This document shows, piece by piece, positions 1 through 64,000 of a stretch of 64,000 nt of DNA. The notes below the pieces were generated by a model. It ran no database searches, was not told where the DNA came from, and saw only the letters and a program-made list of their open reading frames with translations. Source of the DNA: Spirochaetota bacterium. GTDB lineage: Bacteria; Spirochaetota; UBA4802; UB4802. How positions within the stretch are numbered: position 1 is the stretch's first letter; every line of letters begins with the position of its first letter. A program made the position numbers and the translations under genes. The stretch covers positions 1 to 64,000 of the forward strand of contig JAOAIH010000008.1 in the NCBI GenBank assembly GCA_026414805.1, in the 5' to 3' direction.

Positions 1-48
1 AAAAATTTAAAAAAAAATTGAGGATTTTTTTAAGAAAGTACCTTTTGA

Positions 49-164
49 ATGGGGTCAGAGCAATATAACAATGGTGTCAGAGTAAAAAACTTATGGTGCA
101 GTGTTTCAAGCTTATGATAATAGTTATAATCGCAGGGTATTATTTTAGGGTCAGAGCAAAAGGA
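49..164 (+). repeat. cluster of TGG(G/T)GTCAGAG(C/T)AA motif copies upstream of the beta-oxidation operon
   Basis: Copies at 49-63 (atggggtcagagcaa), 71-85 (atggtgtcagagtaa), 146-160 (ttagggtcagagcaa), and again at the start codon (400-415, atgggtgtcagagcaa). All are on the same strand. Confidence 0.5.
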
Positions 165-330
165 GTTTCAGATATTGGGAAATCTTTCAAGTTTATTACT
201 AGTAACTATCGCTCAATTTTAAATATAAACACTGATAAACATTGAAGCACATATCATAATCAAATTAACATATTTGCATTTTTTTACCTCCACCTTATAG
301 ATAGAATATAAAAAAATGAATACAAAAAGC

Positions 331-366
331 TTGACAAATAATGGCACAAAGGTTAATGGTTATTCA
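331..366 (+). promoter_or_regulatory. candidate sigma70-type promoter of the beta-oxidation operon
   Basis: TTGACA (331-336), 17-bp spacer, TAATGG (354-359). A GAGGAGG RBS lies about 7 nt upstream of the ATG at 400. Confidence 0.35.
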
Positions 367-399
367 TTCATTATATATTTATAGTTCAGAGGAGGCATT

Positions 400-1560
400 A
401 TGGGTGTCAGAGCAATTAAAAAAGTCACGGTTATAGGTGCAGGTGCCATGGGCAATGGTATAGCAGAAATTCATATTTTGAATGGATTTACCGTAACCAT
501 GGTAGATATTAAAGAAGAAGTATTACAAAAGGCTATCGACAAAATAAAAACAAATATTGCTTTTCTTGTTAATAAAGAAAAAATAACTCAGCAGGCCATG
601 GATGAAGCCTTGTCGCGGCTTTCTATATCTACTGATATTGCAGCATCGGTACATAATGCAGATTGTATTATAGAAGCAGTGCCAGAGGTAATGGATTTGA
701 AGAAAAATATATTTAAAACTGTATCAGATGCAGCACCTAAGGATGCAATTATAGCAAGCAATACTTCATCCCTGAGTATCAGTGAACTGGCTGAAGTGGT
801 GTCAGAGCCCTCACGTTTTGCAGGTTTTCACTTTTTTAACCCTGTGAACCGCATGCGTCTAGTTGAAGTAATTTATGGCCAAAAAACCTCTGATGACACT
901 ATTGAAGCATTGATGGAGCTGGGAACAAAATTGGGAAAGGTTGCCATCAAAGTATTGCGTGACCGGCCAGGTTTCATTGTGAACAGAATTAATGCTCCGC
1001 TCCAACCTTTATGGAGCGCAATTTTGGATGAAGGGAAAATATCACCTGCAAGCATTGATACTGTAATGAAGAATCATGGCGCAAAAATGGGACCTTTTGA
1101 ACTTATGGATTTTGTGGGACTGGATGTTATTTATAATGTGATGCAGTATTATAAAACCACTCTTTCACCTGAATGGGAACCCGGCAGGTTCATTAAAGAT
1201 TGTATAAAGAAAAATGAATTGGGCATGAAAACAGGCAAAGGTATATACGTATGGCAGGGTGGCAAAGCAATTATAGATACATCAACTGTTACAGATTATA
1301 TATTGCCAATTGATCCATTAGCAATCCAGCTTAATGAGTCGGTACGTGTATTAAAAGAAAAAGTGGCTGCCAGTGCTGAAGATATTGATAAAGGTCAGGA
1401 AGCAGGTATGAATCAGCCTGGACCTTTTAAAACAGCTATGAATGTTGATCATACGCTCCTAGCACAGCGATTACAATGGCTTAGTGACACATATAATTTG
1501 AGTTATATCAAACCCGAACCTGAAATTCTTGATGGAAGTTTTAGATCATTTTTGAAATGA
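400..1560 (+). CDS. hbd: 3-hydroxyacyl-CoA (3-hydroxybutyryl-CoA) dehydrogenase with a C-terminal extension
   Basis: N-terminal Rossmann motif VTVIGAGAMGNGIAE. Conserved NTSS and NPV motifs of the 3HCDH family. 386 aa, strong RBS. Confidence 0.85.
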   Translation: MGVRAIKKVTVIGAGAMGNGIAEIHILNGFTVTMVDIKEEVLQKAIDKIKTNIAFLVNKEKITQQAMDEALSRLSISTDIAASVHNADCIIEAVPEVMDLKKNIFKTVSDAAPKDAIIASNTSSLSISELAEVVSEPSRFAGFHFFNPVNRMRLVEVIYGQKTSDDTIEALMELGTKLGKVAIKVLRDRPGFIVNRINAPLQPLWSAILDEGKISPASIDTVMKNHGAKMGPFELMDFVGLDVIYNVMQYYKTTLSPEWEPGRFIKDCIKKNELGMKTGKGIYVWQGGKAIIDTSTVTDYILPIDPLAIQLNESVRVLKEKVAASAEDIDKGQEAGMNQPGPFKTAMNVDHTLLAQRLQWLSDTYNLSYIKPEPEILDGSFRSFLK

Positions 1561-1609
1561 ACGCATGTTGAAACAAGTGTACCCAAACACTTTTATCTGG
1601 AGGAAGAAT

Positions 1610-2383
1610 ATGGACGTGCACAATTTTATTGTAACTGAGGTGAAGAATTCTATAGCGTATGTGTTTATTAACAGAACAGAAGTTATGAATGCACTCAACA
1701 GGGCATTATTAAACCAATTAGGAGATAGGATCGATGCTGTATGTAGTGATAGTGGGGTCAGAGCACTCATTATTGCTGGCAAAGGAGATCACTTTGCAGC
1801 AGGTGCGGACATTGTTGAAATGTCAAATCAGACGCCACATGAGGCATTAGCCTTTAGTTTTAACGATGTGTATAATCGGATTGAACAATTGCATATACCA
1901 ACCTGTGCTGCAATAAGGGGATATGCGCTAGGAGGTGGGTTGGAGCTGGCGCTTGCATGTGATTTCAGAGTATGCCACACGTCTGCCCAGTTAGGACTTC
2001 CTGAAATAAAATTAGGCATTATTCCCGGTGCAGGTGGCACCCAGCGTTTGCCTCGCCTCATTGGATTGAGCCGCGCAAAAGAAATGATTTATAGCGGAGA
2101 GTTTATCACAGCCCAAAAGGCATATCAATGGGGTTTGTGCGATAGAGTAACTGATAATGATCCTATTGAAGAAGCTACAAACTTTTTACAATCTATTATC
2201 AAACGTCCTGTATTAGCATTACAGGCAGCTAAAAAAGCAATTATGTTTGGTGCCGATAGCTCCTTGCAAAAGGGCTTAGAGTTTGAGGCATTATCGTTTG
2301 GAGTATTGTTTTCAACTTATGACCAGAAAGAAGGCATGAATGCATTCATCGAAAAACGGAAACCTAACTTTAAAGGATATTAG
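1610..2383 (+). CDS. crt: enoyl-CoA hydratase (crotonase family)
   Basis: Crotonase signatures FAAGADI and [20 protein letters not shown]. The ATG at 1610 with a GGAGG RBS is preferred over the upstream ATG at 1565. Confidence 0.85.
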
Positions 2384-2398
2384 AAGAGGAGGTTGTTT

Positions 2399-3583
2399 AT
2401 GGAAAATAATGATGTTGTGATAGTTTCTGCATGCAGGTTAGCAATTGGCAAGTTTGGTGGAATGTATGCCACTATGAGTGCATTGGATTTAACAATTCCA
2501 GTAATGAAAGAACTTGTTGCACGTGCAAAAATAGATCCTGAGATAATTGATGATTGTATCTGGGGATGTAATTATCAAAAAACAAATGGCGAGAATAATC
2601 TTGCGCGTGTTGCTTTAGTAAAAGCTGGTCTTCCCATTACAGTGCCTGGTATAACTGTTCATAGAAACTGCACGTCATCTATGTCATCGGTACAATTGGG
2701 CTATTATCAGATAAAATCGGGTGAAGCAGATTGTATTGTAGCAGGTGGGACAGATAGCATGAGCAATGCACAGTACACAGTTGATAAGATGCGATATGGC
2801 ACCCGCATAGGCCATACCGAAATTCGTGATTCAATGTGGGATTCACTTACAAACTTGGGTATAGGTCCTGCTATGGGTATAACTGCTGAAAATTTAGCAG
2901 CAAAGTACGCAATATCACGTAAAGAGCAGGATGAATTAGCATTGCTATCGCATAGAAGAGCCATTGCAGCAATTGACAGTGGATATTTTAAGGATGAGAT
3001 AGTTCCTATTGAAGTTAAAATACAAAAAGATACAATCGTTGCACAGACTGATGAGCATCCTCGGCGTGATGTAACAATAGAAAAGCTATCAGCATTAAAA
3101 CCAGCATTTAAAGAAGACGGTACTGTCACGGCAGGGAATGCATCAGGTATAAATGATGGTGCAGCTGGAGTGATTCTCATGTCAGCAAAGAAAGCAAAAG
3201 AATTGAAAGTGCCAATATTGGGTAGAATTATATCAACTGCAACTGCGGGTGTTGACCCGGATATTATGGGTATTGGGCCAGTACCAGCAAGCAGGAAGGC
3301 ACTGGCAAAAGCAGGGTTATCATTAAAAGATATACACCTGGTTGAACTTAATGAAGCATTTGCTGCACAGTATTTGGCATGTGAAAAAGAATTAGGCCTT
3401 AACAGAGATATCACTAATGTAAATGGCAGCGGCATCTCATTGGGGCATCCAGTTGGCGCTACAGGTGTACGGCTTATTGTAACACTGGTACACGAAATGA
3501 AGCGAAGAAAAGTAAAATATGGCCTTGCCACATTATGTGCAGGAGGAGGTATGGGTACTGCTGTAATCATTGAGAACATATAA
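2399..3583 (+). CDS. acetyl-CoA acetyltransferase (thiolase II)
   Basis: Thiolase active-site context NCTSSM, GHPVGATG and C-terminal CAGGGMG. A GAGGAGG RBS lies 6 nt before the ATG at 2399; the ORF-track TTG at 2393 is unlikely. Confidence 0.85.
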   Translation: MENNDVVIVSACRLAIGKFGGMYATMSALDLTIPVMKELVARAKIDPEIIDDCIWGCNYQKTNGENNLARVALVKAGLPITVPGITVHRNCTSSMSSVQLGYYQIKSGEADCIVAGGTDSMSNAQYTVDKMRYGTRIGHTEIRDSMWDSLTNLGIGPAMGITAENLAAKYAISRKEQDELALLSHRRAIAAIDSGYFKDEIVPIEVKIQKDTIVAQTDEHPRRDVTIEKLSALKPAFKEDGTVTAGNASGINDGAAGVILMSAKKAKELKVPILGRIISTATAGVDPDIMGIGPVPASRKALAKAGLSLKDIHLVELNEAFAAQYLACEKELGLNRDITNVNGSGISLGHPVGATGVRLIVTLVHEMKRRKVKYGLATLCAGGGMGTAVIIENI

Positions 3584-3601
3584 CATAAAAGGGGGATCGG
3601 A

Positions 3602-5443
3602 ATGCGCCCAAATCTTTTAGTGGATTCACGTGATGTAAGATTTATATTATTTGAAATGTTTGATATTTTACAACTTTCAAAGTTTGATATATATAAAGAT
3701 TTTGATAGGGATACGTATGAGTCAGTTCTGGATTTAGCTGAAACTATTGCGATGGAAGAGATATATCCCGCAAATACTATTGCAGATAAAGAAGGAATAA
3801 AATTTGATCCGGATACTCACACTGTTGTGGTGCCACAAGTTTTTAAAAAAGCGATGCATGCATTTAATGAAGCGGGATTTACAGGTATAGCACAACCAAT
3901 ATCAAGTGGTGGAATGGGGATGCCCGAACTTATGTACCGCATGGCACTGGAGTATTTTTTGGCAGCAAGTATTTCATTTACTATTTATATAACGTTGTCA
4001 AATGGTGCCACTAATCTTGTTCGCATTTTTGGCAATGAAGAACAAAAGCGCCTGTATTTGGGAAATATGGTAAGCGGTAAATGGGGCGGCACAATGTGTT
4101 TGACTGAACCGCAGGCGGGCTCAGATGTTGGAGCTATAAAAACAAAAGCATATCGACAAAGTGATGGTACCTATTCAATTAAGGGACAAAAGATATTCAT
4201 ATCTTCGGGGGAGAATGACCTGTACGAGAATATTATTCATATGGTATTGGCACGAATTGACGGTGACCCTGATGGTACCAAAGGTTTGTCCTTATTCCTT
4301 GTTCCTAAAATACTGGTCAATTCTGATGGAACTTTAGGAAAGCGAAACGATGTCATATGCACAGGTGTTGAACATAAAATGGGTATTAAAGCTTCCGCAA
4401 CCTGTACATTGAGTTTTGGGGATAATGATTGCTGTGTTGGATACCTGTTGGGGAATGAACGCGATGGCATCAAGAATATGTTTCACATGATGAACGAAGC
4501 TCGCCTTGACGTGGGGCTGGAAGGATTGGGTGTTTCAAGTGCAGCGTATATGCATGCTGTGCAGTATGCAAAGTTGCGAGTACAAGGCAAGACTATTTCT
4601 AAAAGTGAGCCAACAATCATAGGGCATCCAGATGTAAAGAGAATGCTTTTGTGGATGAAATCACATGTGGAAGCTATGCGAATGCTTGTTGCTCTTACTG
4701 CATTTAACATCGATATTTCAAGAACTCGGAATGACGAAATTGGAAAGAAAGCTCATGCTCTTGTTGAGTTTTTAATTCCTATCTGCAAGGCAGGGAATAC
4801 TGATTTATCGTGGTTAATTACTGCAGAGGCTGTTCAGGTATTTGGAGGGTATGGATATTGTGGTGATTATCCTGTAGAACAATATGCGCGTGATGCAAAG
4901 ATATTGTCAATATATGAAGGCACCAATGGCATTCAGTCAATTGATCTTGCAATGCGTAAAATTGTATCTGATGAAAAAAGGGAGCGTTATAATGCTTATA
5001 AGGAATATGCATACCAAGTTTTAAAAAATGCGGGGGCGATAGTACCTGATGCAATAATCAAAGAAATTGAAAAAGCAATCAAAGAAATGGATTCACTTAT
5101 TGGTATCATTGAAGGCAAAGATGCTTCGGCGGTATTAAGTATAGCAACTCCTTTGCAGCAGGCATTCAGAATACTGACACATGGAATTTTACATGTACAT
5201 TCAATGACCATTGCTATAAAGAAATTATCTTCGATTGTCAGAGAATATACATTGGGAGATGTTCCTGATGGTATAGACGATAACAATGAAGTAGCATTTT
5301 ATTATGGTAAAGTTCTTTCTGCACAATTTTTTCTAAATATGGAATTTCCAAAATATTATAGCCTGCTTGATAGCATCCGCAATGAGAATGGCATTGTCAT
5401 GAAAGCAAAGGCAGCAATTTTTACCGGAGTTCAGGAAGCATAA
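3602..5443 (+). CDS. acyl-CoA dehydrogenase, long (about 600 aa) FadE-like form
   Basis: ACAD middle and C-terminal motifs (CLTEPQAGSD, YEGTNGIQ) in a 613-aa protein with an extra C-terminal domain. Follows the thiolase with a GGGGGA RBS. Confidence 0.8.
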   Translation: MRPNLLVDSRDVRFILFEMFDILQLSKFDIYKDFDRDTYESVLDLAETIAMEEIYPANTIADKEGIKFDPDTHTVVVPQVFKKAMHAFNEAGFTGIAQPISSGGMGMPELMYRMALEYFLAASISFTIYITLSNGATNLVRIFGNEEQKRLYLGNMVSGKWGGTMCLTEPQAGSDVGAIKTKAYRQSDGTYSIKGQKIFISSGENDLYENIIHMVLARIDGDPDGTKGLSLFLVPKILVNSDGTLGKRNDVICTGVEHKMGIKASATCTLSFGDNDCCVGYLLGNERDGIKNMFHMMNEARLDVGLEGLGVSSAAYMHAVQYAKLRVQGKTISKSEPTIIGHPDVKRMLLWMKSHVEAMRMLVALTAFNIDISRTRNDEIGKKAHALVEFLIPICKAGNTDLSWLITAEAVQVFGGYGYCGDYPVEQYARDAKILSIYEGTNGIQSIDLAMRKIVSDEKRERYNAYKEYAYQVLKNAGAIVPDAIIKEIEKAIKEMDSLIGIIEGKDASAVLSIATPLQQAFRILTHGILHVHSMTIAIKKLSSIVREYTLGDVPDGIDDNNEVAFYYGKVLSAQFFLNMEFPKYYSLLDSIRNENGIVMKAKAAIFTGVQEA

Positions 5444-5447
5444 TACA

Positions 5448-6338
5448 ATGAAGTTGCATGAATCAGTATATATCCATAATGCCGATGTAACGCCGCGCGG
5501 AAAAAGAGCTCTCATCGTTGAAGGTGGAGGCATGCGCGGCGTTTTTTCTGCCGGTGTCCTTTTCGCTATGGGGTTAGGAGGAGTTACACAATTTGATCTG
5601 TACATAGGGGTATCGGCTGGTGCATGTAATTTGGCATCATTTCTTGGTCGGCAGTATGAACGCAATTTTTACATAATGGAAAAGTGGTCGGCTTCAAAGC
5701 GGTTTATCAATCCATTGCGGTTATTGTATGGCAATGTAATGGATTTAGACTGGCTATGGGATACTACTATCAGTAACTATCGCCTAAACTTAAAAGAAAT
5801 ATTTAAGGATACAACAAAAGAGTTCCTTATTGTGGTTACCTCAATGAATACAGGGAAGGCACTGTACATTAAGCCATGTGAAGATAATCTTGAATTTGTT
5901 TTGAAAGCTTCAAGTGCCTTACCAATTTTATATAGAAATACATTGTACATTGATGGGCACCGTGTAGCTGATGGTGGTGTAGGTGATTCAATTCCTGTTT
6001 TAGAAGCATACAAAAGAGGTGCTCGTGATATTGTCGTCATTCGTTCGCAGGGCAAGGGGTACAGAAAAAATAATATAAAGTTTAAGCCTATTTTAAAAAT
6101 ACTATTTTTACGCTATCCAGAATTTACTCATGCTTTGATGCAAAGGCATACGATGTATAATGCTGCGATTGAATTTATTGAAAAGCCACCGGGTGATGTA
6201 CGGATTATAGAAGTGTGCCCGCCTGCTACATTCAAAACTAAGCGCACAACAACTCATACACAAAAACTTTTAAAAGATTATTATACAGGCATACAGGCTG
6301 GTTATGCACTATGCAGGTATTATAAACAATTTTTATAG
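5448..6338 (+). CDS. patatin-like phospholipase
   Basis: GGGMRG oxyanion motif, GVSAG (GxSxG nucleophile elbow) and a DGG catalytic Asp motif. Confidence 0.8.
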   Translation: MKLHESVYIHNADVTPRGKRALIVEGGGMRGVFSAGVLFAMGLGGVTQFDLYIGVSAGACNLASFLGRQYERNFYIMEKWSASKRFINPLRLLYGNVMDLDWLWDTTISNYRLNLKEIFKDTTKEFLIVVTSMNTGKALYIKPCEDNLEFVLKASSALPILYRNTLYIDGHRVADGGVGDSIPVLEAYKRGARDIVVIRSQGKGYRKNNIKFKPILKILFLRYPEFTHALMQRHTMYNAAIEFIEKPPGDVRIIEVCPPATFKTKRTTTHTQKLLKDYYTGIQAGYALCRYYKQFL

Positions 6339-6403
6339 AATGGAGGATTTATATGGAACGCATTTGGGAAAAATATTATGATTTCTGGTATCATCCCGTT
6401 AAT

Positions 6404-7012
6404 TTATTGATCTTGTGGTAACGAAGCAAGTTCAGGATACCGTGCATTCACTTTGCTGTAGAAATCCTTTATAATCTGAAAATCAGCTTTCATATTACCA
6501 GTAGGATATACCACAGCCCCCACACCTCCTGATTTTGATTTGTAATCTAAAAATGCCAGAATTATAGGAACATTGGCTCCTACTGCAATATGATAGAAAC
6601 CAGTTTTCCATTTTTCAACTTTTTTACGTGTTCCTTCTGGAGCTAATGCAATAGCAAATTTTTCATATTTTTTATATAAATCTATAGTTGCCTGTACGGT
6701 ATTACTTGATACAGAACGATCAATAGGTATTCCACCTAAGAAACGGACAAGTGGTGCAAACGGGAAACGGAATAGCTGACTTTTAGCCATAAAATATATA
6801 TCAACTTTGAATGCGAAAGCAAGTAAAATGCCATAAAATACATCCCAGTTTGATGTGTGAAAAGCTAAAATAGCCAGATATTGTGGCACATCAGGCAATG
6901 TCCCTACTTTTTTCCATCCTACCAGCATTCTTATTAGAAATGCAAGTATACGAAGTATATGTTTAATTATAGGAGTATTGAACATTGTGTACTGGATTCT
7001 TTTTTTTGTCAT
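6404..7012 (-). CDS. 1-acyl-sn-glycerol-3-phosphate (lysophospholipid) acyltransferase, PlsC family
   Basis: HxxxxD motif (HTSNWD) and APEGTR motif. 202 aa. Confidence 0.75.
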   Translation of the reverse strand: MTKKRIQYTMFNTPIIKHILRILAFLIRMLVGWKKVGTLPDVPQYLAILAFHTSNWDVFYGILLAFAFKVDIYFMAKSQLFRFPFAPLVRFLGGIPIDRSVSSNTVQATIDLYKKYEKFAIALAPEGTRKKVEKWKTGFYHIAVGANVPIILAFLDYKSKSGGVGAVVYPTGNMKADFQIIKDFYSKVNARYPELASLPQDQ

Positions 7013-7117
7013 GGTAACTATCGCCCTTATTTAAAAAATTTTTTGGCGATTACACTATAGTATTGATAATAATACAATCATATTTTATGATGTAATGCAA
7101 AAAAAGTAGGATACAAT

Positions 7118-7804
7118 ATGAATTCATTCAACTGGAACTGCAGTGTACAGGAAGCCATTGAATTACAGAAACATCTTTCGCATAGTGTAATTGTAAAAGG
7201 AAAACCGGATAAAATAGAGTACATTGCTGGCATTGATGTTGCTCTGACCCCTTTGGGTGTTGGTTATTGTATTATTGCTGTTTTCAGCTTTCCTGAATTG
7301 AAGTTTTGTGAAGAAGTTTTTAGTTCTGGCCCAATTACATTTCCGTATGTTCCAGGGCTTTTATCATTCAGAGAAGGACCTCTGATAGTACAGGCGTATA
7401 AAAAGTTAAACATTAAACCAGATATCCTTATTTTTGATGGTCAGGGTATTGCTCATCCCAGACGTTTTGGTATTGCTTCGCATATTGGGGTGTTGCTTGA
7501 TATCCCAGCAATAGGCTGTGCAAAATCACGGTTATGTGGTACATACAGTGAGCCTGGTATCAGTAAGGGAGACAGATCCTATCTTTATGACAATGGTGAG
7601 TGTATAGGTGTGGTATTGCGAACACGTACACGAGTAAAGCCTGTTTTTGTATCACCAGGAAATAAAGTTGGTATAGATGAAGCTGCAGACATTATACTGA
7701 AATGTACCGATAACTATCGTATACCAGTACCTACACGCTATGCACATTGTAGAGTGGGAGAGTATAAAAGAAATGCAGTTGATACCAATGAAAAAAATAG
7801 TTGA
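7118..7804 (+). CDS. nfi: endonuclease V (deoxyinosine 3' endonuclease)
   Basis: Nfi motifs GIDVA, PYVPGLLSFRE and DGQGIAHPRRFGIASHIGV. Confidence 0.85.
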   Translation: MNSFNWNCSVQEAIELQKHLSHSVIVKGKPDKIEYIAGIDVALTPLGVGYCIIAVFSFPELKFCEEVFSSGPITFPYVPGLLSFREGPLIVQAYKKLNIKPDILIFDGQGIAHPRRFGIASHIGVLLDIPAIGCAKSRLCGTYSEPGISKGDRSYLYDNGECIGVVLRTRTRVKPVFVSPGNKVGIDEAADIILKCTDNYRIPVPTRYAHCRVGEYKRNAVDTNEKNS

Positions 7805-7962
7805 TTTTTAAAAAATAATAACATGTTGTATGGATTACTTTAAATTATATATCATAAAGGTTTATAAATTATATACTATGCTATGTTTAATAATTTTTGA
7901 AAGTATAAAAGATTGCTATGAATGATAATTGAGGCAAGAATAATACACATTAATTTGTATTG

Positions 7963-8664
7963 ATGGTGAATGTAATGAACCAAATACAATGTAATATTTG
8001 TAAAAAGATGTTCTGGGAAGAGAATATGATAGTTGGACATGGTATTAACCATGAAATAGAAGATTTAATCAGAAAGGATTATCCTGAATGGAATGATTTT
8101 TGCTGGATATGTAAAAATGATCTTAATGCTTTTAAAATAAAATATATTATGAATCTTATTGAAAGCGAAAAAGGAAGTATAGAAAATCTTGAAAGAGAGG
8201 TTATTCAAAGTATACAAGAAAATGATTTATTAACATTTAATACAAATTTGCCCAAAGAAAAGTTGAAGATTAGGGAAAGAATAGCAGATAAAGTTGCATC
8301 ATTTGGTGGAAGCTGGAAGTTTATAATAATATTTATTTCTATTTTAGTAATGTGGATAGTTATTAACGGTTTCTATATTATTAATAAGCCATTTGATCCC
8401 TATCCATTTATATTATTAAATTTAATTTTATCATGTTTAGCTGCTTTGCAAGCACCAATTATAATGATGAGTCAGAATCGTCAGGAAATGAAAGATCGTA
8501 TCCGTTCAGAGAATGATTATAAAATAAATTTAAAATCTGAAATTGAAATTAGAACCTTACATGAAAAAGTTGACCATTTATTGCTTGATCAATGGTCGAA
8601 AATGATGAAAATACAGCAAGTCCAACTGGAGATATTAGAAGAAATAAGTAATAAGTTTAAATGA
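7963..8664 (+). CDS. DUF1003-family membrane protein with an N-terminal Cys-rich (CxxC ... CWIC) region
   Basis: PFDPYPFILLNL...AALQAPIIMMSQNRQ matches the conserved DUF1003 core. Two TM helices. The N-terminus carries CNICKK and CWICKND pairs. Confidence 0.55.
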   Translation: MVNVMNQIQCNICKKMFWEENMIVGHGINHEIEDLIRKDYPEWNDFCWICKNDLNAFKIKYIMNLIESEKGSIENLEREVIQSIQENDLLTFNTNLPKEKLKIRERIADKVASFGGSWKFIIIFISILVMWIVINGFYIINKPFDPYPFILLNLILSCLAALQAPIIMMSQNRQEMKDRIRSENDYKINLKSEIEIRTLHEKVDHLLLDQWSKMMKIQQVQLEILEEISNKFK

Positions 8665-8862
8665 GTAAACATTATCCTTTGCTTTATTCTATTACTGTAG
8701 TGGTAATTTGATTTAATATTGGTGAAATAATTGGTTAGCAGAATGAAAGGTTTATAGGGAATATCTTTTTTTGAAAGATTGTATAGTACTTTCCTAATAT
8801 TCAATAAGAATATGATCAATTATTTAGCCTTGCCATGTAACAAATAATAATGGTGGTATTAT

Positions 8863-10431
8863 ATGAATGTATCTTTGACTAATGATTTTTCTTCTTATAT
8901 CAATCAACTTATTTATTCGTGGCTCAAAACCTTGATCCTTCTTGGATCTGTTCTTGTTCCAGGGTTTTTGATCCTAGATTATGTTATAACTCCACATGAA
9001 TTATTCCCGCGTTTTGTTGTATATAGAGCGGTATCCACAACACTGTTGATATTCCAGTATTTCATTTTGCGCATGTCAAAACCTGGCAGGTTTAATATAA
9101 TACATGGCTATGCAGCAACGTTGAATACAGGTTTTGTTATTTCCCTGATGACTGTTGACTTGGGTGGTTTTGCTTCCAGTTATTATGCAGGGCTTAACCT
9201 GGTTATCATTGGTGTTAATCTGTTAATTCCATGGCCATTTATTCATTCTTTGATTAATGGACTTGTTGTGGTGAGCATGTATGTAGGGCTTAATATTATC
9301 GCAATAGATTCTATTGATTATATAAGTATGATAAATAATCTTTTCTTTATGATATCAACAGTAGTCATCACTGCTAGTTTTAGCTATTTACGCTTTAAAC
9401 AGCTAAAAAGTGAATTTGATTTACGTGCACAGCTCACAAATGCTCAGGTTGATGAAATACAGGCTCTTGTGAATGTTGCTACAATTATCTCACGGGGTGA
9501 CCTTACAGTTACTATTAGTACATCTTCGGGTGGTGCTGCTGGAGCGCTTGAGCAGGCATTCAGCGTCATGGTGGCAAACTTAAGGCAGGCAATACAGCAA
9601 TTTAAAGAGCTTTCGCAAAATCTTACACTCTACAGTGATACAATTAAAGATAGCACCACCGCAATTCAAAAAGGTGTAGATGTACAGTTGCAGGTTACAA
9701 GCAATGCATCACATATAATTCAGAATATGACTCAGTGGTTTTCAAAAAATGCGCGCGAATCTGAAGATATACAAAAGCTGGCAAATAATGCAATACACGC
9801 TGCTACTGAAAGCAGCGCGTTGATGGATAAAGCAATTAAAAGCATGAACAGGATTGCACAGGTTGCAAAAATATCTTCACAGGAAGTTGAATCATTAAGC
9901 CAGTCCAGTAAAAGAATTCATGAAATAGCAGAAGCAATTGAGGAGATAGCTGACCAGACTAACCTTTTGGCACTCAATGCAGCTATAGAAGCAGCGCGGG
10001 CTGGAGAGCATGGACGAGGGTTTGCGGTTGTTTCTGACGAGGTAAGTAAATTAGCTGACCGTACAAGCAGAGCAACTAAAGAAATATCCACTATGACGGA
10101 GAGGATAATCAGAGATATTGCAAATACTGCAAGTGCCATGTTTGAAGTAAATAAAGAAGTTGAGACATCTTCTGCACTTATTACCAGTATGAACAGCCAG
10201 ATGAATGAATTGGTGAACCTTGCGCACAAGTTTAATTCCTTAATTGCACATATTTCACAATCTTCAAAAGACCAGTCAGTGCTGATTGCTGATGCTGGAA
10301 AAACACTCCACAGTATAAATGCTGTTTCCGATGAGCTATCGCAACTTGTAAAAGATATTAATGGTATTGTAAACGGAATGTATGAGTTGATAGAGAAACT
10401 TGAAACTATGGTGAAGGAATTTAAAGTGTAA
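8863..10431 (+). CDS. methyl-accepting chemotaxis protein with a multi-helix membrane N-terminus
   Basis: Highly conserved MCP signalling hairpin [34 protein letters not shown]. About 5-6 predicted TM helices at the N-terminus. Confidence 0.85.
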
Positions 10432-10607
10432 TGTGAAATATTTTTTATTGACGAATATAAATATCAATTCTACAATTCAAAAAAATCACTTTTTTAATTG
10501 TTTGTAATATTTCCTTATTGCACAATCATATAGATTACTGTTTGTATATTTACAATAAGTTATAGCAATAGTCATTTCCAAAAATATTCTTTAACTGGTG
10601 CCATTCA

Positions 10608-11933
10608 ATGGAACAAGAAACAATAGTAATAGCAGGATTGGGTTCGGCAGGGTATGCTGCGCTTGTTACGATAAAGCGTATTAATCCTAAAGCTCGTGTT
10701 GTTGTTATTGACCCTAAAGACAATGATATTGTTCATCCCTGTGGTTTGCCGTATGCGCTTGAGGGCATTGTAATTGATGAGCATCTCAAGCAGGATATTT
10801 TTTTGCACAGGATGAATGTTGAAAAGCGTAAGGGTATTGTGAAAAGTATTGATATTTCAAAAAAAGAAATTACTGTAGAGCAAGAAAATAGTAGTCATGT
10901 AGTTGCATACCAAAAAGCTATTTTGTGCACCGGTTACAGACCATTACTCCCGCCCATTATCAATGTTGAACAGTATATACACAATGGAGTATATACATTG
11001 AGCAGTCTATCCGATTTGCAAATGATAAAAAAGGAAATACATGAAAAAAAGCGGGCGATAGTTATTGGGGCAGGGGCTATAGGCCTTGAGGTTGCATATG
11101 CATTAAGAGTCTGTGGCATGGCTGTAACTGTAATTGAAGCAAAAGAAATTTTGTCACAAGCTGTTGATAGTGATATGGCTGAGATAGTAGAGCATTACTG
11201 TAGCAACCAAAGTATTCCCATTATAATGCATGCTCCAGTAACAGCATTGGAAAAGCATACGGAAGAATATATTGCAATAACTCCTGAAAAAGAATATACT
11301 GCCGACATTATCATTGTAGCTACCGGGTTTGCACCAAACTGTGATTGGGCTGTAAACTCTTCCCTTGCAACCAATAAAGATGGCGTAATAGTGAATGAAC
11401 ATCTGCAAGTACAACCGGATCTTTATGCTGCGGGAGATTGTATTAACAACTGGTCGGTTATAGATAAAAAGCCTTACCCGGTTAAATTGGCAACATCAGC
11501 ATATAAGCAGGGAATTGTTGCTGCTGAAAATGTTATGGGAATAAATTCTGTATATCGTGGTACTGCAGGCACATTTGTAACAAAAATAGGTGATCTGGAG
11601 ATTGCTGCAACAGGGTTTTCAACAAATGTTGCCAAGGAACGTGGCTTTTCTGTGATTGCAGGTAAAATTAGTGCTACAGTTAAACCAGAGTATTTTCCTA
11701 TCAATGAACGTTTGACTTTTAAAGTACTGTGTGATACAAATGGAAAACTTATAGGTGCTCAGGCCATAGGCCATGGTGCATCTGCGCGTATCAACATAGT
11801 AAGCCTTGCTATAGAATATGGATTAACTATTGACGAACTTATGCGTTTTGAAATGGCGTATTGCCCTGCGGTTAGCGAAGTGAATGATATTTTGTTTAAA
11901 GCCTGTGAGTTTGCAAAACGGAGACTGAAATGA
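10608..11933 (+). CDS. FAD-dependent pyridine nucleotide-disulfide oxidoreductase (NADH oxidase / CoA-disulfide reductase-like, single redox Cys)
   Basis: GLGSAGYAA FAD-binding fold, a single Cys in HPCGLPY (Nox/CoADR type), and a second Rossmann motif IVIGAGAIGLE. The stop overlaps the gcvT start (ATGA). Confidence 0.7.
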   Translation: MEQETIVIAGLGSAGYAALVTIKRINPKARVVVIDPKDNDIVHPCGLPYALEGIVIDEHLKQDIFLHRMNVEKRKGIVKSIDISKKEITVEQENSSHVVAYQKAILCTGYRPLLPPIINVEQYIHNGVYTLSSLSDLQMIKKEIHEKKRAIVIGAGAIGLEVAYALRVCGMAVTVIEAKEILSQAVDSDMAEIVEHYCSNQSIPIIMHAPVTALEKHTEEYIAITPEKEYTADIIIVATGFAPNCDWAVNSSLATNKDGVIVNEHLQVQPDLYAAGDCINNWSVIDKKPYPVKLATSAYKQGIVAAENVMGINSVYRGTAGTFVTKIGDLEIAATGFSTNVAKERGFSVIAGKISATVKPEYFPINERLTFKVLCDTNGKLIGAQAIGHGASARINIVSLAIEYGLTIDELMRFEMAYCPAVSEVNDILFKACEFAKRRLK

Positions 11934-13030
11934 ATGCTCAAAAAACCTTTCTGTATGAGGATCATATAAAATTAGGCGGTAAGATGGTTGAGTTTGCTGG
12001 ATGGGAATTGCCGGTGATGTATTCCTCAATTATTGAGGAGCATATGGCAGTGCGTCAGTCTGCGGGTTTATTTGATGTTTCACATATGGGTGAGATAGTT
12101 GTTAAAGGGAGAGGTGCACGGGCTGCTTTGCAAAGGCTTATCCCAACCGATATGGGAAGGCTTGAAAAAGGCAAGTCAATGTATACGTGCTTCCTGAATG
12201 AGCAGGGTGGTGTAATTGATGACCTCTTTATTTTTATGCTATCGGATAATGAATACTACCTGGTGGTAAATGCTGCCACAACCCAGAAGGATGTACAGTG
12301 GCTATTACAGAATTGCAAAACCAATGTTTCCATACAGGATGTTTCAGCCGCTACGGCTAAGATTGATCTGCAAGGTCCACAATCATATAATATTTTAAAA
12401 AAAATTATCAAAGATGACCGCTTAGAAGGGCTTGCACGATTTTATTTCTTTACTGGTACATATAAAGGTGAGCCAGTACTTATTTCACAAACGGGATACA
12501 CTGGTGAGTTTGGCTATGAGCTTTTCTGCATCAATAATGTGGCTTCACGGTTGTGGAATGATTTACTTGATGCAGGCAAGGAATATGGAATTAAACCTGT
12601 TGGCCTTGGTGCACGTGATACACTGCGCCTTGAAGCATCGTATTCGTTGTATGGGTATGAGCTAAGTGAAACTATATCACCAGTAGAAGGGGGTATTGGA
12701 TTTGTGGTGAGTGCACAGGCTGAGTATATTGCTAAAGATATCGTTGAAAAACAAAAAACCAGTGGTGCACCACGGCAAATAATATGCCTTGAAATGCTGG
12801 ATAAGGCAATTCCTAGAAGTGAATATAGAGTTTTGCATAATAATGAAGATATTGGATATATTACCAGTGGTGGTTTTTCACCACTTTTTAAAAAAGGCAT
12901 AGCTATGGCTCTTGTAAAAAGTGGCTTAGTATCAGTTGGGGATGAGGTGGCGATAGTTATCAGGGATAAAACAAGCCCTGCAAAGGTAGTACAAAGACCA
13001 TTTTACAAGTATACAGGCAAAAAGTTGTAA
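11930..13030 (+). CDS. gcvT: glycine cleavage system T protein (aminomethyltransferase)
   Basis: GcvT N-terminus KTFLYEDHIKLGGKMVEFAGWELPVMY and the GLFDVSHMG motif. 366 aa. Confidence 0.9.
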   Translation: MNAQKTFLYEDHIKLGGKMVEFAGWELPVMYSSIIEEHMAVRQSAGLFDVSHMGEIVVKGRGARAALQRLIPTDMGRLEKGKSMYTCFLNEQGGVIDDLFIFMLSDNEYYLVVNAATTQKDVQWLLQNCKTNVSIQDVSAATAKIDLQGPQSYNILKKIIKDDRLEGLARFYFFTGTYKGEPVLISQTGYTGEFGYELFCINNVASRLWNDLLDAGKEYGIKPVGLGARDTLRLEASYSLYGYELSETISPVEGGIGFVVSAQAEYIAKDIVEKQKTSGAPRQIICLEMLDKAIPRSEYRVLHNNEDIGYITSGGFSPLFKKGIAMALVKSGLVSVGDEVAIVIRDKTSPAKVVQRPFYKYTGKKL

Positions 13031-13120
13031 GGTTAGTATAATCAAAATGAATTGTCAATAGAGTGTTAATTATCACAAGGGGAGGTTTTGCAATTGCAAT
13101 ATTGAGGATGGCAACATCCT

Positions 13121-13494
13121 CTGTCATTATGAGAAGCGATATATTCCTTATATCGTATTGAAGAGTGCGGTACTCTCTTTTGTCGTATCAAGAAGCGTGG
13201 TACTCCCTCCTGTCATTTCGAGGAGCGAAGCGACGAGAAATCTTCACTTCACACAAGAGGAAAGATTTCTCATCCCGATAAATCGGGATTTGAAATGACA
13301 GAGTAGCAGAGAAGTGATTGGAAATGACAAGGTAGGAGACAAGGGATTGTAAATGACAAGGTAGGAGACAAGGGATTGTAAATGACATAGTAGCGAGTAA
13401 GGGACTACAAATGACAGAGTAAAAAGTAAAGAATTTGTAGTAACAGAGTAGCCAATAGTGATTTGAAATGGCAGGGTGATGATAATGTATTAGA
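13121..13494. repeat. composite repeat: about 4 reverse-orientation units (13121-13240), two perfect hairpins (13235-13289), then about 7 direct 29-bp units (13294-13494)
   Basis: Direct units such as aaatgacaaggtaggagacaagggattgt occur twice identically plus 5 degenerate copies. The upstream units (..gtactccctcctgtcattt..) are their reverse complements. Hairpin stems are gagaaatctt/aagatttctc (10 bp) and atcccgat/atcgggat (8 bp). Confidence 0.8.
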
Positions 13495-13535
13495 ACCAAA
13501 ACTTGAAATAAATACTTTTTTATAGGAGCATTACA

Positions 13536-13928
13536 ATGAGCACTATTCCTGAAAATCTAAAATACACTAAAACACATGAATGGGTTGAATTACAGGAAAA
13601 TTATACCTGCAAGTGTGGTATAACCGATCATGCACAGGAAATGTTAACAGATATTGTTTTTGTTGAATTGCCGGAAGTGGGCATTGAAGTGAAAGCGGGT
13701 GAGCAGGTTGCTGTGGTTGAGTCTGTAAAAGCAGTTAGCGATGTGTATGCGCCTGTGAGCGGAAGAATTGTTGAAGTGAATAAAACGCTGGAAGATTCCC
13801 CAGATTTAATAAACACTGACCCATATGGTGAAGGTTGGATTTTTGTAATTGATATGAAAGATAAAAATGAACTTGATGATCTTTTGGACGCAAATGCCTA
13901 TGCAGATCATGTAGCCTCAGGAGACTGA
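13536..13928 (+). CDS. gcvH: glycine cleavage system H protein
   Basis: Lipoyl-lysine motif VESVKAVSDVYAPVSG. 130 aa. Confidence 0.9.
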   Translation: MSTIPENLKYTKTHEWVELQENYTCKCGITDHAQEMLTDIVFVELPEVGIEVKAGEQVAVVESVKAVSDVYAPVSGRIVEVNKTLEDSPDLINTDPYGEGWIFVIDMKDKNELDDLLDANAYADHVASGD

Positions 13929-13930
13929 TA

Positions 13931-15250
13931 ATGAATTTTTTGCCTAACAGCAATGACGATATTAATGCTATGTGTAGTGATATTGGCGTGAAGAATATCG
14001 ATGAACTTTTTGCAGATATTCCCCGCGCTGTTTTAAACCCTGAAATAAAATTGCCAAAACCTCTTTCAGAACAGGAAGCATTGCACTCTGTTCTTTCTAT
14101 TAGCAGGAATAATACGCAGGTGCGTTCATTTGTGGGTGCCGGAGTATATCATCATTATGTGCCTGCAGTTGTTGATCACCTTGCATCCAGGTCTGAATTT
14201 TATACTGCCTACACACCCTATCAGCCTGAAGTGAGTCAGGGAACACTTGCAGCAATTTTTGAATTTCAGACGTATATGTGCAGACTCACTGGCATGGATA
14301 TTGCTAATGCCAGCATGTATGATGGTGCAACAGCATTAGCCGAAGCTGTACTTATGGCAGTACGTACCACCAAAAAAAATAAGGTCTTATGCTCTGCAAC
14401 TGTTCATCCTCATTATCGGGAAGTACTTGCAACGTATGCATGGGGATCAGATATTGTTTTGCAGATAGTTCCGTATAACAACGGTATTACTAATTTACAG
14501 GAGCTATCGCACAAGATACAAAATGATGTTGCATGTGTTATTGTACAGAGTCCCAACTTTTTTGGGGTGATAGAAGATGTAAGCAAAGTATCAGAGATAG
14601 CGCATGCGCACGCAGCGTTGTGTATCGTGACATTTACTGAAGCAGTAAGCCTTGGTTTGCTTAAAAGCCCTGGCGAATGTGGAGCGGATATTGTGTGTGG
14701 CGAAGGACAATCATTGGGCAATTACCCCGCGTGCGGTGGACCACTGTTAGGGGTGCTTGCATGCAAAAAAGAATTTATGCGCACCATTCCCGGAAGGCTT
14801 ATTGGTAAAACGGTTGATGAACAAGGAAGAGAAGCGTATGTAATGACATTGCAGACACGTGAGCAGCACATACGACGTGAACGAGCTACCTCAAATATTT
14901 GCACCAATGAAGGATTGTGTGCATTGCGGGCAACAATTTATTTGAGTGTTGTAGGCAATAAGCTTTTTGATATAGCAAAGCTTAACCATGCTGTTGCAAG
15001 CTATTGCCTGGAACAATTAGTGCAATTGGGTTATCAGCGTGTATTTGATGCCCCATTTTTTAATGAATTTGTTATAAAGATTAACAATGCAAAAGATGTG
15101 CGGAGCCGCTTGATTGACCATGGATATGCTCTGGGAATCTTACTTGATACATACTATCCGGAGTTATCGGATTGCCTTTTAATTACTACAACTGAATGTA
15201 TCACTAAAAATGATGTTGATGCACTTGTTACACTTTTACAGACAATATAA
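13931..15250 (+). CDS. gcvPA: glycine dehydrogenase (decarboxylating) subunit 1
   Basis: Split P-protein N-terminal subunit of 439 aa, lying immediately between gcvH and gcvPB. Confidence 0.85.
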   Translation: MNFLPNSNDDINAMCSDIGVKNIDELFADIPRAVLNPEIKLPKPLSEQEALHSVLSISRNNTQVRSFVGAGVYHHYVPAVVDHLASRSEFYTAYTPYQPEVSQGTLAAIFEFQTYMCRLTGMDIANASMYDGATALAEAVLMAVRTTKKNKVLCSATVHPHYREVLATYAWGSDIVLQIVPYNNGITNLQELSHKIQNDVACVIVQSPNFFGVIEDVSKVSEIAHAHAALCIVTFTEAVSLGLLKSPGECGADIVCGEGQSLGNYPACGGPLLGVLACKKEFMRTIPGRLIGKTVDEQGREAYVMTLQTREQHIRRERATSNICTNEGLCALRATIYLSVVGNKLFDIAKLNHAVASYCLEQLVQLGYQRVFDAPFFNEFVIKINNAKDVRSRLIDHGYALGILLDTYYPELSDCLLITTTECITKNDVDALVTLLQTI

Positions 15251-16686
15251 TGGTGAGCACAATGCAAACAATATTTTCATTACATAAAAAAGGTAAGAAT
15301 AAATACTCTGTGCCTTCCTTTGATGCTCCAAGCTATGATGCAATACCTGACAACCTGTGCCGTCAACAGCTTAACTTAGCTGATGTCAATGAGGTTGAAG
15401 TAGTGCGTCACTACCGAAAGCTTTCAAGCCTTAACTTTGGTGTTGATAACGGTATGTATCCACTGGGCAGCTGTACCATGAAATACAACCCAAAAATAAA
15501 TGATGTTGTTGCAAGCCTTGAACAATTTGTACATCAGCATCCAGCAACGATTGAGGAGCTATCGCAAGGGTCATTGCATATTATGTATGAATTGCAGGAA
15601 ATGCTGTGTGCAATTACCGGCATGAGGCAATTTTCACTTATACCTGCTGCTGGGGCGCATGGTGAGCTAGCAAGCGTGATGATAATTAAAAAATATTTTG
15701 AAGTAAAAGGGGAAAGGCGTGATGTTATTCTGATCCCAGACTCAGCTCATGGTACCAACCCTGCTTCGGTTGCCATGTGTGGATTCAATGTAAAGGAAAT
15801 ACCGTCAAACAGTGAGGGCGATGTAGATATCAATGCATTGGAAGCTGCCATGGATGACAATGTAGCAGCAATGATGCTGACGTGCCCCAATACATTAGGG
15901 CTGTTTGATAAAAATATTTTAACAATAGCTGATCTGCTGCACCGTAGAGGGGCATTATTCTATTGTGATGGTGCAAACCTTAATGCTATTGTTGGGAAAG
16001 TTCGTCCTGCGGATTTAGGATTTGACATCATGCATGTAAATCTGCACAAGACATTTTCCACGCCCCATGGAGGAGGAGGCCCGGGCTCGGGTCCAATTGG
16101 TGTTGTTGATAAACTTTCACCATTTTTGCCTGTTCCAGCAATAGAAAGAAAAAATAACCGGTATTGCCTTAATTATTCCAAACCGCATTCAATTGGCAGA
16201 GTACACAGCTTTTATGGTAATTTTTTAATTATGCTTAGGGCTTATACGTATATTGCAATGTTGGGAGCACAAGGATTAAAACAGGTAGCTGAACACGCTG
16301 TTGTAAACGCCAACTACCTGCGTGTTAAATTGCAGCAGCACTTTAACCTGCCCTATAAACGAGTTTGCATGCATGAGTTTGTGATAAACGATGAAGGTAT
16401 ACCAAATGGTATAACAACCAATGAAATTGCAAAGCGCTTGCTTGACTATGGATTTCATGCACCAACAGTGTATTTCCCGCTTATTGTGCATGGTGCTATG
16501 ATGATAGAGCCAACTGAAACTGAGCACAAGGATACGCTTGATGCATTTGTACATGCAATGGTTGCAATTAAAAATGAAGCGTCAACAAACCCTGAAATAC
16601 TGAAAAGCGCACCAACTACCACTCCAGTGCGCAAAGTTGATGCAGTATTAGCAGCACGTAAGCCGGTACTCAAATGGGAAGAGTAA
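15250..16686 (+). CDS. gcvPB: glycine dehydrogenase (decarboxylating) subunit 2, PLP-binding
   Basis: PLP-lysine region NLHKTFSTPHGGGGPG. Start overlaps the gcvPA stop (TAATG). Confidence 0.9.
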   Translation: MVSTMQTIFSLHKKGKNKYSVPSFDAPSYDAIPDNLCRQQLNLADVNEVEVVRHYRKLSSLNFGVDNGMYPLGSCTMKYNPKINDVVASLEQFVHQHPATIEELSQGSLHIMYELQEMLCAITGMRQFSLIPAAGAHGELASVMIIKKYFEVKGERRDVILIPDSAHGTNPASVAMCGFNVKEIPSNSEGDVDINALEAAMDDNVAAMMLTCPNTLGLFDKNILTIADLLHRRGALFYCDGANLNAIVGKVRPADLGFDIMHVNLHKTFSTPHGGGGPGSGPIGVVDKLSPFLPVPAIERKNNRYCLNYSKPHSIGRVHSFYGNFLIMLRAYTYIAMLGAQGLKQVAEHAVVNANYLRVKLQQHFNLPYKRVCMHEFVINDEGIPNGITTNEIAKRLLDYGFHAPTVYFPLIVHGAMMIEPTETEHKDTLDAFVHAMVAIKNEASTNPEILKSAPTTTPVRKVDAVLAARKPVLKWEE

Positions 16687-17525
16687 GGACAATTCCTGAC
16701 TGGATAAAATATTCGATTCCTTCTGGTCCACACTATAAAAAGGTACAACAGCATATTGCTCGATGTGGGCTGCACACAGTGTGCCTTGAGGCGCGCTGTC
16801 CAAATATTGGCCAGTGCTTTTCACAGGGTCATGCCACATTCCTGATTATGGGTAATATCTGTACGCGCAATTGCAGGTATTGTGCAGTTACAAAAGGGCA
16901 GCCGCAGCAACCTGATAAAGATGAGCCCCAAAAAATTGCGCAGGCAGTAGTACATCTTCAACTAAAATATGTAGTTATTACTTCAGTGACGCGTGATGAC
17001 CTTATTGATGGTGGTGCATACCATTTTGTTAACACCATTGAGGCAATCCGCCGCGCAAGTCCAGGCACAAAAATAGAAGTGTTGATTCCGGATTTTAAGT
17101 TTTCACTACAGCTATCGCTTCTAAAAATAATAAATGCAAATCCTGATGTTGTTAATCATAATATAGAAGTTGCAAAAAGCCATTATGCAATGTTGCGTCC
17201 ACAAGGTGATTATGATACATCGCTAAAAGTATTGGCGATAGTTACCGGTCATGGGCTTGTTGCCAAATCAGGTATTATGATTGGATTTGGTGAAACTATG
17301 GATGACATCATTCAGACGCTTACCGATGTATATTCTACTGGATGTAAAGTGATAACGATTGGACAGTACTGCGCTTCGCATAAGGGGGCATACCCGGTGC
17401 ATAAATTCTATACACCGGAGGAATTCAAAGAAATAGAAACAATTGCCTATACAATTGGTTTTACCAGAGTACTTGCTGCACCACTTGTACGCAGTTCATA
17501 CAGGGCAGGTGAGCTTTTGCAATGA
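16674..17525 (+). CDS. lipA: lipoyl synthase (radical SAM)
   Basis: Two Cys clusters, CLEARCPNIGQC and CTRNCRYC. Confidence 0.9.
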   Translation: MGRVRTIPDWIKYSIPSGPHYKKVQQHIARCGLHTVCLEARCPNIGQCFSQGHATFLIMGNICTRNCRYCAVTKGQPQQPDKDEPQKIAQAVVHLQLKYVVITSVTRDDLIDGGAYHFVNTIEAIRRASPGTKIEVLIPDFKFSLQLSLLKIINANPDVVNHNIEVAKSHYAMLRPQGDYDTSLKVLAIVTGHGLVAKSGIMIGFGETMDDIIQTLTDVYSTGCKVITIGQYCASHKGAYPVHKFYTPEEFKEIETIAYTIGFTRVLAAPLVRSSYRAGELLQ

Positions 17526-17803
17526 TTCATGTTGCATTGAAAAATCCTAGTGAAAAGTTAGTGCATATTGATGTAATATTTGATAAAAACAAAATAGCAT
17601 ATGTTCATATCTCAGGTGATTTTTTTATTTATCCAGAAGAAGCAATTACTACTATAGAGAAATCACTGATAGGTTTGGCGGTTAATAAAGAACAAATTCA
17701 GCATGAGCTTAACACATTAGTGCAGATTGGTAATATTCAGCTGGTTGGTATATCCCCAGCAACTATTGTACAGGGTATTCTGGAGGCTTTTGCTCAACAA
17801 TGA
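17522..17803 (+). CDS. lipoate-protein ligase A C-terminal-domain protein (LplB-like accessory subunit)
   Basis: 93 aa with the HISGDFF and LVG pattern of the LplA C-terminal domain. Translationally coupled to the catalytic subunit gene. Confidence 0.6.
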   Translation: MIHVALKNPSEKLVHIDVIFDKNKIAYVHISGDFFIYPEEAITTIEKSLIGLAVNKEQIQHELNTLVQIGNIQLVGISPATIVQGILEAFAQQ

Positions 17804-18552
17804 GGATGTGGCGGCTGATAATTCATGGTGAATGCCAACCAACCTGGAATATGGCGGTTGATGGGGCAATAGTTCGATGTTCGGATACGCCGACTCTGCG
17901 GCTCTACCGGTGGGCTAGGCCTGCAATAACTATTGGCTATTTTCAGGATATTGAAAAAGAGGTAAATTGTGCACAGTGTAAAAAAGATGATGTACAGGTT
18001 ATTCGCAGGGTAACGGGGGGCGGTGCAGTATTTCATCATAAGGAAATTACTTACAGCTTTGTACATCCGTTGCATGGAGTATTTGCAAAAGGGACAATAA
18101 CAGATTCGTACTATTTGATTGCACAACCGCTGATTATGGCACTTGTTTCATTAGGAATTGATGCACGGTACAGTGCCATTAACGATATTATTGTGGGTAA
18201 TAAAAAAATTTCTGGAAGCGCACAAACGCGAAAAGAAGGCAAAATATTGCAGCATGGAACACTGCTGGTTGCTACCGATACTGAAAGGATGTTTAACTAT
18301 TTAACTATCGATCCAAAAAAAGTAAAACATGAAGGAAAGCCTGTAGTGACATTAAAAGATCTGTTACCGGATATGTCAGAAGAAATTATATACCAGCATT
18401 TGATACAGGCTATAATAGATTCATTCAGAAAAGTTTTTAACATTGAGTTTGAAGAGTCTGATCTTACCCACCAGGAACAATATATAGCAGTTGAGTTGGA
18501 AAAAAACTATTTTGCCAATGAAAATTGGAATTGCCGGCGCTTGTCGCCATAG
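17800..18552 (+). CDS. lipoate-protein ligase / octanoyltransferase catalytic subunit (LplA-N or LipM-like)
   Basis: BPL/LplA catalytic motifs RRVTGGGAVFH and KISGSAQTRKEGKILQHGTLL. Lacks a C-terminal domain. Confidence 0.8.
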   Translation: MRMWRLIIHGECQPTWNMAVDGAIVRCSDTPTLRLYRWARPAITIGYFQDIEKEVNCAQCKKDDVQVIRRVTGGGAVFHHKEITYSFVHPLHGVFAKGTITDSYYLIAQPLIMALVSLGIDARYSAINDIIVGNKKISGSAQTRKEGKILQHGTLLVATDTERMFNYLTIDPKKVKHEGKPVVTLKDLLPDMSEEIIYQHLIQAIIDSFRKVFNIEFEESDLTHQEQYIAVELEKNYFANENWNCRRLSP

Positions 18553-18558
18553 TAAAAA

Positions 18559-19434
18559 TTATACATCTATGCCAATATATTTCTTAATAACAAATCCAAT
18601 TGCAAATGATATACACGCAACTCCAAGACTGATAAGTGCCATTTCAATAAAACGTTTTTTGAAATCAAGATCCTTTGCAATGGCAATATAATAGTTGAAG
18701 AAAAAGATTATTAGTAGAGCTATCGCCACAGTAAATACAAGAGCAATAAGATAGTGGCTTGCTAAAAAATATGGAATTATTAAAAGCATTACCGTGACGA
18801 TGTATGCAATCCCTGTATAGACAGCTGACTTTAATGCATCCTTTGCGTCTTCAGCTTTGCTTGAAAGATATTCGGATGCAGCCATTGACAGCGCTGCGGC
18901 AATTCCTGTAATTAGACCTGCCAGTGCAATAAGCCTGGTATTGGCTAGTGCAAATGAAAGCCCGGCTAATGTGCCCGTAAGTTCTACAAGCGCATCGTTA
19001 AGACCCAAAACAACTGAGCCCACATATTGAAGGTGTTCTTCTTCAAGCAGAATGTATAATTCTTTTTCATGAGCGTGCTCATCTTTTATTAATTTCTTTA
19101 TTTCGGGAATTATATGTTCAAGTGATTTATACGATGCTTGAGCCTGTTCCTCGCCTCGTTCCATTAATTTTATGCCAAAAGTTAATCCAAAGAGGCGTGA
19201 TATGATATAATATTTAATTATCTTCCATCTGTCTGGCTTTACGTCAGAATGAGTATACCCTTTCCAGAACTCATAATGTTTTTTTTCGTCTTCAGCCACT
19301 TTTTTCAATATGCGGGCATTATGGTGATTCTTAATATTAGAAGCTAAAAGATTGTAAATATGGTATTCGGTTAATTCACTTTTTTGGAACTTAATTATTG
19401 TCAGAATGGTTTCAGGGGTTAAGTGCTTTTGCAT
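18559..19434 (-). CDS. VIT1/CCC1-family Fe/Mn transporter with an N-terminal ferritin-like (rubrerythrin-like) domain
   Basis: Ferritin-like EDEKKHYEFW ... DEHAHEKEL pair followed by the VIT1 membrane core VVLGLNDALVELTGTLAG. Confidence 0.7.
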   Translation of the reverse strand: MQKHLTPETILTIIKFQKSELTEYHIYNLLASNIKNHHNARILKKVAEDEKKHYEFWKGYTHSDVKPDRWKIIKYYIISRLFGLTFGIKLMERGEEQAQASYKSLEHIIPEIKKLIKDEHAHEKELYILLEEEHLQYVGSVVLGLNDALVELTGTLAGLSFALANTRLIALAGLITGIAAALSMAASEYLSSKAEDAKDALKSAVYTGIAYIVTVMLLIIPYFLASHYLIALVFTVAIALLIIFFFNYYIAIAKDLDFKKRFIEMALISLGVACISFAIGFVIKKYIGIDV

Positions 19435-19443
19435 CGGTGTACC

Positions 19444-19647
19444 CTAAATTTCTATAATATCATAGACAATATTGAAAGAGATGAGGCATTGAAGGACAGC
19501 TTTAAGCGGCATTCCTCTGGTGAATTTGATGAGAAAGTCATTGGATACATCACTGAACTGCCAGCTACTCCCTTCTACCAGGATTTTACCTGAGTATTCC
19601 AGTGAATCGGCATCATACAGGATTACTTCTTTAATGTTTGTGCTCAT
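19444..19647 (-). CDS. small hypothetical protein (67 aa), co-transcribed with the VIT1 transporter gene
   Basis: GGAGGAG RBS 8 nt upstream of the ATG. There is a 9-nt gap to the downstream transporter gene. No recognisable motif. Confidence 0.45.
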   Translation of the reverse strand: MSTNIKEVILYDADSLEYSGKILVEGSSWQFSDVSNDFLIKFTRGMPLKAVLQCLISFNIVYDIIEI

Positions 19648-19892
19648 ACTAAAAACTCCTCCGGTACTATGCTTTTGATGTGCTAAACACTGGCTATTGC
19701 CAGAACAAACATATTACATTGCTCCTCAACCAGTACCATGTCATGAACTTATTTTAAGGATTGATACATGATTTTGGATGAAGATATATTCTTCAGTTTT
19801 TAAGTCTAAATTAGAATGATAGTGCATGTTTAAGCCACGAATGATGCTAACTATACTCAGTAAAATTAGATAAATGCAATGTTGTGGACAAT

Positions 19893-21350
19893 TCAAACAA
19901 AATCGTCATAATTATCAAGTGTTTTTATATTTCCACGCTGTTTTCTTTCAATTATTTCTTTTAAAGCTGTCCTGGCTTCATCGCTAATAAATGGATTTTC
20001 ATTTATGATGGCATCACGAACACAGTCTATGGATTTTTCCGTACCAATATGTTTTAAGCCCTGTAGCGATAGCATCTTGCAGTCCTCATCGTCAATCGAA
20101 AGTCCTTGTTGTAATAACTTTTCAGTATCATCACCAGGGAAATATGAAGCAAGCTGTAGCAAGCGCTTTTTGACTATAAGCGGAGCATTATCAAAGTTTT
20201 GGAGTAATTGCATTGCGGTCATGCAGTCGATAGTTTGTGCAAGTGCATAGATAGCATTTGATTTTATAATAGGGTAATATTCATTCATTATTACATCAGT
20301 TAATGGCTTGCTACTCATTTTATTTTTAAATGCACTCAATGCTCGAGCACATGCTTCAACAAATTGTGGGTTGGGATCAGAAAGCCCCTGTATTAGTGGT
20401 TCAATGGCACGCTTGTCTTCAATAATGCCCAGTGCCCGTGCAGCAAAAATACGAAGGCTTGTAAGTGGCGAATTCATCATCTGTATAAGTTTTGGTACAG
20501 ATGACTTTTTGTATCGTATAAAAAGCGGCATCATCTCGTTAATGGGAAAAATGTTTCCATCATTTATTTGATTAAAGAGAGGTTCAATAGTTAGCTCACC
20601 AATGTTTATTAACGCATCAATTGTAGTTATTATTATCTGCCTGTTTTCATGATTTACAAATGGCATAAGGTGGTTGATTGCGTCAGGTTCACGTAATTTG
20701 CCCAATAATTGAATTATGTATGATAGTTGCTGGATGTCGCGCGTGGTTGTCAGAAGGTTAATTACTCTATCAAGTTTTGGTGAAGCAATTTTTGAAAGGA
20801 TTTGAATTATATCTTGGCTGTTGCGCGATGATTGCATTAAGTGTTGTAGTAATGGTTCAATTGCAGGTTCGCCAATATGTTCCAATATCCACTGTGCAGT
20901 TTCCCTTACAAGGTTGCTGTCATCATACAGACAATGAATAATTTCATTTATGGTATTTGAATCTTCATGGCCAACTTTCACAAGTGACCATGCTGCAGTT
21001 TCACGTACTTTTTCGTCTTCATCTTTTAACAGGGATATTAATGGTTTTGTTGCATGAGGGTTTTTGCATATTCCCAAACAAAACGCTGCTGATTCACGTA
21101 TAACAGGATTTTTGTTCGATAGTTCCTGAATAAGAGCCGGCTCCGCAAATTCTCTCATTTCACATAAAGCCCAGATAACACTGTCGCGTATCTGTTCGTC
21201 AGGGTGTGAAAGAAGAGTAATTAATGGAAGGATAGCTTCATGTTTGAATTCTATTATTTCTTCAAATGCCTTATTACGAATGATATCATCCCCTGTTTTT
21301 ATATTTTCAATTATCTGTTCAATTGTACGAGATGGATTAGGATTGGTCAT
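19893..21350 (-). CDS. HEAT-repeat (PBS-lyase-type) protein
   Basis: Many repeats of the form HPDEQIRDSVIWAL, NPVIRESAAFCLG and DEDEKVRETAAWSL. 485 aa. Confidence 0.75.
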   Translation of the reverse strand: MTNPNPSRTIEQIIENIKTGDDIIRNKAFEEIIEFKHEAILPLITLLSHPDEQIRDSVIWALCEMREFAEPALIQELSNKNPVIRESAAFCLGICKNPHATKPLISLLKDEDEKVRETAAWSLVKVGHEDSNTINEIIHCLYDDSNLVRETAQWILEHIGEPAIEPLLQHLMQSSRNSQDIIQILSKIASPKLDRVINLLTTTRDIQQLSYIIQLLGKLREPDAINHLMPFVNHENRQIIITTIDALINIGELTIEPLFNQINDGNIFPINEMMPLFIRYKKSSVPKLIQMMNSPLTSLRIFAARALGIIEDKRAIEPLIQGLSDPNPQFVEACARALSAFKNKMSSKPLTDVIMNEYYPIIKSNAIYALAQTIDCMTAMQLLQNFDNAPLIVKKRLLQLASYFPGDDTEKLLQQGLSIDDEDCKMLSLQGLKHIGTEKSIDCVRDAIINENPFISDEARTALKEIIERKQRGNIKTLDNYDDFV

Positions 21351-21752
21351 ATAGTTTAATTGCCTTAAGTATGAAAGCTTAGATGATTATAGACAACACC
21401 TTGCTTGAAATATACAGTGAAAATACATTATTTTCAAAATTAATAGTTGCAATATTCAAATAACTGTATTTTACTAAATGTAGGTGCATGTTATACTGTA
21501 AGTCATTGTAAAAGTAAAGAAATAATACAAACTATCGCTATTGTGCTGTTTTTATTCCATGAATAGGTATTTAACGCTCACAGTATATATATGCATAACA
21601 AACTTATAACATACAATTGCCGATATATAAAATAATCTCTATAGAATAATTTAGAATTGACAATCTGTTATACAGTTATTTAGGAATACATACCGAAAGT
21701 TAAGTAAAATTTAATACTACGTAATACGTCATGTAGTGTAAAAGGAAATGTA

Positions 21753-22499
21753 ATGGCAACAAAGAAAAAGAGCAAGACTACAAAAACAAAAAAAGGCTCA
21801 TCAAAGAAAAGTACAACGGTTACTTCATCTTCCAGGGCGCCTTATATATTGATTATAATGGCAATGGCTGCAGGATTGCTCTTTCTACTTTCATTGCAGT
21901 CTGATTCTATAAAGAGCTTCATTGCAAAAAAAACAGAAGAGAAAAAACAAAATACTATACTACCTTCATCTAACGAAATGAACAAAGAAAAAAAACAGGT
22001 TGAAAATACGTCAGTAGTTGCTGATAGCAAAAATAAAAATACACAGGAACTATCGCCTCAAAAAAAACAATTGGAAAAAGAAAAGCCGTTAATTCAAGCA
22101 AAGATTTATTTTTTATTTTATAACGAAAAAGCTGATAAAATTGAATTGCGGCCGGTGACTCGTAATGTGGATTCAAGAATTCCGGTAAAAGCTGCACTTG
22201 AAGAATTAATAAAAGGTCCAACAAAAGATGAAGAAAAAAAAGGATACGTGACAGCTATACCTCCCACACTCAAGGTTATTGATGTTTCCATCATTAACAA
22301 TATAGCATTTATTAATTTCAACAGAGCAATTGAAGAAGGTGCGGCAGGTAACATCATGCTCAACCGCCTTGACCAGATTATATATACTGTCACCCAATTT
22401 GATGCTGTTGATGGGATACATATATTAGTTAATGGGCAGCGCAAGCGTTTCCTTGGCCCTGATGGCATATCAATTGCAGGACCTTTGAAACGGCATTAA
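21753..22499 (+). CDS. membrane-anchored GerMN-domain protein
   Basis: Lys-rich N-terminus, one TM helix, then a C-terminal GerMN-type domain (PVKAALEELIKGPT...GAAGNIMLNRLDQIIYTVTQF...HILVNGQ). Confidence 0.65.
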   Translation: MATKKKSKTTKTKKGSSKKSTTVTSSSRAPYILIIMAMAAGLLFLLSLQSDSIKSFIAKKTEEKKQNTILPSSNEMNKEKKQVENTSVVADSKNKNTQELSPQKKQLEKEKPLIQAKIYFLFYNEKADKIELRPVTRNVDSRIPVKAALEELIKGPTKDEEKKGYVTAIPPTLKVIDVSIINNIAFINFNRAIEEGAAGNIMLNRLDQIIYTVTQFDAVDGIHILVNGQRKRFLGPDGISIAGPLKRH

Positions 22500-22500
22500 A

Positions 22501-23034
22501 TTGTATGGTTACTTCACAATGTTAGAAGTAGAAATAAAATCTCGATGTGATGACCTGGATGCAATAAAAAATGCAATTGTTGATCTGGGTGGAGTGTATA
22601 TTTCTACTGAGCTGGAAGAAGATTGCTATTTTAATCATCCATCACGTGATTTTGGAAAAACAGATGAGGCATTACGCATAAGAAAAGTAAATGATATGAT
22701 CTTCTGCACTTATAAAGGGCCAAAGTTAGGTGGAAAAACAAAAACCCGTTTTGAAAAGGAAGTGCAGATACATGATGCTGAGGCTATGCAGGAGATATTG
22801 CAGAAGTTGGGTTTTGTATTGTATGGGAAAGTTCAGAAAAAGCGTGATGTGTATTTATTAAATGAAGTAACAATCTGTTGCGATGAAGTAAAAGGGCTTG
22901 GAACATTTGTTGAACTTGAGATGATAAGCAATAATCGTGAGGAAGCTGAAAAACGACTCTTTGCACTGGCACAGAAATTGGGCCTTTCTGAGTTTATTAC
23001 TTCTTCATATTTAGAAATGGTAAAAGGAGGATAA
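22501..23034 (+). CDS. CYTH-domain protein (class IV adenylate cyclase / triphosphatase fold)
   Basis: N-terminal EVEIK signature (ExExK) and conserved acidic residues. 170-177 aa. The start is probably ATG 22525. Confidence 0.7.
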   Translation: MYGYFTMLEVEIKSRCDDLDAIKNAIVDLGGVYISTELEEDCYFNHPSRDFGKTDEALRIRKVNDMIFCTYKGPKLGGKTKTRFEKEVQIHDAEAMQEILQKLGFVLYGKVQKKRDVYLLNEVTICCDEVKGLGTFVELEMISNNREEAEKRLFALAQKLGLSEFITSSYLEMVKGG

Positions 23035-23038
23035 GATA

Positions 23039-23713
23039 ATGTACAAGAGAGTAGTTTCTTTGTTATTTGGCATCTTTTTAATTGTCCAGCATACTGTTGT
23101 TTTTGGCAATGAGGTCGTAAAGCAAAAGATAATTGCTTTTGAACAGTCTGTTCCCTGGTCAGATGTATATGATTCATTTAAATCAAGGCAAAAATCATGG
23201 CATCAGGATGTAATGGCAGCTTCTTCACCGCAGGAATTGGGTACACTTCTTGTTGAGTTTCATGGTTTCATTATTAAAGATAAGTTAGGTGATGAATGGG
23301 ACAGGGTAAAGCCTCAATGGGTAGCTAAAGCTGGGAATGCAACCACATATGATGTGGTTGCGGACTGTTTACAACAGCTTCAGAATTATTACTTTCAACG
23401 GGTGAAGCAGGATGGCAGCGATGTAAAAAAGGATATTATAACCTTTGAGCAATTTGTACCATGGGAAGATGTCAAAGAGGGTTTTAAATCCCGTCAGCAG
23501 GGTTGGCATTATGATGTTATGAATGCAAAAACACCACAACAGTTGGGGTTACTGCTACTTGAATTTCATGATTGGATATATCCTCAAAAGTTTTCAGGTG
23601 AATGGGCAGTGATAAAGCCTGCATGGATTAAAAAGGCAAAAAATACCTCAACCTGGCAGGATGTGAAAGATCTTTTAAAAGAATTACAGTGGAATTACAG
23701 AAAGGGAAAATGA
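23039..23713 (+). CDS. secreted hypothetical protein built from two tandem copies of a roughly 90-aa domain
   Basis: Signal-peptide-like N-terminus. Repeat 1 (IIAFEQSVPWSDVYDSFKSRQKSWHQDVM...) and repeat 2 (IITFEQFVPWEDVKEGFKSRQQGWHYDVM...) align across their whole length. Confidence 0.6.
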   Translation: MYKRVVSLLFGIFLIVQHTVVFGNEVVKQKIIAFEQSVPWSDVYDSFKSRQKSWHQDVMAASSPQELGTLLVEFHGFIIKDKLGDEWDRVKPQWVAKAGNATTYDVVADCLQQLQNYYFQRVKQDGSDVKKDIITFEQFVPWEDVKEGFKSRQQGWHYDVMNAKTPQQLGLLLLEFHDWIYPQKFSGEWAVIKPAWIKKAKNTSTWQDVKDLLKELQWNYRKGK

Positions 23714-23739
23714 CTATTTTGAATATTTGCCTGAAAAAT

Positions 23740-23776
23740 AATCCCACGGTTGTTATAACGTGGGATTATTTTTTTA
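23740..23776. terminator. bidirectional rho-independent terminator between the secreted-protein gene (+) and amt (-)
   Basis: Perfect 9-bp stem aatcccacg/cgtgggatt with a 10-nt loop. An A-run on one flank and a T-run on the other. Confidence 0.7.
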
Positions 23777-23790
23777 ATTATATGGATACG

Positions 23791-25200
23791 TTATTTTAAC
23801 GTATATGATTCAAAGTCGGGATATCCTTCAATGCCATGTTCAGAGATATCCAGCCCAATTAGTTCTTCTTCTCGAGTAACTCTAATGCCCATGGTTGCAT
23901 TAATTATAACCCAGATAACCCAGCTTACTATAAATACAAAGCTACCTACTGCAACTACACCAACCAGTTGATTAGCAAAAGAACCTATGCCACCACCATA
24001 AAATAATCCTATAGGTGGTTGTCCGCTTCCGCCAGCATACGGTGCAGCTGCAAAAAGGCCAACTGCTAAAGTACCCCACACACCATTGACCAGATGTACC
24101 GAAAGTGCACCTACAGGGTCATCAATACCCCATCGGTCAAAGGCAAGTACAAAAACTACCACCAATATTCCTGCTATCCCGCCAATGATGATTGAAGCTC
24201 CGGGAGTAACCCATGCACACGGAGCAGTAATGGCAACAAGACCTGCTAATGCGCCGTTAAGTATCATTGTAAGATCAGGTTTTCCAAGTGCAAGCCATGC
24301 AGTTATGGTAGCAGTGAGTGTGCCAGTTGCTGCTGCAAGGTTAGTGGTTACCGCAATACGCCCGATATCAGAAGCATTTGCAGCCATTGTAGAACCAGGG
24401 TTAAAGCCAAACCAACCAAACCACAGCACAAATACACCTAATGTTGCAAGTGGAAGGCTGTGCCCTGGTATAGAATTAACACTGCCATCAGGATTGTATT
24501 TACCAATGCGTGGGCCAAGAACCAGTGCACCTGTCAATGCTGCCCATCCGCCAATGGAATGTACAACAGTTGAACCGGCAAAATCCCAAAACCCACGTTG
24601 AGCAAGCCATCCACCGCCCCACACCCAGTGTCCTGCAATAGGATAGATGATGCTGGTCAGGATGAACGAAAATATGATGAAGGCCAAGAATTTAATTCTA
24701 CCGCCAACTGCACCTGATACTATGGTTGCTGCAGTTGCACAGAATACAAGCTGGAAGAAAAATTTAGCATACAGTGGCACTCCTGTCCAACTCAAAGCAG
24801 AGTATACTCCCTGGTAACTATCGCCTGTTGCGGGGCTGTTATCTGCGCCACTGAGCATAAACATCCCTTTCCAGCCCATAAATCCGTTGCCATCACCAAA
24901 CATCAATCCCCAACCAATAAACCAGAAAGCAATTGATGAGATAGCAAATACAACAAAGTTCTTTGCCGATATATTAACAGCATTCTTTGCTTGCTGTAGA
25001 CCTGCCTCAACCATCGCAAACCCTAAGTTCATGAAGAACACAAGGAATGCAGCAAAAAGTACCCACAGTGTATCTGCAATTACCTGCATAGTAACTGAAT
25101 TTGCCTGTAGTTGTGTAGTTGTAGTGTCTTCCTGTGCAAATGAAATGGTTGCACACAGCAACACCACGCCAATTATTCCTAATATTTTTACAAGCCTCAT
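23791..25200 (-). CDS. amt: ammonium transporter (Amt family) with a signal peptide
   Basis: Amt/MEP core with 11 TM helices and a conserved twin-His region. 469 aa. Confidence 0.9.
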
Positions 25201-25209
25201 AGATTCCTC

Positions 25210-26673
25210 CTAAATTTCATAGTATAGTGCATACTCCCACGGATGTGGTCTCAGAGCTATCTGGTCAATTTCATGCAACCGTTTGTGAGCAATATAGCTT
25301 TCAATCAAATCAACAGTAAATACGTTGCCTTTCATCAAAAAGGAACAGTCACGCTCAAGGCCGTCTATTACCTCTTTCAGGGTTCCAGGAGTATTGCGTA
25401 TATTCCTTTTTTCATGGGGCGATAGCTCATAGATATCCTCATCAATGGGGTCAGGTGGCTCAATCCTGTTTTCAATGCCGTCCATACCTGCCATGATAAT
25501 AGCTGCAAATGCCAGATACGGGTTGGCTGAAGGGTCAGGACACCTGAACTCTATGCGTTTTGCTTTCTCACTGGTGCTATACATTGGAATTCGCACAGCT
25601 GCTGAGCGATTCCGTGCAGAATAGACCAGGTTGATAGGTGCTTCATATCCGGGAACAAGCCGTCTGTAGGAGTTTGTTGTGGGAGCACAAAACGCTAAAA
25701 CTGCCTCAATATGAGCAAAGATCCCACCAATGAAGTAGCGTGCATAGTCACTTAAATCTGCATATTTTCCAAAATCATAGAAGATATTTCTGTTCTCTTT
25801 CCACAAGCTCACATGAACATGCATTCCTGAACCATTATCCATGAAGATTGGTTTGGGCATAAATGTAACAGTTTTGCCATAACGGTGCGCCACGTTCTTA
25901 ATGATATACTTATAGTTGACTAGTGTATCGGCCTGGCGTACAAGTTCATCAACCACCAACCCAATCTCAGTCTGCCCTGCAGTTGCAACTTCATGGTGGT
26001 GAAGATTTACCTGAATGCCACACGATCGCAGTACCTCCACCATTTTAGAACGCAGGTTATGGAGCTGATCGTGTGGGGAAGTAGGGAAATACCCCTGTTT
26101 ATAAGGGATTTTGTACCCTAAGTTTTTTTCGCCTTTTGCAGAGTTCCAGCTTGCTTCAGAGGAGTCTACCTCATAGTATGCCTTATTCTGCGATTGTTCA
26201 TATTTGACATTGTCAAAGATAAAGAATTCAGGCTCAGGCCCAAAGTATGCCATGTCGGCTATACCGGTTGAGCGTATATATTCAATTGCCTTTTCACCCA
26301 CATATCGGGAATCCTTGGTATATCGCCTTCGTGCAACAGGGTCAATGATATCGCACAAAAACGATAATGTCCTGTGATCAAAGAATGGATCAATGAATGC
26401 AGTATTGGGGTCAGGTCGCATGAGCATGTCGCTTTCATGAATTGACTGGAATCCACGTATAGATGAACCATCAAAACCTGTACCCACTGCAAACAACTCT
26501 TCATCAGCTTTGTCAGCTGTGATAGTATAATGGTGAAGTCTGCCAAACAGGTCAGTGAACTTAAGATCAAGAAATTCAATGTTGCGCTCTTTTATTATCT
26601 TAAGTATATCTGATATGGAGGTGTGTTTTGTATGACCATTAACTTGATAGATGGGGTCAAAAATAGCTTCCAT
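25210..26673 (-). CDS. glnA: glutamine synthetase
   Basis: GS beta-grasp N-domain and catalytic C-domain motifs (MPKPIFMDNGSGMHVHVS, NSYRRL). 487 aa. Confidence 0.85.
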   Translation of the reverse strand: MEAIFDPIYQVNGHTKHTSISDILKIIKERNIEFLDLKFTDLFGRLHHYTITADKADEELFAVGTGFDGSSIRGFQSIHESDMLMRPDPNTAFIDPFFDHRTLSFLCDIIDPVARRRYTKDSRYVGEKAIEYIRSTGIADMAYFGPEPEFFIFDNVKYEQSQNKAYYEVDSSEASWNSAKGEKNLGYKIPYKQGYFPTSPHDQLHNLRSKMVEVLRSCGIQVNLHHHEVATAGQTEIGLVVDELVRQADTLVNYKYIIKNVAHRYGKTVTFMPKPIFMDNGSGMHVHVSLWKENRNIFYDFGKYADLSDYARYFIGGIFAHIEAVLAFCAPTTNSYRRLVPGYEAPINLVYSARNRSAAVRIPMYSTSEKAKRIEFRCPDPSANPYLAFAAIIMAGMDGIENRIEPPDPIDEDIYELSPHEKRNIRNTPGTLKEVIDGLERDCSFLMKGNVFTVDLIESYIAHKRLHEIDQIALRPHPWEYALYYEI

Positions 26674-26684
26674 AATTTACCTCC

Positions 26685-27968
26685 TTAATCTAACTCCTTT
26701 TTTACCGGCAGAGACTTCCTTTCATCTAATATCTTAGTTAAATCCACGCCTGTTGCAGTCTTGATTTGCTCTATAAAAGATATAACGCTAGAAGTGACAT
26801 CACCCACATGCTTTGGTATGCCGCCATCTCCCATAACAACAAGTTTTTCCACTTTAAGGTTGTCCTTGAGTACTGTAGAAACGCTATCAACTATGTTTGG
26901 CAAAAGATGCAGCATGAACAGTTCCTTGGTATTGCCGTTTTGCCATTCAGCACGCATCTTGCTCACAGCTTCAGCCATTGCAATACCCTGTTCCTTCAAA
27001 TACGATGATTGACCCATGGCTTTGAGTTCTTGTGCTTTCTTTTCGGCTTCTGCTGGAATTATCACTTCAGCTGTGTATTTCTTTGCATTAACATCTTTTT
27101 TTAATTCTTCTACTTCGGACAGATGCTTAAGCTCAGCCAATTTCTTTGCAAATTCTGCTCGTACTTCCTTTTGGTAAGTTGATTCATTAAGCAGCGCTTT
27201 GCGTTCTCTAAAATTGTTTTCATACTCCTCAATTGCTATTTTAGATTGAAATTCAACATCACTTGCTTTTTTCCTGGCATTGTACTCAACAATCTTTGCT
27301 TCAGCTTCAGCTTCGGCTTCTTTGATGCGTGCATCACGCTTAACAATTGCATTTCGCTGACGTCCCACAGCGTCAAGATACCCCTGCGAATCTTTAATCT
27401 CTTCAATCTTCACTGAATCCAGGGTAAATCCCAATTTCATCAATTCATCTTTTGCCAGTTCAAATACCTTTTTTTCAAGTTCAAGTCGTTGATAGTTGGC
27501 TTCTTCTGGTGTAAATGTTGCGATAACACCCCGAAGGACACCTTCAATTGTATTCTTTGCTATGGTTTCAATCTCAGAGGATGGTTTTCCAAGAAGCCGT
27601 TCAACGGCATTTTCCAGTCCACCTCCTTCTTTTGAGGCAATCTTGACATGAGCTATCGCCACGATACTTAATGGTATCATTCCGTTGGATAGTGCGCCTT
27701 CAATTTCAAGGGTAATAGGAATAATTGAAAGCGACAGCCGTGAAACGCGCTCCAGAAGTGGAACACGCAAGCCATAACCACCGCGTATCACACGGTATCC
27801 TACAACTTCGCCGCTTGGGAGTTTACGCTTGCGACCAGAGAATATTAGGATTTCATTTGGTTCGCATATTTTTAGATTGACTTTTATAAAGATAAGAATT
27901 GCAGCAATTGCAATAATGGCAACTGAGATCACCAATGCCCAATCAATGTTTGCTAAGTAGTTTTCCAT
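26685..27968 (-). CDS. flotillin-like SPFH/band-7 protein (YuaG/FloT-like) with an Ala/Glu-rich coiled coil
   Basis: N-terminal TM helix, SPFH core (EPNEILIFSG...GYRVIRGG...VPLLERV), then an EAEAEAEAKI coiled-coil region. Confidence 0.8.
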   Translation of the reverse strand: MENYLANIDWALVISVAIIAIAAILIFIKVNLKICEPNEILIFSGRKRKLPSGEVVGYRVIRGGYGLRVPLLERVSRLSLSIIPITLEIEGALSNGMIPLSIVAIAHVKIASKEGGGLENAVERLLGKPSSEIETIAKNTIEGVLRGVIATFTPEEANYQRLELEKKVFELAKDELMKLGFTLDSVKIEEIKDSQGYLDAVGRQRNAIVKRDARIKEAEAEAEAKIVEYNARKKASDVEFQSKIAIEEYENNFRERKALLNESTYQKEVRAEFAKKLAELKHLSEVEELKKDVNAKKYTAEVIIPAEAEKKAQELKAMGQSSYLKEQGIAMAEAVSKMRAEWQNGNTKELFMLHLLPNIVDSVSTVLKDNLKVEKLVVMGDGGIPKHVGDVTSSVISFIEQIKTATGVDLTKILDERKSLPVKKELD

Positions 27969-27990
27969 CGTATGCCTCCTTTTTATAGAA

Positions 27991-28332
27991 TTAACCTATA
28001 GCCCGTGAACCACGTTCACCGGTGCGTATACGAACACATTCCTCAATAGGAATGACAAAGATTTTCCCATCACCTATGTTGCCGGTTTTAGCTCCACGGG
28101 TTATAGCTTTTATTGTTGGTTCAACGTAGTCGTCATTGACAGCAATCTGAAGCTCAATCTTTTTCAAAAGGCGTATCTCATGTTTTACGCCACGGTAGGT
28201 TTCGGGGTAGCCTTTCTGCCTACCAGACCCAATTGAGTTGATTACTGTCATTAAGTTAATGCTGGCTTCATTTAATTCCTTTTTAACATCCGCTAGTTTT
28301 TCAGGACGGATGATTGCGATAATTAACTTCAT
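27991..28332 (-). CDS. glnB: nitrogen regulatory protein P-II (GlnB/GlnK family) with a non-canonical T-loop
   Basis: [13 protein letters not shown]... and C-terminal TGERGDGKIFV-like region. T-loop [14 protein letters not shown]. 113 aa. Confidence 0.85.
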
Positions 28333-28560
28333 AAAACCTCCTTACAATTTTAAAGAGTATGCAGTGGTGAATCTGAAACTGTTACATCTTCACCTTCTGC
28401 ATTCCAGTACTGGTTCTACGAATTAGGGTAGCAACGGAGTATCTTTGCGGTCAATGTTTGAAGAAAATTAGAAGACAATTCCCCTTTTATTTAACATGCG
28501 GTTAATCGTTTTGTAACATAGATGAAACATTTGTGGTAGGTATAATTTTTTATTTTTTAC

Positions 28561-28590
28561 TTGACAATTATGTCACATTGTGTCTATAAG
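28561..28590 (+). promoter_or_regulatory. candidate sigma70 promoter of the dcw operon (PmraZ)
   Basis: TTGACA (28561-28566), 17-18-bp spacer, cTATAAg (28584-28590), about 55 nt upstream of the mraZ ATG. Confidence 0.5.
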
Positions 28591-28620
28591 TGGTAGAAAG
28601 TGGGGATTAGTGTAGCATTG
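28591..28620 (+). promoter_or_regulatory. MraZ operator-like triple direct repeat
   Basis: Three TGGTA / TGGGG / TGTAG elements in an exact 10-bp register (tggtagaaag tggggattag tgtagcattg), just downstream of the -10. This resembles the known MraZ-box arrangement. Confidence 0.45.
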
Positions 28621-28648
28621 TAGAGATGAAGGGGAAAGTATAGTCAAA

Positions 28649-29086
28649 ATGTTTATGGGCGAATATCGCCCAACGCTTGACGAAAAATGCCGTGTGGCAA
28701 TTCCTAGCAAACTGCGTAAAGCGTTTGGCGAAGACAACATTATACACAAATTAATCATAACGCATGGTTTTGATAAATGCGTTATGGCCTTCAGAGAAGT
28801 TGACTGGAGGGAATTTGTGGAAACAAAGCTTGTACCCCTTTCACAGGCTGACCCCATGAACAGGATGCGAATCAGGTTTTTGCTAGGTGGTGCAACCGAA
28901 TGTGAGCTTGATAAACAGGGTAGGATTTTGATTCCCAATTATTTGCTTGAATATGCACAGATTGAAAAGGAAGTGGTAATTTTGGGTTTATATAATCGCA
29001 TTGAAATCTGGAGTGCAGAAATTTACAAGCAATATAAACCTGATGGCGATGCATTAAACCAGTTTGCACATGACCTTGGATTTTAA
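28649..29086 (+). CDS. mraZ: transcriptional regulator MraZ
   Basis: MFMGEYRPTLDEKCRVAIPSKLR with a duplicated SpoVT/AbrB-like fold. 145 aa. Confidence 0.9.
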   Translation: MFMGEYRPTLDEKCRVAIPSKLRKAFGEDNIIHKLIITHGFDKCVMAFREVDWREFVETKLVPLSQADPMNRMRIRFLLGGATECELDKQGRILIPNYLLEYAQIEKEVVILGLYNRIEIWSAEIYKQYKPDGDALNQFAHDLGF

Positions 29087-29115
29087 GTATGAACTGTACA
29101 GTAATGTGACATAAT

Positions 29116-30060
29116 ATGGAAGAAACACACTACTATCACACTCCTGTTATGCCACAGGAAGTAATGGATTTTTTGGCTGATATTGATGGCATAGAAAGGT
29201 CAGTTGTGGTGGATTGTACAGTGGGAGAGGGTGGTCATTCAGAGTTAATACTGAAACAATGGGACACAATTACGTTATACGGTTTTGAACGCGACAGGGA
29301 AGTTATGGCGATAGCTCAAAAGAGGCTTTTACCGTATGGGAGGGCAGTATTGATTAATGACAATTTTAAAAATATCTGGCTTCACTGCAAGGGTATGGAG
29401 AATTCTATAGCTGCATTTTTATATGACTTTGGGATTTCTTCTTTTCATTTTGATGGAAGCAACCGGGGTTTTGCATTCAGTAAGCAAGAAAAACTTGATA
29501 TGCGCTTGGATGATTCTATAACGCTCACTGCCTATGATGTTGTTAATAATTTTAGTGAAAACGAGTTAACAGATATTTTCATCAAATTTGGTCAAGAGCG
29601 CTGGGCTCGCCGTATAGCACGCAGGATTATTAATGTGCGCAGTGAAAAAACAATTGAAACAACTGAAGAGCTTGCACACATTGTTGTGCAGGCTATACCC
29701 AAACAGTATAGGGTTAAAAACATACATCCGGCAACAAGAGTTTTTCAGGCACTCAGGATATTTATCAATGATGAATTGACAGCAATAAATGATTCCTTGC
29801 AGCATGCGCTTGAGTTTTTAAAACCAGGTGGTAGGATCATTGCTATATCTTTTCATTCGCTAGAAGATCGCATTGTAAAGGACAGGTTCAGGCGTTGGGC
29901 AAAGGGGTGCACCTGTAACAATGATGGGCTTTTATGTCAGTGTGGTAGTAAACCTCTTGTTACTGTGTTGACAAAAAAGCCACTACAGCCTAAAGAGTCC
30001 GAAATTACACAGAACCCACGTTCGCGCAGTGCTAAATTGAGAGTGTGTCAGAAGGTATAG
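29116..30060 (+). CDS. rsmH: 16S rRNA (cytosine1402-N4)-methyltransferase RsmH (MraW)
   Basis: HTPVM start and the DCTVGEGGHS SAM-binding motif. 314 aa. Confidence 0.9.
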   Translation: MEETHYYHTPVMPQEVMDFLADIDGIERSVVVDCTVGEGGHSELILKQWDTITLYGFERDREVMAIAQKRLLPYGRAVLINDNFKNIWLHCKGMENSIAAFLYDFGISSFHFDGSNRGFAFSKQEKLDMRLDDSITLTAYDVVNNFSENELTDIFIKFGQERWARRIARRIINVRSEKTIETTEELAHIVVQAIPKQYRVKNIHPATRVFQALRIFINDELTAINDSLQHALEFLKPGGRIIAISFHSLEDRIVKDRFRRWAKGCTCNNDGLLCQCGSKPLVTVLTKKPLQPKESEITQNPRSRSAKLRVCQKV

Positions 30061-30363
30061 ATGTATATGAATACCTCAGAGCAAAAAAGCATAGTACAGT
30101 ATAGTACAATTGTGATTATTGTCATAGTTTTCATCATTGCATTTATATATCAGAATATTGAGTATATGCAGCTAAAAATGCATTATAATGCAATGATAAA
30201 AGAATATCAAGAAGTTATAGAAGAATATGATCGTGAAAAGTATCAGTTACATACAGCGCTATCAATGGATAAGCTTGAACAATTTGCTAAAGAACGTGGA
30301 TTAGTTCCAATGACCAAGGAAAGCTTGATAATAATAGAAGGCGCGAAAACAGGTAAAAAATAA
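30061..30363 (+). CDS. ftsL: FtsL-like cell division protein
   Basis: 100 aa with a single TM helix followed by a coiled coil. Sits between rsmH and murE, and its stop overlaps the murE ATG. Confidence 0.55.
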   Translation: MYMNTSEQKSIVQYSTIVIIVIVFIIAFIYQNIEYMQLKMHYNAMIKEYQEVIEEYDREKYQLHTALSMDKLEQFAKERGLVPMTKESLIIIEGAKTGKK

Positions 30364-31889
30364 TGGATATCAGAACATATAATTCTTTTGATTTATACAC
30401 ATTGTTAAATGACACTGATGTCACCATTATAAAGGGTGATGAGGATATACGTATCAGTGCCATTGAATATGACTCACGAAAAGTTGAGAAAGAAAGCCTG
30501 TTTGTTGCCATTGAAGGTATGGAAACGGATGGTCATAAATTCATTAAGGATGCAGTTGAAAATAAAGCATCATGTATCGTATTACATGAAAATCGCCTTG
30601 ATGAGTTTAGCTTTTTGCTTGAACAAAAAGAACTTGCTGTAGCAACTGCAAAAGATACCCGTAGAGCCTTATCGCAAATTTCGGCAAAGTTTTACGGAGA
30701 ACCATCGCTGAAAGCAGTTGTTATTGGCGTTACAGGTACCAACGGCAAAACTACCACTACCTATATGCTGGAGTCAATTCTCTCCAGTGCAGGGTTTACA
30801 TGTGGCGTCATAGGTACCATTAACTATCGCTGGAAAGACAAAATTATCAATGCTTCGCATACAACACCTGAATCAAAAGATTTACAGGATATCATGGCAA
30901 CAATGGTTTTAGATGGTGTGGATTGCATAATAATGGAAGTCTCTTCCCATGCGCTATCGCTTTTGCGTGTAGATGATATCCATTTTGATTGCTGTATATT
31001 TACCAATCTTACGCGAGACCATCTGGATTATCATATTACGTTGCACGATTACTTTATGGCAAAGGTTCGTTTATTTGATATTTTGAATAAAAGCCTCAAG
31101 CAGAAAAAAGCAGCATTTATTAATGCTGATGATAATTATGGCAAACAGATATTACAATGGCGCCAGCGCTATGGCTATCCGCTTTTTTCGTTTGGAGTAA
31201 GCAGTAATGCTGATTATCACTGTAGTGAATCCTCAATACAGATATCCATAAAGGGCACTCAGTTTTCTACTGATATGCCATTTGCCAAACAATTCACCAT
31301 GCGCCTGGCTGGCAGATTCAATGTATATAATGCTCTGGGAGCTATAGGAGTGGCAGATTTTTTAAATGTACCTTTAGGAAAGATAGTGACAGGCCTGTCA
31401 GTCCTTTCAAATGTTCCCGGCAGATTTGACACATTGCTGTCGCCTGAAGGTTTTGCAGTGGTTGTGGATTATGCCCATACCAATGACGCACTTGAAAAAT
31501 TGTTGCTTTCAGTACGTTCGTTAAAACCTGAGCGTATAATAACTGTATTTGGGTGCGGTGGTAACCGGGATAAAACAAAGCGCCCACTGATGGGCAAGGT
31601 AAGTGAGGACTATTCGGACTGGGTGATTGTTACCAGTGATAATCCCAGAAAAGAAAACCCTGAGGCAATCATACGTGATATTACCGCAGGGATGAAGTCA
31701 AACCGCTATCAGATAATTGTGAACAGGGAGGAGGCAATCAAACAGGCAATATATATGGCATCAAAAGATGATATTGTGGTCATTGCTGGCAAAGGTCATG
31801 AAGATTATCAGATCATTGGTACCAAGAAGTATCACTTTGATGATAAAGAAATTGCCCGCAAATACATTCATGAGAGGCTTGCACAGTGA
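30363..31889 (+). CDS. murE: UDP-N-acetylmuramoyl-L-alanyl-D-glutamate--2,6-diaminopimelate ligase
   Basis: Mur ligase motifs GVTGTNGKTTTT, the DNPR motif and the KGHEDYQ C-terminal domain. Confidence 0.9.
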   Translation: MDIRTYNSFDLYTLLNDTDVTIIKGDEDIRISAIEYDSRKVEKESLFVAIEGMETDGHKFIKDAVENKASCIVLHENRLDEFSFLLEQKELAVATAKDTRRALSQISAKFYGEPSLKAVVIGVTGTNGKTTTTYMLESILSSAGFTCGVIGTINYRWKDKIINASHTTPESKDLQDIMATMVLDGVDCIIMEVSSHALSLLRVDDIHFDCCIFTNLTRDHLDYHITLHDYFMAKVRLFDILNKSLKQKKAAFINADDNYGKQILQWRQRYGYPLFSFGVSSNADYHCSESSIQISIKGTQFSTDMPFAKQFTMRLAGRFNVYNALGAIGVADFLNVPLGKIVTGLSVLSNVPGRFDTLLSPEGFAVVVDYAHTNDALEKLLLSVRSLKPERIITVFGCGGNRDKTKRPLMGKVSEDYSDWVIVTSDNPRKENPEAIIRDITAGMKSNRYQIIVNREEAIKQAIYMASKDDIVVIAGKGHEDYQIIGTKKYHFDDKEIARKYIHERLAQ

Positions 31890-33262
31890 TTGTACGGTTT
31901 GAAACAACTTCACAGACCATTGCAGAGGCCATACATGCAGTGCATCATGGCAGTGACAAGCCTGTGCAGTATATTACCACCGATTCGCGCCTTGTAGATG
32001 ACAATAGCCTGTTTGTGCCAATAGTAGGTCACAAATTTGATGGCCATGAGTTTATTGATGATGTGTGTAAAACTGGCAGATGTTCTGCATATCTTACACA
32101 TAGGGCAGATATAGTAGAAAAGGCCACACAGTATAATGTAAGCGCAATCTATTGCAACGATACATTGCAGGCGTATGCAGCAATAGCTAGGTGGCACCGC
32201 AAAAAATTTAATATACCAGTAATAGGTATTACCGGTACCAACGGCAAAACAACCACAAAAGAAATGATTGCCCATGTACTAGCCGCTCATGGTAATTGCC
32301 TTAAGACCCAAAAGAATTATAACAATGAAATTGGTGTGCCATTTACAATTTTACATTTAGATACTACGCACATGCATGCAGTCATTGAAATGGGGATGAA
32401 TCACTCTGGTGAGATATCACGTCTTTCACATATAGCAATGCCCACAATAGCTGTAATTACCAATATTGGCGAGGGGCATCTGGAGTTTTTAGGTTCAACC
32501 GAAAATGTGGCTCATGCAAAATCAGAGATTATGGATGGGATGTCACAGGGTAGTATATGCATCCTTAACAATGACACAAAGCACACTGATATTGTAAAGA
32601 AGAAAGCGCGTGATAAAAATATTAAAATTGTAACATATGGTCTTACAGGTGATGTGTGCCCATCATCGTACTCATTATTCTGTGACAGAACCACAGTGGA
32701 GTATGATGGAATTGAAATTACCGTTCCTGCGTATGGTTTGCACAATGTATATGCGGCGATAGCTACCATTGCTGTTGCCCGGGTAATGGGCATACCACTT
32801 GATTCAGTAAAGGAAGCATTGCACAGTTTCAAGCCAGTGACGATGCGAAGTGACATTAAGAAAGGCCGCTGCATCATCATCGATGATTGCTATAATGCAA
32901 ATCCACTGTCGATGGAGTATGCATTCAAAAGTGCTGCAATGGTATTTTCAGATAAAAGAAAGATTGCAGTGTTATCGGATATGAAAGAACTTGGGAGCCT
33001 TTCTAAGGATTTGCATTTTTCTGTTGGGACAAAATTACACGATCATGGCTTTGAGCGTCTATTTGTGTATGGGTCTGATGCACAGTATATTGCCCAAGGT
33101 GCAATTGCCGGTGGATTGAAAACTTCACAGGTGAGCGTGTTTAATACCAAAGAGGAACTGATTGCTTTTTTACTTACCTTTGTGAAGGAAGATGATGTGG
33201 TGCTTGTCAAAGGTTCCCGTTCAATGAAAATGGAAGAGGTAGTGAACGCATTAGAACAGTGA
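31886..33262 (+). CDS. murF: UDP-N-acetylmuramoyl-tripeptide--D-alanyl-D-alanine ligase
   Basis: GITGTNGKTTTKE P-loop and Mur ligase middle and C-terminal domains. Confidence 0.85.
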   Translation: MIVRFETTSQTIAEAIHAVHHGSDKPVQYITTDSRLVDDNSLFVPIVGHKFDGHEFIDDVCKTGRCSAYLTHRADIVEKATQYNVSAIYCNDTLQAYAAIARWHRKKFNIPVIGITGTNGKTTTKEMIAHVLAAHGNCLKTQKNYNNEIGVPFTILHLDTTHMHAVIEMGMNHSGEISRLSHIAMPTIAVITNIGEGHLEFLGSTENVAHAKSEIMDGMSQGSICILNNDTKHTDIVKKKARDKNIKIVTYGLTGDVCPSSYSLFCDRTTVEYDGIEITVPAYGLHNVYAAIATIAVARVMGIPLDSVKEALHSFKPVTMRSDIKKGRCIIIDDCYNANPLSMEYAFKSAAMVFSDKRKIAVLSDMKELGSLSKDLHFSVGTKLHDHGFERLFVYGSDAQYIAQGAIAGGLKTSQVSVFNTKEELIAFLLTFVKEDDVVLVKGSRSMKMEEVVNALEQ

Positions 33263-33263
33263 G

Positions 33264-34355
33264 GTGAATATGTTTTATCACTTTATTTTGCCTTTACAGG
33301 AATATCTGTCGTTTTTGCGATTGTTTCAATATATTACATTTCGTTCGGCGTATGCTGCATTGACGTCACTTTTGATAGTGTTGCTATTTGGCGGAGTGGT
33401 TATACGGTGGCTTACTCAGCTTCGCTTTAAAGAAGAAATCCGTACGCTGGGTCCACAGTCACATCACAAAAAGGCGGGAACTCCCACAATGGGTGGTGTA
33501 CTAATTCTTGGTGCAGTACTAATTTCAGTGCTATTGTGGGGTAATTTTAATAACCTGTATGTCATTTTGTTAATAGTTATCACAATTCTTTTGGGTGTTC
33601 TGGGATTTATAGATGATTATATCAAATCAATACTGAAGAAAAAAGACGGTATTCCTGCGCGAGTTAAATTTTTACTGCAGTGTGTAAGTGCGCTTGTTGT
33701 TGCACTGTGTATATATTTTTTCCCATCTAATGCAAAAGAAGCTACCACGCTGTATGTCCCCTTTATTAATAAAGCAGTAGTTGATATGTCGTGGGTGTGG
33801 ATAATATTTGCCATGCTTGTTATAGTGGGTAGCTCCAATGCTGTTAATCTGACTGATGGTCTTGATGGGCTTGCAATTGGAACTGTGACTATAGTTGTTG
33901 GTGTTCTTGCAGTGATGGCATATCTTACCGGACATCAACCCATTGCACAGTATTTGCGTATTCCCTATATTCCTCAGGCAGCTGAATTGACCGTATTTCT
34001 GGCTGCACTGGGTGGTGCAGGTCTTGGGTTTTTATGGTTTAACTCAAATCCCGCATCAGTGTTTATGGGTGATACCGGTTCGTTAGCGTTGGGTGGCATT
34101 ATTGGTACTGTGGCCATAATGATTAAAAAAGAAATATTCCTGGTTATAGTTGGGGGCATTTTTGTTATTGAAGCGCTATCGGTTATGATTCAGGTTGTCT
34201 GGTACAAATTAAGAAAAAAGCGTGTATTTAAAATGGCGCCCATTCACCACCATTTTGAGCTATCAGGGTGGCCTGAGCAAAAGGTGGTGGTGCGCATGTG
34301 GATCATTGGCATTATACTGGCAATATTGGGTTTGAGTTCACTGAAGATTTTGTAA
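33264..34355 (+). CDS. mraY: phospho-N-acetylmuramoyl-pentapeptide transferase
   Basis: MraY motifs PTMGG, NAVNLTDGLDGLA and the HHHFE region. 10 TM helices. Confidence 0.9.
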   Translation: MNMFYHFILPLQEYLSFLRLFQYITFRSAYAALTSLLIVLLFGGVVIRWLTQLRFKEEIRTLGPQSHHKKAGTPTMGGVLILGAVLISVLLWGNFNNLYVILLIVITILLGVLGFIDDYIKSILKKKDGIPARVKFLLQCVSALVVALCIYFFPSNAKEATTLYVPFINKAVVDMSWVWIIFAMLVIVGSSNAVNLTDGLDGLAIGTVTIVVGVLAVMAYLTGHQPIAQYLRIPYIPQAAELTVFLAALGGAGLGFLWFNSNPASVFMGDTGSLALGGIIGTVAIMIKKEIFLVIVGGIFVIEALSVMIQVVWYKLRKKRVFKMAPIHHHFELSGWPEQKVVVRMWIIGIILAILGLSSLKIL

Positions 34356-34428
34356 TTGTGTGGCGACAGCTCCTATGAGCTATCGCCCATTTATAAATGG
34401 TCTTAATTTTTGTTAAAGGATAGAAACA

Positions 34429-35808
34429 GTGGAGCAGAAAAAACATATACTTGTAGTTGGATTGGGGTACAGAACAGGACTTGCGTCAGCTAATTTTTTA
34501 TACAATAAAGGGTTTGCTGTTACAGTGTGTGATATAAAATCACGTGATGAGCTTATGCCCATTATACAAAAATTAAATCCCGGTATAACTGTGATAGCGG
34601 GCAATCAGGATAAAGCTATTCTTGATGCAGGATTTGACGAAATTGTTATAAGCCCTGGAGTTCCGCAGAGCATCCCATTAATTCAAGAAGCTAAAGCAAA
34701 AGGCATCCCGGTAATATCCGAAATTGAGCTGGCATACCGATATGGTAAATCGTATATCGTTGGCATCACTGGAACTGATGGTAAATCAACCACTACTATG
34801 CTCACTGCACACTGTTTGAAAGCAACTGGATTTGATGCACACCCTTGCGGCAACATTGGGATTCCCTACGTGTCAATAGTTGATGAATTAGCACAGGGTT
34901 CTGTTGCTGTGATTGAGCTTTCATCGTTCCAGCTTGAAACTATTCATACTTTTAAACCTGATGTTGCAATCTTCACTAACCTAACACCTGATCATCTTGA
35001 CCGCTATGATTCACTTGAGGATTATTTCAATGCAAAGATGAACATTTCAAAAAATCAGGGGAGCAGCGATTATTTTATTGTAAACAGTGACGATGAATTT
35101 GTAATTACCCATCTGCCCCCATTGCAAGCAACTCAATATTCATTTTCGCTTCAAAAAGAGGCTGAGTGCTATTATAGGGATGGTGCAATTTATTGCACGC
35201 TGAATGGCAAACATCAATTGATAGCAAAAGCCGAAAAATTTAAAATATTGGGATTGCACAATGTTCAGAATGCAATGGCAGCAATACTGGCAACGCTTTC
35301 CATTGCAAAAAAGGCAAATAAAGAAATTAACCTTACTCAGCTTGAACAAGCGCTGTATAGTTTTGAGGGATTACCGCATAGAGTTCAAATGGTAGGAGTT
35401 TTTCAGGGCAGGTCATTTATAAATGATTCAAAGGCAACAACTGTGGGTGCCGTTATCATGGCGTTGAAGAGCATTCCGGCAAATGTGATTCTTATACTTG
35501 GAGGAAGAGCAAAAGGGGATGATTATTCAAGGCTTAAAAACTTTTTTAAGGGGAAAGTCAAAGCTTTAATACTTATTGGTGAAACCAAAGATGAGTTTGC
35601 AAAACTTTTTTATGATATACCGCATATCAAAGCGCATACCATGGAAGATGCAGTAATCAAGGCTATGGGGGTGAGCACACAGGGTGATACAATTCTGCTT
35701 TCACCGGCTTGTGCTTCATTTGACATGTATAAAAATTATGAAGAACGGGGGAATGATTTTATTGATATTTTCAGAAGGCTTTCACGGGGGCAATTGCGGT
35801 GGATGTAA
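34429..35808 (+). CDS. murD: UDP-N-acetylmuramoylalanine--D-glutamate ligase
   Basis: GITGTDGKSTTT P-loop and MurD N-terminal Rossmann LVVGLGYRTG. Confidence 0.85.
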   Translation: MEQKKHILVVGLGYRTGLASANFLYNKGFAVTVCDIKSRDELMPIIQKLNPGITVIAGNQDKAILDAGFDEIVISPGVPQSIPLIQEAKAKGIPVISEIELAYRYGKSYIVGITGTDGKSTTTMLTAHCLKATGFDAHPCGNIGIPYVSIVDELAQGSVAVIELSSFQLETIHTFKPDVAIFTNLTPDHLDRYDSLEDYFNAKMNISKNQGSSDYFIVNSDDEFVITHLPPLQATQYSFSLQKEAECYYRDGAIYCTLNGKHQLIAKAEKFKILGLHNVQNAMAAILATLSIAKKANKEINLTQLEQALYSFEGLPHRVQMVGVFQGRSFINDSKATTVGAVIMALKSIPANVILILGGRAKGDDYSRLKNFFKGKVKALILIGETKDEFAKLFYDIPHIKAHTMEDAVIKAMGVSTQGDTILLSPACASFDMYKNYEERGNDFIDIFRRLSRGQLRWM

Positions 35809-36956
35809 AGGCAGTCATTGATACACGCAGGAAAGCCGAGCCAGAAATGGGGCTTTTCATAGTAGCGTTTATACTTATTGGTATTGGTATTGCAATGACT
35901 TACAGTGCAAGTGCTCTTTTTGCAGAGAGGACTTTTGGTGATTCTTTGTATTTTTTAAAGCGACAGTTACTTTGGAGCTGTATTGGTTTTATAGTAATGA
36001 TGGTTGTACAGCAGATTGATTACAGGATCTATCAGCGCTACACAAAGATAATGCTTATCTTTACCCTTGTTGCACTGGTGCTGGTGCTTATACCGGGGCT
36101 GGGTATTGCTGTTAAAGGCTCATCACGATGGTTGGGATATGGAATGTTAAGATTCCAGCCGTCAGAGCTGGTGAAATTATTCATAGTAATATATTTTGCA
36201 AAAGTTTTTTCGTATGAACATCAGAGGGATATCAATGTATTGCAACTTCTGTTGCCACTACTTATTGTTGGTATTTTCTTTTTATTGATTTTGCTTCAGC
36301 CAGATTTTGGCACTGCAATGGATGTTGCAATCATTTCGGTGGTGCTGTTGTTTGTTTCAGGGTTTCCACTTGTATATATGATTGGGCTTGCAGTATTAAG
36401 TGTGCCCATGTTTTACCTTTTGATTTACCAGGTTGAGTATAGGCGCCAGCGTATAATGGCATTTTTAGACCCATGGTCAGACCGCTTTGGCAAAGGGTAT
36501 CATATTATACAGTCTTTTATTGCATTTAAATTAGGTGGGTTTTTGGGCACTGGTCTTGGTTCGGGCACTCAGAAGATCAAGCGCCTGCCCGAGCCACATA
36601 CCGATTTTATTTTTGCAGTGATTGCTGAGGAAACAGGCCTTGTGGGTACATTCAGTGTGGTCATTCTCTATTTGTTGTTTTTTTATTTTGGAGTAAAGAT
36701 TGCATTGCGAGCACCGGATGAATATGGGAGACTACTTGCTATGGGATTAACGTTGCTTGTTACTGTACAGGCGTTCTTAAATATAAGCGTGGTGATTGGT
36801 GTATTACCTACCACTGGCATACCTTTACCGTTTATAAGTTATGGTGGCTCATCATTGCTGGTGACAATGATTGGTACAGGTATCCTGTTGAATATTTCAA
36901 AATACCGCGAGGTGGTTCCACAGGAGCTTAAACATAGCGGTGAGGTGTGGGTATGA
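35799..36956 (+). CDS. ftsW: SEDS-family cell division protein FtsW
   Basis: SEDS core with about 10 TM helices and the PEPHTDFIFAVIAEE motif. Confidence 0.85.
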   Translation: MDVKAVIDTRRKAEPEMGLFIVAFILIGIGIAMTYSASALFAERTFGDSLYFLKRQLLWSCIGFIVMMVVQQIDYRIYQRYTKIMLIFTLVALVLVLIPGLGIAVKGSSRWLGYGMLRFQPSELVKLFIVIYFAKVFSYEHQRDINVLQLLLPLLIVGIFFLLILLQPDFGTAMDVAIISVVLLFVSGFPLVYMIGLAVLSVPMFYLLIYQVEYRRQRIMAFLDPWSDRFGKGYHIIQSFIAFKLGGFLGTGLGSGTQKIKRLPEPHTDFIFAVIAEETGLVGTFSVVILYLLFFYFGVKIALRAPDEYGRLLAMGLTLLVTVQAFLNISVVIGVLPTTGIPLPFISYGGSSLLVTMIGTGILLNISKYREVVPQELKHSGEVWV

Positions 36957-38065
36957 AAAAGACGGTATTAATCAGTGGTGGAGGAACTGGTGGGCATATC
37001 ATGCCGGGCATTGCTCTGTATGAGGAATTTGCATCACAGGGATATACTCCTGTATTATTGGTGGGGAATGGAGATATAAAATTTTCCTCATTGAAAAGTA
37101 TAGAAAATGTGCAAACATATAATGCACCCACGATGTGGAAGAATATATTTAACCTTCCTGCATTTACTCTGCAATTTGTTTCCGCATTGCTCTGGACAAT
37201 GAGGTTTATAACAAAGAACAATGTTGCTGCAGTTATAGGAATGGGCGGGTATGTTTCAGCACCATCGCTGGTAGCAGCGCTTTTTAAAAAGATCCCGATA
37301 TATCTGTGTGAGCAAAATGTTGTTCCCGGGATGGTGACCAATATGTTTGCAAAAAAAGCACAGGCAATATTTACAACCTTTGAAGCTACTGCTGAATTTC
37401 TTGATATTGAAATTGCACATACAATAATTCATTCTGGCAATCCTATCCGAAAACATGTTGTGCAACAAGTAGAAAAGGAAGTAGCGTTGAAGCGTTTTAA
37501 TATGATGCACTGCAAAAAAGTTATATTGGTGATAGGCGGAAGCCAGGGTGCCTTAAAACTCAATGAGCTGATGTTTGATATGATAACACAGTATCCTGAA
37601 AATTTTGCTGATATAGGTATTATCTGGAGTACAGGCACATACTCATATGAACAATTTAAAGAAAAGCTGCAGAATGTAAAGCATCACGCTTCAATTTTTC
37701 TTGCGCCATATATTCTTGATGTTGAAAATTCGTATGCTGCGTGCGATATAGCCATAAGCAGAGCCGGTGCAGGCGTAATGATGGAGCTTGCAGCCTGGGG
37801 TATTCCATCAATTTTGATTCCCTATCCCTATGCTGCAAAAGACCATCAGAAGAAAAATGCTATGGAATTTGTAAAAGCAGGAGCGGCAGAGCTTGTGGAA
37901 AATGATGAAGCGACAGCTCAAAAAGTTGCTCCTTTGCTGTTTGATTTATTGGATAATGAAACATTGCTTGCAAAGATGGCTGCAAAGGCAAAATCTCTTG
38001 CAAGGGTTAATGCTGCCCGGGAGATAGTAAACTATATTATTAAAGATAGCGATTTGAAAAAATAG
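36947..38065 (+). CDS. murG: UDP-N-acetylglucosamine--N-acetylmuramyl-(pentapeptide) pyrophosphoryl-undecaprenol GlcNAc transferase
   Basis: GGTGGHIMPG N-terminal motif and a GT-B C-domain. Confidence 0.85.
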   Translation: MGMKKTVLISGGGTGGHIMPGIALYEEFASQGYTPVLLVGNGDIKFSSLKSIENVQTYNAPTMWKNIFNLPAFTLQFVSALLWTMRFITKNNVAAVIGMGGYVSAPSLVAALFKKIPIYLCEQNVVPGMVTNMFAKKAQAIFTTFEATAEFLDIEIAHTIIHSGNPIRKHVVQQVEKEVALKRFNMMHCKKVILVIGGSQGALKLNELMFDMITQYPENFADIGIIWSTGTYSYEQFKEKLQNVKHHASIFLAPYILDVENSYAACDIAISRAGAGVMMELAAWGIPSILIPYPYAAKDHQKKNAMEFVKAGAAELVENDEATAQKVAPLLFDLLDNETLLAKMAAKAKSLARVNAAREIVNYIIKDSDLKK

Positions 38066-38076
38066 GAGCAGGGGAA

Positions 38077-39459
38077 GTGTTTAGAAAATCTAAAAAGCTA
38101 CATTTTATTGGAATTGGCGGAATAGGAATGTCCGGTATTGCCGAGATATTAATTAATCTGGGATATGAAGTTTCAGGTTCTGATCTGCGGGAATCGGAAC
38201 AGACCAAACGATTGCAAAAATTAGGAGCAACAATATATATTGGTCATTACCCTTCAAATATTAAGGATTACCACGTTGTTGTTACGTCTAGTGCAATTAA
38301 TAAAAACAATCCTGAGCTTATAGAAGCAAGGAACCGTAAAATACCTATTATCCATCGCTCAGAAATGCTTGCTGAACTAGTACGTTTGAAACATGGTATT
38401 GGTGTAGCCGGTACACATGGCAAAACTACAACATCATCCATGCTTGCGTATGTACTGTATCATGGAGGTCTTAATCCAACCGCTGTTGTGGGTGGAAAGG
38501 TCCTTAACTTTGGAAGCAATGCACGAGTAGGTCAGGGAGAATACATAGTGTTTGAAGCAGATGAATCAGATGGTTCGTTCCTTAAGCTGTTGCCAACTAT
38601 AGGTGTGGTTACCAATATTGATGCCGATCATCTTGATTACTATAAATATTTTGAAGGCATTAAAGAAGCGTTTATCACCTATATGAACAATATACCTTTT
38701 TATGGCTATTCGGTGGTATGTATTGATGATCCGGTTGTTTATGAACTTTTGCCACGAATTGAAAGGCCTTTTGTAACTTATGGATTTCATGCAAAAGCAG
38801 ATTTCAGAGCAAGCGACATTCAGTTGTTAAATGGTTCTACACAATATAGTTGTTATTTTAAAGAGGATAAATTGGGGACTATAGTTCTTAATTTATTGGG
38901 CAAGCATAATATTATTAATTCACTGGCTGTTGTGGCAGTTGCCCTGGAATTGGGTTTATCATTTGAAGTGATTGCTGATGCTATCGCCGCATTTAAAGGT
39001 GTTGGTAGGCGCCTTGAAAAAATTGGTGAAGCAAATGGCATCCTTGTTGTGGATGACTATGGTCATCACCCAACAGAAATACGAGCAACGCTTCAAGCCA
39101 TAAAACAGTTGGGTAGGCGAGTTGTTGTTGTTTTTCAGCCGCATCGGTATTCTAGAACTCAGTATCTGTATGATGAGTTTGGGCAAGCTTTTACTATGGC
39201 TGATGAATTGTTGTTAACTGAAATTTATCCTGCAGGAGAGGAGCCAATAGATGGAGTAAGCAGCCAGTTAATACAGCAGGCAGTCAAAAAACATGAAGGC
39301 AGAGATGTAGCAATCATATCGCATCTAGATGAAGTGCCTGAATATGTATGCAGGGTAGCCAGAAAAGGAGATGTAATTTTAACATTGGGAGCAGGTGATA
39401 TTTATAAAGCTGCACCAAAAATCCTTTCTTCAATTGAAGGCAAGGGAGCAACTTCATGA
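38077..39459 (+). CDS. murC: UDP-N-acetylmuramate--L-alanine ligase
   Basis: IHFIGIGGIGMSG Rossmann motif and GVAGTHGKTTTSS P-loop. Confidence 0.9.
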   Translation: MFRKSKKLHFIGIGGIGMSGIAEILINLGYEVSGSDLRESEQTKRLQKLGATIYIGHYPSNIKDYHVVVTSSAINKNNPELIEARNRKIPIIHRSEMLAELVRLKHGIGVAGTHGKTTTSSMLAYVLYHGGLNPTAVVGGKVLNFGSNARVGQGEYIVFEADESDGSFLKLLPTIGVVTNIDADHLDYYKYFEGIKEAFITYMNNIPFYGYSVVCIDDPVVYELLPRIERPFVTYGFHAKADFRASDIQLLNGSTQYSCYFKEDKLGTIVLNLLGKHNIINSLAVVAVALELGLSFEVIADAIAAFKGVGRRLEKIGEANGILVVDDYGHHPTEIRATLQAIKQLGRRVVVVFQPHRYSRTQYLYDEFGQAFTMADELLLTEIYPAGEEPIDGVSSQLIQQAVKKHEGRDVAIISHLDEVPEYVCRVARKGDVILTLGAGDIYKAAPKILSSIEGKGATS

Positions 39460-40145
39460 GAAAGGCTTTTTACATAGTTGTCACGATTATTGTGCATGGA
39501 ATGTTTTTTAGTGAAAGCTATGCAGCAGTAGTTGAAGTATCGCGTGTAACTGTGCAGGGATTAAAATACGTGGGAAAACACGAAATTATACAGCATGGCA
39601 TATATGTTAAAGATGGGAAAATTTTTGTGGATGTAAATTCTTTACATGGTGCATTACAGAATAACATCATGATTGAATCATATTCTGTTAGTCTTGAAAA
39701 TAATGTGTGTACAATACGTATTAAAGAAAGGGACATCATTGCAGTGCTGTTAGTTGATAAGGGCAATTCACTTTTTGTAATTGAGGTAGATCACAATTTA
39801 AAGATACTATCAACAGGTAGAGTTTATGCCTATGACAGGCCGATAATAAAAATAAACCAGGCTGAGATTATTGACAATAAACTATCGCCACGAATTATTA
39901 ATATTCTTATGATTTTAAAGAAAATAATTAATAGCAATAGCGCTGTTGCAAGCAGGATCTCAGTGATCAATTGCATGAAACCTGAAGTTTCGTATGTACA
40001 GTTTCATGGTTTTACATCAAAATGTATATGGGATGAAACGTATAATGGACTTACATTGCTTGATGCTGTGATTGGGCTATATGATAGTAAGAGAGCTTAT
40101 CCTGAAAATGCCGTTGTGACACAAAAACGAATGGTGGTATGGTGA
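39456..40145 (+). CDS. ftsQ: FtsQ/DivIB-like cell division protein
   Basis: N-terminal TM helix with a POTRA-like region. Position between murC and ftsA. 229 aa. Confidence 0.55.
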   Translation: MRKAFYIVVTIIVHGMFFSESYAAVVEVSRVTVQGLKYVGKHEIIQHGIYVKDGKIFVDVNSLHGALQNNIMIESYSVSLENNVCTIRIKERDIIAVLLVDKGNSLFVIEVDHNLKILSTGRVYAYDRPIIKINQAEIIDNKLSPRIINILMILKKIINSNSAVASRISVINCMKPEVSYVQFHGFTSKCIWDETYNGLTLLDAVIGLYDSKRAYPENAVVTQKRMVVW

Positions 40146-40149
40146 CAAT

Positions 40150-41391
40150 ATGAAAGAAGATACCATATTGGATAACATCGTAGTTGGCCTTGATATTGGC
40201 ACAACAAAAACCTGTGCAGTCATTGGTTTTTTAAATGAAAATAAGCAGGTTGAGGTTGTGGGTGTTGGAGTTGCACCTTCAAAAGGTTTAAAGAATGGCA
40301 TAATTGTGAATATTGATAATACCGTATCATCAATTGTTAAAGCGATAGAAGATGCAGAACTCATGGCAGGCTGTGAAGTAAGCTCGGTGTTTGTTGGTGT
40401 TACTGGGCAGCATATAAAAGGGGAAAACTCAAGAGGTGTTGTGGCTGTTGCAAACAGAAGCAGAACAATAACACCATTGGAAATGAAACGGGTTATTGAG
40501 GCAGCACAGGCAATTGTTATTCCAATGGACAGGGAAATAATTCATGTGTTGTCAAAAGAATTTGCAGTTGATGACCAAACTGGAATTAAAGATCCAATTG
40601 GTATGAGCGGGGTGAGGCTTGAAGCGGAGGTACATATAATTACCGCTTCAACTACCAGCATACAAAATCTGGTTAAATCAATTAATAAGGCTGGGTTCAC
40701 TTGCAATGATATTGTATTTTCGCCGCTTGCTTCTGCAGAGGCTACATTAAGCCGTGATGAAAAGGACCTTGGTGTGGCACTTGTGGATATTGGTGGGGGC
40801 ACAACAGATATTATTATCTTTATTGAGGGAGGAGTAGCATATTCTGCAGTGTTGGGCATTGGTGGCATTCATGTGACCAACGATATATCCATAGGCTTGA
40901 GGACGCCAATAGATTCTGCAGAAGTAATTAAAAAGAAATATGGTTGTGCAGTGGTTGATTTGGTTGATGCTTCGGAAACCATTGAGGTACCATCAGTTGG
41001 AGGAAGGGCTCCACGGCGGTTGTTTAGGCATGAGCTTGCACAGATTATTGAACCGCGTATGATTGAAATAATGGAGATGATTGATAATGAGCTAGTAAAA
41101 AGCGGCAAAAAGGAAATACTGGCGGCAGGGGTGGTGCTGACGGGTGGTGGCAGTATGATTGAAGGAACGGTGGAAGCAGCTGAAAGGGTATTTGGCATGC
41201 CAGTACGAATAGGTGTTCCTGAAAATATAGCAGGGTTGAAGGACGTTGTGTCAACCCCTGTATATTCAAATGGTGTTGGCCTTTTAAAATATGGAACTAA
41301 GATGAGCCAGGTAAGGCAAACAAGAAAGACCAAAAGTGCATTTACCAGTTTCAAGGATAAGTTAAAGCAGATTTTTAATGATTATTTATAA
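40150..41391 (+). CDS. ftsA: cell division protein FtsA
   Basis: Actin-fold motifs VGLDIGTTKTCAVIG and VDIGGGTTD. Confidence 0.9.
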   Translation: MKEDTILDNIVVGLDIGTTKTCAVIGFLNENKQVEVVGVGVAPSKGLKNGIIVNIDNTVSSIVKAIEDAELMAGCEVSSVFVGVTGQHIKGENSRGVVAVANRSRTITPLEMKRVIEAAQAIVIPMDREIIHVLSKEFAVDDQTGIKDPIGMSGVRLEAEVHIITASTTSIQNLVKSINKAGFTCNDIVFSPLASAEATLSRDEKDLGVALVDIGGGTTDIIIFIEGGVAYSAVLGIGGIHVTNDISIGLRTPIDSAEVIKKKYGCAVVDLVDASETIEVPSVGGRAPRRLFRHELAQIIEPRMIEIMEMIDNELVKSGKKEILAAGVVLTGGGSMIEGTVEAAERVFGMPVRIGVPENIAGLKDVVSTPVYSNGVGLLKYGTKMSQVRQTRKTKSAFTSFKDKLKQIFNDYL

Positions 41392-41465
41392 TAATAGGTA
41401 TTGGAGCGTAAATTTTTATTAATTTTTTTAAAAAATAATGCGACATAATAAAAAAGGAGGAAATA

Positions 41466-42638
41466 ATGTTTAAATTTGAAGAAGAACCACAAATGAACAC
41501 TATTATCAAGGTTGTTGGTGTTGGAGGTGCAGGCAATAATGCTGTAAACAGGATGATTGCAACAGGCCTTGAAGGTGTGGACTACATCGTTGTGAATACG
41601 GATGCCCAGCAGTTGAAAGCCTCTTTAGCTCAAAACAGGATACAGATAGGAGCTAAATTAACAAGAGGGTTAGGAGCAGGTGCTGATCCAGCAATTGGAA
41701 GAGAAGCTGCTCTGGAAGATAGGGATAAGCTGGAAAAGGCATTGAAGGGAGCGGATATGGTATTTATCACTGCGGGTATGGGCGGTGGTACAGGGACAGG
41801 AGCTGCGCCTATCGTTGCTGAAGTGGCAAAAGCATGTGGGGCACTTGTAGTAGGTGTTGTTACCAAGCCATTCCGCGTTGAAGGTAGAAGGAGAATGCAG
41901 CATGCCGAGGAAGGGATTAGAAACCTTAAAGAAAAGGTTGATACGATAATTGTTATCCCCAATGACTTATTGTTAAAAATTATTGATCGCAATACCCCTA
42001 TAGATCAAGCGTTTAAACTGGCAGATGATATATTGCGTCAGGGCGTGCAGGGAATAGCAGATATTATTATGGTAACAGGTTTGGTAAATGTTGATTTTGC
42101 AGATGTCCGCACTGTCATGAAAGAAACTGGCGATGCAATTATGGGAGTTGGTATTGGTGTTGGTGAAAACAGAGCTATTGAAGCAACACAGATGGCAATA
42201 AACAGCCCATTGCTAGAGGAATCGGGCATTGATGGAGCAAAGGCAGTGTTGCTTAATATAGCTGGTGGCAATGATTTATCGCTACATGAAGTAAATGAGG
42301 TAACAGATATTATTAATAAACAGGTTGATCCAGATGCAAACATCATTTTTGGAGCTACTATCGACCCTGCACTTGATGACAAAATAAGGGTAACAGTGAT
42401 AGCAACGGGTTTTGACCGCAAGCTTAATATATTACATCGCCCCAACGAATTGGATAGAGCTACTGGAACTCCATTGACTGTGATTGAAGGTAGAAATAAT
42501 AAGGAAAGAGTAGAAAAGAAAGTTCCTGTGCAGATGAAGTCATTTTCTCTTGATTATGAAAAAAGAAGAGTAAAAGACTATTCACATGAGGATCTGGATA
42601 TACCAGCATTCCTGCGACGCAGTGCAGATTCGCAGTAA
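41466..42638 (+). CDS. ftsZ: cell division GTPase FtsZ
   Basis: Tubulin signature [11 protein letters not shown]-terminal [10 protein letters not shown], and the T7 loop NVDFADV. Confidence 0.95.
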
Positions 42639-42641
42639 GTA

Positions 42642-43574
42642 TTATTGGATATTCTCAATAATTTTTAATGAACTGGATTTTTTTGTTTGATCTGAATCAA
42701 ATAGCAATATGATTTCGGTTCTTTTATTACGGTGTATAACAAAATAAAATTCAGAAGCCAATTTGCGCATGAGGTCAATCCCGCGTCCGGTTTCTGATAT
42801 TTTATCACTGATATCTTCTCCTGTTTGAGCAGCTTTGAGGATTAGCTGTTCCTGTTCAATGGCTTTATGAATGCTTTGAAGTATTTTTTCTTTAGTGAGT
42901 GTACCCTGATAATCGGTGATTGCTATTGCGTATGTTGTTGGATTGCAGCAAAAGGTAATATCCACAAATTGACCTTCTTTGAGTTCTATAGGTATACGCA
43001 TTTCTTTTTCCTGTGTATAGCCATGCGAATGGTAGACTGCATTAATAATCATCTCGTTCAGAATCAGATATAAAATACTTTTGTTTGCAATTGTAAATCC
43101 CCATGATTCAATAGTGGCAAGGATAGTATCCACAGCAGGTTGAATTTGTTTTGAAGAATTGATTCTAATTGCTTTGTTGTTTAGAATATTGCTTACATAG
43201 TGTTCAAGTCCAAATATATTTTTGCGGGAAATAATTTTGTTAACAAGAGATGTAAATTCATTCATGTTAACCGGTATTTTTAATACATTGCCAATACCCT
43301 GTGAAAAGATCTTATCAAAAAAAGTATCTATGTCTTTTTCAGTAATCATTATGGCAGGAATATACGTATAATGTTTTTGCAAATAATTATAAAGGTCAAA
43401 TGCATTGTCACCAGGAAGCTCAACCTGTGATATCACAAGGTCTACATCATGCATGTTTAGTGTAGTAATTGCATCATACGCTGATTCCGCAACCAATACA
43501 GTATAATTGGTCAGCAAATATTTCTGTAATTCATTTTTATAATCGGTGTGGTCAACTATTAATATGGTGTTCAT
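42642..43574 (-). CDS. atypical receiver domain fused to an RsbW/SpoIIAB-type GHKL serine-kinase domain
   Basis: N-terminal REC fold (ILIVDH..., DLVISQVELPGDN) in which Gln replaces the expected phospho-acceptor Asp. C-terminal N-box NAVYHSHG and G-box ETGRGIDLMRKL. Confidence 0.55.
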   Translation of the reverse strand: MNTILIVDHTDYKNELQKYLLTNYTVLVAESAYDAITTLNMHDVDLVISQVELPGDNAFDLYNYLQKHYTYIPAIMITEKDIDTFFDKIFSQGIGNVLKIPVNMNEFTSLVNKIISRKNIFGLEHYVSNILNNKAIRINSSKQIQPAVDTILATIESWGFTIANKSILYLILNEMIINAVYHSHGYTQEKEMRIPIELKEGQFVDITFCCNPTTYAIAITDYQGTLTKEKILQSIHKAIEQEQLILKAAQTGEDISDKISETGRGIDLMRKLASEFYFVIHRNKRTEIILLFDSDQTKKSSSLKIIENIQ

Positions 43575-43672
43575 AAAAGCTCATAGATTGTATAAGATTT
43601 ATTTTTTGTCCTAATAGTTGTCGATAGTTACTGATATAAAAAATTATGCTAAAATAAAGAATAAAATCATTG

Positions 43673-43708
43673 ACATTCTATTCAAATTACACGCATAATA
43701 CGTAAAAA
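43673..43708 (+). promoter_or_regulatory. candidate sigma70 promoter of the 43752 gene
   Basis: TTGACA, 17-bp spacer, gCATAAT. Confidence 0.4.
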
Positions 43709-43751
43709 TAAAATATCGTATATTTTATCGTCAAAAATTGTGAGGTGAACA

Positions 43752-44222
43752 ATGAAAAAAATAATGCTATTAACATTATGTGTGATGTTTTCATTTGTCA
43801 TAGTGTCTGATGGCGGGATGGCCCAGGATAAAGCAAAGAAAAGTGCAAAGGAATATATAGCCGATCTTTCAAGCAGCGATGAAGCTACTGTTGTGGCTGC
43901 AGAAGAGTGGATTGCTGATAACAAGGAAAAAACTGCATTGCCAAAATTGCAAGAACTTTTGCGAAGCGACAGCAGAGTAAAAGTAAGATTATACGCAGCC
44001 ATAGCATTAGGTGAAATAGCAAAAGAAGAGGGAGCAGAGAGCCTTAATAATGCATTACTGAATGATCCAAGTGCTGATGTTCGTTATGCTGCTTTGCTTG
44101 GCATAGCTCGTATTGGATCTAAAAGTTCGTATGATGCTGTACAGAAAGCACGGGAAAGTGAGCAAGATCCATTTATCAAGGACCTTATCAAAAAGATGGA
44201 AGATAAATTCAAAGGAAAATAA
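43752..44222 (+). CDS. secreted HEAT-repeat (PBS-lyase-like) protein
   Basis: Signal peptide MKKIMLLTLCVMFSFVIVSDGGMA, then HEAT-like repeats (VRLYAAIALGEI, DVRYAALLGIARIG). Confidence 0.55.
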   Translation: MKKIMLLTLCVMFSFVIVSDGGMAQDKAKKSAKEYIADLSSSDEATVVAAEEWIADNKEKTALPKLQELLRSDSRVKVRLYAAIALGEIAKEEGAESLNNALLNDPSADVRYAALLGIARIGSKSSYDAVQKARESEQDPFIKDLIKKMEDKFKGK

Positions 44223-44245
44223 CTTTTACATCAAATTTACAATAA

Positions 44246-44285
44246 AAGCATGTAGGGTAAAAACTACATGCATTTTTTATTTTAA
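44246..44285 (+). terminator. rho-independent terminator
   Basis: Perfect 8-bp stem gcatgtag/ctacatgc with loop ggtaaaaa, followed by ATTTTTTATTTT. Confidence 0.7.
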
Positions 44286-44601
44286 TATATGTGTTTTATG
44301 ACTTCATGAATTTAAAACCCAATAATTTTGTTGTTACTGTCATTAAAGGGGTGATGGAAATCCATTCATCTACCATTTGTCGGGGATTGATGCGTCTTCT
44401 CTTTCACAATACTATGGTGAAATTCTTAATGTAGTATGTATTTACAAAAGTCAGGATTCAGTGTAAAATGGTGAAGATAGTTCTAAAATCAATCCTAAAA
44501 ATAAATTTAAGGACGATGTTCAGGATGTTGTTTTTTAGGTGAGATTGGCAAGACAGTTGTCTTGTTAAATCAAGGAATTTAATAACTTTGAAACAATTAT
44601 T

Positions 44602-45408
44602 TTGATTATAAGGAATATAAGAGTGGAATCAAAAGTTAAATATGTGGTTTTTGATATAGAGTCAATACCTGATGCAACCTTAATAAAGCAGGTAAAATAT
44701 CCTCATCTACAAATAAGCGAACACGATGCTGTTATCAGGTTTCAGGAAGAGATACTGAATATATCGGACGGTTCAACATGGTTTATACCTGTTACATTTC
44801 AGTTGCCGGTAGTAGTTTCAATGCTTGAGGTTGATGAAAAGTTTTTCCCCATACGAATGCGAACGCTGGATGAGCCACAGTTCAGGATTGAACAGGTTGT
44901 AAGGCAATTCTGGGAAGTTATAGAAGGGGAATATAATGATGCTTCTTTTGTTACTTTTAATGGGAGGGGTTTTGATTTCCCTTTAATGGAACTTATGGCA
45001 TTCAGGTTTGGTGTAACTGCTAAGCGGCATTTTAAAGATAAGTTTGCTTCACGATTCAGGTTTGGAACCAAACATATTGACCTTCATGATTGGTTATCCA
45101 ATTATAGTGCAATAAAGATGCAAGGTGGATTAAATTTGCTTGCCAAGGTAATTGGCAAACCTGGCAAGGTAGAAATGACTGGTGATGATGTGTATGATCT
45201 TTATAAAGCAGGAAAAATAACCGAAATACACGAATATTGTGTGTCGGATGTGCTTGATACATACTTTGTATTTTTACGTACCCGTGTGATGGTAGGTGAA
45301 CTGAGCCCTGAAAGGGAAAATACAATTGTACAACAGACCAGAGCATTCCTGGAGCAACATAAATCCACATGCAGAGGATTTGAACAATATTTACTTAACT
45401 GGAAGTAG
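44602..45408 (+). CDS. stand-alone RNase-H-like 3'-5' exonuclease domain protein (family-B polymerase exonuclease-like)
   Basis: Exo I-like YVVFDIESIP, Exo II-like FNGRGFDFPL and Exo III-like YCVSDVLDTY motifs. An internal GTG at 44623 has a better AAGGAA RBS. Confidence 0.5.
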   Translation: MIIRNIRVESKVKYVVFDIESIPDATLIKQVKYPHLQISEHDAVIRFQEEILNISDGSTWFIPVTFQLPVVVSMLEVDEKFFPIRMRTLDEPQFRIEQVVRQFWEVIEGEYNDASFVTFNGRGFDFPLMELMAFRFGVTAKRHFKDKFASRFRFGTKHIDLHDWLSNYSAIKMQGGLNLLAKVIGKPGKVEMTGDDVYDLYKAGKITEIHEYCVSDVLDTYFVFLRTRVMVGELSPERENTIVQQTRAFLEQHKSTCRGFEQYLLNWK

Positions 45409-45411
45409 ATT

Positions 45412-47379
45412 TTAGCCTATATCTATTGTGATAATTGTTATATCATCGGTAATGTTTTCTTTGCTTTCTGCCCAAAGTAATGCTTCATCAATAAGCCTAT
45501 TTAAAAATTCACTGCCTTTTAGATGTTTGATTTTATGGATTGAGTTTATAAGCAATTCTATATCGTAGTAATGCTTAAATTTATTGGTAATATCTATAAG
45601 TCCATCAGTATAAAGAATTATCCTATCACCATTATGTATTTTGATTTGAGTGCTGTCAAAGACCATTGATGGGAACACGCCAATTACATTGCCTTTAGTT
45701 TTGATTTCTTCAATAGAACCTGTTGCAGCATTGAGATAAATAGGGTAAGGATTTCCTGCCCCACAAAAACGAACTACCATGTTTTCAGTGTCAAGATAGC
45801 AGTATAAAGCACTAATTGGTTGATTACCAGTTTTTCCAATAAGTAAATTATTGATATTTGTTAGCACCTTTTCTGGATGTTCAGCATATTTATACTGTAA
45901 AGTGAATGCGATATTTACTGTAGATGCTATTATTGATGCAGGTATTCCATGGCCAGTAACATCTGCTATGAATATCCCTGCATGTTTGTTATCAATATTA
46001 AAAAAATGGTAAAAATCACCTCCTATAGAATTCACCGGCAAATATAGAACATCAATTGAAGCACCTGAAAGCCTGGGAGATACTGGCGGCAAAATATTTC
46101 TTTGAATTTTTCTGGCTACATCCATTTCATTTGATAGAATTATCAGGCGTTGTTGTTGATTTATATATTCCTCAAATGCAATTAAAGTTTGGGTTACAAC
46201 AAATATAAGGATACCAAAATGGCTTGTATTTACTGTTTTTACTATCTGATGTGAAAAGAATATATCGTTTATGAGGCAACAAAAACCAGCAATAAGACCA
46301 AAGTAAAATAGCCGTTTTGTTTTTAAATTTTTACCTGTTTCTTTAAAAAGAATAATAAGAAGATAAAAGCTGATACATACAAGGGCTAATTGAATAAATA
46401 TCAGGGAAGCTGATACAATATGGAGAGAAGCTACACACACAAATAAAGTAAATAATCCAAAATAACTATCGTTTATCAATATATAATGCCTTTTAATTGT
46501 GCCTTTATACAAACTGTCTACAAAATGACAAAAGAGTATAGGCGATAGAGTTATCGTCAAGTATGAAAGCCTGAAATTAAGGCCCCATGGTGGGCTAAAG
46601 AAGCATATTAAAAGCATGTCGTTGATAACAAGAATGCGTAAAGCAACTATAAGTGAAAAAAGTCCTAAAAAGATATTTTGTTTTGATTTATTGATAAGAT
46701 ATAATCCTAAATGGTAGATACCAATTATAAACAATGAAGCAAAAACAAAAAGTTGAAGGTAAATAGATTTATTGTGTAAGTTTTTAATTACCTGGGGAGT
46801 TCCATAATAAATTGGATGTATAATGCCGCCATTGCGTTGCTGAAAATTAGCCACCTGAATGTAAATATCGGTTTTTGGTGATTTTACTATAAATTGTATG
46901 ATTGCAGGCAACTGGTTAGGTATCATTTTGTCTTTGCTGGTAGCAACAAATCCGCTATGTGCCGAAAGAATTCCATTGATGTATACAGAGTGAGAAGTAA
47001 AAGTGAAGGGCATTTTCAAGAACATAATTTTGCCAACTGTACTTTTAGAATGCAAAATTGTAATATGATACGTTCCGTAACCGTGCGATGGATAAGATTT
47101 AAAATGTTTTTGTTTATTCCATGGTCGGGGAACAGTAATATATGCAACCACGGGGTTTTGTAATTTTAATTGGTCATTATTTTCTATTAAATAATGCCAG
47201 TAAAACTTCCAAGTCCCTTCTAAATTTATTGGGCGTGAGATAGTGTTTTCAATATTTCTAAGGTCGATTATTCCATTATTTACATAAGCTTTAATAGCAA
47301 CATCAGTATTGCAGGATGGAATTACAAAACATAATAAACATACAACATAATGATAAAAAATCTTTTTGTAGATTGACAT
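45412..47379 (-). CDS. 7TMR-DISM sensor fused to a PP2C (SpoIIE/RsbU-type) serine phosphatase
   Basis: Extracellular 7TMR-DISMED2-like N-domain, 7 TM helices, and C-terminal PP2C motifs GGDFYHF, IADVTGHGIPAS and ILYTDGLID. Confidence 0.8.
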   Translation of the reverse strand: MSIYKKIFYHYVVCLLCFVIPSCNTDVAIKAYVNNGIIDLRNIENTISRPINLEGTWKFYWHYLIENNDQLKLQNPVVAYITVPRPWNKQKHFKSYPSHGYGTYHITILHSKSTVGKIMFLKMPFTFTSHSVYINGILSAHSGFVATSKDKMIPNQLPAIIQFIVKSPKTDIYIQVANFQQRNGGIIHPIYYGTPQVIKNLHNKSIYLQLFVFASLFIIGIYHLGLYLINKSKQNIFLGLFSLIVALRILVINDMLLICFFSPPWGLNFRLSYLTITLSPILFCHFVDSLYKGTIKRHYILINDSYFGLFTLFVCVASLHIVSASLIFIQLALVCISFYLLIILFKETGKNLKTKRLFYFGLIAGFCCLINDIFFSHQIVKTVNTSHFGILIFVVTQTLIAFEEYINQQQRLIILSNEMDVARKIQRNILPPVSPRLSGASIDVLYLPVNSIGGDFYHFFNIDNKHAGIFIADVTGHGIPASIIASTVNIAFTLQYKYAEHPEKVLTNINNLLIGKTGNQPISALYCYLDTENMVVRFCGAGNPYPIYLNAATGSIEEIKTKGNVIGVFPSMVFDSTQIKIHNGDRIILYTDGLIDITNKFKHYYDIELLINSIHKIKHLKGSEFLNRLIDEALLWAESKENITDDITIITIDIG

Positions 47380-47472
47380 TACATCAAATAATTAATTTTG
47401 TAAATTTCGTAAAAAGTACATGAAATAGTAATAAAGTAAAGAAAAATTTTGAATACAGCACGCATTGTTTAT

Positions 47473-47501
47473 ACCCGGGCGTAGTGCGATACGCTCCGGG
47501 T
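47473..47501. other. GC-rich hairpin between ilvD and the PP2C gene (not a classic intrinsic terminator)
   Basis: acccgggcgta / tacgc(t)ccgggt stem of 11 bp with one bulge and a 6-nt loop. No adjacent U-tract. Confidence 0.3.
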
Positions 47502-47510
47502 AAAGGTACA

Positions 47511-49173
47511 TTAACTTTCAAAAACAGCACCACGATCAGCCGAAGAAACCATAAGGCTATAGCGATACATGTATCCGGTGGTAATTTTTGGTTTAGGAGC
47601 TTTCCATTTTGCAAGACGTGCTTTAATTTCATTATCATCAAGCTTCAGTGTAAGCTTTTTAGCGGGGATATCTATTTCTATTATATCGCCATCTTTTACT
47701 ATGGCAAGTGGACCACCTGCAGCAGCTTCTGGCGAAATATGACCAATTGAAGAGCCACGAGTTGCACCTGAAAATCTTCCATCGGTAATAAGTGCAACTT
47801 CTTTATCCATTCCCATTCCTGCAATAACTGATGTTGGTGTAAGCATTTCACGCATTCCAGGACCACCACGGGGACCTTCATAACGGATGACAATGACATC
47901 GCCTTTTTGTATCTGCCCACCCATGATTGCTTTTACAGCTTCTTCTTCTGAATCAAACACCCTGGCAGGACCACTATGTTTTAACATTGATGGATCTACA
48001 GCAGCCTGTTTAACAATACACCCATCAGGAGCCAGATTTCCTGTTAACACTGCCAACCCTCCGTCTTTATGCACAGGCTTGTTGACCGAACGTATTACAG
48101 AAGTATCAGCAATTGTTTTATCCTTCACATTTTGTGCAATCGATTTTCCTGTAACTGTCATGCAGGTGCCATGAATAAGTCCGTGTTTAAGCAGTTCGTT
48201 CATCAAAGCAGGGATTCCACCAGCATAGTGAAGGTCTACCATGTGATGAGGGCCTGAGGGTGCAATGCTACATAAATGCGGCTGTGCGCTCAGAAATAGG
48301 TTGTATATCTTTAAGCCGTATAGGTAAACCTGCATAATGAGCTATCGCCGGTATATGTAACGCAGTATTTGATGACCCACCAATTGCCATATCCACAGCT
48401 AGTGCATTTTCAATGGCTTTTTTTGTTACAATTTTGCGCGGGGTTATCTGTTTTTTAACAAGTTCCACTATCTTTTTTCCACTTTCTTTGGCAAGGCGTA
48501 GGCGGTCGGACATGACAGCAGGTATGGTACCATTATAGGGAAGTGCCAACCCCAACGCTTCGGTGAGACAGTTCATGGAATTTGCTGTGTAAAGCCCTGC
48601 GCATGATCCTGCACCAGGACAGGCTGCGCACTCAATTTCATATAACTCCTCTTTTGTAATAATCCCTTTGGCTGCTTTGCCTACAGCTTCAAATACATTG
48701 TCCACGGCAATTGGCTTGCCTTTATATATACCCGGAAGCATGGGACCTCCGGATACAATAATTGTAGGTATATCAAGTTTAACAGCTGCAATAATCATGC
48801 CAGGAACTATCTTATCACAGTTTGGTATCATTACTAAACCATCAAATGCATGGGCTTTTGCCATAATTTCTATTGAGTCAGCAATCAGCTCACGTGAACC
48901 CAGGGAATATTTCATACCAATGTGATTCATTGCAATTCCATCGCATACTCCTATAGTGGGGAATTCAATTGGAGTGCCACCTGCAGCAATAACGCCTTTT
49001 TTAACTGCTTCAGCCACATTTCGCAAATGGATGTGTCCTGGAATTATCTCATTAAATGAATTTACAACGCCAATCAAAGGTTTTGCTAATTCATCGTCGT
49101 TTAGCCCTAAAGCTTTGAATAGTGAACGGTGTGGAGCTTTTTCAATTCCTTTTTTAACGCGATCGCTGATCAT
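47511..49173 (-). pseudogene. ilvD: dihydroxy-acid dehydratase gene interrupted by a single frameshift
   Basis: ORF 48268-49173 is the IlvD N-terminal half ([18 protein letters not shown]). ORF 47511-48335 is the C-terminal half ([22 protein letters not shown]). They join as ..ISERT|PHLC.. if one nucleotide near 48275-48285 is removed. Confidence 0.7.
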
Positions 49174-49337
49174 AAAAAAATCCTCCTTGCTTGCATAGAC
49201 AATATTGTAAGTAGTATGAGTTATATACGTAAAAAATTGTAAATTAAAATTTTAAAAAATTATAAATAACAAAATCATCTTGACAAAATGTTATTTTTAT
49301 CATTACATCAGCATATTTTATTATTGCTATAGTTATT

Positions 49338-50348
49338 ATGTTTAACCCGTTAAAAATATTTAAAAATACAAAAGTTGGTATTGCACTTGGAAGTGGTGGT
49401 GCAAAAGGAGTTGCACATATTGCAGTTCTTGATTATTGCATTAAAAAAGAAATTCCAATTTCCATGATTGCAGGATCAAGTATAGGTGCTGTGATTGGTT
49501 CATTATATGCGTATGGTGCATTGCCTGAATTCACAGCGTTTTTAAAATCAGTAAAGGGTAACGATTTATTTGCATACTTTGATCCGGTGTTTCCCAAAAC
49601 AGGGCTTATACAAGGCAAGCGGGTAATGGAGTTGTTATCAAAATTTATTCCCAAAAGTGTTGATCTTGAAGATCTTTCAATACCGGTTGCAATTGTTGCA
49701 ACCGATTTTTACACTGGCAAACCAGTAGTATTTAAAAAAGGTAACGTTCTTGATGCAATACGGGCAAGCATATCAATACCTGGAATATTTGTTCCTGTTA
49801 AATACATGGATACTGTGCTCATTGATGGGGGTGTCAGCAATCCATTGCCCATTGATGTGGTTAAACAAATGGGTGCTGGCATTATAATAGCTGTTAATCT
49901 GCATCCAACAATTAAAGTTAAAAGGGCGATAGCTCCTACAATTATACAAAACAAAACAGCTCACACAGAAAATTCATCAAATGATATTATTGAACATGTT
50001 GATAAAGATTTACTGGATACACAAGCAGTGGTTGCCAAACAAGCAAAAGGGTGGTTACACAGTGTAAAACGGTGGCTTGGCGTATCAACCGAGCAAAGCA
50101 ATAAAACCCAAAACCAGGATGCAATGCCAAATATTTTTGAGATAGTAGCTGGAACAATTGACATTATGGAATATATGAATACAACCCTTATGATAACGTA
50201 TAATAAGCCTGATGTGCTTGTTGAGCCAAATCTTGTTGAAGTTGGTACGCTGGATTTTACAAAAGTTGATATTCTTTTACACGAAGGTTTTGCAGCCTGC
50301 CAGCGGGTTGAAAAAGATATAACTCGTAAAGTAGTCAGGTGGATGTAA
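49338..50348 (+). CDS. patatin-like phospholipase (RssA/YchK-like)
   Basis: GSGGAKG oxyanion motif, GSSIG nucleophile elbow, DGGVSNPLP catalytic Asp. Confidence 0.8.
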   Translation: MFNPLKIFKNTKVGIALGSGGAKGVAHIAVLDYCIKKEIPISMIAGSSIGAVIGSLYAYGALPEFTAFLKSVKGNDLFAYFDPVFPKTGLIQGKRVMELLSKFIPKSVDLEDLSIPVAIVATDFYTGKPVVFKKGNVLDAIRASISIPGIFVPVKYMDTVLIDGGVSNPLPIDVVKQMGAGIIIAVNLHPTIKVKRAIAPTIIQNKTAHTENSSNDIIEHVDKDLLDTQAVVAKQAKGWLHSVKRWLGVSTEQSNKTQNQDAMPNIFEIVAGTIDIMEYMNTTLMITYNKPDVLVEPNLVEVGTLDFTKVDILLHEGFAACQRVEKDITRKVVRWM

Positions 50349-51055
50349 TGACGAAAAGCAAGGCACAGTTATTAGAGGATTTACGCCTTAATGATATTGG
50401 CAATTGCACCCGTTGTAAGCTCCATACAACACGCACTACAATTGTATTTGGCGAAGGCAATCCAGAAGCTTTGGTCATGTTTATTGGTGAAGGGCCTGGT
50501 AAAGACGAAGATGCTCAGGGCAGACCATTTGTGGGCAAAGCGGGACAGCTTTTAACTGCTGTCATTGAAAAGGGTATGAAACTAAAGCGCAGCGATGTGT
50601 ATATTGCCAATGTAGTGAAATGCAGACCAACAGTAAATTTAGAATTGATGCGCGACAGACCACCGGATGATGAAGAAACAGCCGCTTGCGGTCCGTTTTT
50701 AAAAAAGCAAATAGAGATTATAAAACCAAAAGTAATTGTGACATTAGGAAACCCTTCAACAAAATTTTTGGTTAATCCAAAGGAAGGCATAACAAAAGTG
50801 CGTGGTGTATGGCATATCTATAATTCAATTCCTGTAATGCCCACCTTTCACCCTTCATATATTTTGCGTAATGGTGGCGACAACAGCCCGCTTAAACGTC
50901 TGCTATGGGAAGATATCAAAAAGGTTATTGCATATTGTAATGGCGAAATCACGTTGGAAGATATATTTGGGAAATCTCCCATAACGTTAGATTTGAGTAT
51001 AAACCACGACACCAGTGAAAAACGTGATGATGAAGTACAGGGGAGTTTGTTTTAA
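50339..51055 (+). CDS. uracil-DNA glycosylase, family 4 (Fe-S containing)
   Basis: GEGPGKDEDAQGRPFVGKAGQLL family-4 motif, N-terminal CTRCKLH cysteines and HPSYILR. Confidence 0.8.
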   Translation: MDVMTKSKAQLLEDLRLNDIGNCTRCKLHTTRTTIVFGEGNPEALVMFIGEGPGKDEDAQGRPFVGKAGQLLTAVIEKGMKLKRSDVYIANVVKCRPTVNLELMRDRPPDDEETAACGPFLKKQIEIIKPKVIVTLGNPSTKFLVNPKEGITKVRGVWHIYNSIPVMPTFHPSYILRNGGDNSPLKRLLWEDIKKVIAYCNGEITLEDIFGKSPITLDLSINHDTSEKRDDEVQGSLF

Positions 51056-51150
51056 AATGCTGTATGTATTGCAGGCAGCGATTGCTGTTGCTATCGCCCA
51101 ATACAATTATTATGTATTTGATGATACATGATAGGTATGTTATCAAATAA

Positions 51151-52326
51151 TTGAATATATACTATTTTACAATAATCTTTTGTGGGGGTATGTGTATGGC
51201 AACAATTGAGGTGAAGGAAATTGATATTAATGACAAAAAAATGATGAAGCAGTTTATCATGCTTCCATGGAAAACAAAGATTTACGAAAATGATCCAGCA
51301 TGGGTGCCACCTATTATTGCTGATCAAAAAAAGCTTTTTAATCCAAAAACAGGATATTTTTATGAAATAGGACAGGTTGCATATTTTTTGGCGTATAAAA
51401 ATGGTACACCTGTTGGTAGAATTACAGCGCACATTAACAGATTATATGAAGAAAAATATAATACAGAGACTGGCTTTTTTGGATTCTATGAGGCCATTGA
51501 TGATCTGGATGTGGCACGTGCGTTATTTACTGCTGCTGAGGACTGGTTAAGAAAAAAAGGAAAAACCCGTGTTGAGGGACCTCAGAGTTTTTCAATTTAT
51601 GATTCAGTTGGGTTTGAGGTATTGGGCGAAGATATAATGCCGGTAGTAGGGCTTTTTCACTTTGCTCCATATTATAAAAATCATGCAGAAGCATGTGGCT
51701 ATACCAAATGTATTGACTGGCACTGCTTTTTAGTTAAAAAGATTGATGATTATAAACCGTATTTAAAAGATGTACGTGAAAATATAATGAAGACACAGGA
51801 TGTTAAGTATGTGTACTACACACCAAAAGAATTAAAAAAGCGTGCAAAAGAAATTCATGAAATTTTTAATAAAGCATGGGAAGGTAACTGGGGACATCTG
51901 CCATTGACACAAAAGCAATTTGATATGCTTGTTGAGGAATTAAAATTGGTTGCAGTGCCTGAGCTTATAGTCTTTGCCGAAAAAGATGGCAGAACTGTTG
52001 GATTCATTGTATCACTACCTGATATGAACCCTGCACTAAGGATACTCAATGGACACCTATATCCATGGCGGTTGATAAAAGCATTGAGGTATATCAAGAA
52101 AGTAAAAAAGATACGCACAATAATTATGGGTGTATTGCCTGAGTATCGGGGGCAAAAAATTGATGATGTGTTTTATCTTTACACAATAGAAAATGGTATA
52201 CGGCTTGGTTATGTTGAATCTGATTGCTCATTAATTGTTGAGACTAATTATAAAATGATTGGAGCTCTTAAGCCGCTTAAAGCGCAAATTTATAAAACCT
52301 ATCGTATTTATGAAAAGAAAATATGA
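51151..52326 (+). CDS. hypothetical protein, possibly an acyl-CoA N-acyltransferase-fold (GNAT/FemAB-like) enzyme
   Basis: About 380 aa with a GNAT-like C-terminal region (VLPEYRGQKIDDVFY). The start is probably ATG 51196. The function is not assignable from sequence alone. Confidence 0.35.
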   Translation: MNIYYFTIIFCGGMCMATIEVKEIDINDKKMMKQFIMLPWKTKIYENDPAWVPPIIADQKKLFNPKTGYFYEIGQVAYFLAYKNGTPVGRITAHINRLYEEKYNTETGFFGFYEAIDDLDVARALFTAAEDWLRKKGKTRVEGPQSFSIYDSVGFEVLGEDIMPVVGLFHFAPYYKNHAEACGYTKCIDWHCFLVKKIDDYKPYLKDVRENIMKTQDVKYVYYTPKELKKRAKEIHEIFNKAWEGNWGHLPLTQKQFDMLVEELKLVAVPELIVFAEKDGRTVGFIVSLPDMNPALRILNGHLYPWRLIKALRYIKKVKKIRTIIMGVLPEYRGQKIDDVFYLYTIENGIRLGYVESDCSLIVETNYKMIGALKPLKAQIYKTYRIYEKKI

Positions 52327-52380
52327 TATAAAATACAAAGCTGTTACAACAGTTTGAAAAGATTTTATTAAAAAGCACCC

Positions 52381-52840
52381 TTGAGCTATGAAGAATTACT
52401 TGCGTTGATTGATGGCATGTGGAAATTAGGCGTAAGCTTAGGGGTGCTACAGCCTAAGCACACCTTTAGAAGGCTCCTAAGCTGGTATCTGCATTGCGTG
52501 GATATTAAATTGTTTAAGGAAGAAATAACAAGAATTTGTAAGGCGTTATATCATAATAACATACCATACATGGTAGTTGGGGTGCAGACAGTATTTTTGT
52601 ATGGTAAGCTGTGCCTTACGCGCGATATAGATATAACGCTGGGTGTTGATGTTAAAATGTAGTATGCTTCCGCTGAAAATGTTATAATTTAAAAAATATT
52701 TGCTGGAAGAAAAAAAGATATTGAAGGTGGTAGAATTATCATTGCAAGGCAAAAAATTGATGATACATATATAATAAAATGGTTGCAAGATTTTGACAAA
52801 GCTTTTGATAAGTAATTTGTTGCTATATAATAAGAAATTA
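52381..52840 (+). pseudogene. probable remnant of a minimal nucleotidyltransferase-fold gene
   Basis: 93-aa ORF ending GVQTVFLYGKLCLTRDIDITLGV (an NTase G..n..DxD-like core). The downstream sequence continues in another frame (..IIARQKIDDTYIIKWLQDFDKAFDK*). Confidence 0.3.
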
Positions 52841-52871
52841 ATAATCAAAGATAAGTTGTTTTTCATTCACT

Positions 52872-53534
52872 GTGGTATTTATGAAACGAAACCTAATTAG
52901 CGGACAAACAAAAACTGAAGAAATTGCAAATGTCATTACTCACAGTATTGGCATTGCGCTTGGCATTGCAGGCCTTGCTATTTTAGTTGTGTATGCATCA
53001 ATAAAGGGTGATCCATGGAAGATAGTTTCATTTGCTATTTATGGAGTTACAATTATAGTTCTCTACAGTGCATCAACAATGTATCACTCAATAAAAAATA
53101 TTAGCTTTAAAAAGTTTTTTCAGGTGTTGGACCACTCCTCAATTTTTTTACTTATTGCTGGCACTTATACTCCATTTGTACTTGTGACTATGCGTGGTGG
53201 GTGGGGATGGTCAATTTTTGGAATTATATGGGGACTGGCAATTGCCGGCATTATAGTTAAAATTATAATGGGTACAGGCGGCGATAAGCTTTCTACTATA
53301 GTATATCTTGCTATGGGCTGGCTCATAATCATTGCATTTCATAAAATAATTGCGGTGCTACCCATTATGGGAATAATGTGGCTTGTAATTGGGGGGTTGT
53401 GTTATTCAATGGGGACAATATTTTTTTTGCTGGATAATAAGTTGCCCTTTAATCATTCAATATGGCATTTGTTTGTATTAGCCGGAAGTATAACACATTT
53501 TTTTGGTATACTTTTTTATGTGCTGCCGTATTAA
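52872..53534 (+). CDS. hemolysin-III / PAQR-family membrane protein
   Basis: 7 TM helices with conserved His motifs (ANVITHSIG, STMYHS, DHSSIF). Confidence 0.8.
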   Translation: MVFMKRNLISGQTKTEEIANVITHSIGIALGIAGLAILVVYASIKGDPWKIVSFAIYGVTIIVLYSASTMYHSIKNISFKKFFQVLDHSSIFLLIAGTYTPFVLVTMRGGWGWSIFGIIWGLAIAGIIVKIIMGTGGDKLSTIVYLAMGWLIIIAFHKIIAVLPIMGIMWLVIGGLCYSMGTIFFLLDNKLPFNHSIWHLFVLAGSITHFFGILFYVLPY

Positions 53535-53544
53535 ATGTATTTAT

Positions 53545-54000
53545 TTAACAATATCCTAATAGATGTAGATGCAGAGGAATCTTGTAGTCGGATCCATGAT
53601 AGTACCTATCCACACCATAATACAAATTTATTTTCTGATAGTATTTTAAACCTTTAAACTGGGAGTGTCCTTTACTTCTGCATCCTATTTCAAGTAAAAT
53701 TTTTTTGCCTTCATGTAACTCTTTGAATAACTTTCGATAGTTTTTTATAAAATGCACCTCATCTATAAAAAAAGATGAAATATCATATTCCTTATGCAAT
53801 GTAATAATAATTTTCTTTATATCGATGCTATGATCTAATGTATCAACAGATATGTACATGCTTGCAGGTATTTGGTTTCGTAACTGCCACAGTAGTACAG
53901 TTTTACCAACTCACTGTATGGCCTACTATCCCGGTAAAAGGTTTTCCAGTTCATTCACGTTTATAGTATATAAAAGAATGCTCTTTTTGTTAAGTGATTT
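53545..54000 (-). pseudogene. degraded AAA_14-type ATPase gene remnant
   Basis: Upstream of the 104-aa ORF the same strand encodes ..INVNELENLLPG (stop) then VGKTVLLWQLRNQIPAS in shifted frames. This is the GPRQVGKTTLL P-loop region of AAA_14 ATPases broken by stops and frameshifts. Confidence 0.45.
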
Positions 54001-54225
54001 TACAAAATGTATATCATTTTGTTTAATGATTTGATAGAAAGCTATTAATATCAAGTATATAAATCATACGGTAACTTGCAAATTGTATTTAAATAATGAA
54101 AAAAAATATGGTATTGTTATAAATACATCTTAAGGCAATATAATCAAGGTTTTTAATGTAATGGCGTTTACATTGGTTTATGGTAGGATAATGGCTAAAC
54201 GCATGTATTAGTACAACTGTTATAA

Positions 54226-56490
54226 TTATAATGTTTTTTCTTCTGGTATAGCTGCAACGTCTATATCAAGTGATTCATTGAATATTTGTAAAATATTTTT
54301 TGTGCAATTTGCTATTTTTGAAGCATTAACCAAATAGGCATAAAACAAAATACTTAGCCGCGTTTTAGAAGTTTCATCCTGTACACGTCGTATTTGCTTT
54401 TTATCAAATTCTGATATCAAATGAGCCAATCTGTTACATTTTTTTTCAACAAGCGATAAGTCGGCAATTTTATCTTTTTTAAGAGATTGCGCAGTGAAAT
54501 TCAATAAGTCCTTCAGGTGTTCAATTATCTGTTCCAATTCGGTTATCTGTACTTTAAGAAGCCCTTTATGATGGTTTTCAACATGAAGATACGAGCGGAC
54601 TGCAATATCGCGCTGGCTTTCTGCAATATCCTGTAAATTGCTTATAATCTGTGCATACCGTTGAGTTGCTGAAATATCCATCTTATGCAAAAGACGTAAT
54701 GTTTTAAAAATATTAGCAACTATAATATTGACCCATTCCTGTATATTTTTGGAATCATTGCGAGCAATTCGTAGCTCAACACGGTCATACAGTTTTAAGC
54801 CGTTAAAGCTCCTTACAACGGATTTTGAAATTTCTTCAAGAAGTTTCCCTGTCTGTTCAAATGTTATTTTAATAGCCGGGATGGGATCTTTAATTTTACG
54901 TAAATTATATACTTCAATTTTGCTTTCTACTTGTGTTTTTTCTTCATGTTTAATGTGATTTTTCCATAACAAATAGGCCGATAGGGCTACCAATAAAATG
55001 ATTCCTATCCCTGACAGTTTATAGATTATCATTGCATACACAAATGAAATTGTGAATGCCATAAACGCAGTAAAAAACCATCCACCAATAACTGTCATTA
55101 CCCCCGAAACTCTATATACAGCACTTTCCCTATCCCATGCACCATCGGCAAGTGAGGTTCCCATTGCAACCATGAAGGTAACATACGTTGTTGATAGGGG
55201 GAGTTTTAGTGAAGTTGCAAATGCAATCAGTGCACTTGATACAACTAAATTTACTGATGCCCTGATAAGATCAAATGATACAGGCCTACCATCTTCTGAT
55301 TGCCCATTAAACAATGCAATATCTTTACGCTTGTTAATTATTTCAATAATTCTTTTTGGTATGAATATTTTTACTGTATCAATAAAGTTTACAGTCATTC
55401 GTACTATAACTCGTGCAAGGAAAAATGGCTCAAACCGCTCAAGTCCCTCGTCCTGTCTTCCTAAATTCACTTCGGTCTTTGTTACTGTTCGTGCTTTTTT
55501 TGATACCCATAAGGTTATTGCCATAATTATGCCGGCTAAAAGTAGAATAAAAGTGTTGGTTTTAACTGGCTCATTGAGTGCTTCCATAGTAACGGTGAGG
55601 GGATTGGCAAAAAGTTTAGCATGGGAAAATGCACTGAATCCAGCAAGCGGAACGCCAATAAAATTTACTAAATCATTTGCTGCAAATGCCATTGCCAGTG
55701 CAAATGTACCTGCTAAAACAATTGATTTAAGTATATTAATATTAAACAAACTTGCAGTTATCTGTAATACTACTGCACTGCATATAAATGTACCCAGTAT
55801 AATAGTGTAACTGTGAGTTTGTATCCATTGTATCTGTTGAGCTGTTAAAAACGATGCGCCCTTTGCACCTTTTATAAGTATAAAGTATACTATCATTGAG
55901 AGGGCAAATCCACCCCAAATGGCTCCATACCGTTTTAAGCGCGACATGAAGTCAAATGTGAATATCATGCGGGATATAAATTGAAATATTACACCTGCAG
56001 TAAATGCAATAATAACTGATAAAAGAATACCTGATATAATACCCAAGACTTTGTCGGTATTAATATAATCTCCTAGTAGAGCATAATTTTTTGTTGTATT
56101 GAAAATTTTTATAAGCGATAGCGCAACGGAAGCACCCAGTAATTCAAATATTATTGAAACCGTTGTTGAAGTAGGGATCCCAAATGTATTGAATAAATCC
56201 AATAAGATAACATCAGCAAGCATTACAGCTAAGAATATGATTATGAGCTCATACAGTACAAAATTTGAAGGATTAAATATACCTTTACGCGCTATTTCCA
56301 TCATTCCGCTTGAAAATGTCACACCTGCTAAAATACCAAGGCTAGCAACAATTAAAATAGTTTTAATGCTGGCAACTTTTGAGCCTATAGCTGAATTTAA
56401 GAAGTTTACCGCATCATTGGCAACACCAACAATAAGGTCTAATATTGCTAAAACAAGCAAAATAAACAACGATAAATATATTATTTCCAT
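54226..56490 (-). CDS. inorganic phosphate transporter (PiT/PHO4 family) with a C-terminal PhoU-like domain
   Basis: Two PHO4 repeats with GVANDAVN and AFAANDLVN motifs. About 250 aa of C-terminal PhoU-like helical domain. 754 aa. Confidence 0.75.
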   Translation of the reverse strand: MEIIYLSLFILLVLAILDLIVGVANDAVNFLNSAIGSKVASIKTILIVASLGILAGVTFSSGMMEIARKGIFNPSNFVLYELIIIFLAVMLADVILLDLFNTFGIPTSTTVSIIFELLGASVALSLIKIFNTTKNYALLGDYINTDKVLGIISGILLSVIIAFTAGVIFQFISRMIFTFDFMSRLKRYGAIWGGFALSMIVYFILIKGAKGASFLTAQQIQWIQTHSYTIILGTFICSAVVLQITASLFNINILKSIVLAGTFALAMAFAANDLVNFIGVPLAGFSAFSHAKLFANPLTVTMEALNEPVKTNTFILLLAGIIMAITLWVSKKARTVTKTEVNLGRQDEGLERFEPFFLARVIVRMTVNFIDTVKIFIPKRIIEIINKRKDIALFNGQSEDGRPVSFDLIRASVNLVVSSALIAFATSLKLPLSTTYVTFMVAMGTSLADGAWDRESAVYRVSGVMTVIGGWFFTAFMAFTISFVYAMIIYKLSGIGIILLVALSAYLLWKNHIKHEEKTQVESKIEVYNLRKIKDPIPAIKITFEQTGKLLEEISKSVVRSFNGLKLYDRVELRIARNDSKNIQEWVNIIVANIFKTLRLLHKMDISATQRYAQIISNLQDIAESQRDIAVRSYLHVENHHKGLLKVQITELEQIIEHLKDLLNFTAQSLKKDKIADLSLVEKKCNRLAHLISEFDKKQIRRVQDETSKTRLSILFYAYLVNASKIANCTKNILQIFNESLDIDVAAIPEEKTL

Positions 56491-57207
56491 TGTTACCTGC
56501 CTTTAATGATTGTTTGGTAGTACACGTGAAACAATTATTGCATATTGAAAAATAGTGTGATGACTTGTATAAGCTGGCAGAAATTATAAATGAGGGATAT
56601 TTTAGTCAATATCTTTTATAAAATAAATTTTTAAAATTCTTCAACTAAAAATTGTAAAAAAAACTAGCTTCCACGAGAAATGGAATCAATAAAGAATGGA
56701 ATCTATATTATAAAATAAAAATTTTAGTAAGCGGGACATTATATGTCACTGTGCGCAGTATAAATTGCATTTAAAATTCTATTGTGAAATTGTTATTATG
56801 AGCAATGAAGTAAACAAGTAGCTTATCACAGTTGAAATGTAGGTAAATATACATAGTGATTGCTGTAATGGTGTGGCGATAGTTACTGTAAAAGTAAATA
56901 GTAGATATTCAATACCAATATTACGATATTGTTTCTTTAAAATATTGCAGTAATGATATTATCTAAGTCCAGGTGATTACTATGCATTGCTAAGAGTAAA
57001 AAATGATTGAAAAATTATAATTTAATAAAATATAGTAATGATGTAACAGGTGTTCTTAAATTTAATTAAATAGTGAAATAAAAACACTGTGAAATTTAGA
57101 AAAGATAACATATTTTTTTATATACAATTATAATAAAAGATGATGGCGTTGAAATGCGCTGGTGAAGGATGAATTTAATGATCTATAAATTATATAGCTA
57201 AACTAAT

Positions 57208-60200
57208 ATGAATACTGAATTTTATCTTTACACAAGTAACAACCTTGAATTTCTAGTTGATGAGTTAGGTAAACTACTTTTTAAAAAAAGGAAAAACGAT
57301 ATTCTTTCTCCTCACACTATTATTGTGCAGAGTTTAGGAATGCAGCGTTGGATATCGTTGCAGTTAGCTCAACGATATGGTGTTTTTACAAACTGCCTGT
57401 TCCCTTTTCCGCAACAATTTGCATTAGATGTTTTTAAGGCTGTGATTCCTGACTATGAGCTATCGCCCTTGTATGAAAATAAAATACTTATATGGCAGCT
57501 GGTAAAATTATTACCGCAATGCATTAATGAAATGGGATTTGAACAGGTAAAAAACTATTTAGTTGTTGATGGTACAATAAGCCAGATAAGGTTATACCAG
57601 CTTGCACACAGACTTGCAAATCTGTATGATGAGTATTTGGTATATTTTTATGAGTATATCCTGGAATGGGAAAAGCCAACAAAACAAAACGACTGGCAGA
57701 TTGTTTTATGGCGTTACGTCAAAAATGCTGTTGGTGACAATTCATCAGCATGTCACAAGGCCCAGCTTTTAAAAAAAGCAATCAAAAAATTGAGTGACTC
57801 CAAAAATAATGAAGCTTTAAAAGAAAAATTTTCTCCTTACATTATTTTGTTTGGGATTACAACCTTGCCCCAGTATTACATTGAATTATTCAAAGCTTTA
57901 AGCAGCGTTGTGCCGGTGCATATTTTTCAGCTTAATCCATCAAAGGAATACTGGTTTGATACAATAAATGAAAAGAAGAAGTTGCGTTTGGAGGAAGAAA
58001 ACATTGATACTGAAAAATTAAAATATGAAGTTGGCAATCCGCTTTTATCTTCGTTGGGAAAAGTTGGTGCAGAGTATATTGAAATGCTATTAGACTACGA
58101 AGCTGTAGATACTATAAACAGCGATACTGCATATACGTACATTGACAACACACAGAATGAAACTCTCCTGCGCATTCTACAGTCAGATATTTGTAGATTA
58201 ATTAATAGAGGAAGTAATGATAAAGAAATTTACAATCCCAATAGAATACAACCAAAAGTAGCAATTAATTCTAATGATAGATCAATTTCAATACATTCGT
58301 GCCATTCACCTCTACGTGAGGTTGAAGTGCTTAGAGATTACATCATTGATGTAATGAATAACAATGATATAATTCCCAATGATATAATTGTGATGGCACC
58401 TGATATTGATTTGTATGCGCCGTTTATACAAGCGGTATTTGATGAACAGGTGTTGAAGAAAGAAGGGTTGCCCTCGTTGCCATATTGCATTGCTGACCAG
58501 TCTTATAAAAACACCAGCAGGTTCATATCGGCATTTTGTGATTTACTAGAGGTTTTAGCAGGCAGATTGGAAGCCGATGTGGTGTGCCAGCTTCTTGAGT
58601 ACGATGAAGTTGCTTCTGGTTTTGGTATAGATAAACAGGCAGTATTGCAATTTCATGCATGGGTTGAAGAGCTTAATGTGCGCTGGGGAAAAGATAGTGC
58701 TCATCGAAAGCAATTTACACAGCAGGAAAGCAATGCGTTTACGTGGCACTATGCAATTGAACGAATGCTTATGGGCTATGCAGTACCAGAAAGTGCTGGG
58801 ATTGTAGATGATATAATGCCATTTGACTGCGTCGAAGGGTCCATGGGCAATGTTTTGGGATGTTTCATTAATTTTCTGAAAACACTTTTTTATTTTTACG
58901 ATGAAGCACAAAAACCAAAACCCCTATTGCAGTGGGCTGAGTTTTGCCAACATTGCGTCAATGCCCTGCTTAATGTGGAAAATCATTCACAGGATTATGA
59001 AAATATACAAAACTTGTTTGAGTCATTGCGGGCGATAGCTCCTAAAATTAATCTTACTGATAACATAGAATTTCTGGTTATAAAAAGCTGGATTGAAGAT
59101 TTTATTTCTGAGCAAAGAGTCAGCAGTAATTTTTTAACTAAAGGAATAACCTTTTGCCAGCTTTTACCCATGCGAAGTATTCCATTTAAGGTTGTGTGCC
59201 TTTTAGGAATGAATGATGATTTTCCACGACAGGATGACATTATAAGCTTTGATATAATGCGTAATGATGAAAAATATAAAAAGGAGCTGCCACGCTGTAT
59301 CCGTTCAAAGCGAAGCGATGACCGCTATTTATTTTTGGAAAGCATCATTTCTGCAAAGGAGTATCTTTTTATAAGCTATCAGGGTCAGGATCCGGTTGAT
59401 TTGAGCTTAAAGGAGCCCTCAATAGTTGTCAATGAACTTTTGGAGTACATTGAACAAGGTTTTTATTGTATTGATGAGAGCCAATCCATACGTGATTATT
59501 TAGTAACACAACACCATCTGCATCATTTTCATCCTGCATATTTCAACAACAGTAACAAACTTTTTTCGTATTCAAAAATGTGGTGTAATGAAAGCATTGC
59601 ACTGTATGATGAAAAGCGTGAGTATGAACCGCTAGTTATGCAGCCAGTAAAAACAGAAAAATTACAAACTGTAATAACCATGGATGAATTTGTACAGTTC
59701 TTTTATAATCCAGCCCGTTACTTTATTACAAAAATGTTGGGGATACACCTGCGTGATAGCGTTATTGAATTGAACAGCGAAGAACCTCTGGTGGTGCCAG
59801 CAGGCTTGGATAAATACACATTAAGCAACGAGTTGCTTGAATGGCGTATTCAAAACAATGAAGTTGAACAGTTTATTCATTTAAAAAAGAAAAATGGACA
59901 AATTCCAGATGGCGTGTTGGGCGATGTTATTGTTAAAAAAACAAATGAAGAGATTACACCTTTCATTGAAACTGTTACACGCATGTGCAAAGGTACAAAG
60001 CAACGTTATGAGGTGGAATATACTGTAAGTAATAATAATATTAATATTGTAATAAGAGGACTAGTTACACTATATGGCAACAACCAAATTTTTTATAGAT
60101 ATGGGAACTTGAAAGCAAAGGACAGAATAAAAGCATTTTTATGGCATATCTTTGTTTGCGTTGCATGTAATGCCAATGTGTGTACTTATTTTATTACAAA

Positions 60201-60561
60201 AGATAAGATTAATCCAATTAGCTATACATCCATGACCGTAGAAAAAGCAAAGAACTATTTGAATCAATGTATAGAATTATTTGTTGAAGGCTCTCAACGT
60301 ATTATTCCATTTTTCCCTGAAACATCATACATGTATTTTGATTTGATGATGAATGGTAAAACAAATAATAAATATTATGTGTATAATCTTGAAGAAAAAT
60401 TTTATAACAACAGTGGTAACACTATAGCTGAATATGATGATCCCTACATACAGCGTGCATTTTATAAAGTTAGTATTTTCCAGGATGAATCCATTTTTAA
60501 GGATTTTAGGGAAATTGCCACAAAAGTATTTGGAATGATAACTGAATGCCAGGTTTTGTAA
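57208..60561 (+). CDS. recC: exodeoxyribonuclease V gamma subunit RecC
   Basis: RecC N-terminal pattern (LYTSNNLEFLVDEL...TIIVQSLGMQRWISLQLAQRYGVFTNCLFPFP). 1117 aa. Immediately followed by recB with overlapping stop and start. Confidence 0.85.
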   Translation: MNTEFYLYTSNNLEFLVDELGKLLFKKRKNDILSPHTIIVQSLGMQRWISLQLAQRYGVFTNCLFPFPQQFALDVFKAVIPDYELSPLYENKILIWQLVKLLPQCINEMGFEQVKNYLVVDGTISQIRLYQLAHRLANLYDEYLVYFYEYILEWEKPTKQNDWQIVLWRYVKNAVGDNSSACHKAQLLKKAIKKLSDSKNNEALKEKFSPYIILFGITTLPQYYIELFKALSSVVPVHIFQLNPSKEYWFDTINEKKKLRLEEENIDTEKLKYEVGNPLLSSLGKVGAEYIEMLLDYEAVDTINSDTAYTYIDNTQNETLLRILQSDICRLINRGSNDKEIYNPNRIQPKVAINSNDRSISIHSCHSPLREVEVLRDYIIDVMNNNDIIPNDIIVMAPDIDLYAPFIQAVFDEQVLKKEGLPSLPYCIADQSYKNTSRFISAFCDLLEVLAGRLEADVVCQLLEYDEVASGFGIDKQAVLQFHAWVEELNVRWGKDSAHRKQFTQQESNAFTWHYAIERMLMGYAVPESAGIVDDIMPFDCVEGSMGNVLGCFINFLKTLFYFYDEAQKPKPLLQWAEFCQHCVNALLNVENHSQDYENIQNLFESLRAIAPKINLTDNIEFLVIKSWIEDFISEQRVSSNFLTKGITFCQLLPMRSIPFKVVCLLGMNDDFPRQDDIISFDIMRNDEKYKKELPRCIRSKRSDDRYLFLESIISAKEYLFISYQGQDPVDLSLKEPSIVVNELLEYIEQGFYCIDESQSIRDYLVTQHHLHHFHPAYFNNSNKLFSYSKMWCNESIALYDEKREYEPLVMQPVKTEKLQTVITMDEFVQFFYNPARYFITKMLGIHLRDSVIELNSEEPLVVPAGLDKYTLSNELLEWRIQNNEVEQFIHLKKKNGQIPDGVLGDVIVKKTNEEITPFIETVTRMCKGTKQRYEVEYTVSNNNINIVIRGLVTLYGNNQIFYRYGNLKAKDRIKAFLWHIFVCVACNANVCTYFITKDKINPISYTSMTVEKAKNYLNQCIELFVEGSQRIIPFFPETSYMYFDLMMNGKTNNKYYVYNLEEKFYNNSGNTIAEYDDPYIQRAFYKVSIFQDESIFKDFREIATKVFGMITECQVL

Positions 60562-63500
60562 TGAACAATATGAAGAGTGTTAATCATTTTTCAGAATATT
60601 CTTTAGATGGTATCAACTGCATAGAAGCAAGTGCTGGGACAGGAAAAACCTATACCATAAGCCATCTTTACCTGCGGTTGATGATTGGAAAATGTCTTAA
60701 TATAGACAATATTTTAGTGGTGACATTTACCAATGCAGCAACCAATGAATTGCGCTCAAGAATTCGTTCGTTGATAAAAATTGCAAATGAAATGCTGGAA
60801 GATAGGTGTGATAGTGAGGTTGTAAAAAAGTACAGTGAATTATATGAATATTTAAAGAATATATGCATTGATTATAATGACCAGAGCTGCTGCTCAAAAA
60901 AAATTATAAAGAAAAAATTAGAATTAGCCTTGCATGAGATAGACAAAGCACCTATATACACTATTCACAGCTTTTGCAGCCGCACATTGAATGAATATGC
61001 CTTTGAAAGCCGCTCGCTTTTTGGCAGCCGGCTTGTTGAAGATGTAACTCCTTTTATGCAAAGAGTGGTTGAGGATTTCTATTACACAAAGATAGCACCG
61101 CTTGGCGAAGAGTTTATTGCTTTATTTGTTCATAATAAAGATGACTTTGTTAGCTGGCTAATGCAGTTATTACGCAAACTTCCGGATGATCCTGATATTG
61201 TCATACTGCCTGAAGTTGCATTTGATCCTGATACTGTAAAACAACTGGTAGAGCAGCTTGCTCAAAAGATAACAACAATACGCACAATGTTTGAAAGGGA
61301 ATTTGGAGCAATTGCAGACAATTATCACAAAGCCTTAGCTGAAGGTGTACTTAACAAGAGATCATACAGAGAAGATGATATAGATAAATTAAAGGAAGCT
61401 TTAGCGATGCTTTCTGTATATACAGCATTGGATGATGAAATATATTCTACAGTGAAAAAATTTTCGTTAACAAGATTATTATCCATGATGAATAGAGAAT
61501 CTAATAAAGGAAATAAAACATATCAGTGGCATACATTCTTTACTCTTTTGGATGAATGTAGTAAAACTATTGTTGCAATTAAGGTACAGATTATAGCTGC
61601 ATACCGTGATTTTATTTTAACTCACCCAAATCTATATTCACAGTACCGTGATCGCTATAACATTATTTCGTTCAGGGACATCCTGAAGGATATGTACAAT
61701 GCGCTGCAGGACGGGGTAGATAGCAAATTAGCTATAATGGTGAGGAAGCGCTTTAAAGCAGCCCTGATTGATGAGTTCCAGGATACAGACCCATTGCAGT
61801 ACACTATTTTTACTACAATATTTAACAAACCAGATTATACACTCTATATCATTGGTGATCCAAAACAGGCAATATACAGCTTCAGAGGTGCTGATGTATT
61901 TGCATATATAAAAGCCAGAAAAAATGCAAAAGAAAAATATACACTGGATAAAAGTTACAGATCAACTCCCGCGCTCACCAAGGCTATTAATTATATCTTT
62001 GGCCGTTTAAATAATCCATTTGTTTTTGATGAAATAGCATATAATCCAGTAGAATCAAAAATACAGAATTCGTGCTTTGACAATGGTGCATTACAAATTT
62101 GGTTTCTTAAATCAGTTCCAGGTGTTAGTGACAATATTCCAATTGGTATTGCACGCAAAATCATTGCCAAAAATATTGCCCTTGAAATCCAGAAGCTTAT
62201 GGGCCCTTCTTATACAATTGATGGCAGAAGACTTCAATACAGCGATATTGCAATTCTTGTGCGAAAACATCATGAAGCGCAACTGGTGCAGGATGTATTG
62301 CGTCAGTATAATATACATAGCGTTGTATACAGCCGACAGTCTGTATTTTCTTCATCAGAAGTGTGGGAGCTGCTTCATATATTAGAAGCTATCATACATC
62401 CTTCTTCAACAGCTGATGTTAAGCGCGCTCTGGTTACCAGCTTTTTTGGATATTCAGCAGAAGATATTATTAAGCTGGAGCAGCAAGGTTCGTTGGATAC
62501 AATAAAGATGCAGTGTGCTGCATACCAAAAGACATGGGAGTTGAAAGGATTTATAGTGATGTTGCAGCACCTTCTTCATGATGATACTATAGTGAAAAAG
62601 GAAAGTGACAATGATACCGTTTCGCAAAGGCTTTTGCGGTTTCCTGATGGTGAAAGGGTCATGACCAATATACTGCATTGTGCCGAAATACTTACCGACA
62701 TTGAAAGGCAAAAAAAACTTGATCCTATAGCACTTGTTGAGTGGTTCAAAAAAGCTATATATTACAAAGCAAACATTGAAGAGCAGGAATTGCGCCTTGA
62801 ATCGGATGCTAATGCTGTAAAAATTGTTACGGTGCATGCAAGCAAAGGCCTTGAATATCCTGTTGTATTTTGTCCATATCTTTTTGATAGTTCAGGGCTA
62901 GATGATGTGTTTGTATTTCATGATAATAATTATATAAATGATATTAATGATATTAATGATACTGAAGAAGATGTTAAAACATGTGTATGTTTTAAGTTCA
63001 AGAAAGATCAAGTAGAAGAAAAGGCCGCTATTTTTGGTAATGAAGTTTATGATAAATTAGAATTAAGAGCAAAATATGAACAGCTTGCCGAATCACTACG
63101 GATTGCATATGTTGCAATCACACGGGCAAAGTACCGGTGTTATATAGGATGGGGTAATATAAATGCAACAAGAACATCAGCGCTACAGTATCTTTTTCAT
63201 TTTAACGATAATCAAGCAACTATATCAAAATTTATTGAAGGTACAACACATAAACATGTAGATCTTTATAGTGATTTAGACAAATTTAAATACAAATTAA
63301 ATGGAACCATTAAAATCAAAGAAATTGAAGATCAACCGGTGCGGCCCCTCGATACAATGCAACAGATATACTCACAACCAATAAGTGCCCGGCATATTGA
63401 AAAAACTATTGCACCGGGATGGCAGTTAACAAGTTATACCGCGCTTTCATATAAAAGAGATGATGAAAGAAGTGACGAAATTCAGCTGCCTGTAATTGAT

Positions 63501-64000
63501 CAAAAGCAATCACAGGGCAACTCAATATTTACGTTCCCCGCAGGGAGCATTCCTGGATTGTGTATACATAAAATTTTTGAAACAGTGGACTTTACTGATA
63601 GCAACAGTATTCCAGATGTTGTTGCAAGAGTACTTCCTGTATACGGAATTGATATGCAATGGGCCGATGTTATTACGACTATGGTGAAAAATGTAATAAC
63701 AGTACCGTTACATGAATCATTTATCCCCTTATCGCATGTGCCAACAAACAAACGAAGAAATGAGATTGAATTTTATTATCCAATTGAAAATCTCACCAGC
63801 AAAAAATTAATAGAAGTTTTCAATGAGCATAGTTTATTTACACAGCAGTATGGGCAGGCATTACAGCAGCTGTGGTTTGCTGATATAAGTGGATTTATGC
63901 ATGGTTACATTGACATGGTGTTTGAACACGATGGAGCGTATTACATCGTTGACTGGAAGTCAAACCTGCTTGGCACATCAATTGATGATTATCATCGCAG
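60561..64000 (+). CDS. recB: exodeoxyribonuclease V beta subunit RecB (helicase-nuclease); 3' end lies beyond the window
   Basis: No stop in this frame to the window end. UvrD-type Walker A EASAGTGKTYTISHLYLRL and ILVVTFTNAATNEL. Near the window end, the nuclease-domain motif GYIDMVFEHDGAYYIVDWKSN. Confidence 0.85.
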   Translation, partial: MNNMKSVNHFSEYSLDGINCIEASAGTGKTYTISHLYLRLMIGKCLNIDNILVVTFTNAATNELRSRIRSLIKIANEMLEDRCDSEVVKKYSELYEYLKNICIDYNDQSCCSKKIIKKKLELALHEIDKAPIYTIHSFCSRTLNEYAFESRSLFGSRLVEDVTPFMQRVVEDFYYTKIAPLGEEFIALFVHNKDDFVSWLMQLLRKLPDDPDIVILPEVAFDPDTVKQLVEQLAQKITTIRTMFEREFGAIADNYHKALAEGVLNKRSYREDDIDKLKEALAMLSVYTALDDEIYSTVKKFSLTRLLSMMNRESNKGNKTYQWHTFFTLLDECSKTIVAIKVQIIAAYRDFILTHPNLYSQYRDRYNIISFRDILKDMYNALQDGVDSKLAIMVRKRFKAALIDEFQDTDPLQYTIFTTIFNKPDYTLYIIGDPKQAIYSFRGADVFAYIKARKNAKEKYTLDKSYRSTPALTKAINYIFGRLNNPFVFDEIAYNPVESKIQNSCFDNGALQIWFLKSVPGVSDNIPIGIARKIIAKNIALEIQKLMGPSYTIDGRRLQYSDIAILVRKHHEAQLVQDVLRQYNIHSVVYSRQSVFSSSEVWELLHILEAIIHPSSTADVKRALVTSFFGYSAEDIIKLEQQGSLDTIKMQCAAYQKTWELKGFIVMLQHLLHDDTIVKKESDNDTVSQRLLRFPDGERVMTNILHCAEILTDIERQKKLDPIALVEWFKKAIYYKANIEEQELRLESDANAVKIVTVHASKGLEYPVVFCPYLFDSSGLDDVFVFHDNNYINDINDINDTEEDVKTCVCFKFKKDQVEEKAAIFGNEVYDKLELRAKYEQLAESLRIAYVAITRAKYRCYIGWGNINATRTSALQYLFHFNDNQATISKFIEGTTHKHVDLYSDLDKFKYKLNGTIKIKEIEDQPVRPLDTMQQIYSQPISARHIEKTIAPGWQLTSYTALSYKRDDERSDEIQLPVIDQKQSQGNSIFTFPAGSIPGLCIHKIFETVDFTDSNSIPDVVARVLPVYGIDMQWADVITTMVKNVITVPLHESFIPLSHVPTNKRRNEIEFYYPIENLTSKKLIEVFNEHSLFTQQYGQALQQLWFADISGFMHGYIDMVFEHDGAYYIVDWKSNLLGTSIDDYHR

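Follow-up and report, generated by a model that had tools for sequence, protein, structure and literature searches.

The window, the whole 64-kb stretch of Spirochaetota DNA analysed here, carries the hbd-crt-thiolase-acd operon near its left end, together with a cluster of a short repeated motif. Seven copies of RGKGTCAGAG(C/T)M were located between positions 50 and 7252. When up to two mismatches were allowed, TGGKGTCAGAGCAA was matched at eight sites (50, 72, 146, 402, 797 and 1753 on the forward strand, 7239–7252 on the reverse strand, and 25246), only the first of which (50–63) was exact; 100 dinucleotide shuffles of the window yielded a mean of 0.72 such sites and a maximum of 4. Seven of the eight sites fell within 11% of the window (p ~2e-6, binomial estimate), and the core GTCAGAGC occurred seven times against 0.6 expected. 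The repeat reported by the first-pass annotation is thus real, as are the copies it placed at 49, 71, 400, 796 and 1752, although these positions were off by 0–2 nt. As it stated, the full word was absent from the other 57 kb; the core occurred there once, without the GG prefix (36161). The eighth mismatched site, at 25246, looks unrelated to the cluster.

As had been described, the copies lie upstream of hbd and over its start codon, and within hbd, crt and nfi: three were intergenic upstream of hbd, two were in hbd, and one each was in crt and, antisense, in nfi. Copy 1 (50..63, forward strand) reads TGGGGTCAGAGCAA and is followed 22 nt further on by copy 2 (72..85, forward; TGGTGTCAGAGTAA), which carries the GTCAGAGT variant. 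Copy 3 (146..159, forward) reads TAGGGTCAGAGCAA then AAGGA, and is orthologous to a GG[GT]GTCAGAGCAAAAGG copy in relatives L001, L002 and L003. Copy 4 (402..415, forward) lies over hbd codons 1–6 (ATG GGT GTC AGA GCA ATT, encoding MGVRAI), and copy 5 (797..810, forward) lies in hbd codons 133–137 (GTG TCA GAG CC, encoding VSEP). Copy 6 (1753..1766, forward) occupies codons 48–53 of crt, the enoyl-CoA hydratase gene (GGG GTC AGA GCA, encoding GVRA), and copy 7 (7239..7252, reverse) runs antisense through codons 41–45 of nfi, the endonuclease V gene (sense GCT CTG ACC CC, encoding ALTP). The information content of the motif was confined to 11–12 positions that are not self-complementary, leaving it asymmetric and without a dyad. 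No hairpin was detected beside it, since the 45-nt flanks folded no better than controls (means of −5.4 and −5.0 versus −6.3 kcal/mol). GTAG hairpins were seen beside a few array units, at some loci only. Literature matches to the word itself were to primers only.

The gene that best accounts for the cluster is predicted to lie just outside the window. In relative L002, a Y1_Tnp gene (PF01797, E = 3.5e-13) is located directly upstream of hbd and divergent from it, and the same arrangement was observed in L001, L101, L104, L106, L114 and L126. By synteny, a RAYT-like gene should lie divergently just left of base 1 of the window, which would start ~60–120 nt short of the predicted gene start; no copy of the gene was found within the 64 kb. 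The predicted gene would be a minus-strand ORF of ~190 aa with NHxH and WYxxNNP motifs, and with its TGA stop inside GCTCTGAC(A/C)C. In the closest relatives, the protein is a 190-aa Y1 HUH protein (Pfam Y1_Tnp) with an IS200-like fold and intact catalytic HuH and Tyr residues. Residues H59, H61, Y124 and N128 were invariant and the YxxxNP signature was present, with the Pro in most, across 22 sequences; the protein motifs can be written NH[IVFL]H, WN and Y[FLI][AG][NFY]NP. An AlphaFold model (pLDDT 93.5) shows the C-terminal 55 aa as small helices, and Pfam gave no helix-turn-helix (HTH) match in the protein. The best PDB match was 4er8, TnpA(REP) bound to REP, both by sequence (E = 5.6e-5) and by fold (E = 1.4e-7, TM 0.73); the NCBIfam model REP_Tyr_transpos (NF047646) scored 68.6, under its cut-off of 80.

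Homologues of this protein at 46–99% identity occurred in ~23 unrelated gene neighbourhoods, and motif clusters surrounded each of them in these ~23 context groups. The homologue clusters were mostly on one or two contigs, with identity grading from 93 to 46%. Homologues at 77–87% identity adjoin mfd, not hbd, and those at 50–63% identity showed the same clustering of the motif in three further contexts; ClpA/ApbE, gap/tpi and TonB-receptor genes were among the other neighbours of a cluster. All 12 copies of the core (GTCAGAG[CT]) at L081 fell within 3.8 kb around the gene; the remaining 16 kb had none. When 80 metagenome loci were binned by kb from the gene midpoint, motif density stood at 2.63 per kb for the kilobase on the 5′ side of the midpoint and then, in successive bins 3′, at 1.35, 0.95, 0.50 and 0.34. 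Farther than 4 kb out it was mostly 0.03–0.19 per kb (chance, ~0.004 per kb); the outermost 5′ bin, where satellite clusters lie, reached 0.34 per kb. The earlier suggestion that the window shows the edge of a locus-specific repeat extending to the left was essentially right, as the cluster in relatives is centred on the gene left of the base-1 position.

In relatives, 111–126 nt separated the RAYT start codon from the first copy of the upstream array, which ran on the opposite strand to the gene; the array comprised two to eight direct copies at irregular spacing just upstream of the RAYT promoter; a further copy was found at or just past the RAYT-like stop codon. Both bracketing copies were on the same strand in the window's clade, where one holds the TGA stop of the gene, and were inverted in the clade of 50–54% identity, at −90 to −170 and at +57 to +75 past the stop. 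By its position, copy 1 (50..63) belongs to the direct array next to the RAYT-like gene predicted left of the window. To either side, additional copies in both orientations extended for ~4 kb, and satellite clusters occasionally reached ~9 kb. One such cluster, of three to four copies, occupies nfi in relatives, and by comparison with these copy 7 (7239..7252) is the remnant of it. Satellite clusters 7–9 kb off had no obvious link to the RAYT-like gene; a second RAYT copy was considered as their cause, and none was found. Copies were split evenly between strands (135 with the G-rich strand, 136 with the C-rich strand), without the lagging-strand-template bias expected for Y1 substrates.

Motif variants co-varied with protein clades. 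Protein cluster 8 uses CTCAGAGC (38 v 4), GTCAGAGT is dominant in protein cluster 9 (42 v 14), and the remaining clusters use GTCAGAGC. Homologues of 283 aa carry GGGGTCAC 46 nt upstream.

Copies inside genes were conserved at the nucleotide level. The hbd, crt and nfi copies were unchanged base for base in 3–10 related Spirochaetota genomes, the antisense copies in nfi included. Copy 4 (hbd +4) was present in nine of ten hbd-context genomes, L004 being the exception, and copy 5 (hbd +399) in all ten. At copy 5, an invariant run of 11 nt, the V, S and E codons were identical in five genomes, whereas the third base of the next Pro codon takes all four values; at copy 6, found in all nine genomes that reach the site, GTC and AGA were likewise identical in five. 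The background identity of codons for conserved residues in these five genomes was 10% for 4-fold, 6% for 6-fold and 41% for 2-fold degenerate codons, as compared to complete identity of the motif codons. Motif codons in the mfd context were also kept at the nucleotide level. The retention of motif copies at otherwise saturated synonymous sites shows that selection acts on the DNA word, and the motif is thus under nucleotide-level constraint. Three intragenic copies were kept in L004, where the RAYT-like gene is absent within 10 kb upstream. Of unique motif copies, 39% were inside coding sequence. An origin of intragenic copies by in-frame insertion of 12 nt was rejected, no indels being seen relative to orthologues. 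Templated short-patch conversion was considered for one copy (L086 versus L087, GVTV versus GVRA) and also rejected: the difference lies inside a 1.7-kb recombinant tract (~75–80% identity), and is therefore an allelic replacement, not a local patch.

Taken together, the findings make it probable that the single-copy RAYT/TIRYT-type Y1 HUH nuclease predicted beside the window recognises RGKGTCAGAG(C/T)M as its cognate DNA motif. The protein itself would bind, and probably nick or rejoin, the motif, as E. coli TnpA(REP) does REPs. Gene-proximal copies would delimit or regulate the RAYT-like gene, and intragenic copies may have been retained for the value of nearby binding sites, which could, for example, keep a potentially genotoxic nuclease bound or titrated in cis, or allow it to be autoregulated. 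Positions 50–159 of the window would then be the upstream array of the gene, the 7239 copy would belong to a satellite cluster, and the hbd-crt operon would be the current neighbour and nothing more. Standing against this reading is the motif itself, which has no hairpin, whereas every characterised Y1 enzyme, to our knowledge, recognises folded single-stranded DNA. The intragenic copies of L004, which has no RAYT-like gene within 10 kb upstream, the distant satellite clusters and the absence of the gene from the window also count against it.

The co-localisation is also compatible with regulation of the RAYT-like gene by a host factor. If the copies were bound by another host protein, such as a transcription factor or nucleoid protein controlling this gene and its neighbours, the nuclease gene would be the target of that protein and not the reader of the motif; the missing hairpin would be expected, and the proximal array does keep a constant spacing upstream of the RAYT promoter, with other copies within genes and in either orientation, a pattern shared with some auxiliary operators. 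Yet no other gene was found in common among the 23 contexts, the variants change with the RAYT clade, which is not expected unless the factor co-varies, and the GGGGTCA core recurs at distantly related TIRYT-type genes. We regard a host factor as unlikely. Less likely still in our estimation is the case in which the copies are selfish debris without function or host role, left by REP-like proliferation near the gene. RAYT and TIRYT genes are typically flanked by repeats thought to be mobilised by them (PMC3733652, PMC6006769, PMC8266576), and the decay of density with distance resembles local hopping. Debris, however, should not have entered genes without leaving indels, been kept while other synonymous sites became saturated, or survived at orthologous positions in up to ten genomes.

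Two readings that tie the motif to the operon itself appear highly improbable. The first-pass annotation proposed an operator array for a fatty-acid-responsive regulator of hbd-crt-thiolase-acd, and four co-directional copies do lie within 400 bp of the hbd start, with two more inside the operon; in one further relative, L178, an hbd homologue lies 3 kb away from the RAYT gene. The motif nevertheless accompanies the RAYT-like gene in ~23 neighbourhoods, the majority of them devoid of lipid genes, and the companion prediction that the word would mark lipid or beta-oxidation loci failed at mfd, gap/tpi, ClpA/ApbE and TonB-receptor genes, each with its cluster beside a RAYT-like gene. L004 keeps the operon and its promoter without the upstream copies, the motif has no dyad, and the expected TetR/FadR-type regulator gene was found neither in the first 8.7 kb of the window nor in the 10 kb upstream in L002. 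An RNA-level element in the operon mRNA, such as a small-RNA target or a site for an RNA-binding protein, would explain why all six upstream and hbd-operon copies are in sense orientation, but 55 of 151 coding copies elsewhere are antisense, as are the conserved nfi copies, the upstream arrays and the RAYT gene are on opposite strands, and there was no Rfam match or associated structure; known RNA families and tRNA-like elements were sought and none found. A cluster of origin or partition sites was rejected (L002 has neither dnaA nor par genes within 10 kb; the motif is unlike the DnaA box), as were sigma-54, ECF or Pho-box likeness (no conserved partner element at fixed spacing) and an IS200/IS605 element (one gene per locus and none elsewhere in the 64 kb, no hairpins, and no tnpB among the neighbours).

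Recognition by the RAYT/TIRYT-type nuclease has close parallels among known systems. The TIRs associated with TIRYTs (TIR-associated tyrosine transposases) share GGGGWSAS (Di Nocera et al. 2013, PMC3733652), and the TIRtron has been equated with TnpA-Y1 subclass 2.1 (Quentin et al. 2018, PMC6006769). There, as here, a single-copy RAYT-like Y1 HUH gene is flanked by non-REP repeats that are only moderately abundant and often clustered; GGGGTCAG fits the TIR consensus, with the GGTGTCAG variant off at one position, and inverted copies bracket the gene at fixed distances in the clade of 50–54% identity. In contrast to a TIRtron, the repeat here is only 11–12 nt without an extended TIR, the bracketing copies of the window's clade are direct, and the upstream array of up to eight copies is joined by a kb-scale cloud of copies, 39% of them coding and conserved. 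Subclass 2.1 proteins are described as ~238 aa with NH[VYF]H, YIELNP or Y[IV]HLNP, and a C-terminal HTH, as compared to 190 aa without the HTH here. With the REPtron are shared the protein fold and catalytic motifs, 4er8 (E. coli yafM) being the best structural and sequence match, and a single-copy, vertically inherited gene with its cognate repeat beside it, co-evolving with the protein; the relatives show the class-2 Y1 HUH features (HuH, Y---NP, TnpA(REP) fold). REPs, however, are hairpins of 20–40 nt with a 5′ GT[AG]G, extragenic and dispersed genome-wide in tens to hundreds of copies (PMC3333891, PMC3479197, PMC8266576). The motif is non-palindromic, local and often intragenic; it has no palindromic GT[AG]G hairpin at its flank, and the 64-kb window and metagenome loci showed no genome-wide, mainly extragenic, high-copy dispersal. 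Iterons or HUH Rep origin repeats and parS/ParB also present short asymmetric repeats in irregular arrays beside a presumed reader gene, with sites in coding sequence kept at the nucleotide level, but no replication or partition function was found nearby and the protein family differs, so the analogy is one of mechanism only. The family is best read as a REPtron/TIRtron-like arrangement, unusual in its short non-palindromic motif, in being local and not genome-wide, and in its 39% of intragenic and conserved copies.

A bolder version, which we put forward tentatively and think may well be wrong, is that a domesticated Y1 HUH nuclease keeps a kb-scale cloud of its own non-hairpin word in the coding sequence of its neighbours, rewritten as its specificity shifts. 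If true, the cloud would amount to a new type of cis-acting chromosomal domain, distinct from a dispersed REP-type family, by which a genotoxic enzyme could sequester or autoregulate itself, or the DNA could be marked locally. Among RAYT/TIRYT-type domesticated transposases, we know of no DNA partner previously described for the subclasses without REPs. The present family supplies a candidate partner motif of 11–12 nt whose variants are clade-specific. It also provides a natural record of selection at single sites, some of them synonymous positions in housekeeping genes. Because the motif is sharply defined and selection is visible at the level of sites, experiments on binding, cleavage and fitness should be straightforward. 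Two cautions also follow: motifs clustered next to a metabolic operon can be the property of an adjacent gene and no part of how the operon is regulated, and synonymous sites near RAYT-like genes are not neutral.

For control of the operon, a different element is the better operator candidate. The palindrome GTTAATG-N6-CATTAAC (352–371) lies over the −10 element of hbd and was perfectly conserved; L004 has it as well, without the upstream copies of the motif.

The exact 14-mer TGGKGTCAGAGCAA occurred once in the window, at 50-63, and a search allowing up to two mismatches returned eight sites: 50, 72, 146, 402, 797, and 1753 on the forward strand, 7239-7252 on the reverse strand, and a doubtful site at 25246. 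Shuffled sequence gave a mean of 0.72 such sites and a maximum of 4. The 8-mer GTCAGAGC was found 7 times against 0.6 expected, and its sole occurrence away from the left end (36161) lacked the GG prefix. These counts bear out the left-end cluster described in the first-pass annotation, which had the right sites but at positions differing by 0-2 nt. The gene calls of the left end were borne out by Pfam: 3-hydroxyacyl-CoA dehydrogenase (hbd, 400-1560), enoyl-CoA hydratase (crt, 1610-2383), thiolase, and acyl-CoA dehydrogenase (acd) in the operon, then a patatin-like gene, a PlsC-type acyltransferase (6404-7012, reverse strand), and endonuclease V (nfi, 7118-7804).

Searching genomes with the hbd protein yielded four related Spirochaetota MAG loci (L001-L004; 76-83% amino-acid identity), and a metagenome scan added five further loci with the same operon. 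In L002, the 360-nt hbd upstream region was shared with a divergent 191-codon ORF identified as a Y1 transposase-like gene (Pfam Y1_Tnp, IS200-like; E = 3.5e-13). L001 started with the same gene (first 20 residues identical), which was likewise found in L101, L104, L106, L114, and L126. No Y1 gene was found within the 64 kb of the window. Because the first array copy in relatives lay 111-126 nt from the Y1 start codon, base 1 of the window would, by synteny, correspond to a point some 60-120 nt short of the expected start. Where proA lay directly upstream of hbd, in L004, there was no Y1 gene, no upstream motif copy, and no copy at hbd +4; two intragenic copies were retained, plus one in acd.

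A search with the Y1 protein returned 57 homologues. Those of 77-87% identity had a divergent mfd beside them, then three hypothetical genes, and lacked hbd. At locus L081, 12 core copies (GTCAGAG[CT]) fell within 3.8 kb around the Y1 gene and 0 in the remaining 16 kb; three more neighborhoods, of homologues at 50-63% identity, showed the same clustering. Scanning metagenomes with 22 aligned Y1 family members gave 80 loci, for which G[GT]GTCAGAGC copies were pooled by distance from the Y1 gene midpoint. Density was 2.63 copies per kb in the first kb on the 5' side; on the 3' side it was 1.35, 0.95, 0.50, and 0.34 in the first to fourth kb. Past 4 kb most values were 0.03-0.19, with 0.34 in the 5' bin farthest out, and the chance density was about 0.004. 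By flank comparison, the 61 loci with at least 2.5 kb of flank represented 23 contexts, which had no gene other than Y1 in common, and no locus carried a second Y1 copy. The motif goes with the Y1 gene across contexts and not with the hbd operon. Two loci encoding an identical RAYT-like (Y1) protein, L086 and L087, were nearly identical outside one 1.7-kb tract downstream of that gene (~7500-9250; about 75-80% identity), a recombinant allele that alters which motif copies occur.

The first-pass annotation had proposed either an operator array for a fatty-acid-responsive regulator or the edge of a locus-specific repeat extending left. The operator reading is rejected, as the motif tracks the Y1 gene; the motif does not mark lipid genes, with the same clustering at Y1 loci lacking hbd (e.g. 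mfd), and no regulator gene was seen near the hbd operon, either in the first 8.7 kb of the window or in the 10 kb upstream in L002. The repeat reading is upheld, since in relatives the Y1 gene and its array sit there. A more conventional candidate operator overlaps the hbd promoter (TTGACA at 331-336, 17 nt, TAATGG): the palindrome GTTAATG-N6-CATTAAC (352-371), conserved in 9/9 genomes compared. Seven have it perfect, and the window and L106 each carry a single substitution in the right arm. The palindrome was also found in L004, which lacks the RAYT-like gene and upstream motif copies, and it is likely the operator of the beta-oxidation operon.

The intragenic copies were conserved at the nucleotide level. 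G[GT]GTCAGAGC was present at hbd +4 in 9/10 genomes, at hbd +399 in 10/10, at about +1315 (crt) in all nine that reach that point, and in nfi in all six that reach it. As background, we took the residues conserved in all five genomes and asked what share also had an identical codon: this was 10%, 6%, and 41% at 4-fold, 6-fold, and 2-fold degenerate codons, respectively. The motif codons were all identical in mid-hbd (GTG TCA GAG) and crt (GTC AGA) across five genomes, and in nfi (GCT CTG ACC, antisense copy) across 3; the rough product of background rates is <1e-6. The third base of the proline codon beside the motif was free to vary: all four bases occurred there in hbd, and three of them in nfi. 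GTGTCAGAGCC ranked among the longest invariant runs of the operon alignment, and the unrelated neighborhood of mfd and three hypothetical genes showed the same codon conservation at the motif. Coding copies use the word in five different reading frames (GVRA, VSE, QGQS, antisense ALTP, and antisense SDT), so the constraint cannot be on the peptide; selection acts on its nucleotide sequence.

Across 521 unique instances, information was limited to R-G-K-G-T-C-A-G-A-G-C-M. The word has no self-complementarity, and folding of its 45-nt flanks was no stronger than that of control sequence. Upstream of the Y1 gene, 2-8 copies form a direct array, spaced irregularly at 29-120 nt. In the window's clade it is on the strand opposite that gene, with which the copies at 50, 72, and 146 are consistent; the Y1 gene's TGA stop codon is part of an antisense copy (TTG CTC TGA CAC C), so the gene is bracketed by same-strand copies. 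The clade at 50-54% identity has inverted bracketing copies, one between -90 and -170 and the other, past the stop, between +57 and +75. Coding sequence contained 39% of some 390 unique copies (96 sense, 55 antisense), and the remaining 61% were intergenic or unassigned. Copies showed no strand bias with GC skew (135 vs 136).

When Y1 proteins were clustered at about 60% identity, the word of all clusters but two was GTCAGAGC. That of cluster 8 (7 loci) was GCTCAGAGCAA: counts out to ±2 kb from the gene were 38 CTCAGAGC vs 4 GTCAGAGC, and locus L144 as a whole had 13 CTCAGAGC; that of cluster 9 (14 loci) was GGKGTCAGAGTAA (42 vs 14). Entire clouds of copies shift along with the protein clade, as direct recognition predicts. 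The catalytic residues of the protein are intact: H59, H61 (HuH), and Y124 were invariant in 22 sequences, as was N128 of the YxxxNP signature, with Pro in most. The AlphaFold model was confident (pLDDT 93.5), and its best PDB match was 4er8, the complex of E. coli TnpA(REP) with a REP hairpin (TM 0.73 and E = 1.4e-7 by Foldseek; E = 5.6e-5 by sequence). The NCBIfam REP_Tyr_transpos score, 68.6, fell below the cut-off of 80. At E <= 1e-30 the full-length family numbers 81 representatives, a small group in a superfamily of >10,000. We suggest that the Y1 protein binds the word and possibly nicks or rejoins it. Bracketing copies would delimit a unit that moved between contexts, and the proximal array may work on the Y1 gene's own promoter; the wider cloud could be kept since sites in cis are advantageous, e.g. 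for nuclease titration or retention, or local DNA processing.

Cognate REP hairpins lie on either side of RAYT genes, and the RAYT enzyme cuts them as folded ssDNA (PMC3333891, PMC3479197, PMC8266576). Di Nocera et al. described 'TIRtrons', RAYT-like TIRYT genes with flanking inverted repeats instead, some sharing GGGGWSAS (PMC3733652). Quentin et al. equated TIRYT with subclass 2.1 and noted that subclasses 2.1 and 2.3 had yielded no REP-like sequences (PMC6006769). Here GGGGTCAG fits the TIRYT-repeat consensus, and more distant 283-aa homologues had GGGGTCACATCTTGTACTATGATA 46 nt upstream and an inverted copy 1.4 kb away. The motif and Y1 gene are best read as a REPtron/TIRtron-like arrangement of a new form. 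The literature searched gave no precedent for a short non-palindromic word with a local array and a kb-scale, partly intragenic, conserved cloud. Characterized Y1 enzymes have hairpin substrates, whereas this motif has no hairpin, so its recognition must differ from theirs; this is the explanation's chief weakness and also its chief point of interest. Some relatives have possible intermediates between the motif and classical REPs. In the upstream arrays of L108 (about 9260-9300), L172, L174, and L176, an array unit has a canonical GTAG + hairpin REP (GTAGGGGCGCATCGnGATGCGCC) ~10 nt 5' of the motif; in L178 (9780-9815), a pair of motif copies is arranged as an inverted, REPIN-like dimer, GGGGTCAGAGCC-N14-GGCTCTGACCCC.

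Other elements were also observed. A second abundant genome-wide word, GGCGATAG(C/T)T(A/C), is the reverse complement of GTAACTATCGCC; CTATCGCC occurred 23 times in 64 kb. Sites include 202-214, 5035, 5773-5784, 7014-7025, 11054, 12949, 17234, 25418, 27649-27660, 34375-34387, 48337-48349, 49925, 56875, 57455-57467, and 59031, among others. It often abuts a start codon on the 5' side (GGCGATAGTTACC-ATG at 7012, GGCGATAGCTCATT-ATG at 48335), or reads ATGAGCTATCGCC on the other strand. Two intragenic copies (5034 and 5775) rank with the longest stretches unchanged across 5 genomes; every hbd upstream region has one copy, as do many RAYT arrays, and at 34373-34400 the word forms a palindrome, GGCGATAGCTC-ATAG-GAGCTGTCGCC. 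It resembles the ops element, GGCGGTAG. Inside the patatin-like gene, at its 5' end (5490-5549), two GC-rich arms, ACGCCGCGCG / CGCGCGGCGT, precede TTTTTT. Both arms were unchanged across 5 genomes, as runs of 9 nt and 18 nt, although the codons there are 4-6-fold degenerate. They fold into a hairpin resembling a terminator, in which the loop is large (dG -30.6), but the z-score is only -1.2. Four copies of a tandemly repeated 29-bp unit (GATTTGAAATGACAGAGTAGCAGAGAAGT; 72-100% identity) lie in an inter-ORF gap at 13281-13477, along with additional partial copies spaced 86-87 nt apart. Three Mur-ligase paralogues of the dcw cluster (30719-38449) have in common a 56-nt P-loop-coding stretch at 70-71% identity, which is ordinary paralogy.

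Follow-up and report, generated by a model that had tools for sequence, protein, structure and literature searches.

A hyperabundant asymmetric DNA word, conserved across an uncultured clade of low-GC Spirochaetota, behaves statistically like an uptake sequence

Introduction

In the literature that we searched (e.g. the 2025 comparative study), the only families described as taking up DNA in a sequence-specific manner are Neisseriaceae and Pasteurellaceae, those of the uptake sequences DUS and USS (collectively DUES). These sequences have no general orientation bias (PMC2346458), and about half of them lie within predicted terminators (2025 comparative study). Another hyperabundant word, HIP1 of cyanobacteria, reaches an excess of 15- to 300-fold (PMC5861425) and is still unexplained after 30 years. 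Here, we report on a short word, (A)ACTATCGCC, which recurs at a spacing of about one copy per 2 kb in an uncultured spirochaete lineage. It was followed in the window (the whole 64-kb stretch of DNA that was analysed) and in the DNA of relatives. In agreement with a preliminary description of the same DNA, the literature searched contains no uptake sequence, Chi site or HIP word with this sequence.

Results

The 8-mer CTATCGCC is present 23 times in the 64-kb window, while 0.51 ± 0.72 copies are expected from dinucleotide shuffles and 1.06 under the order-3 Markov model for which the preliminary description had called. An unbiased scan ranks it as the most over-represented 8-mer of the window by far, the remaining top 8-mers being overlapping shifts of it. 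The 7-mer core CTATCGC is found 36 times against 2.46 ± 1.52 expected, so that the hyperabundance put forward in the preliminary description is even stronger than claimed and its count of about 28 cores was too low. The 10-mer ARCTATCGCC is present 19 times, and the fold-excess amounts to 20–45 for the 8-mer and to about 100 for 10-mers. Ordered by zero, one, two and three mismatches, the excess is 20.7, 0.47, 0.13 and 0.03; it collapses from the exact word to one mismatch and then falls monotonically, single-mismatch variants being mildly over-represented (+47%). The profiles published for DUS/USS (183/2.0/0.22 and 392/4.8/0.65; PMC1939737, Table 1) have the same shape.

The extended motif is asymmetric and covers ∼17 nt, T(−9)..A-K-G-A-R-CTATCGC-C, and its core is nearly always exact. 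Among 84 pooled sites, sequence information is limited to positions −9 to +8, and the families that repeat finders build on the word fade within 21–25 nt. These results bear out the view of a short iterated word with different flanks at every site, as opposed to a dispersed mobile element. The longer forms needed more correction. The four copies of AGGAGCTATCGC are all there (14499 and 15554, and 49926 and 59032 on the minus strand). ATGAGCTATCGCC was credited with at least six exact copies and has five (27648, 34375, 48337, 57455 instead of 57465, and 25418 on the minus strand), the one placed at 10331 ending in CGCA. For AGTAACTATCGCC, only two of the supposed five to six copies are exact (5772, and 56875 on the minus strand), that at 201 ending in CGCT; GTAACTATCGCC has five copies. 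CTATCGCC contains no palindromic sub-site such as GATC or CGATCG, and its reverse complement, GGCGATAG, is a different sequence. No Rfam or tRNA match was found, and the host proteins are unrelated.

Thirty of the 36 copies of the window are genic (16 sense, 14 antisense) and six intergenic. The word thus occupies spacers and coding DNA on both gene strands as previously stated; its distribution over several reading frames is far from uniform, since 25 of the 30 genic sites are confined to one of two frames. Coding copies of DUES are likewise frame-biased. Genic copies are squeezed into frames that proteins tolerate, namely L-S, A-I-A/V and T-I-A. The rare codon pair CTA-TCG encodes 17 of 130 L-S dipeptides against 1.1 expected, a 15-fold excess over codon usage. 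No preferred location of the word within genes was observed.

Sense copies of the 7-mer in the L-S frame are located in the genes for a thiolase (2945..2951, +, read CTA|TCG), lipoyl synthase (17112..17118, +), a minus-strand HEAT-repeat protein (20066..20072, −) and a PHO4 transporter (56115..56121, −), and at 30954..30960 (+). The frame extends to E-L-S in an MCP gene (ATGAGCTATCGCa, 10336..10342, +), gcvP (AGGAGCTATCGCa, 14504..14510, +) and gcvP2 (AGGAGCTATCGCa, 15559..15565, +), and to E-L-S-P at 22050..22057 (AGGAACTATCGCC, +). In the Y-E-L-S-P frame, glnA has a sense copy (25418..25425, −) that belongs to the 16-mer CTATGAGCTATCGCCC, present three times in exact form, and recC carries a copy at 57460..57467 (+, 16-mer at 57453) whose CTA TCG is found in seven of eight clade genomes. 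Two further sense sites are K-L-S-P at 39882..39889 (ATAAACTATCGCC, +), conserved in the related locus L001, and L-S-P at 46541..46548 (−), missing at the orthologous L001 site.

Among antisense copies, the A-I frame is taken as GCG|ATA by CTATCGCC in an acyl-CoA dehydrogenase gene (5035..5042, −), and as A-I-V by AATAACTATCGCC (11054..11061, −), by GATAACTATCGCC in gcvT (12949..12956, −) and by GGTAACTATCGCC (17234..17241, −). It is A-I-A for TAGAGCTATCGCC against a minus-strand gene (18720..18727, +), ATGAGCTATCGCC (27653..27660, +), TTGAGCTATCGCC in rsmH/mraW (29307..29314, −), GGTAGCTATCGCC (32755..32762, −) and AGGAGCTATCGCC in recC (59031..59038, −), where five of eight clade genomes have GCG ATA G. 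Two sites extend this frame, to A-I-A-H in ilvD (ATGAGCTATCGCC, 48342..48349, +; CTATTGCC in L001) and to A-I-A-P at 49925..49932 (AGGAGCTATCGCC, −; conserved in L001), and an antisense 7-mer in ftsA reads K-A-I (40342..40348, −; conserved in L001). The only sense GCT|ATC|GCC (A-I-A) site of the window is in murC (38981..38988, +), and L001 has CTATTGCC there. Other frames are G-D-R for a 7-mer core antisense to an enoyl-CoA hydratase gene (2139..2145, −), G-D-S for GGTAACTATCGCC antisense to amt (24818..24825, +), and N-Y-R for sense copies in a patatin gene (AGTAACTATCGCC, 5777..5784, +) and at 30824..30830 (ATTAACTATCGCt, +).

The strand bias of about 20 to 8 that had been reported is not reproduced: the 7-mer has 21+/15− copies (p=0.41) and the 8-mer 12+/11−, and the ratio is 38 versus 32 when independent contigs are pooled, each contig representing one replichore segment. 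The GC skew reveals a plus strand that is uniformly G-rich along the window, and the C-rich form of the word is slightly in excess.

Intergenic copies are approximately twofold enriched and represent 17–20% of all copies. A hairpin with an inverted, often degenerate, copy (z < −2) is formed at 7 of 17 intergenic versus 8 of 67 genic sites. One such hairpin is located between mraY and murD (34362..34392, +; GGCGAcAGCTC-ctat-GAGCTaTCGCC), where a word copy (core 34380–34387, 16-mer at 34373) pairs with an adjoining degenerate inverted copy (ΔG −10.7 kcal/mol, z −4.2); none of 200 shuffles was equally stable. Downstream of the UDG gene, GCGATtGC-tgtt-GCtATCGC(C) (51078..51098, +; core 51091–51098; z −2.0) has kept its core in L001 while its flanks have diverged. 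Three of the six intergenic sites belong to divergent promoter regions, among them ACAAACTATCGCt (21532..21538, +) and AGTAACTATCGCC upstream of recC (56875..56882, −). Further intergenic copies are AGTAACTATCGCt upstream of a 3-hydroxyacyl-CoA dehydrogenase gene (206..212, +) and GGTAACTATCGCC at 7018..7025 (+), 5 nt upstream of a minus-strand acyltransferase start, whose ATCGCC pairs with a GGCGAT 19 nt downstream. A degenerate intergenic copy, CAGTAACTATCGAc, is found at 43622..43627 (−); the orthologous L001 spacer contains a perfect inverted pair, GCGATAGTT-n12-AACTATCGC, in a divergent promoter region upstream of a HEAT-repeat gene, together with two direct ACTATCGTC repeats. Word hairpins are also present in the relative loci L205 and L001. 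Perfect inverted pairs are rare (two found), none of the word hairpins is followed by a T-run, and the single clear terminator between 28 and 48 kb is devoid of the word.

Following the suggestion to look for the word in relatives, we found it in all nine genomes with a RecC identity of at least 52%, that of the window included. It reaches 0.3–0.6 copies per kb in all eight relatives examined (RecC identity 52–65%), and 239 kb from nine clade genomes contain 119 core copies. Independent metagenomic contigs with housekeeping genes display the same extended motif. The level is only that of background in the next spirochaete relatives (FtsZ identity 73–77%) and in unrelated low-GC DNA (511 kb). 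A family-level clade of uncultured, low-GC Spirochaetota appears to bear a copy at intervals of ∼2 kb all along its chromosome. A mild dialect shift takes place within the clade: relatives favour AACTATCGC with an A at position −1, while the species of the window accepts G or A and has expanded GAGCTATCGCC.

Word sites are also conserved at orthologous codons clade-wide, with rare synonymous codons kept. A site remains an identical 7-mer in 72% of the other clade genomes versus 10% for other 7-mers of the same genes; the word is therefore maintained by selection at the DNA level, whatever its strand, the direction of transcription or the protein sequence that it encodes. The identical synonymous codon is used by all genomes in 10 of 13 word columns versus 156 of 1072 background columns. 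The recD site ACT ATC GCC/A is kept in seven of seven clade genomes and two rmuC sites in six of six. Between the window and L001, four of seven sites are retained against a background of 0.23, and the turnover amounts to four shared sites with three gained or lost each way; two of the three sites lost in L001 are C-to-T changes at CpG. At the K-A-I codons of ftsA, relatives outside the clade use GCC ATC.

Discussion

This work reveals a word whose statistical behaviour, as judged from these comparisons, resembles that of the uptake sequences of competent bacteria. Hyperabundance, mismatch profile, lack of polarity, frame bias, clade-wide conservation and inverted intergenic copies all support the DUS/USS-like and HIP1-like classes that the preliminary description had listed. 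By analogy, we tentatively favour the hypothesis that the word may mark DNA as self for uptake or transformation. In such a scheme, a transformation system would have a DNA receptor, at the surface or in the periplasm, that binds the double-stranded word, and DNA of the own kind would be preferentially taken up, or processed and recombined. Through recurrent uptake and recombination, perhaps with the aid of selection, the word would stay abundant and become fixed at orthologous sites, and dialects would drift between lineages. Competence and type IV pilus genes (comEA, comEC, dprA, pilins, secretin) were searched for in the window and in ∼300 kb of clade DNA, and none was found there. The literature searched contains no record of natural transformation in spirochaetes and no uptake experiment on this clade. 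Several observations also speak against the hypothesis: predicted terminators hold about half of DUS/USS, whereas only 17–20% of the copies of the word are intergenic, with few perfect inverted pairs and no T-run after the hairpins; the excess is below that of DUS and USS; and sites so strongly conserved in position would suit an intracellular function as well.

Selection on DNA could alternatively serve an intracellular role similar to that considered for HIP1, with the word as the site of an orphan methyltransferase, of a nucleoid- or chromosome-organising protein, or of a post-uptake recombination enhancer, for instance, and not as the target of an uptake receptor. The excess of 20- to 100-fold is within the range of HIP1, whose sites are similarly conserved within and between ORFs (PMC5861425). 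The word in genes often encodes A-I-A as does GCG ATC GC of HIP1, and sites that keep their positions so strongly over RecC identities of 52–65% fit a cellular role. The C-to-T changes in L001 are compatible with cytosine methylation, but they concern two sites only, and CTATTGCC is not unusual among single-mismatch variants. Moreover, the non-palindromic word is devoid of the palindromic, methylase-type sub-sites of HIP1 (GATC, CGATCG), no methyltransferase gene was found near it in the loci examined, and the function of HIP1 is itself unsettled and possibly linked to transformation. On balance, we consider a purely intracellular role rather unlikely. It is improbable that the word is the Chi site of the clade's RecBCD, with RecC recognising either GGCGATAG or the complementary sequence once the 3′ strand is unwound, which would attenuate degradation and load RecA. 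Intact recC and recB genes, recD in relatives, a core of 7–8 nt as in Escherichia coli Chi, one G-rich strand and abundance in core genes would all suit this role. However, about 75% of E. coli Chi sites are on the leading strand, and the ratios of 12:11 and 21:15 are significantly below such a skew (p=0.015 and p=0.02) despite the uniformly G-rich plus strand. The Chi-like interpretation of the preliminary description is not sustained, because it rested on a strand bias that does not exist. Besides, known Chi sites have a much smaller excess and a much shorter footprint, and inverted pairs in spacers are not characteristic of Chi.

Function could also be dispensed with altogether if a sequence-specific repair or gene-conversion bias, of the very-short-patch type, turned near-cognates into the word as a neutral by-product. 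The sharp peak at the exact word, the turnover of sites between the window and L001 and the overriding of rare codons could be accounted for in this way, but single-mismatch variants should then be depleted and not in excess. Retention of the same codon across genomes with saturated synonymous sites also needs more than random replenishment, and Xu et al. favoured selection in the case of HIP1 on similar conservation grounds (PMC5861425); we thus consider a neutral origin improbable too. The word could also be bound by a transcription factor or another regulator, as some genes are preceded by repeats of a related motif, ACTATCG(T/C). Half of the intergenic sites of the window in divergent promoter regions and the inverted and direct repeats of L001 are in line with this, but more than 80% of copies are genic, in either orientation, at about one per 2 kb and with no positional preference within genes, and extrapolation to the genome yields on the order of a thousand sites. 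Regulation is accordingly a very improbable explanation for the word as a whole. A final candidate, with a negligible likelihood, is an artefact: the copies could be pieces of a longer dispersed element (a repeat or MITE), reflect a peptide motif that is conserved, or result from codon usage. Repeat finders do group the copies, and most genic ones share two frames. All three versions are refuted by the short footprint, the unrelated hosts, the rare codons in excess of codon usage, and the occupation of spacers and both strands with no Rfam or tRNA match.

If the uptake hypothesis is correct, a family-level clade of uncultured low-GC Spirochaetota would perform sequence-selective natural transformation with a word-specific receptor. 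It is possible, although we put it forward with some doubt, that with this word DNA uptake sequences have arisen independently for a third time, and for the first time beyond Pseudomonadota; if unrelated to uptake, the word could be a new asymmetric genome-wide 'self' tag that is read inside the cell. A third hyperabundant word under selection at the DNA level, in an uncultured phylum-level lineage unrelated to the others, would indicate that genome-wide self-tagging words have evolved repeatedly. The word also offers a concrete probe of 10–17 nt to ask whether these spirochaetes are competent and, by comparing gene presence with word presence across MAGs, to seek its receptor. It might also help to bin or track DNA of the clade in metagenomes. 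The conservation of its sites illustrates cleanly how synonymous positions can be under selection for reasons unrelated to translation.

Among known systems, REP/BIME, Correia and MITE-like repeats are also dispersed in many copies and form some hairpins, but they are longer, extragenic and palindromic, whereas more than 80% of the copies of the word are single arms in coding sequence with unrelated flanks. Chi sites (GCTGGTGG in E. coli and other lineage-specific 5–8-mers) are likewise short asymmetric words of core DNA in RecBCD-encoding organisms. They are strongly co-oriented with replication and modestly in excess, in contrast with a word of no polarity, 20- to 100-fold excess and a footprint of ∼17 nt. 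HIP1 (GCGATCGC) is also a hyperabundant octamer with orthologous sites conserved in and between ORFs, often as Ala-Ile-Ala, that peptide, RNA or expression effects do not explain and that is possibly tied to transformation or recombination; it is, however, a palindrome that holds the targets of two orphan methyltransferases, unlike the asymmetric spirochaete word. Compared with the USS of Pasteurellaceae (AAGTGCGGT/ACAAGCGGT) and the DUS of Neisseriaceae (AT-GCCGTCTGAA and dialects), all from Pseudomonadota, the word of the unrelated phylum Spirochaetota has an unrelated sequence, is less dense (∼0.5 per kb) and is less strongly over-represented. Few of its copies are in terminator-like hairpins, none of them with a T-run, and neither competence genes nor a receptor of the ComP minor-pilin type turned up in the window or in the ∼300 kb of clade DNA. 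The resemblance to DUS/USS nevertheless comprises a non-palindromic, near-exact core of 8–12 nt with a weaker extended flank, copies every 1–2 kb over the core genome in genes and spacers with no replication polarity, a steep drop of the excess from zero to one mismatch, biased use of reading frames, hairpin-forming inverted repeats at some intergenic copies, and family-wide conservation with dialect drift.

Abundance and anatomy of the word

The 7-mer CTATCGC occurs 36 times in the window against 2.46 ± 1.52 expected copies, and the 8-mer CTATCGCC 23 times against 0.51 ± 0.72 in dinucleotide-preserving shuffles, or 1.06 under the order-3 Markov model that the preliminary description had proposed as a check. 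When every 7- and 8-mer of the window was ranked without bias, this word came first by a wide margin and the other top-ranked oligomers were overlapping shifts of it. Besides being hyperabundant, the word is nearly exact, since each one-base variant of the 8-mer has 0 to 8 copies against 23 exact ones; its mismatch-load profile for 0 to 3 mismatches is 20.7, 0.47, 0.13 and 0.03, with a mild excess of one-mismatch variants.

These counts bear out the hyperabundance that was initially noticed, with several corrections. ATGAGCTATCGCC is indeed repeated exactly, in five copies, but the one placed at 57465 lies at 57455 and the one at 10331 ends in A; AGTAACTATCGCC, credited with 5–6 copies, has just two exact ones, and GTAACTATCGCC is present five times. 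The strand bias of 20 to 8 disappears (7-mer 21:15, 8-mer 12:11). The spacing of the copies in the window is not significantly even (CV 0.79, p = 0.09). The region 59039–64000, which covers the 3′ end of recC and recB, has zero copies and is among the three longest gaps; recB of the relatives does contain copies, which are poorly conserved.

A logo was built from 84 non-redundant sites of the window and related contigs. Sequence information is confined to positions −9 to +8, with the consensus T(−9), C/Y(−7, −6), A(−5), K(−4), G(−3), A(−2), R(−1), CTATCGC, C(+7), c/a(+8), followed on the 3′ side by a faint A/T-rich stretch and then no signal. A 16-mer seed served to find part of the metagenomic sites; it introduces a bias at positions −7 to −1 and leaves −9 unaffected. 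Since the repeat-finder families seeded on the word decay to ∼75% identity by 21–25 nt, the word is a short motif rather than a piece of some mobile element. Logo and repeat finder both reveal no likeness past ∼20 nt, which rules out a larger element or MITE and agrees with the earlier exclusion of a dispersed mobile element. Two subtypes, xGAG-CTATCGCC and xTAA-CTATCGCC, are found in the window, where the 16-mer CTATGAGCTATCGCCC has three copies with unrelated flanks.

No tRNA, tmRNA or Rfam match was detected in the window. Read as its reverse complement GGCGATAGCTCAT, the word recalls the 5′ acceptor stem of a tRNA together with the D-arm; we take this likeness to be a coincidence, since the register is off by one base and the TAA subtype does not match. 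A sigma-28 −10 box (GCCGATAA-like) was also dismissed, since most copies lie inside genes and their distance from A/T-rich tracts is not the right one.

The word within genes

The window represents ordinary core DNA of the chromosome and carries amt, glnA, ilvD, UDG, recC, recB and the division cluster from mraZ to ftsZ, besides genes of beta-oxidation, glycine cleavage and lipoate metabolism; no restriction-modification or methyltransferase gene is found among them. Thirty of the 36 copies are genic (16 sense and 14 antisense) without preference for a position along the gene, and the enrichment of the other six in spacers, which make up 8% of the window, is not significant (p = 0.06). Occurrence on both gene strands and in spacers had been reported correctly; the several reading frames also reported are, however, used in a highly non-random manner. 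Indeed, 13 of the 16 sense sites are read as CTA|TCG|C (Leu-Ser) and 12 of the 14 antisense sites as G|GCG|ATA|G (Ala-Ile-Ala/Val), while the third antisense frame would carry a TAG stop. The codons involved are rare in this genome (CTA 8%, TCG 12%, GCG 9%), and yet CTA-TCG encodes 17 of 130 Leu-Ser dipeptides against 1.1 expected from codon usage. As the host proteins are mutually unrelated, the codons rare and both strands used, a peptide motif or codon usage is ruled out as the origin of the word. From the non-random frames, rare codons and unrelated hosts we conclude that it is imposed on the DNA and fitted to the frames that proteins tolerate. The equal use of both transcription orientations argues against a function at the RNA level.

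The ilvD gene (47511–49173, minus strand) is split into two overlapping ORFs with a junction near 48282, owing to a 1-nt insertion (ACAGCCGCA versus ACA-CCTCA) that is absent from L001, a locus syntenic to the window in which the gene is intact and encodes 553 aa. The split reflects a pseudogene or else an error of assembly. It seems unrelated to the word at 48342, since the insertion is ∼60 nt distant.

Distribution in a spirochaete clade

The RecC protein of the window is 100% identical to MCX8123140.1 of a 'Spirochaetes bacterium' MAG, and its homologues form a tight group at 52–65% identity before dropping to 33% in other phyla. L001 belongs to the GTDB representative MAG JARYLT01 (97% FtsZ identity and ∼80% nucleotide identity to the window); it is syntenic with window positions 35.8–52 kb and has 0.42 words per kb. 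Seven further syntenic recC loci (L284–L290), retrieved from NCBI, ENA, JGI and Logan assemblies, all contain the word at 0.30–0.63 per kb with the same flanking preferences, and their top 8-mers include ACTATCGC or AACTATCG. The search in relatives suggested initially was positive for each of these recC loci and for L001; together with the window, nine genomes (239 kb) have 119 copies of the core. Position −1 is mostly A in the relatives, and the GAG-CTATCGCC form is additionally expanded in the species of the window, a mild dialect-like shift. The word is absent from the next spirochaete relatives (FtsZ identity 73–77%, higher GC) and from 29 unrelated low-GC loci totalling 511 kb.

Scanning public metagenome contigs with the 16-mer returned 116 matching contigs. 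About 11 of them have a GC content of 0.36–0.41, 2–6 further copies with the same extended motif and housekeeping genes (pheST, ssb-rpsR-rplI-dnaB, fliF, MCPs, beta-oxidation); composition and motif suggest that they belong to the same clade. In viral contigs, 87 single chance matches to a 14-mer were found, none with the extended motif.

Several other repeats were observed in these regions. A 29-nt tandem repeat of ∼4.7 copies (13285–13421, consensus GGGATTGGAAATGACAAAGTAGCAGACAA) occupies the gcvT-gcvH spacer, without a Pfam match for the overlapping ORF or an Rfam match. Another word, tgCTCTGAC(a/c)CC, is over-represented locally, with seven copies in the window against 0.6 expected, six within 48–1757 on the minus strand (54, 76, 150, 406, 801, 1757) and one at 7242 on the plus strand; the cluster within the first 2 kb includes a 22-nt tandem repeat at 48–98 and, being partly genic, may reflect a protein motif in beta-oxidation genes. 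GC-rich intergenic arrays lie 3′ of recD in two relatives, made of ∼53-nt units containing GTCACCCCTCCGGGG (L284, 19130–19700) or of 23-nt tandem units (L289, 20500–21020); the window has neither. Three clustered cores in L289 (20772–20879) were set aside as atypical words, since they are part of its GC-rich array. In L284–L290, recC is preceded by a spacer that forms a variable island and contains, depending on the genome, HEPN/nucleotidyltransferase or PIN/MazE toxin-antitoxin pairs, an AAA_14 ATPase or a transposase fragment. The rmuC gene, which has 2–3 clade-conserved word copies in ∼1 kb, lies upstream of recC in most relatives and is not at that position in the window.

Conservation of word sites

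Between the window and L001, four of seven word sites are kept at orthologous positions versus 23% of all 7-mers. Three sites were gained or lost on each side, two of the losses being CpG-to-TpG changes, and the core of the spacer copy at 51091 is kept in L001 despite changed flanks. The clade-wide evidence for selection is much stronger. The Leu-Ser-Pro site of recC reads CTA TCG CCx in seven of eight genomes, the Thr-Ile-Ala site of recD reads ACT ATC GCC/A in 7/7, and two rmuC sites are identical in 6/6, while neighbouring synonymous positions vary freely. Among columns with a conserved amino acid, the same codon is used in all genomes in 10 of 13 word columns versus 156 of 1072 background columns (about 5% for Leu, Ser, Thr, Ile and Ala). 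Because this comparison picks conserved columns by construction and is ascertainment-biased, a reference-based test was added, in which a word site of one genome recurs unchanged as a 7-mer in 72% of the others versus 10% for all other 7-mers of the same four genes. Given such retention across the clade, the word is under purifying selection, or an equivalent persistent drive, at the DNA level.

Spacer copies and hairpins

Copies in spacers often pair with an inverted copy next to them, in many cases a degenerate one, to form a hairpin. Examples are GGCGAcAGCTC-ctat-GAGCTaTCGCC at window positions 34362–34392 (z = −4.2), a second one at 51078–51097, a perfect 13-bp stem in another locus (L205) and a 9-bp stem in L001. 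Overall, z falls below −2 at 7 of 17 intergenic versus 8 of 67 genic sites. The word hairpins have no T-runs, the one clear terminator within 28–48 kb (44248–44271) lacks the word, and the association between word and terminators appears weak. Separately, a related motif was seen as direct repeats just 5′ of a HEAT-repeat gene, in L001 (7890–7917, ATACTATCGTCAATACTATCGTCAAAAA) and in the window (43704–43735, ATATCGT...TTATCGTCAAAAA); they may represent an operator using the ACTATCG core.

Discussion

The abundance, anatomy, distribution and selection reported here describe a word whose most likely role, though tentatively assigned and by analogy, would be that of a DUS/USS-like self-recognition tag for DNA uptake or transformation. 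We prefer this reading since the features of the word match those on record for DUS/USS (PMC2346458, PMC1939737, PMC3630211, bioRxiv 10.1101/2025.10.24.684340). It is asymmetric, nearly exact, hyperabundant and orientation-neutral, its mismatch-load profile mirrors the published ones, and it uses reading frames unevenly, is conserved across the family with drifting dialects and occasionally occurs as inverted pairs. Receptor binding, biased uptake and competence are what we infer from this resemblance.

Other explanations appear less probable to different degrees. An intracellular role similar to that of HIP1 is rather unlikely; hyperabundance and site conservation are hallmarks of HIP1 (PMC5861425), but HIP1 is a palindrome and the word, being non-palindromic, is no HIP1. 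A Chi site of the clade, an option raised in the preliminary description, is improbable because the required polarity is missing. GC skew is positive almost throughout the window, which suggests a single replication arm; the two orientations are nevertheless about equally frequent, the C-rich form being if anything slightly commoner on the G-rich strand, and the counts of 21:15 and 12:11 differ from a 75% Chi-type skew (p = 0.015–0.02). Independent metagenomic contigs pooled by the sign of their GC skew likewise give 38 versus 32. We have equally little confidence in a neutral repair bias as the source of the word, an explanation weakened by the fact that one-mismatch variants are mildly over-represented and that sites are conserved in position. 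That the copies are regulator sites is very improbable, and an artefact is refuted.

Among known systems, REP and MITE elements differ from the word, which is genic and without extended homology. HIP1 itself may have a role in transformation. A literature search on the sequence itself returned primers only and no publication of the word, in line with the initial statement that no known system of these kinds has this sequence. We consider it DUS/USS-like without filing it as DUS or USS, a class defined by preferential uptake; its terminator association also appears weak. To conclude, uptake sequences were still described just for Neisseriaceae and Pasteurellaceae in a 2025 comparative study (bioRxiv 10.1101/2025.10.24.684340), and the present word extends the DUS/USS/HIP class of hyperabundant genomic words to a new phylum.

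Follow-up and report, generated by a model that had tools for sequence, protein, structure and literature searches.

A probable orphan cluster of CGTC/TGTC-tagged REP hairpin repeats between gcvT and gcvH in a Spirochaetota bacterium

Introduction

Short tagged hairpin repeats have been described in bacteria from two sides, as repeats and as nuclease targets. The CGTC REPs were catalogued by Di Nocera, De Gregorio and Rocco in 2013 (BMC Genomics 14:522; PMC3733652). In that catalogue they have a stem of 8-9 bp, a loop of 4-5 nt and a 3-nt tail with the consensus CCA, and a TGTC or CCTC tag is allowed as well. They are reported there from five phyla and clusters of them are rare; dRS3 and RPE-4/6 are listed among them, and the Neisseria and Wolbachia elements lie mostly in large clusters.

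More recently, NTS/SRM repeats were described as the single-stranded DNA targets of a small GIY-YIG nuclease of about 94 aa, Ssn (Chenal 2025, Nat Commun 16:2388; PMC11893778). The Neisseria and Wolbachia homologues of this enzyme bind the repeat hairpin only as single-stranded DNA. Binding requires the C after the palindrome and cutting requires the 3 nt before it, and the cut is made a few nucleotides upstream of the hairpin, within the flank. No interaction was seen between SsnA and its target in RNA form, and in Neisseria the NTS repeats cluster non-randomly around genes (PMC11893778).

Here we describe a repeat-filled spacer within a glycine-cleavage operon, compare it with these systems, and weigh whether it is a regulatory RNA of the operon, a set of host-used nuclease sites, a locally grown minisatellite or a mobile repeat.

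Results

Layout of the spacer and its intact dimer

In the window, by which we mean the whole 64-kb stretch of DNA analysed, gcvT and gcvH are separated by 505 bp (13031-13535), in agreement with the first-pass annotation. The features of the region are:

11930-13030, + strand: gcvT (aminomethyltransferase), the upstream flank (NCBIfam NF001567/TIGR00528, E = 2.6e-129)
13031-13120, + strand: unique 5' part of the spacer, without a tagged repeat (read from the sequence)
13121-13210, + strand: left array, three tag-proximal units that are truncated or degenerate and repeat about every 30 nt, in the same direction as the left arm
13211-13244, + strand: left arm of the dimer, long form: TGTC, ATTTC-GA-G-GA-[GC GAA GC]-GA-C-GA-GAAAT, C
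13245-13261, no strand: apical spacer of the dimer, variable (the apical region differs among 83 family members)
13262-13300, - strand: right arm of the dimer: TGTC, ATTTC-AA-[ATCCCGAT TT ATCGGGAT]-GA-GAAAT, C (repeat search)
13285-13486, - strand: right array of seven 29-nt units, the first overlapping the right arm (Tandem Repeats Finder and an in-register table)
13487-13535, + strand: unique 3' part of the spacer, including the gcvH ribosome-binding site AGGAG (13524-13528)
13536-13928, + strand: gcvH, the downstream flank (NCBIfam NF002270, E = 1.4e-55)

The GcvH protein of the window is 100% identical to a protein of a 'Spirochaetes bacterium' metagenome-assembled genome; exact-protein look-ups with GcvH and GcvT of the window matched no record. 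The literature was also searched for raw DNA strings and for the peptides of spurious ORFs, with no mention found. Adjoining the first left unit is a small hairpin, GAGGATG-GCAA-CATCCTC (13104-13121), which is present in the minimum-free-energy fold.

The centre of the spacer is one intact 90-nt palindromic head-to-head dimer at 13211-13300, which contains both of the perfect hairpins that had been noticed earlier. Each arm begins with an unpaired TGTC tag, continues into a small hairpin and ends on a trailing C, with the tags on the outside (13211-13214 on the + strand, 13300-13297 on the - strand). The hairpin with a 10-bp stem, in which GAGAAATCTT (13235-13244) pairs with AAGATTTCTC (13262-13271), is the stem between the arms, and the one with an 8-bp stem, ATCCCGAT (13272-13279) pairing with ATCGGGAT (13282-13289), is the internal hairpin of the right arm. 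Folding as DNA gave z = -5.0 and -4.9 for the 90-nt core, and -8.8 kcal/mol (z = -3.3) for the right arm alone. The long left arm alone is not favoured by nearest-neighbour folding (z about 0), and its proposed fold is drawn from its likeness to the short arms of the family. Both arms keep tag, stem and trailing C, and the tail after the palindrome reads CTT. The 31-mer of the left arm occurs once in the window, which holds only this one locus of the arm family: other units of the form 'GTCAT + hairpin' number 3, against 2.95 in shuffles. One such match, inside an ORF that we read as P-II-like, is a chance match, and a relaxed tag match at 4726 appears to be in coding sequence.

A hairpin family in many phyla

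The 19-mer at the left end of the element, GTCATTTCGAGGAGCGAAG, is found letter for letter in at least 120 genome contigs, and these represent about 15 bacterial phyla. Its hosts, among the matches listed, belong to the Acidobacteriota, Chloroflexota, Calditrichota, Spirochaetota, Desulfobacterota, Bacillota, Planctomycetota, Verrucomicrobiota, Proteobacteria, candidate-phyla-radiation groups, Omnitrophota, Bacteroidota and others; R. palustris and Bradyrhizobium carry the family as well. A search of 2.9 million viral contigs for the same 19-mer gave 0 matches. For 97 of 132 left ends a matching right end lies at most 220 nt away, most such elements measuring 66-100 nt, and the '><' dimer is the commonest multi-unit pattern (92 cases). 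Right arms similar to that of the window occur in three loci (L015, L028 and L051), and in metagenomes its subtype was found in one unrelated contig (L141).

The family arm, which we write as (C/T)GTCATTTCGA, has a 5-bp ATTTC/GAAAT stem, conserved G-A mismatches, and then either a C-GNA-G minihairpin or a longer hairpin. Over the 20 distinct short arms compared, pairing holds in 96.4% of cells and 13 cells carry a compensatory change, values that were reached in 0 of 500 shuffles. The GTC tag is invariant (20 of 20 arms), as is the first G-A pair, while the A of the second G-A pair and the trailing C are each kept in at least 90% of arms. The stem starts with an A-T pair in all 20 and has the T-A pair in 19. 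Furthermore, right arms covary internally, giving ATTCC/GGAAT in 7 cases and ACTTC/GAAGT in 3. Alphaproteobacterial members have a CCA tail, for example ...GCAATCCAG.

Some genomes elsewhere have several copy-bearing contigs, at least 9 in JBBSHK01 and 5 in CANQSR01. Relative to flanking genes, the family shows no orientation bias, with 25 cases co-oriented, 19 anti-oriented, 19 convergent and 14 divergent. A test of G-T versus A-C asymmetry for function at the RNA level gave no signal. Clustering of the ORFs at 120 loci returned generic families only, with no recurring transposase (Y1 included) or other protein family, and the ORFs between clusters are housekeeping genes.

Opposed arrays of partial units

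On either side of the dimer lie partial copies of its arms. A right-array unit is composed of the last ~16 nt of an arm (GGGATTKNAAATGACA) and ~13 nt of filler derived from the flank, with the tags pointing outward. Tandem Repeats Finder reports a period of 29, 4.7 copies, 83% matches and a score of 146 over 13285-13421, and the repeat search finds 5-6 copies at 29-nt spacing, reaching 13477. In register, the units start at 13285, 13314, 13343, 13372, 13401, 13430 and 13458, so that six or seven can be seen where about seven had been proposed. Compared with unit 3, they have 23, 27, 29, 22, 19, 15 and 16 matches per 29 positions, from which it follows that identity decays outward. The window does indeed contain just two exact copies (13322 and 13351) of the 29-mer that the first-pass annotation had singled out as an identical pair. 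No other copy of the 29-nt right unit was found in the rest of the window or in JGI metagenome contigs, and it is therefore not a dispersed unit. The array filler is pyrimidine-rich on the tag strand, and the duplicated segment always spans the junction of tag and flank.

The left array had been described as about four units. A + strand array is present there, but it is weaker than that description, amounting to three truncated or degenerate units (cTGTCATTATGAGAAGCG.., ..TCGTATTGAAGAGTGCG.. and tTGTCGTATCAAGAAGCG...). The left units at 13121 and 13210 have 16 of 19 positions in common (84%). Set against the core arm, the former scores 17 matches in 30 positions, where random 30-mers have a mean of 7.5 matches (sd 2.3; P(>=16) = 0.00075). 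The two middle units are 70% alike; read by eye, 13180-13209 has about 16 matches to the core arm in its first 24 positions, and the other aligns to it only with a gap. The opposed orientation of the arrays holds exactly for CTCTGTCATT (13119), which is the reverse complement of AATGACAGAG (13294 and 13410), and the two arrays are able to fold into a long imperfect hairpin.

The flanking partial units themselves have little or no self-structure (z from +1.0 to -2.2), about ten of them being truncated, without the 3' half of the hairpin. An iteron-like protein-binding array, one of the readings put forward earlier, is unlikely, because neither the hairpin nor the trailing C, both required by the published nuclease for binding, is present in the partial units. 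Nor is this a CRISPR array, as had already been concluded, since the units abut head to tail without spacers. The spacer does behave as the recombination-prone repeat tract that had been suspected.

Could the tract simply be a minisatellite, grown in place by slippage and owing nothing to a mobile element? Two adjacent units are identical, the 29-nt period is homogeneous and the unit is unique to the locus, all of which would suit such an origin. The core family in at least 120 contigs of many phyla, however, contradicts this reading. Moreover, the units copy the tagged ends of the family, and the same architecture recurs in unrelated genomes: left arrays of the same kind are found in L001, L017, L046, L103, L116, L120 and L125, and opposed arrays of truncated ends in L075, L125, L103, L060 and L101. 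We therefore regard a plain minisatellite as barely credible.

The spacer in relatives, and the case for and against a regulatory RNA

Comparison with related genomes shows how changeable this spacer is. It is empty, at 68-81 bp, in L133, L136-140 and L007-12, and in L005 it measures 96 bp and holds a remnant of the right arm. In L001 it is 238 bp long, with the same dimer and three left partial units. L003 encodes the same GcvH protein as L001 but has a CGTC dimer of another kind in its spacer. The GGAG before gcvH is kept at the same place in all relatives compared. Between the filled spacer of L001 and the empty one of L133, no target-site duplication is visible. The window element is 79% similar to a Calditrichota copy and 77% to the L001 copy, values too even to show orthology of the window and L001 copies. 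That close relatives are empty, remnant-bearing or differently filled indicates an insertion and not a conserved riboswitch or attenuator. The first-pass annotation had stated that units absent from close relatives, in a spacer without conservation, would speak against its proposal, and this is the pattern that the relatives display.

A cis-regulatory gcv RNA, acting as an attenuator, processing site or stability element that sets the gcvT:gcvH ratio, would nevertheless agree with some properties of the spacer. Folded as RNA, the whole spacer beats its shuffles on both strands (z = -4.3 for the + strand, -3.3 for the - strand), and there is 76% complementarity between the gcvT stop region (13025-13041) and the stretch with the ribosome-binding site and start of gcvH (13520-13536). 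In E. coli, operon REPs can stabilise upstream mRNA or attenuate transcription (background cited in PMC6006769). Against this stand several results. At gathering scores, Rfam matched 0 families in the whole window, which bears out the earlier statement that no glycine riboswitch is present, and at E <= 10 only chance-level matches were obtained in 12950-13600. Scans of the spacer returned no + strand promoter and no intrinsic terminator. The element is absent, reduced to a remnant or replaced in relatives whose GcvH is 80-85% identical, the family occurs in all gene contexts without strand bias, and the enzyme SsnA ignores the RNA form of its target (PMC11893778). A gcv-specific regulatory RNA, as had been suggested, is thus very unlikely, given the loss or replacement of the element in close relatives and a family without orientation bias. 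Hammerhead and other ribozymes, tRNA-like folds, attC and dif sites were rejected by eye, as their core motifs are missing.

A GIY-YIG gene between the same arms

The relation of the arms to a protein comes from other members of the family. Four GIY-YIG ORFs were found in the loci, each of them no more than about 50 nt away from a dimer or cluster, and in L142-L158 a GIY-YIG ORF occupies the position of the apical spacer of the dimer. An identical 97-aa protein lies between both arms in at least 7 different genomic contexts. Among 30 sampled homologues, 16 end in ...DFSLRSK, which is the translation of the right arm, and four more carry variants of this end with one or two residues changed. 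The arm-flanked genes encode about 95-106 aa, with a single domain and an IS-like layout; Pfam recognises PF01541 only, and searches of NCBIfam and the PDB with the protein gave no match, and so no sequence-related solved structure. We consider these proteins putative nucleases of the Ssn type, whose clade is cd10448. Since the same arms bracket this gene of about 100 aa elsewhere, a dimer without the gene represents the miniature, non-autonomous form.

These observations also bear on two further possible origins, as a MITE derived from a conventional DDE transposon or as a REPIN that a RAYT of the Y1/HUH type mobilises. The element is palindromic, short and dispersed, and its layout of inverted units resembles REPIN/BIME. 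The tag, on the other hand, is (C/T)GTC in place of GTAG, neither a Y1 nor a DDE transposase turns up repeatedly beside the copies, no target-site duplication separates L001 from L133, and the recurrent neighbour is the GIY-YIG gene, leaving either origin highly improbable. RAYT/REPIN had been considered on account of the GCGAAGC minihairpin, and was dropped in view of the tag and the missing Y1 transposase.

Comparison with described repeats

With the CGTC REPs, as the catalogue describes them (PMC3733652), the window element and its family share an unpaired CGTC/TGTC tag, a stem starting with A-T and then T-A, and a tail starting with C. They also share the arrangement, mostly as head-to-head dimers with the tags outside, intergenic and without an adjacent transposase, and the distribution over many phyla including Spirochaetes, with R. 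palustris and Bradyrhizobium as hosts of both. The likeness is judged on these described features and not on the sequences of CGTC-1 to CGTC-4. Set against the same description, the class found in the window differs in its hairpin: next to 5 Watson-Crick pairs the stem has conserved G-A mismatches, and it carries either a GNA triloop or an additional hairpin. One may count 8 stem positions in the short arm, two of them G-A mismatches, and a 5-nt loop, CGAAG, whereas the long left arm (12 positions and a GAA triloop) and the right arm of the window (an extra 8-bp hairpin) fall outside the geometry of 8-9 bp and 4-5 nt. Further differences from that description are the CTT tail in place of CCA, and the long polar arrays of truncated units, which are unusual.

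With the NTS/SRM repeats (PMC11893778), the oriented hairpin, the conserved GTC upstream, the C directly after the palindrome and the many copies in many phyla are held in common, as is, at the level of the family and not in the window, the placement of arms on both sides of a single-domain GIY-YIG gene. The published SRM motif, HGTCWYN(0-2)YYVSBRHN(0-5)WNVSBRGN(0-2)RNCYNB, recovered the NTS control but 0 of 83 dimers, and it had no match in the window or in the L003 spacer.

The E. coli REP/BIME and Pseudomonas REPIN-RAYT systems are likewise made of short tagged hairpins in inverted pairs and clustered mosaics. They are, moreover, non-autonomous partners of one small nuclease gene that acts on single-stranded DNA and is flanked by the repeats. 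Their tag is GTAG and their enzyme a Y1/HUH protein (RAYT), unlike the (C/T)GTC tag and GIY-YIG gene seen here. Neisseria intergenic mosaic elements (NIMEs) and the palindromic elements RPE-4 and RPE-6 of Rickettsia have different hairpin sequences, and while RPEs are often located inside genes, the cluster in the window is intergenic, within an operon.

Discussion

The first-pass annotation had left the element unassigned. By its tag, arm and dimer features it can be assigned to the CGTC/TGTC-tagged REP superfamily, and we conclude, with good though not complete confidence, that the spacer is an orphan cluster of tagged REP hairpins, belonging to the NTS/SRM type and centred on one intact dimer.

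As for its history, the dimer would have entered the gcvT-gcvH spacer by insertion. Both arrays may then have arisen locally, through tandem reiteration, by slippage or unequal exchange, of a segment of about 29-30 nt comprising the tag-proximal end of an arm and the adjacent flank, with the outer units the most decayed. Slippage as the origin leaves two things unexplained, namely that the segment always spans the junction of tag and flank and that the filler is pyrimidine-rich. The 64-kb window was searched for an Ssn-like GIY-YIG ORF and none was found, which suggests that the operon carries the cluster as a passive passenger. Transcription probably runs through it, making it a structured stretch of gcv mRNA, and a shift in the gcvT:gcvH ratio, should there be one, would be a side effect and not a selected switch.

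A different role could be imagined in which the repeats are target sites used by the host, with a resident Ssn encoded elsewhere modulating recombination or transformation around gcv, in the manner of the NTS clusters of N. meningitidis. Both arms of the core keep the tag, stem and trailing C, all three of which the published enzyme needs, and the non-random clustering of NTS around Neisseria genes is a precedent (PMC11893778). In the window, however, there is no ssn gene and there are only two intact arms, the roughly ten truncated flanking units are predicted by the published rules to remain unbound, and close relatives have lost the element or carry a replacement. We hold such host use to be unlikely, and return to the passively carried cluster as our preferred reading.

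What, then, could produce arrays that point outward from an intact dimer? Taken together, the results tentatively raise a scenario that we offer as a possibility, and a rather doubtful one: the ATTTC-GA...GNA...GA-GAAAT class would be a distinct, still-mobile Ssn-type lineage, its ends shared nearly base for base by about 15 phyla, with an autonomous unit of about 0.42 kb encoding only the 97-aa GIY-YIG nuclease, and the outward arrays would be the footprints of cleavage upstream of the tag followed by repair. If that were true, the arrays would be a readable record of how CGTC REPs multiply.

For the organism itself, the finding removes a tempting false lead, in that the spacer is best seen as selfish repeat DNA within an operon and not as a novel riboswitch or other regulator for glycine cleavage. 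Our picture of this operon stays as it was, unless 505 nt of structured RNA measurably alters the stoichiometry of gcvT and gcvH. For the repeat family, three observations go a little further than the published work. The hairpin class occurs in far more phyla than the five from which CGTC REPs have been reported, candidate-phyla-radiation bacteria included, and because it is missed by the SRM search pattern, Ssn-associated repeats have probably been under-counted. The polar arrays of truncated ends beside intact dimers, and the gene-bearing unit of about 0.42 kb, which recurs in several contexts with an identical protein, bear on how CGTC/NTS repeats spread.

Organization of the spacer

The spacer between gcvT and gcvH most probably holds selfish hairpin repeats of a known kind, gathered in an orphan cluster, and its structure is both real and striking. 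As the first-pass annotation described it, 505 bp separate the two genes and a 29-nt tandem array is present; perfect hairpins of 10 and 8 bp lie where it placed them. The gene order is chemoreceptor, CoA-disulfide-reductase-like, gcvT, spacer, gcvH, gcvPA, gcvPB, lipA and lplB, and the GcvH protein is 100% identical to one annotated from 'Spirochaetes bacterium', a metagenome-assembled genome.

Features of the locus
11930-13030, gcvT
13031-13535, spacer
13211-13244, + strand, left arm of the core dimer
13262-13300, - strand, right arm of the core dimer
13536-13928, gcvH

Folding of the whole spacer, and of its 90-nt core (13211-13300), is far stronger than that of shuffled controls (z from -3.3 to -5.0). 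The two spacer ends pair in the minimum-free-energy fold, closing the repeat cluster as one large domain; the end of gcvT (13025-13041, TTGTAAGGTTAGTATAA) is 76% complementary to the ribosome-binding and start region of gcvH (13520-13536, TTATAGGAGCATTACAA). Elsewhere in the window, a perfect 15-bp inverted repeat with a 10-nt loop (AAAAATAATCCCACG / CGTGGGATTATTTTT, 23734-23773) looks like a bidirectional terminator, and a 22-nt tandem repeat (AATGGTGTCAGAGCAATAAAAC, 2.3 copies) occupies the very start (48-98).

The core, with 88 nt between its tags, is an ordinary member of a family whose recurrent unit in relatives reads GTCATTTCGAGGAGCGAAGCGACGAGAAATCTT, loop, AAGATTTCTC, small hairpin, TYGAAATGAC; most of the imperfect palindromes of this family are 66-100 nt long and variable in the apical region. 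The 10-bp hairpin turns out to be the inter-arm stem of this dimer, and the 8-bp hairpin the internal hairpin of its right arm, also found in Calditrichota, Smithella and Levyibacteriota copies. Aligned each on its own tag strand, 20 distinct short arms follow the pattern GTC-ATTTC-GA-XC-GNA-GX'-GA-GAAAT-C, with 96.4% of cells paired and compensatory change in 13 cells, and the observed pairing or covariation was reached in none of 500 shuffles. Essentially no variation is seen in the GTC or in the two G-A pairs: the first pair never changes, and at least 90% of arms retain the A of the second. The trailing C is likewise retained in at least 90%. Right arms with ATTCC/GGAAT or ACTTC/GAAGT have changed on both sides of the same arm, with the partner arm still ATTTC/GAAAT. 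As such, the arm is the structural unit, and the whole element consists of two such units placed head-to-head.

The right array has a period of 29 nt at 13285-13421 (4.7 copies, 83% matches; Tandem Repeats Finder), and a repeat search traces it to 13477. Compared in register it comprises seven units, which resemble the central one less and less toward the outside (27, 29, 22, 19, 15 and 16 of 29 positions identical); the two units reported as identical are so, and adjoin each other. On the left, where about four units had been described, the array is present in weaker form: two units clearly resemble one another as well as the core, and the other two are degenerate. In the left unit at 13121, 17 of 30 positions agree with the core arm, where random sequence averages 7.5. 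Right units join ~13 nt of filler to a copy of the right arm's last ~16 nt, and left units join ~14 nt of filler to a copy of the left arm's first ~16 nt; the tags of both arrays are directed away from the core, and these partial units have little or no self-structure. Most right units also hold a mini-ORF of 2-3 codons, ATG ACA (RRG) TAG/TAA (13290-13425), with GGAG ~15 nt upstream in the two identical units. Because the 29-nt period is not a multiple of 3, the stop codons fall in each of the three frames in turn.

The search for the 29-nt unit elsewhere, proposed in the first-pass annotation, returned no copy outside the array in the window and none in JGI metagenome contigs, and the array therefore probably grew locally. 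We infer that both arrays arose at the locus by slippage or unequal exchange, the reiterated segment being one that straddles the tag/flank junction. This junction is the anchor in every case.

Distribution of the dimer family

The exact first 19 nt of the left arm, scanned in one genome per species, occur in at least 120 contigs, with ~15 phyla among the matches listed. Hosts include candidate-phyla-radiation groups, Omnitrophota, Brocadia, Clostridia and Chloroflexota, as well as the cultured R. palustris, Bradyrhizobium and Chryseobacterium. Among the matches listed, 97 of 132 left-end occurrences have a matching right end no more than 220 nt away. Against these at least 120 bacterial contigs, the exact 19-mer had no match in 2.9 million viral contigs, a scan that gives no sign of phage carriage of the ATTTC/GAAAT class. 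The 64-kb window holds no second locus of the family.

An intact dimer with flanking polar arrays of clipped tagged ends recurs in five loci from other genomes (L075, L125, L103, L060 and L101), the period of 20-32 nt differing from locus to locus; the hosts are Deltaproteobacteria/Desulfobacterota including Smithella, Pseudomonadota and Clostridia. Very large clusters, with as many as 29 tagged ends, in L075 (1682-2595, 6401-6752) and L125 (119-419, 1065-1457, 4366-4550) bracket glycosyltransferase, WbqC-like, GNAT and porin genes, and a similar remark on repeat arrays around exopolysaccharide genes in Thauera was made by Di Nocera et al. 2013 (PMC3733652).

In nine contigs, mainly of Desulfobacterales/Syntrophales type (L020, L030, L041, L044, L053, L056, L119, L121 and L132), the dimer sits within a longer palindrome specific to the lineage, CCCTACAACGTCACTTACC...AAGTGTCGTTGTAGGG, and in other lineages (L089, L112, L018 and L093) the conserved core is enclosed by different outer inverted repeats, peculiar to each. 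Tail-to-tail (permuted) pairs also occur, e.g. in L048 (2900-3960), where right arm, 18 nt and left arm are present twice, 930 nt apart. These flank an ORF with the N-terminus MGKIIAICNQKGGVG, which we take to be a ParA-type Walker A motif.

The same spacer in relatives

Relatives with GcvH 80-85% identical show five forms of this spacer.

Forms of the gcvT-gcvH spacer in relatives
Empty, 68-81 bp: L133, L136-140, L007-12
Right-arm remnant only, 96 bp: L005
Unrelated hairpin, 134 bp: L134/135 (1366-1500; 12 bp, GTAAGGGCAAAT...ATTTGCCCTTAC)
Same dimer and three clipped left units, 238 bp: L001/2/4
Different dimer, CGTC-ATGCTGAA-CCTGA-TTCAGCAT-C with inverted partner ATTCTGAG-TCAAG-CTCAGAAT-GAC: L003

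L133 serves as an empty site because it can be aligned to the 3' part of the L001 spacer. Between L003 (1-270) and L001 (3730-4010) the GcvH protein is identical and gcvH DNA 96% identical, but the tagged repeats differ, L001 carrying an ATTTC/GAAAT dimer and L003 a canonical CGTC dimer. The spacer turns over rapidly and appears to be a hot spot. Beyond the left arm, window 13211-13300 is 79% identical to a Calditrichota copy (L015 7605-7689) and 77% to the same-spacer copy of L001, and this similar identity suggests either horizontal spread or very strong constraint.

A cis-regulatory RNA had been among the readings first offered for the spacer. The variation among relatives argues against an RNA switch specific to gcv, and so does the lack of any preferred orientation to the adjoining genes across the family (25 co-oriented, 19 anti-oriented, 19 convergent and 14 divergent). 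Furthermore, the spacer has no match in Rfam and contains no predicted terminator or + strand promoter. Judged from these comparisons, the dimer is most probably an insertion rather than a conserved regulator.

An associated GIY-YIG gene

Clustering the ORFs of the 120 listed loci gave generic families only, and the ORFs between clusters are housekeeping genes. A GIY-YIG protein of ~100 aa (PF01541) occurs four times in these loci, each time at most ~50 nt from a dimer or cluster. In 16 of 30 sampled homologues its C-terminus reads ...DFSLRSK, the exact translation of a right arm (GAT TTC TCA CTG CGT TCG AAA TGA), and in four more it is a one- or two-residue variant of this ending. Arms upstream of the gene are also translated in several gene calls that extend too far. 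Many database GIY-YIG proteins (P0123-P0232) share this ending, and some begin with VISTSEARRNL, LSFRPTEKFF or RFLAALEMT, which are translated arms. Either the C-terminus and its stop codon truly come from the arm, or the genes have been called too long and overrun into the repeats.

At the DNA level, the GIY-YIG ORF lies between the left and right arm of the same dimer family. An identical 97-aa protein is found in at least seven different genomic contexts (L149-L158, e.g. L149 1450-1900), always within a ~0.42-kb unit with an extra outer inverted repeat, in the order GTAAGCGTTCACGCCCATATT, left arm, ORF, right arm, ...GCGTGAACGGTTAC. L153 and L151 have the upstream flank in common and not the downstream one; no target-site duplication is evident at the L149-L158 units. 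The unit resembles an autonomous mobile element of very small size.

Discussion

CGTC-tagged REPs are defined by a tag of CGTC, TGTC or CCTC that stays unpaired, by stems starting A-T and by a short tail; they are mostly head-to-head dimers, lack a dedicated transposase, occur in five phyla including Spirochaetes, and form clusters in which units are reiterated together with flanking DNA (PMC3733652). The window element agrees in tag, stem start, dimer form and lack of a transposase, whereas its stem/loop geometry is a variant.

The association of such repeats with GIY-YIG genes is already published in general form. The NTS repeats of Neisseria (CGTCATTCCCGCGMAVGCGGGAATCYRG) and 'Ssn-related motifs' (SRM) are found flanking ssnA, the gene for a GIY-YIG nuclease of 94 aa; Ssn binds the hairpin only as single-stranded DNA, on one strand, and while binding depends on the C that follows the palindrome, cutting depends on the three nucleotides upstream (Chenal et al. 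2025, PMC11893778). These positions correspond to the GTC and trailing C, invariant or nearly so in our arms. If the mode of action is taken over from that literature, the enzyme of the present family may act on its arms in the same way. The published SRM search motif, however, has no match in the window or in any of the 83 dimers of this class, so that the ATTTC/GAAAT class forms a sub-class outside its reach.

With no Ssn-like gene in the 64-kb window, the cluster stands as an orphan. We infer that gcvT and gcvH are co-transcribed through it, and that it is a repeat cluster carried within the operon free of any selected regulatory role.
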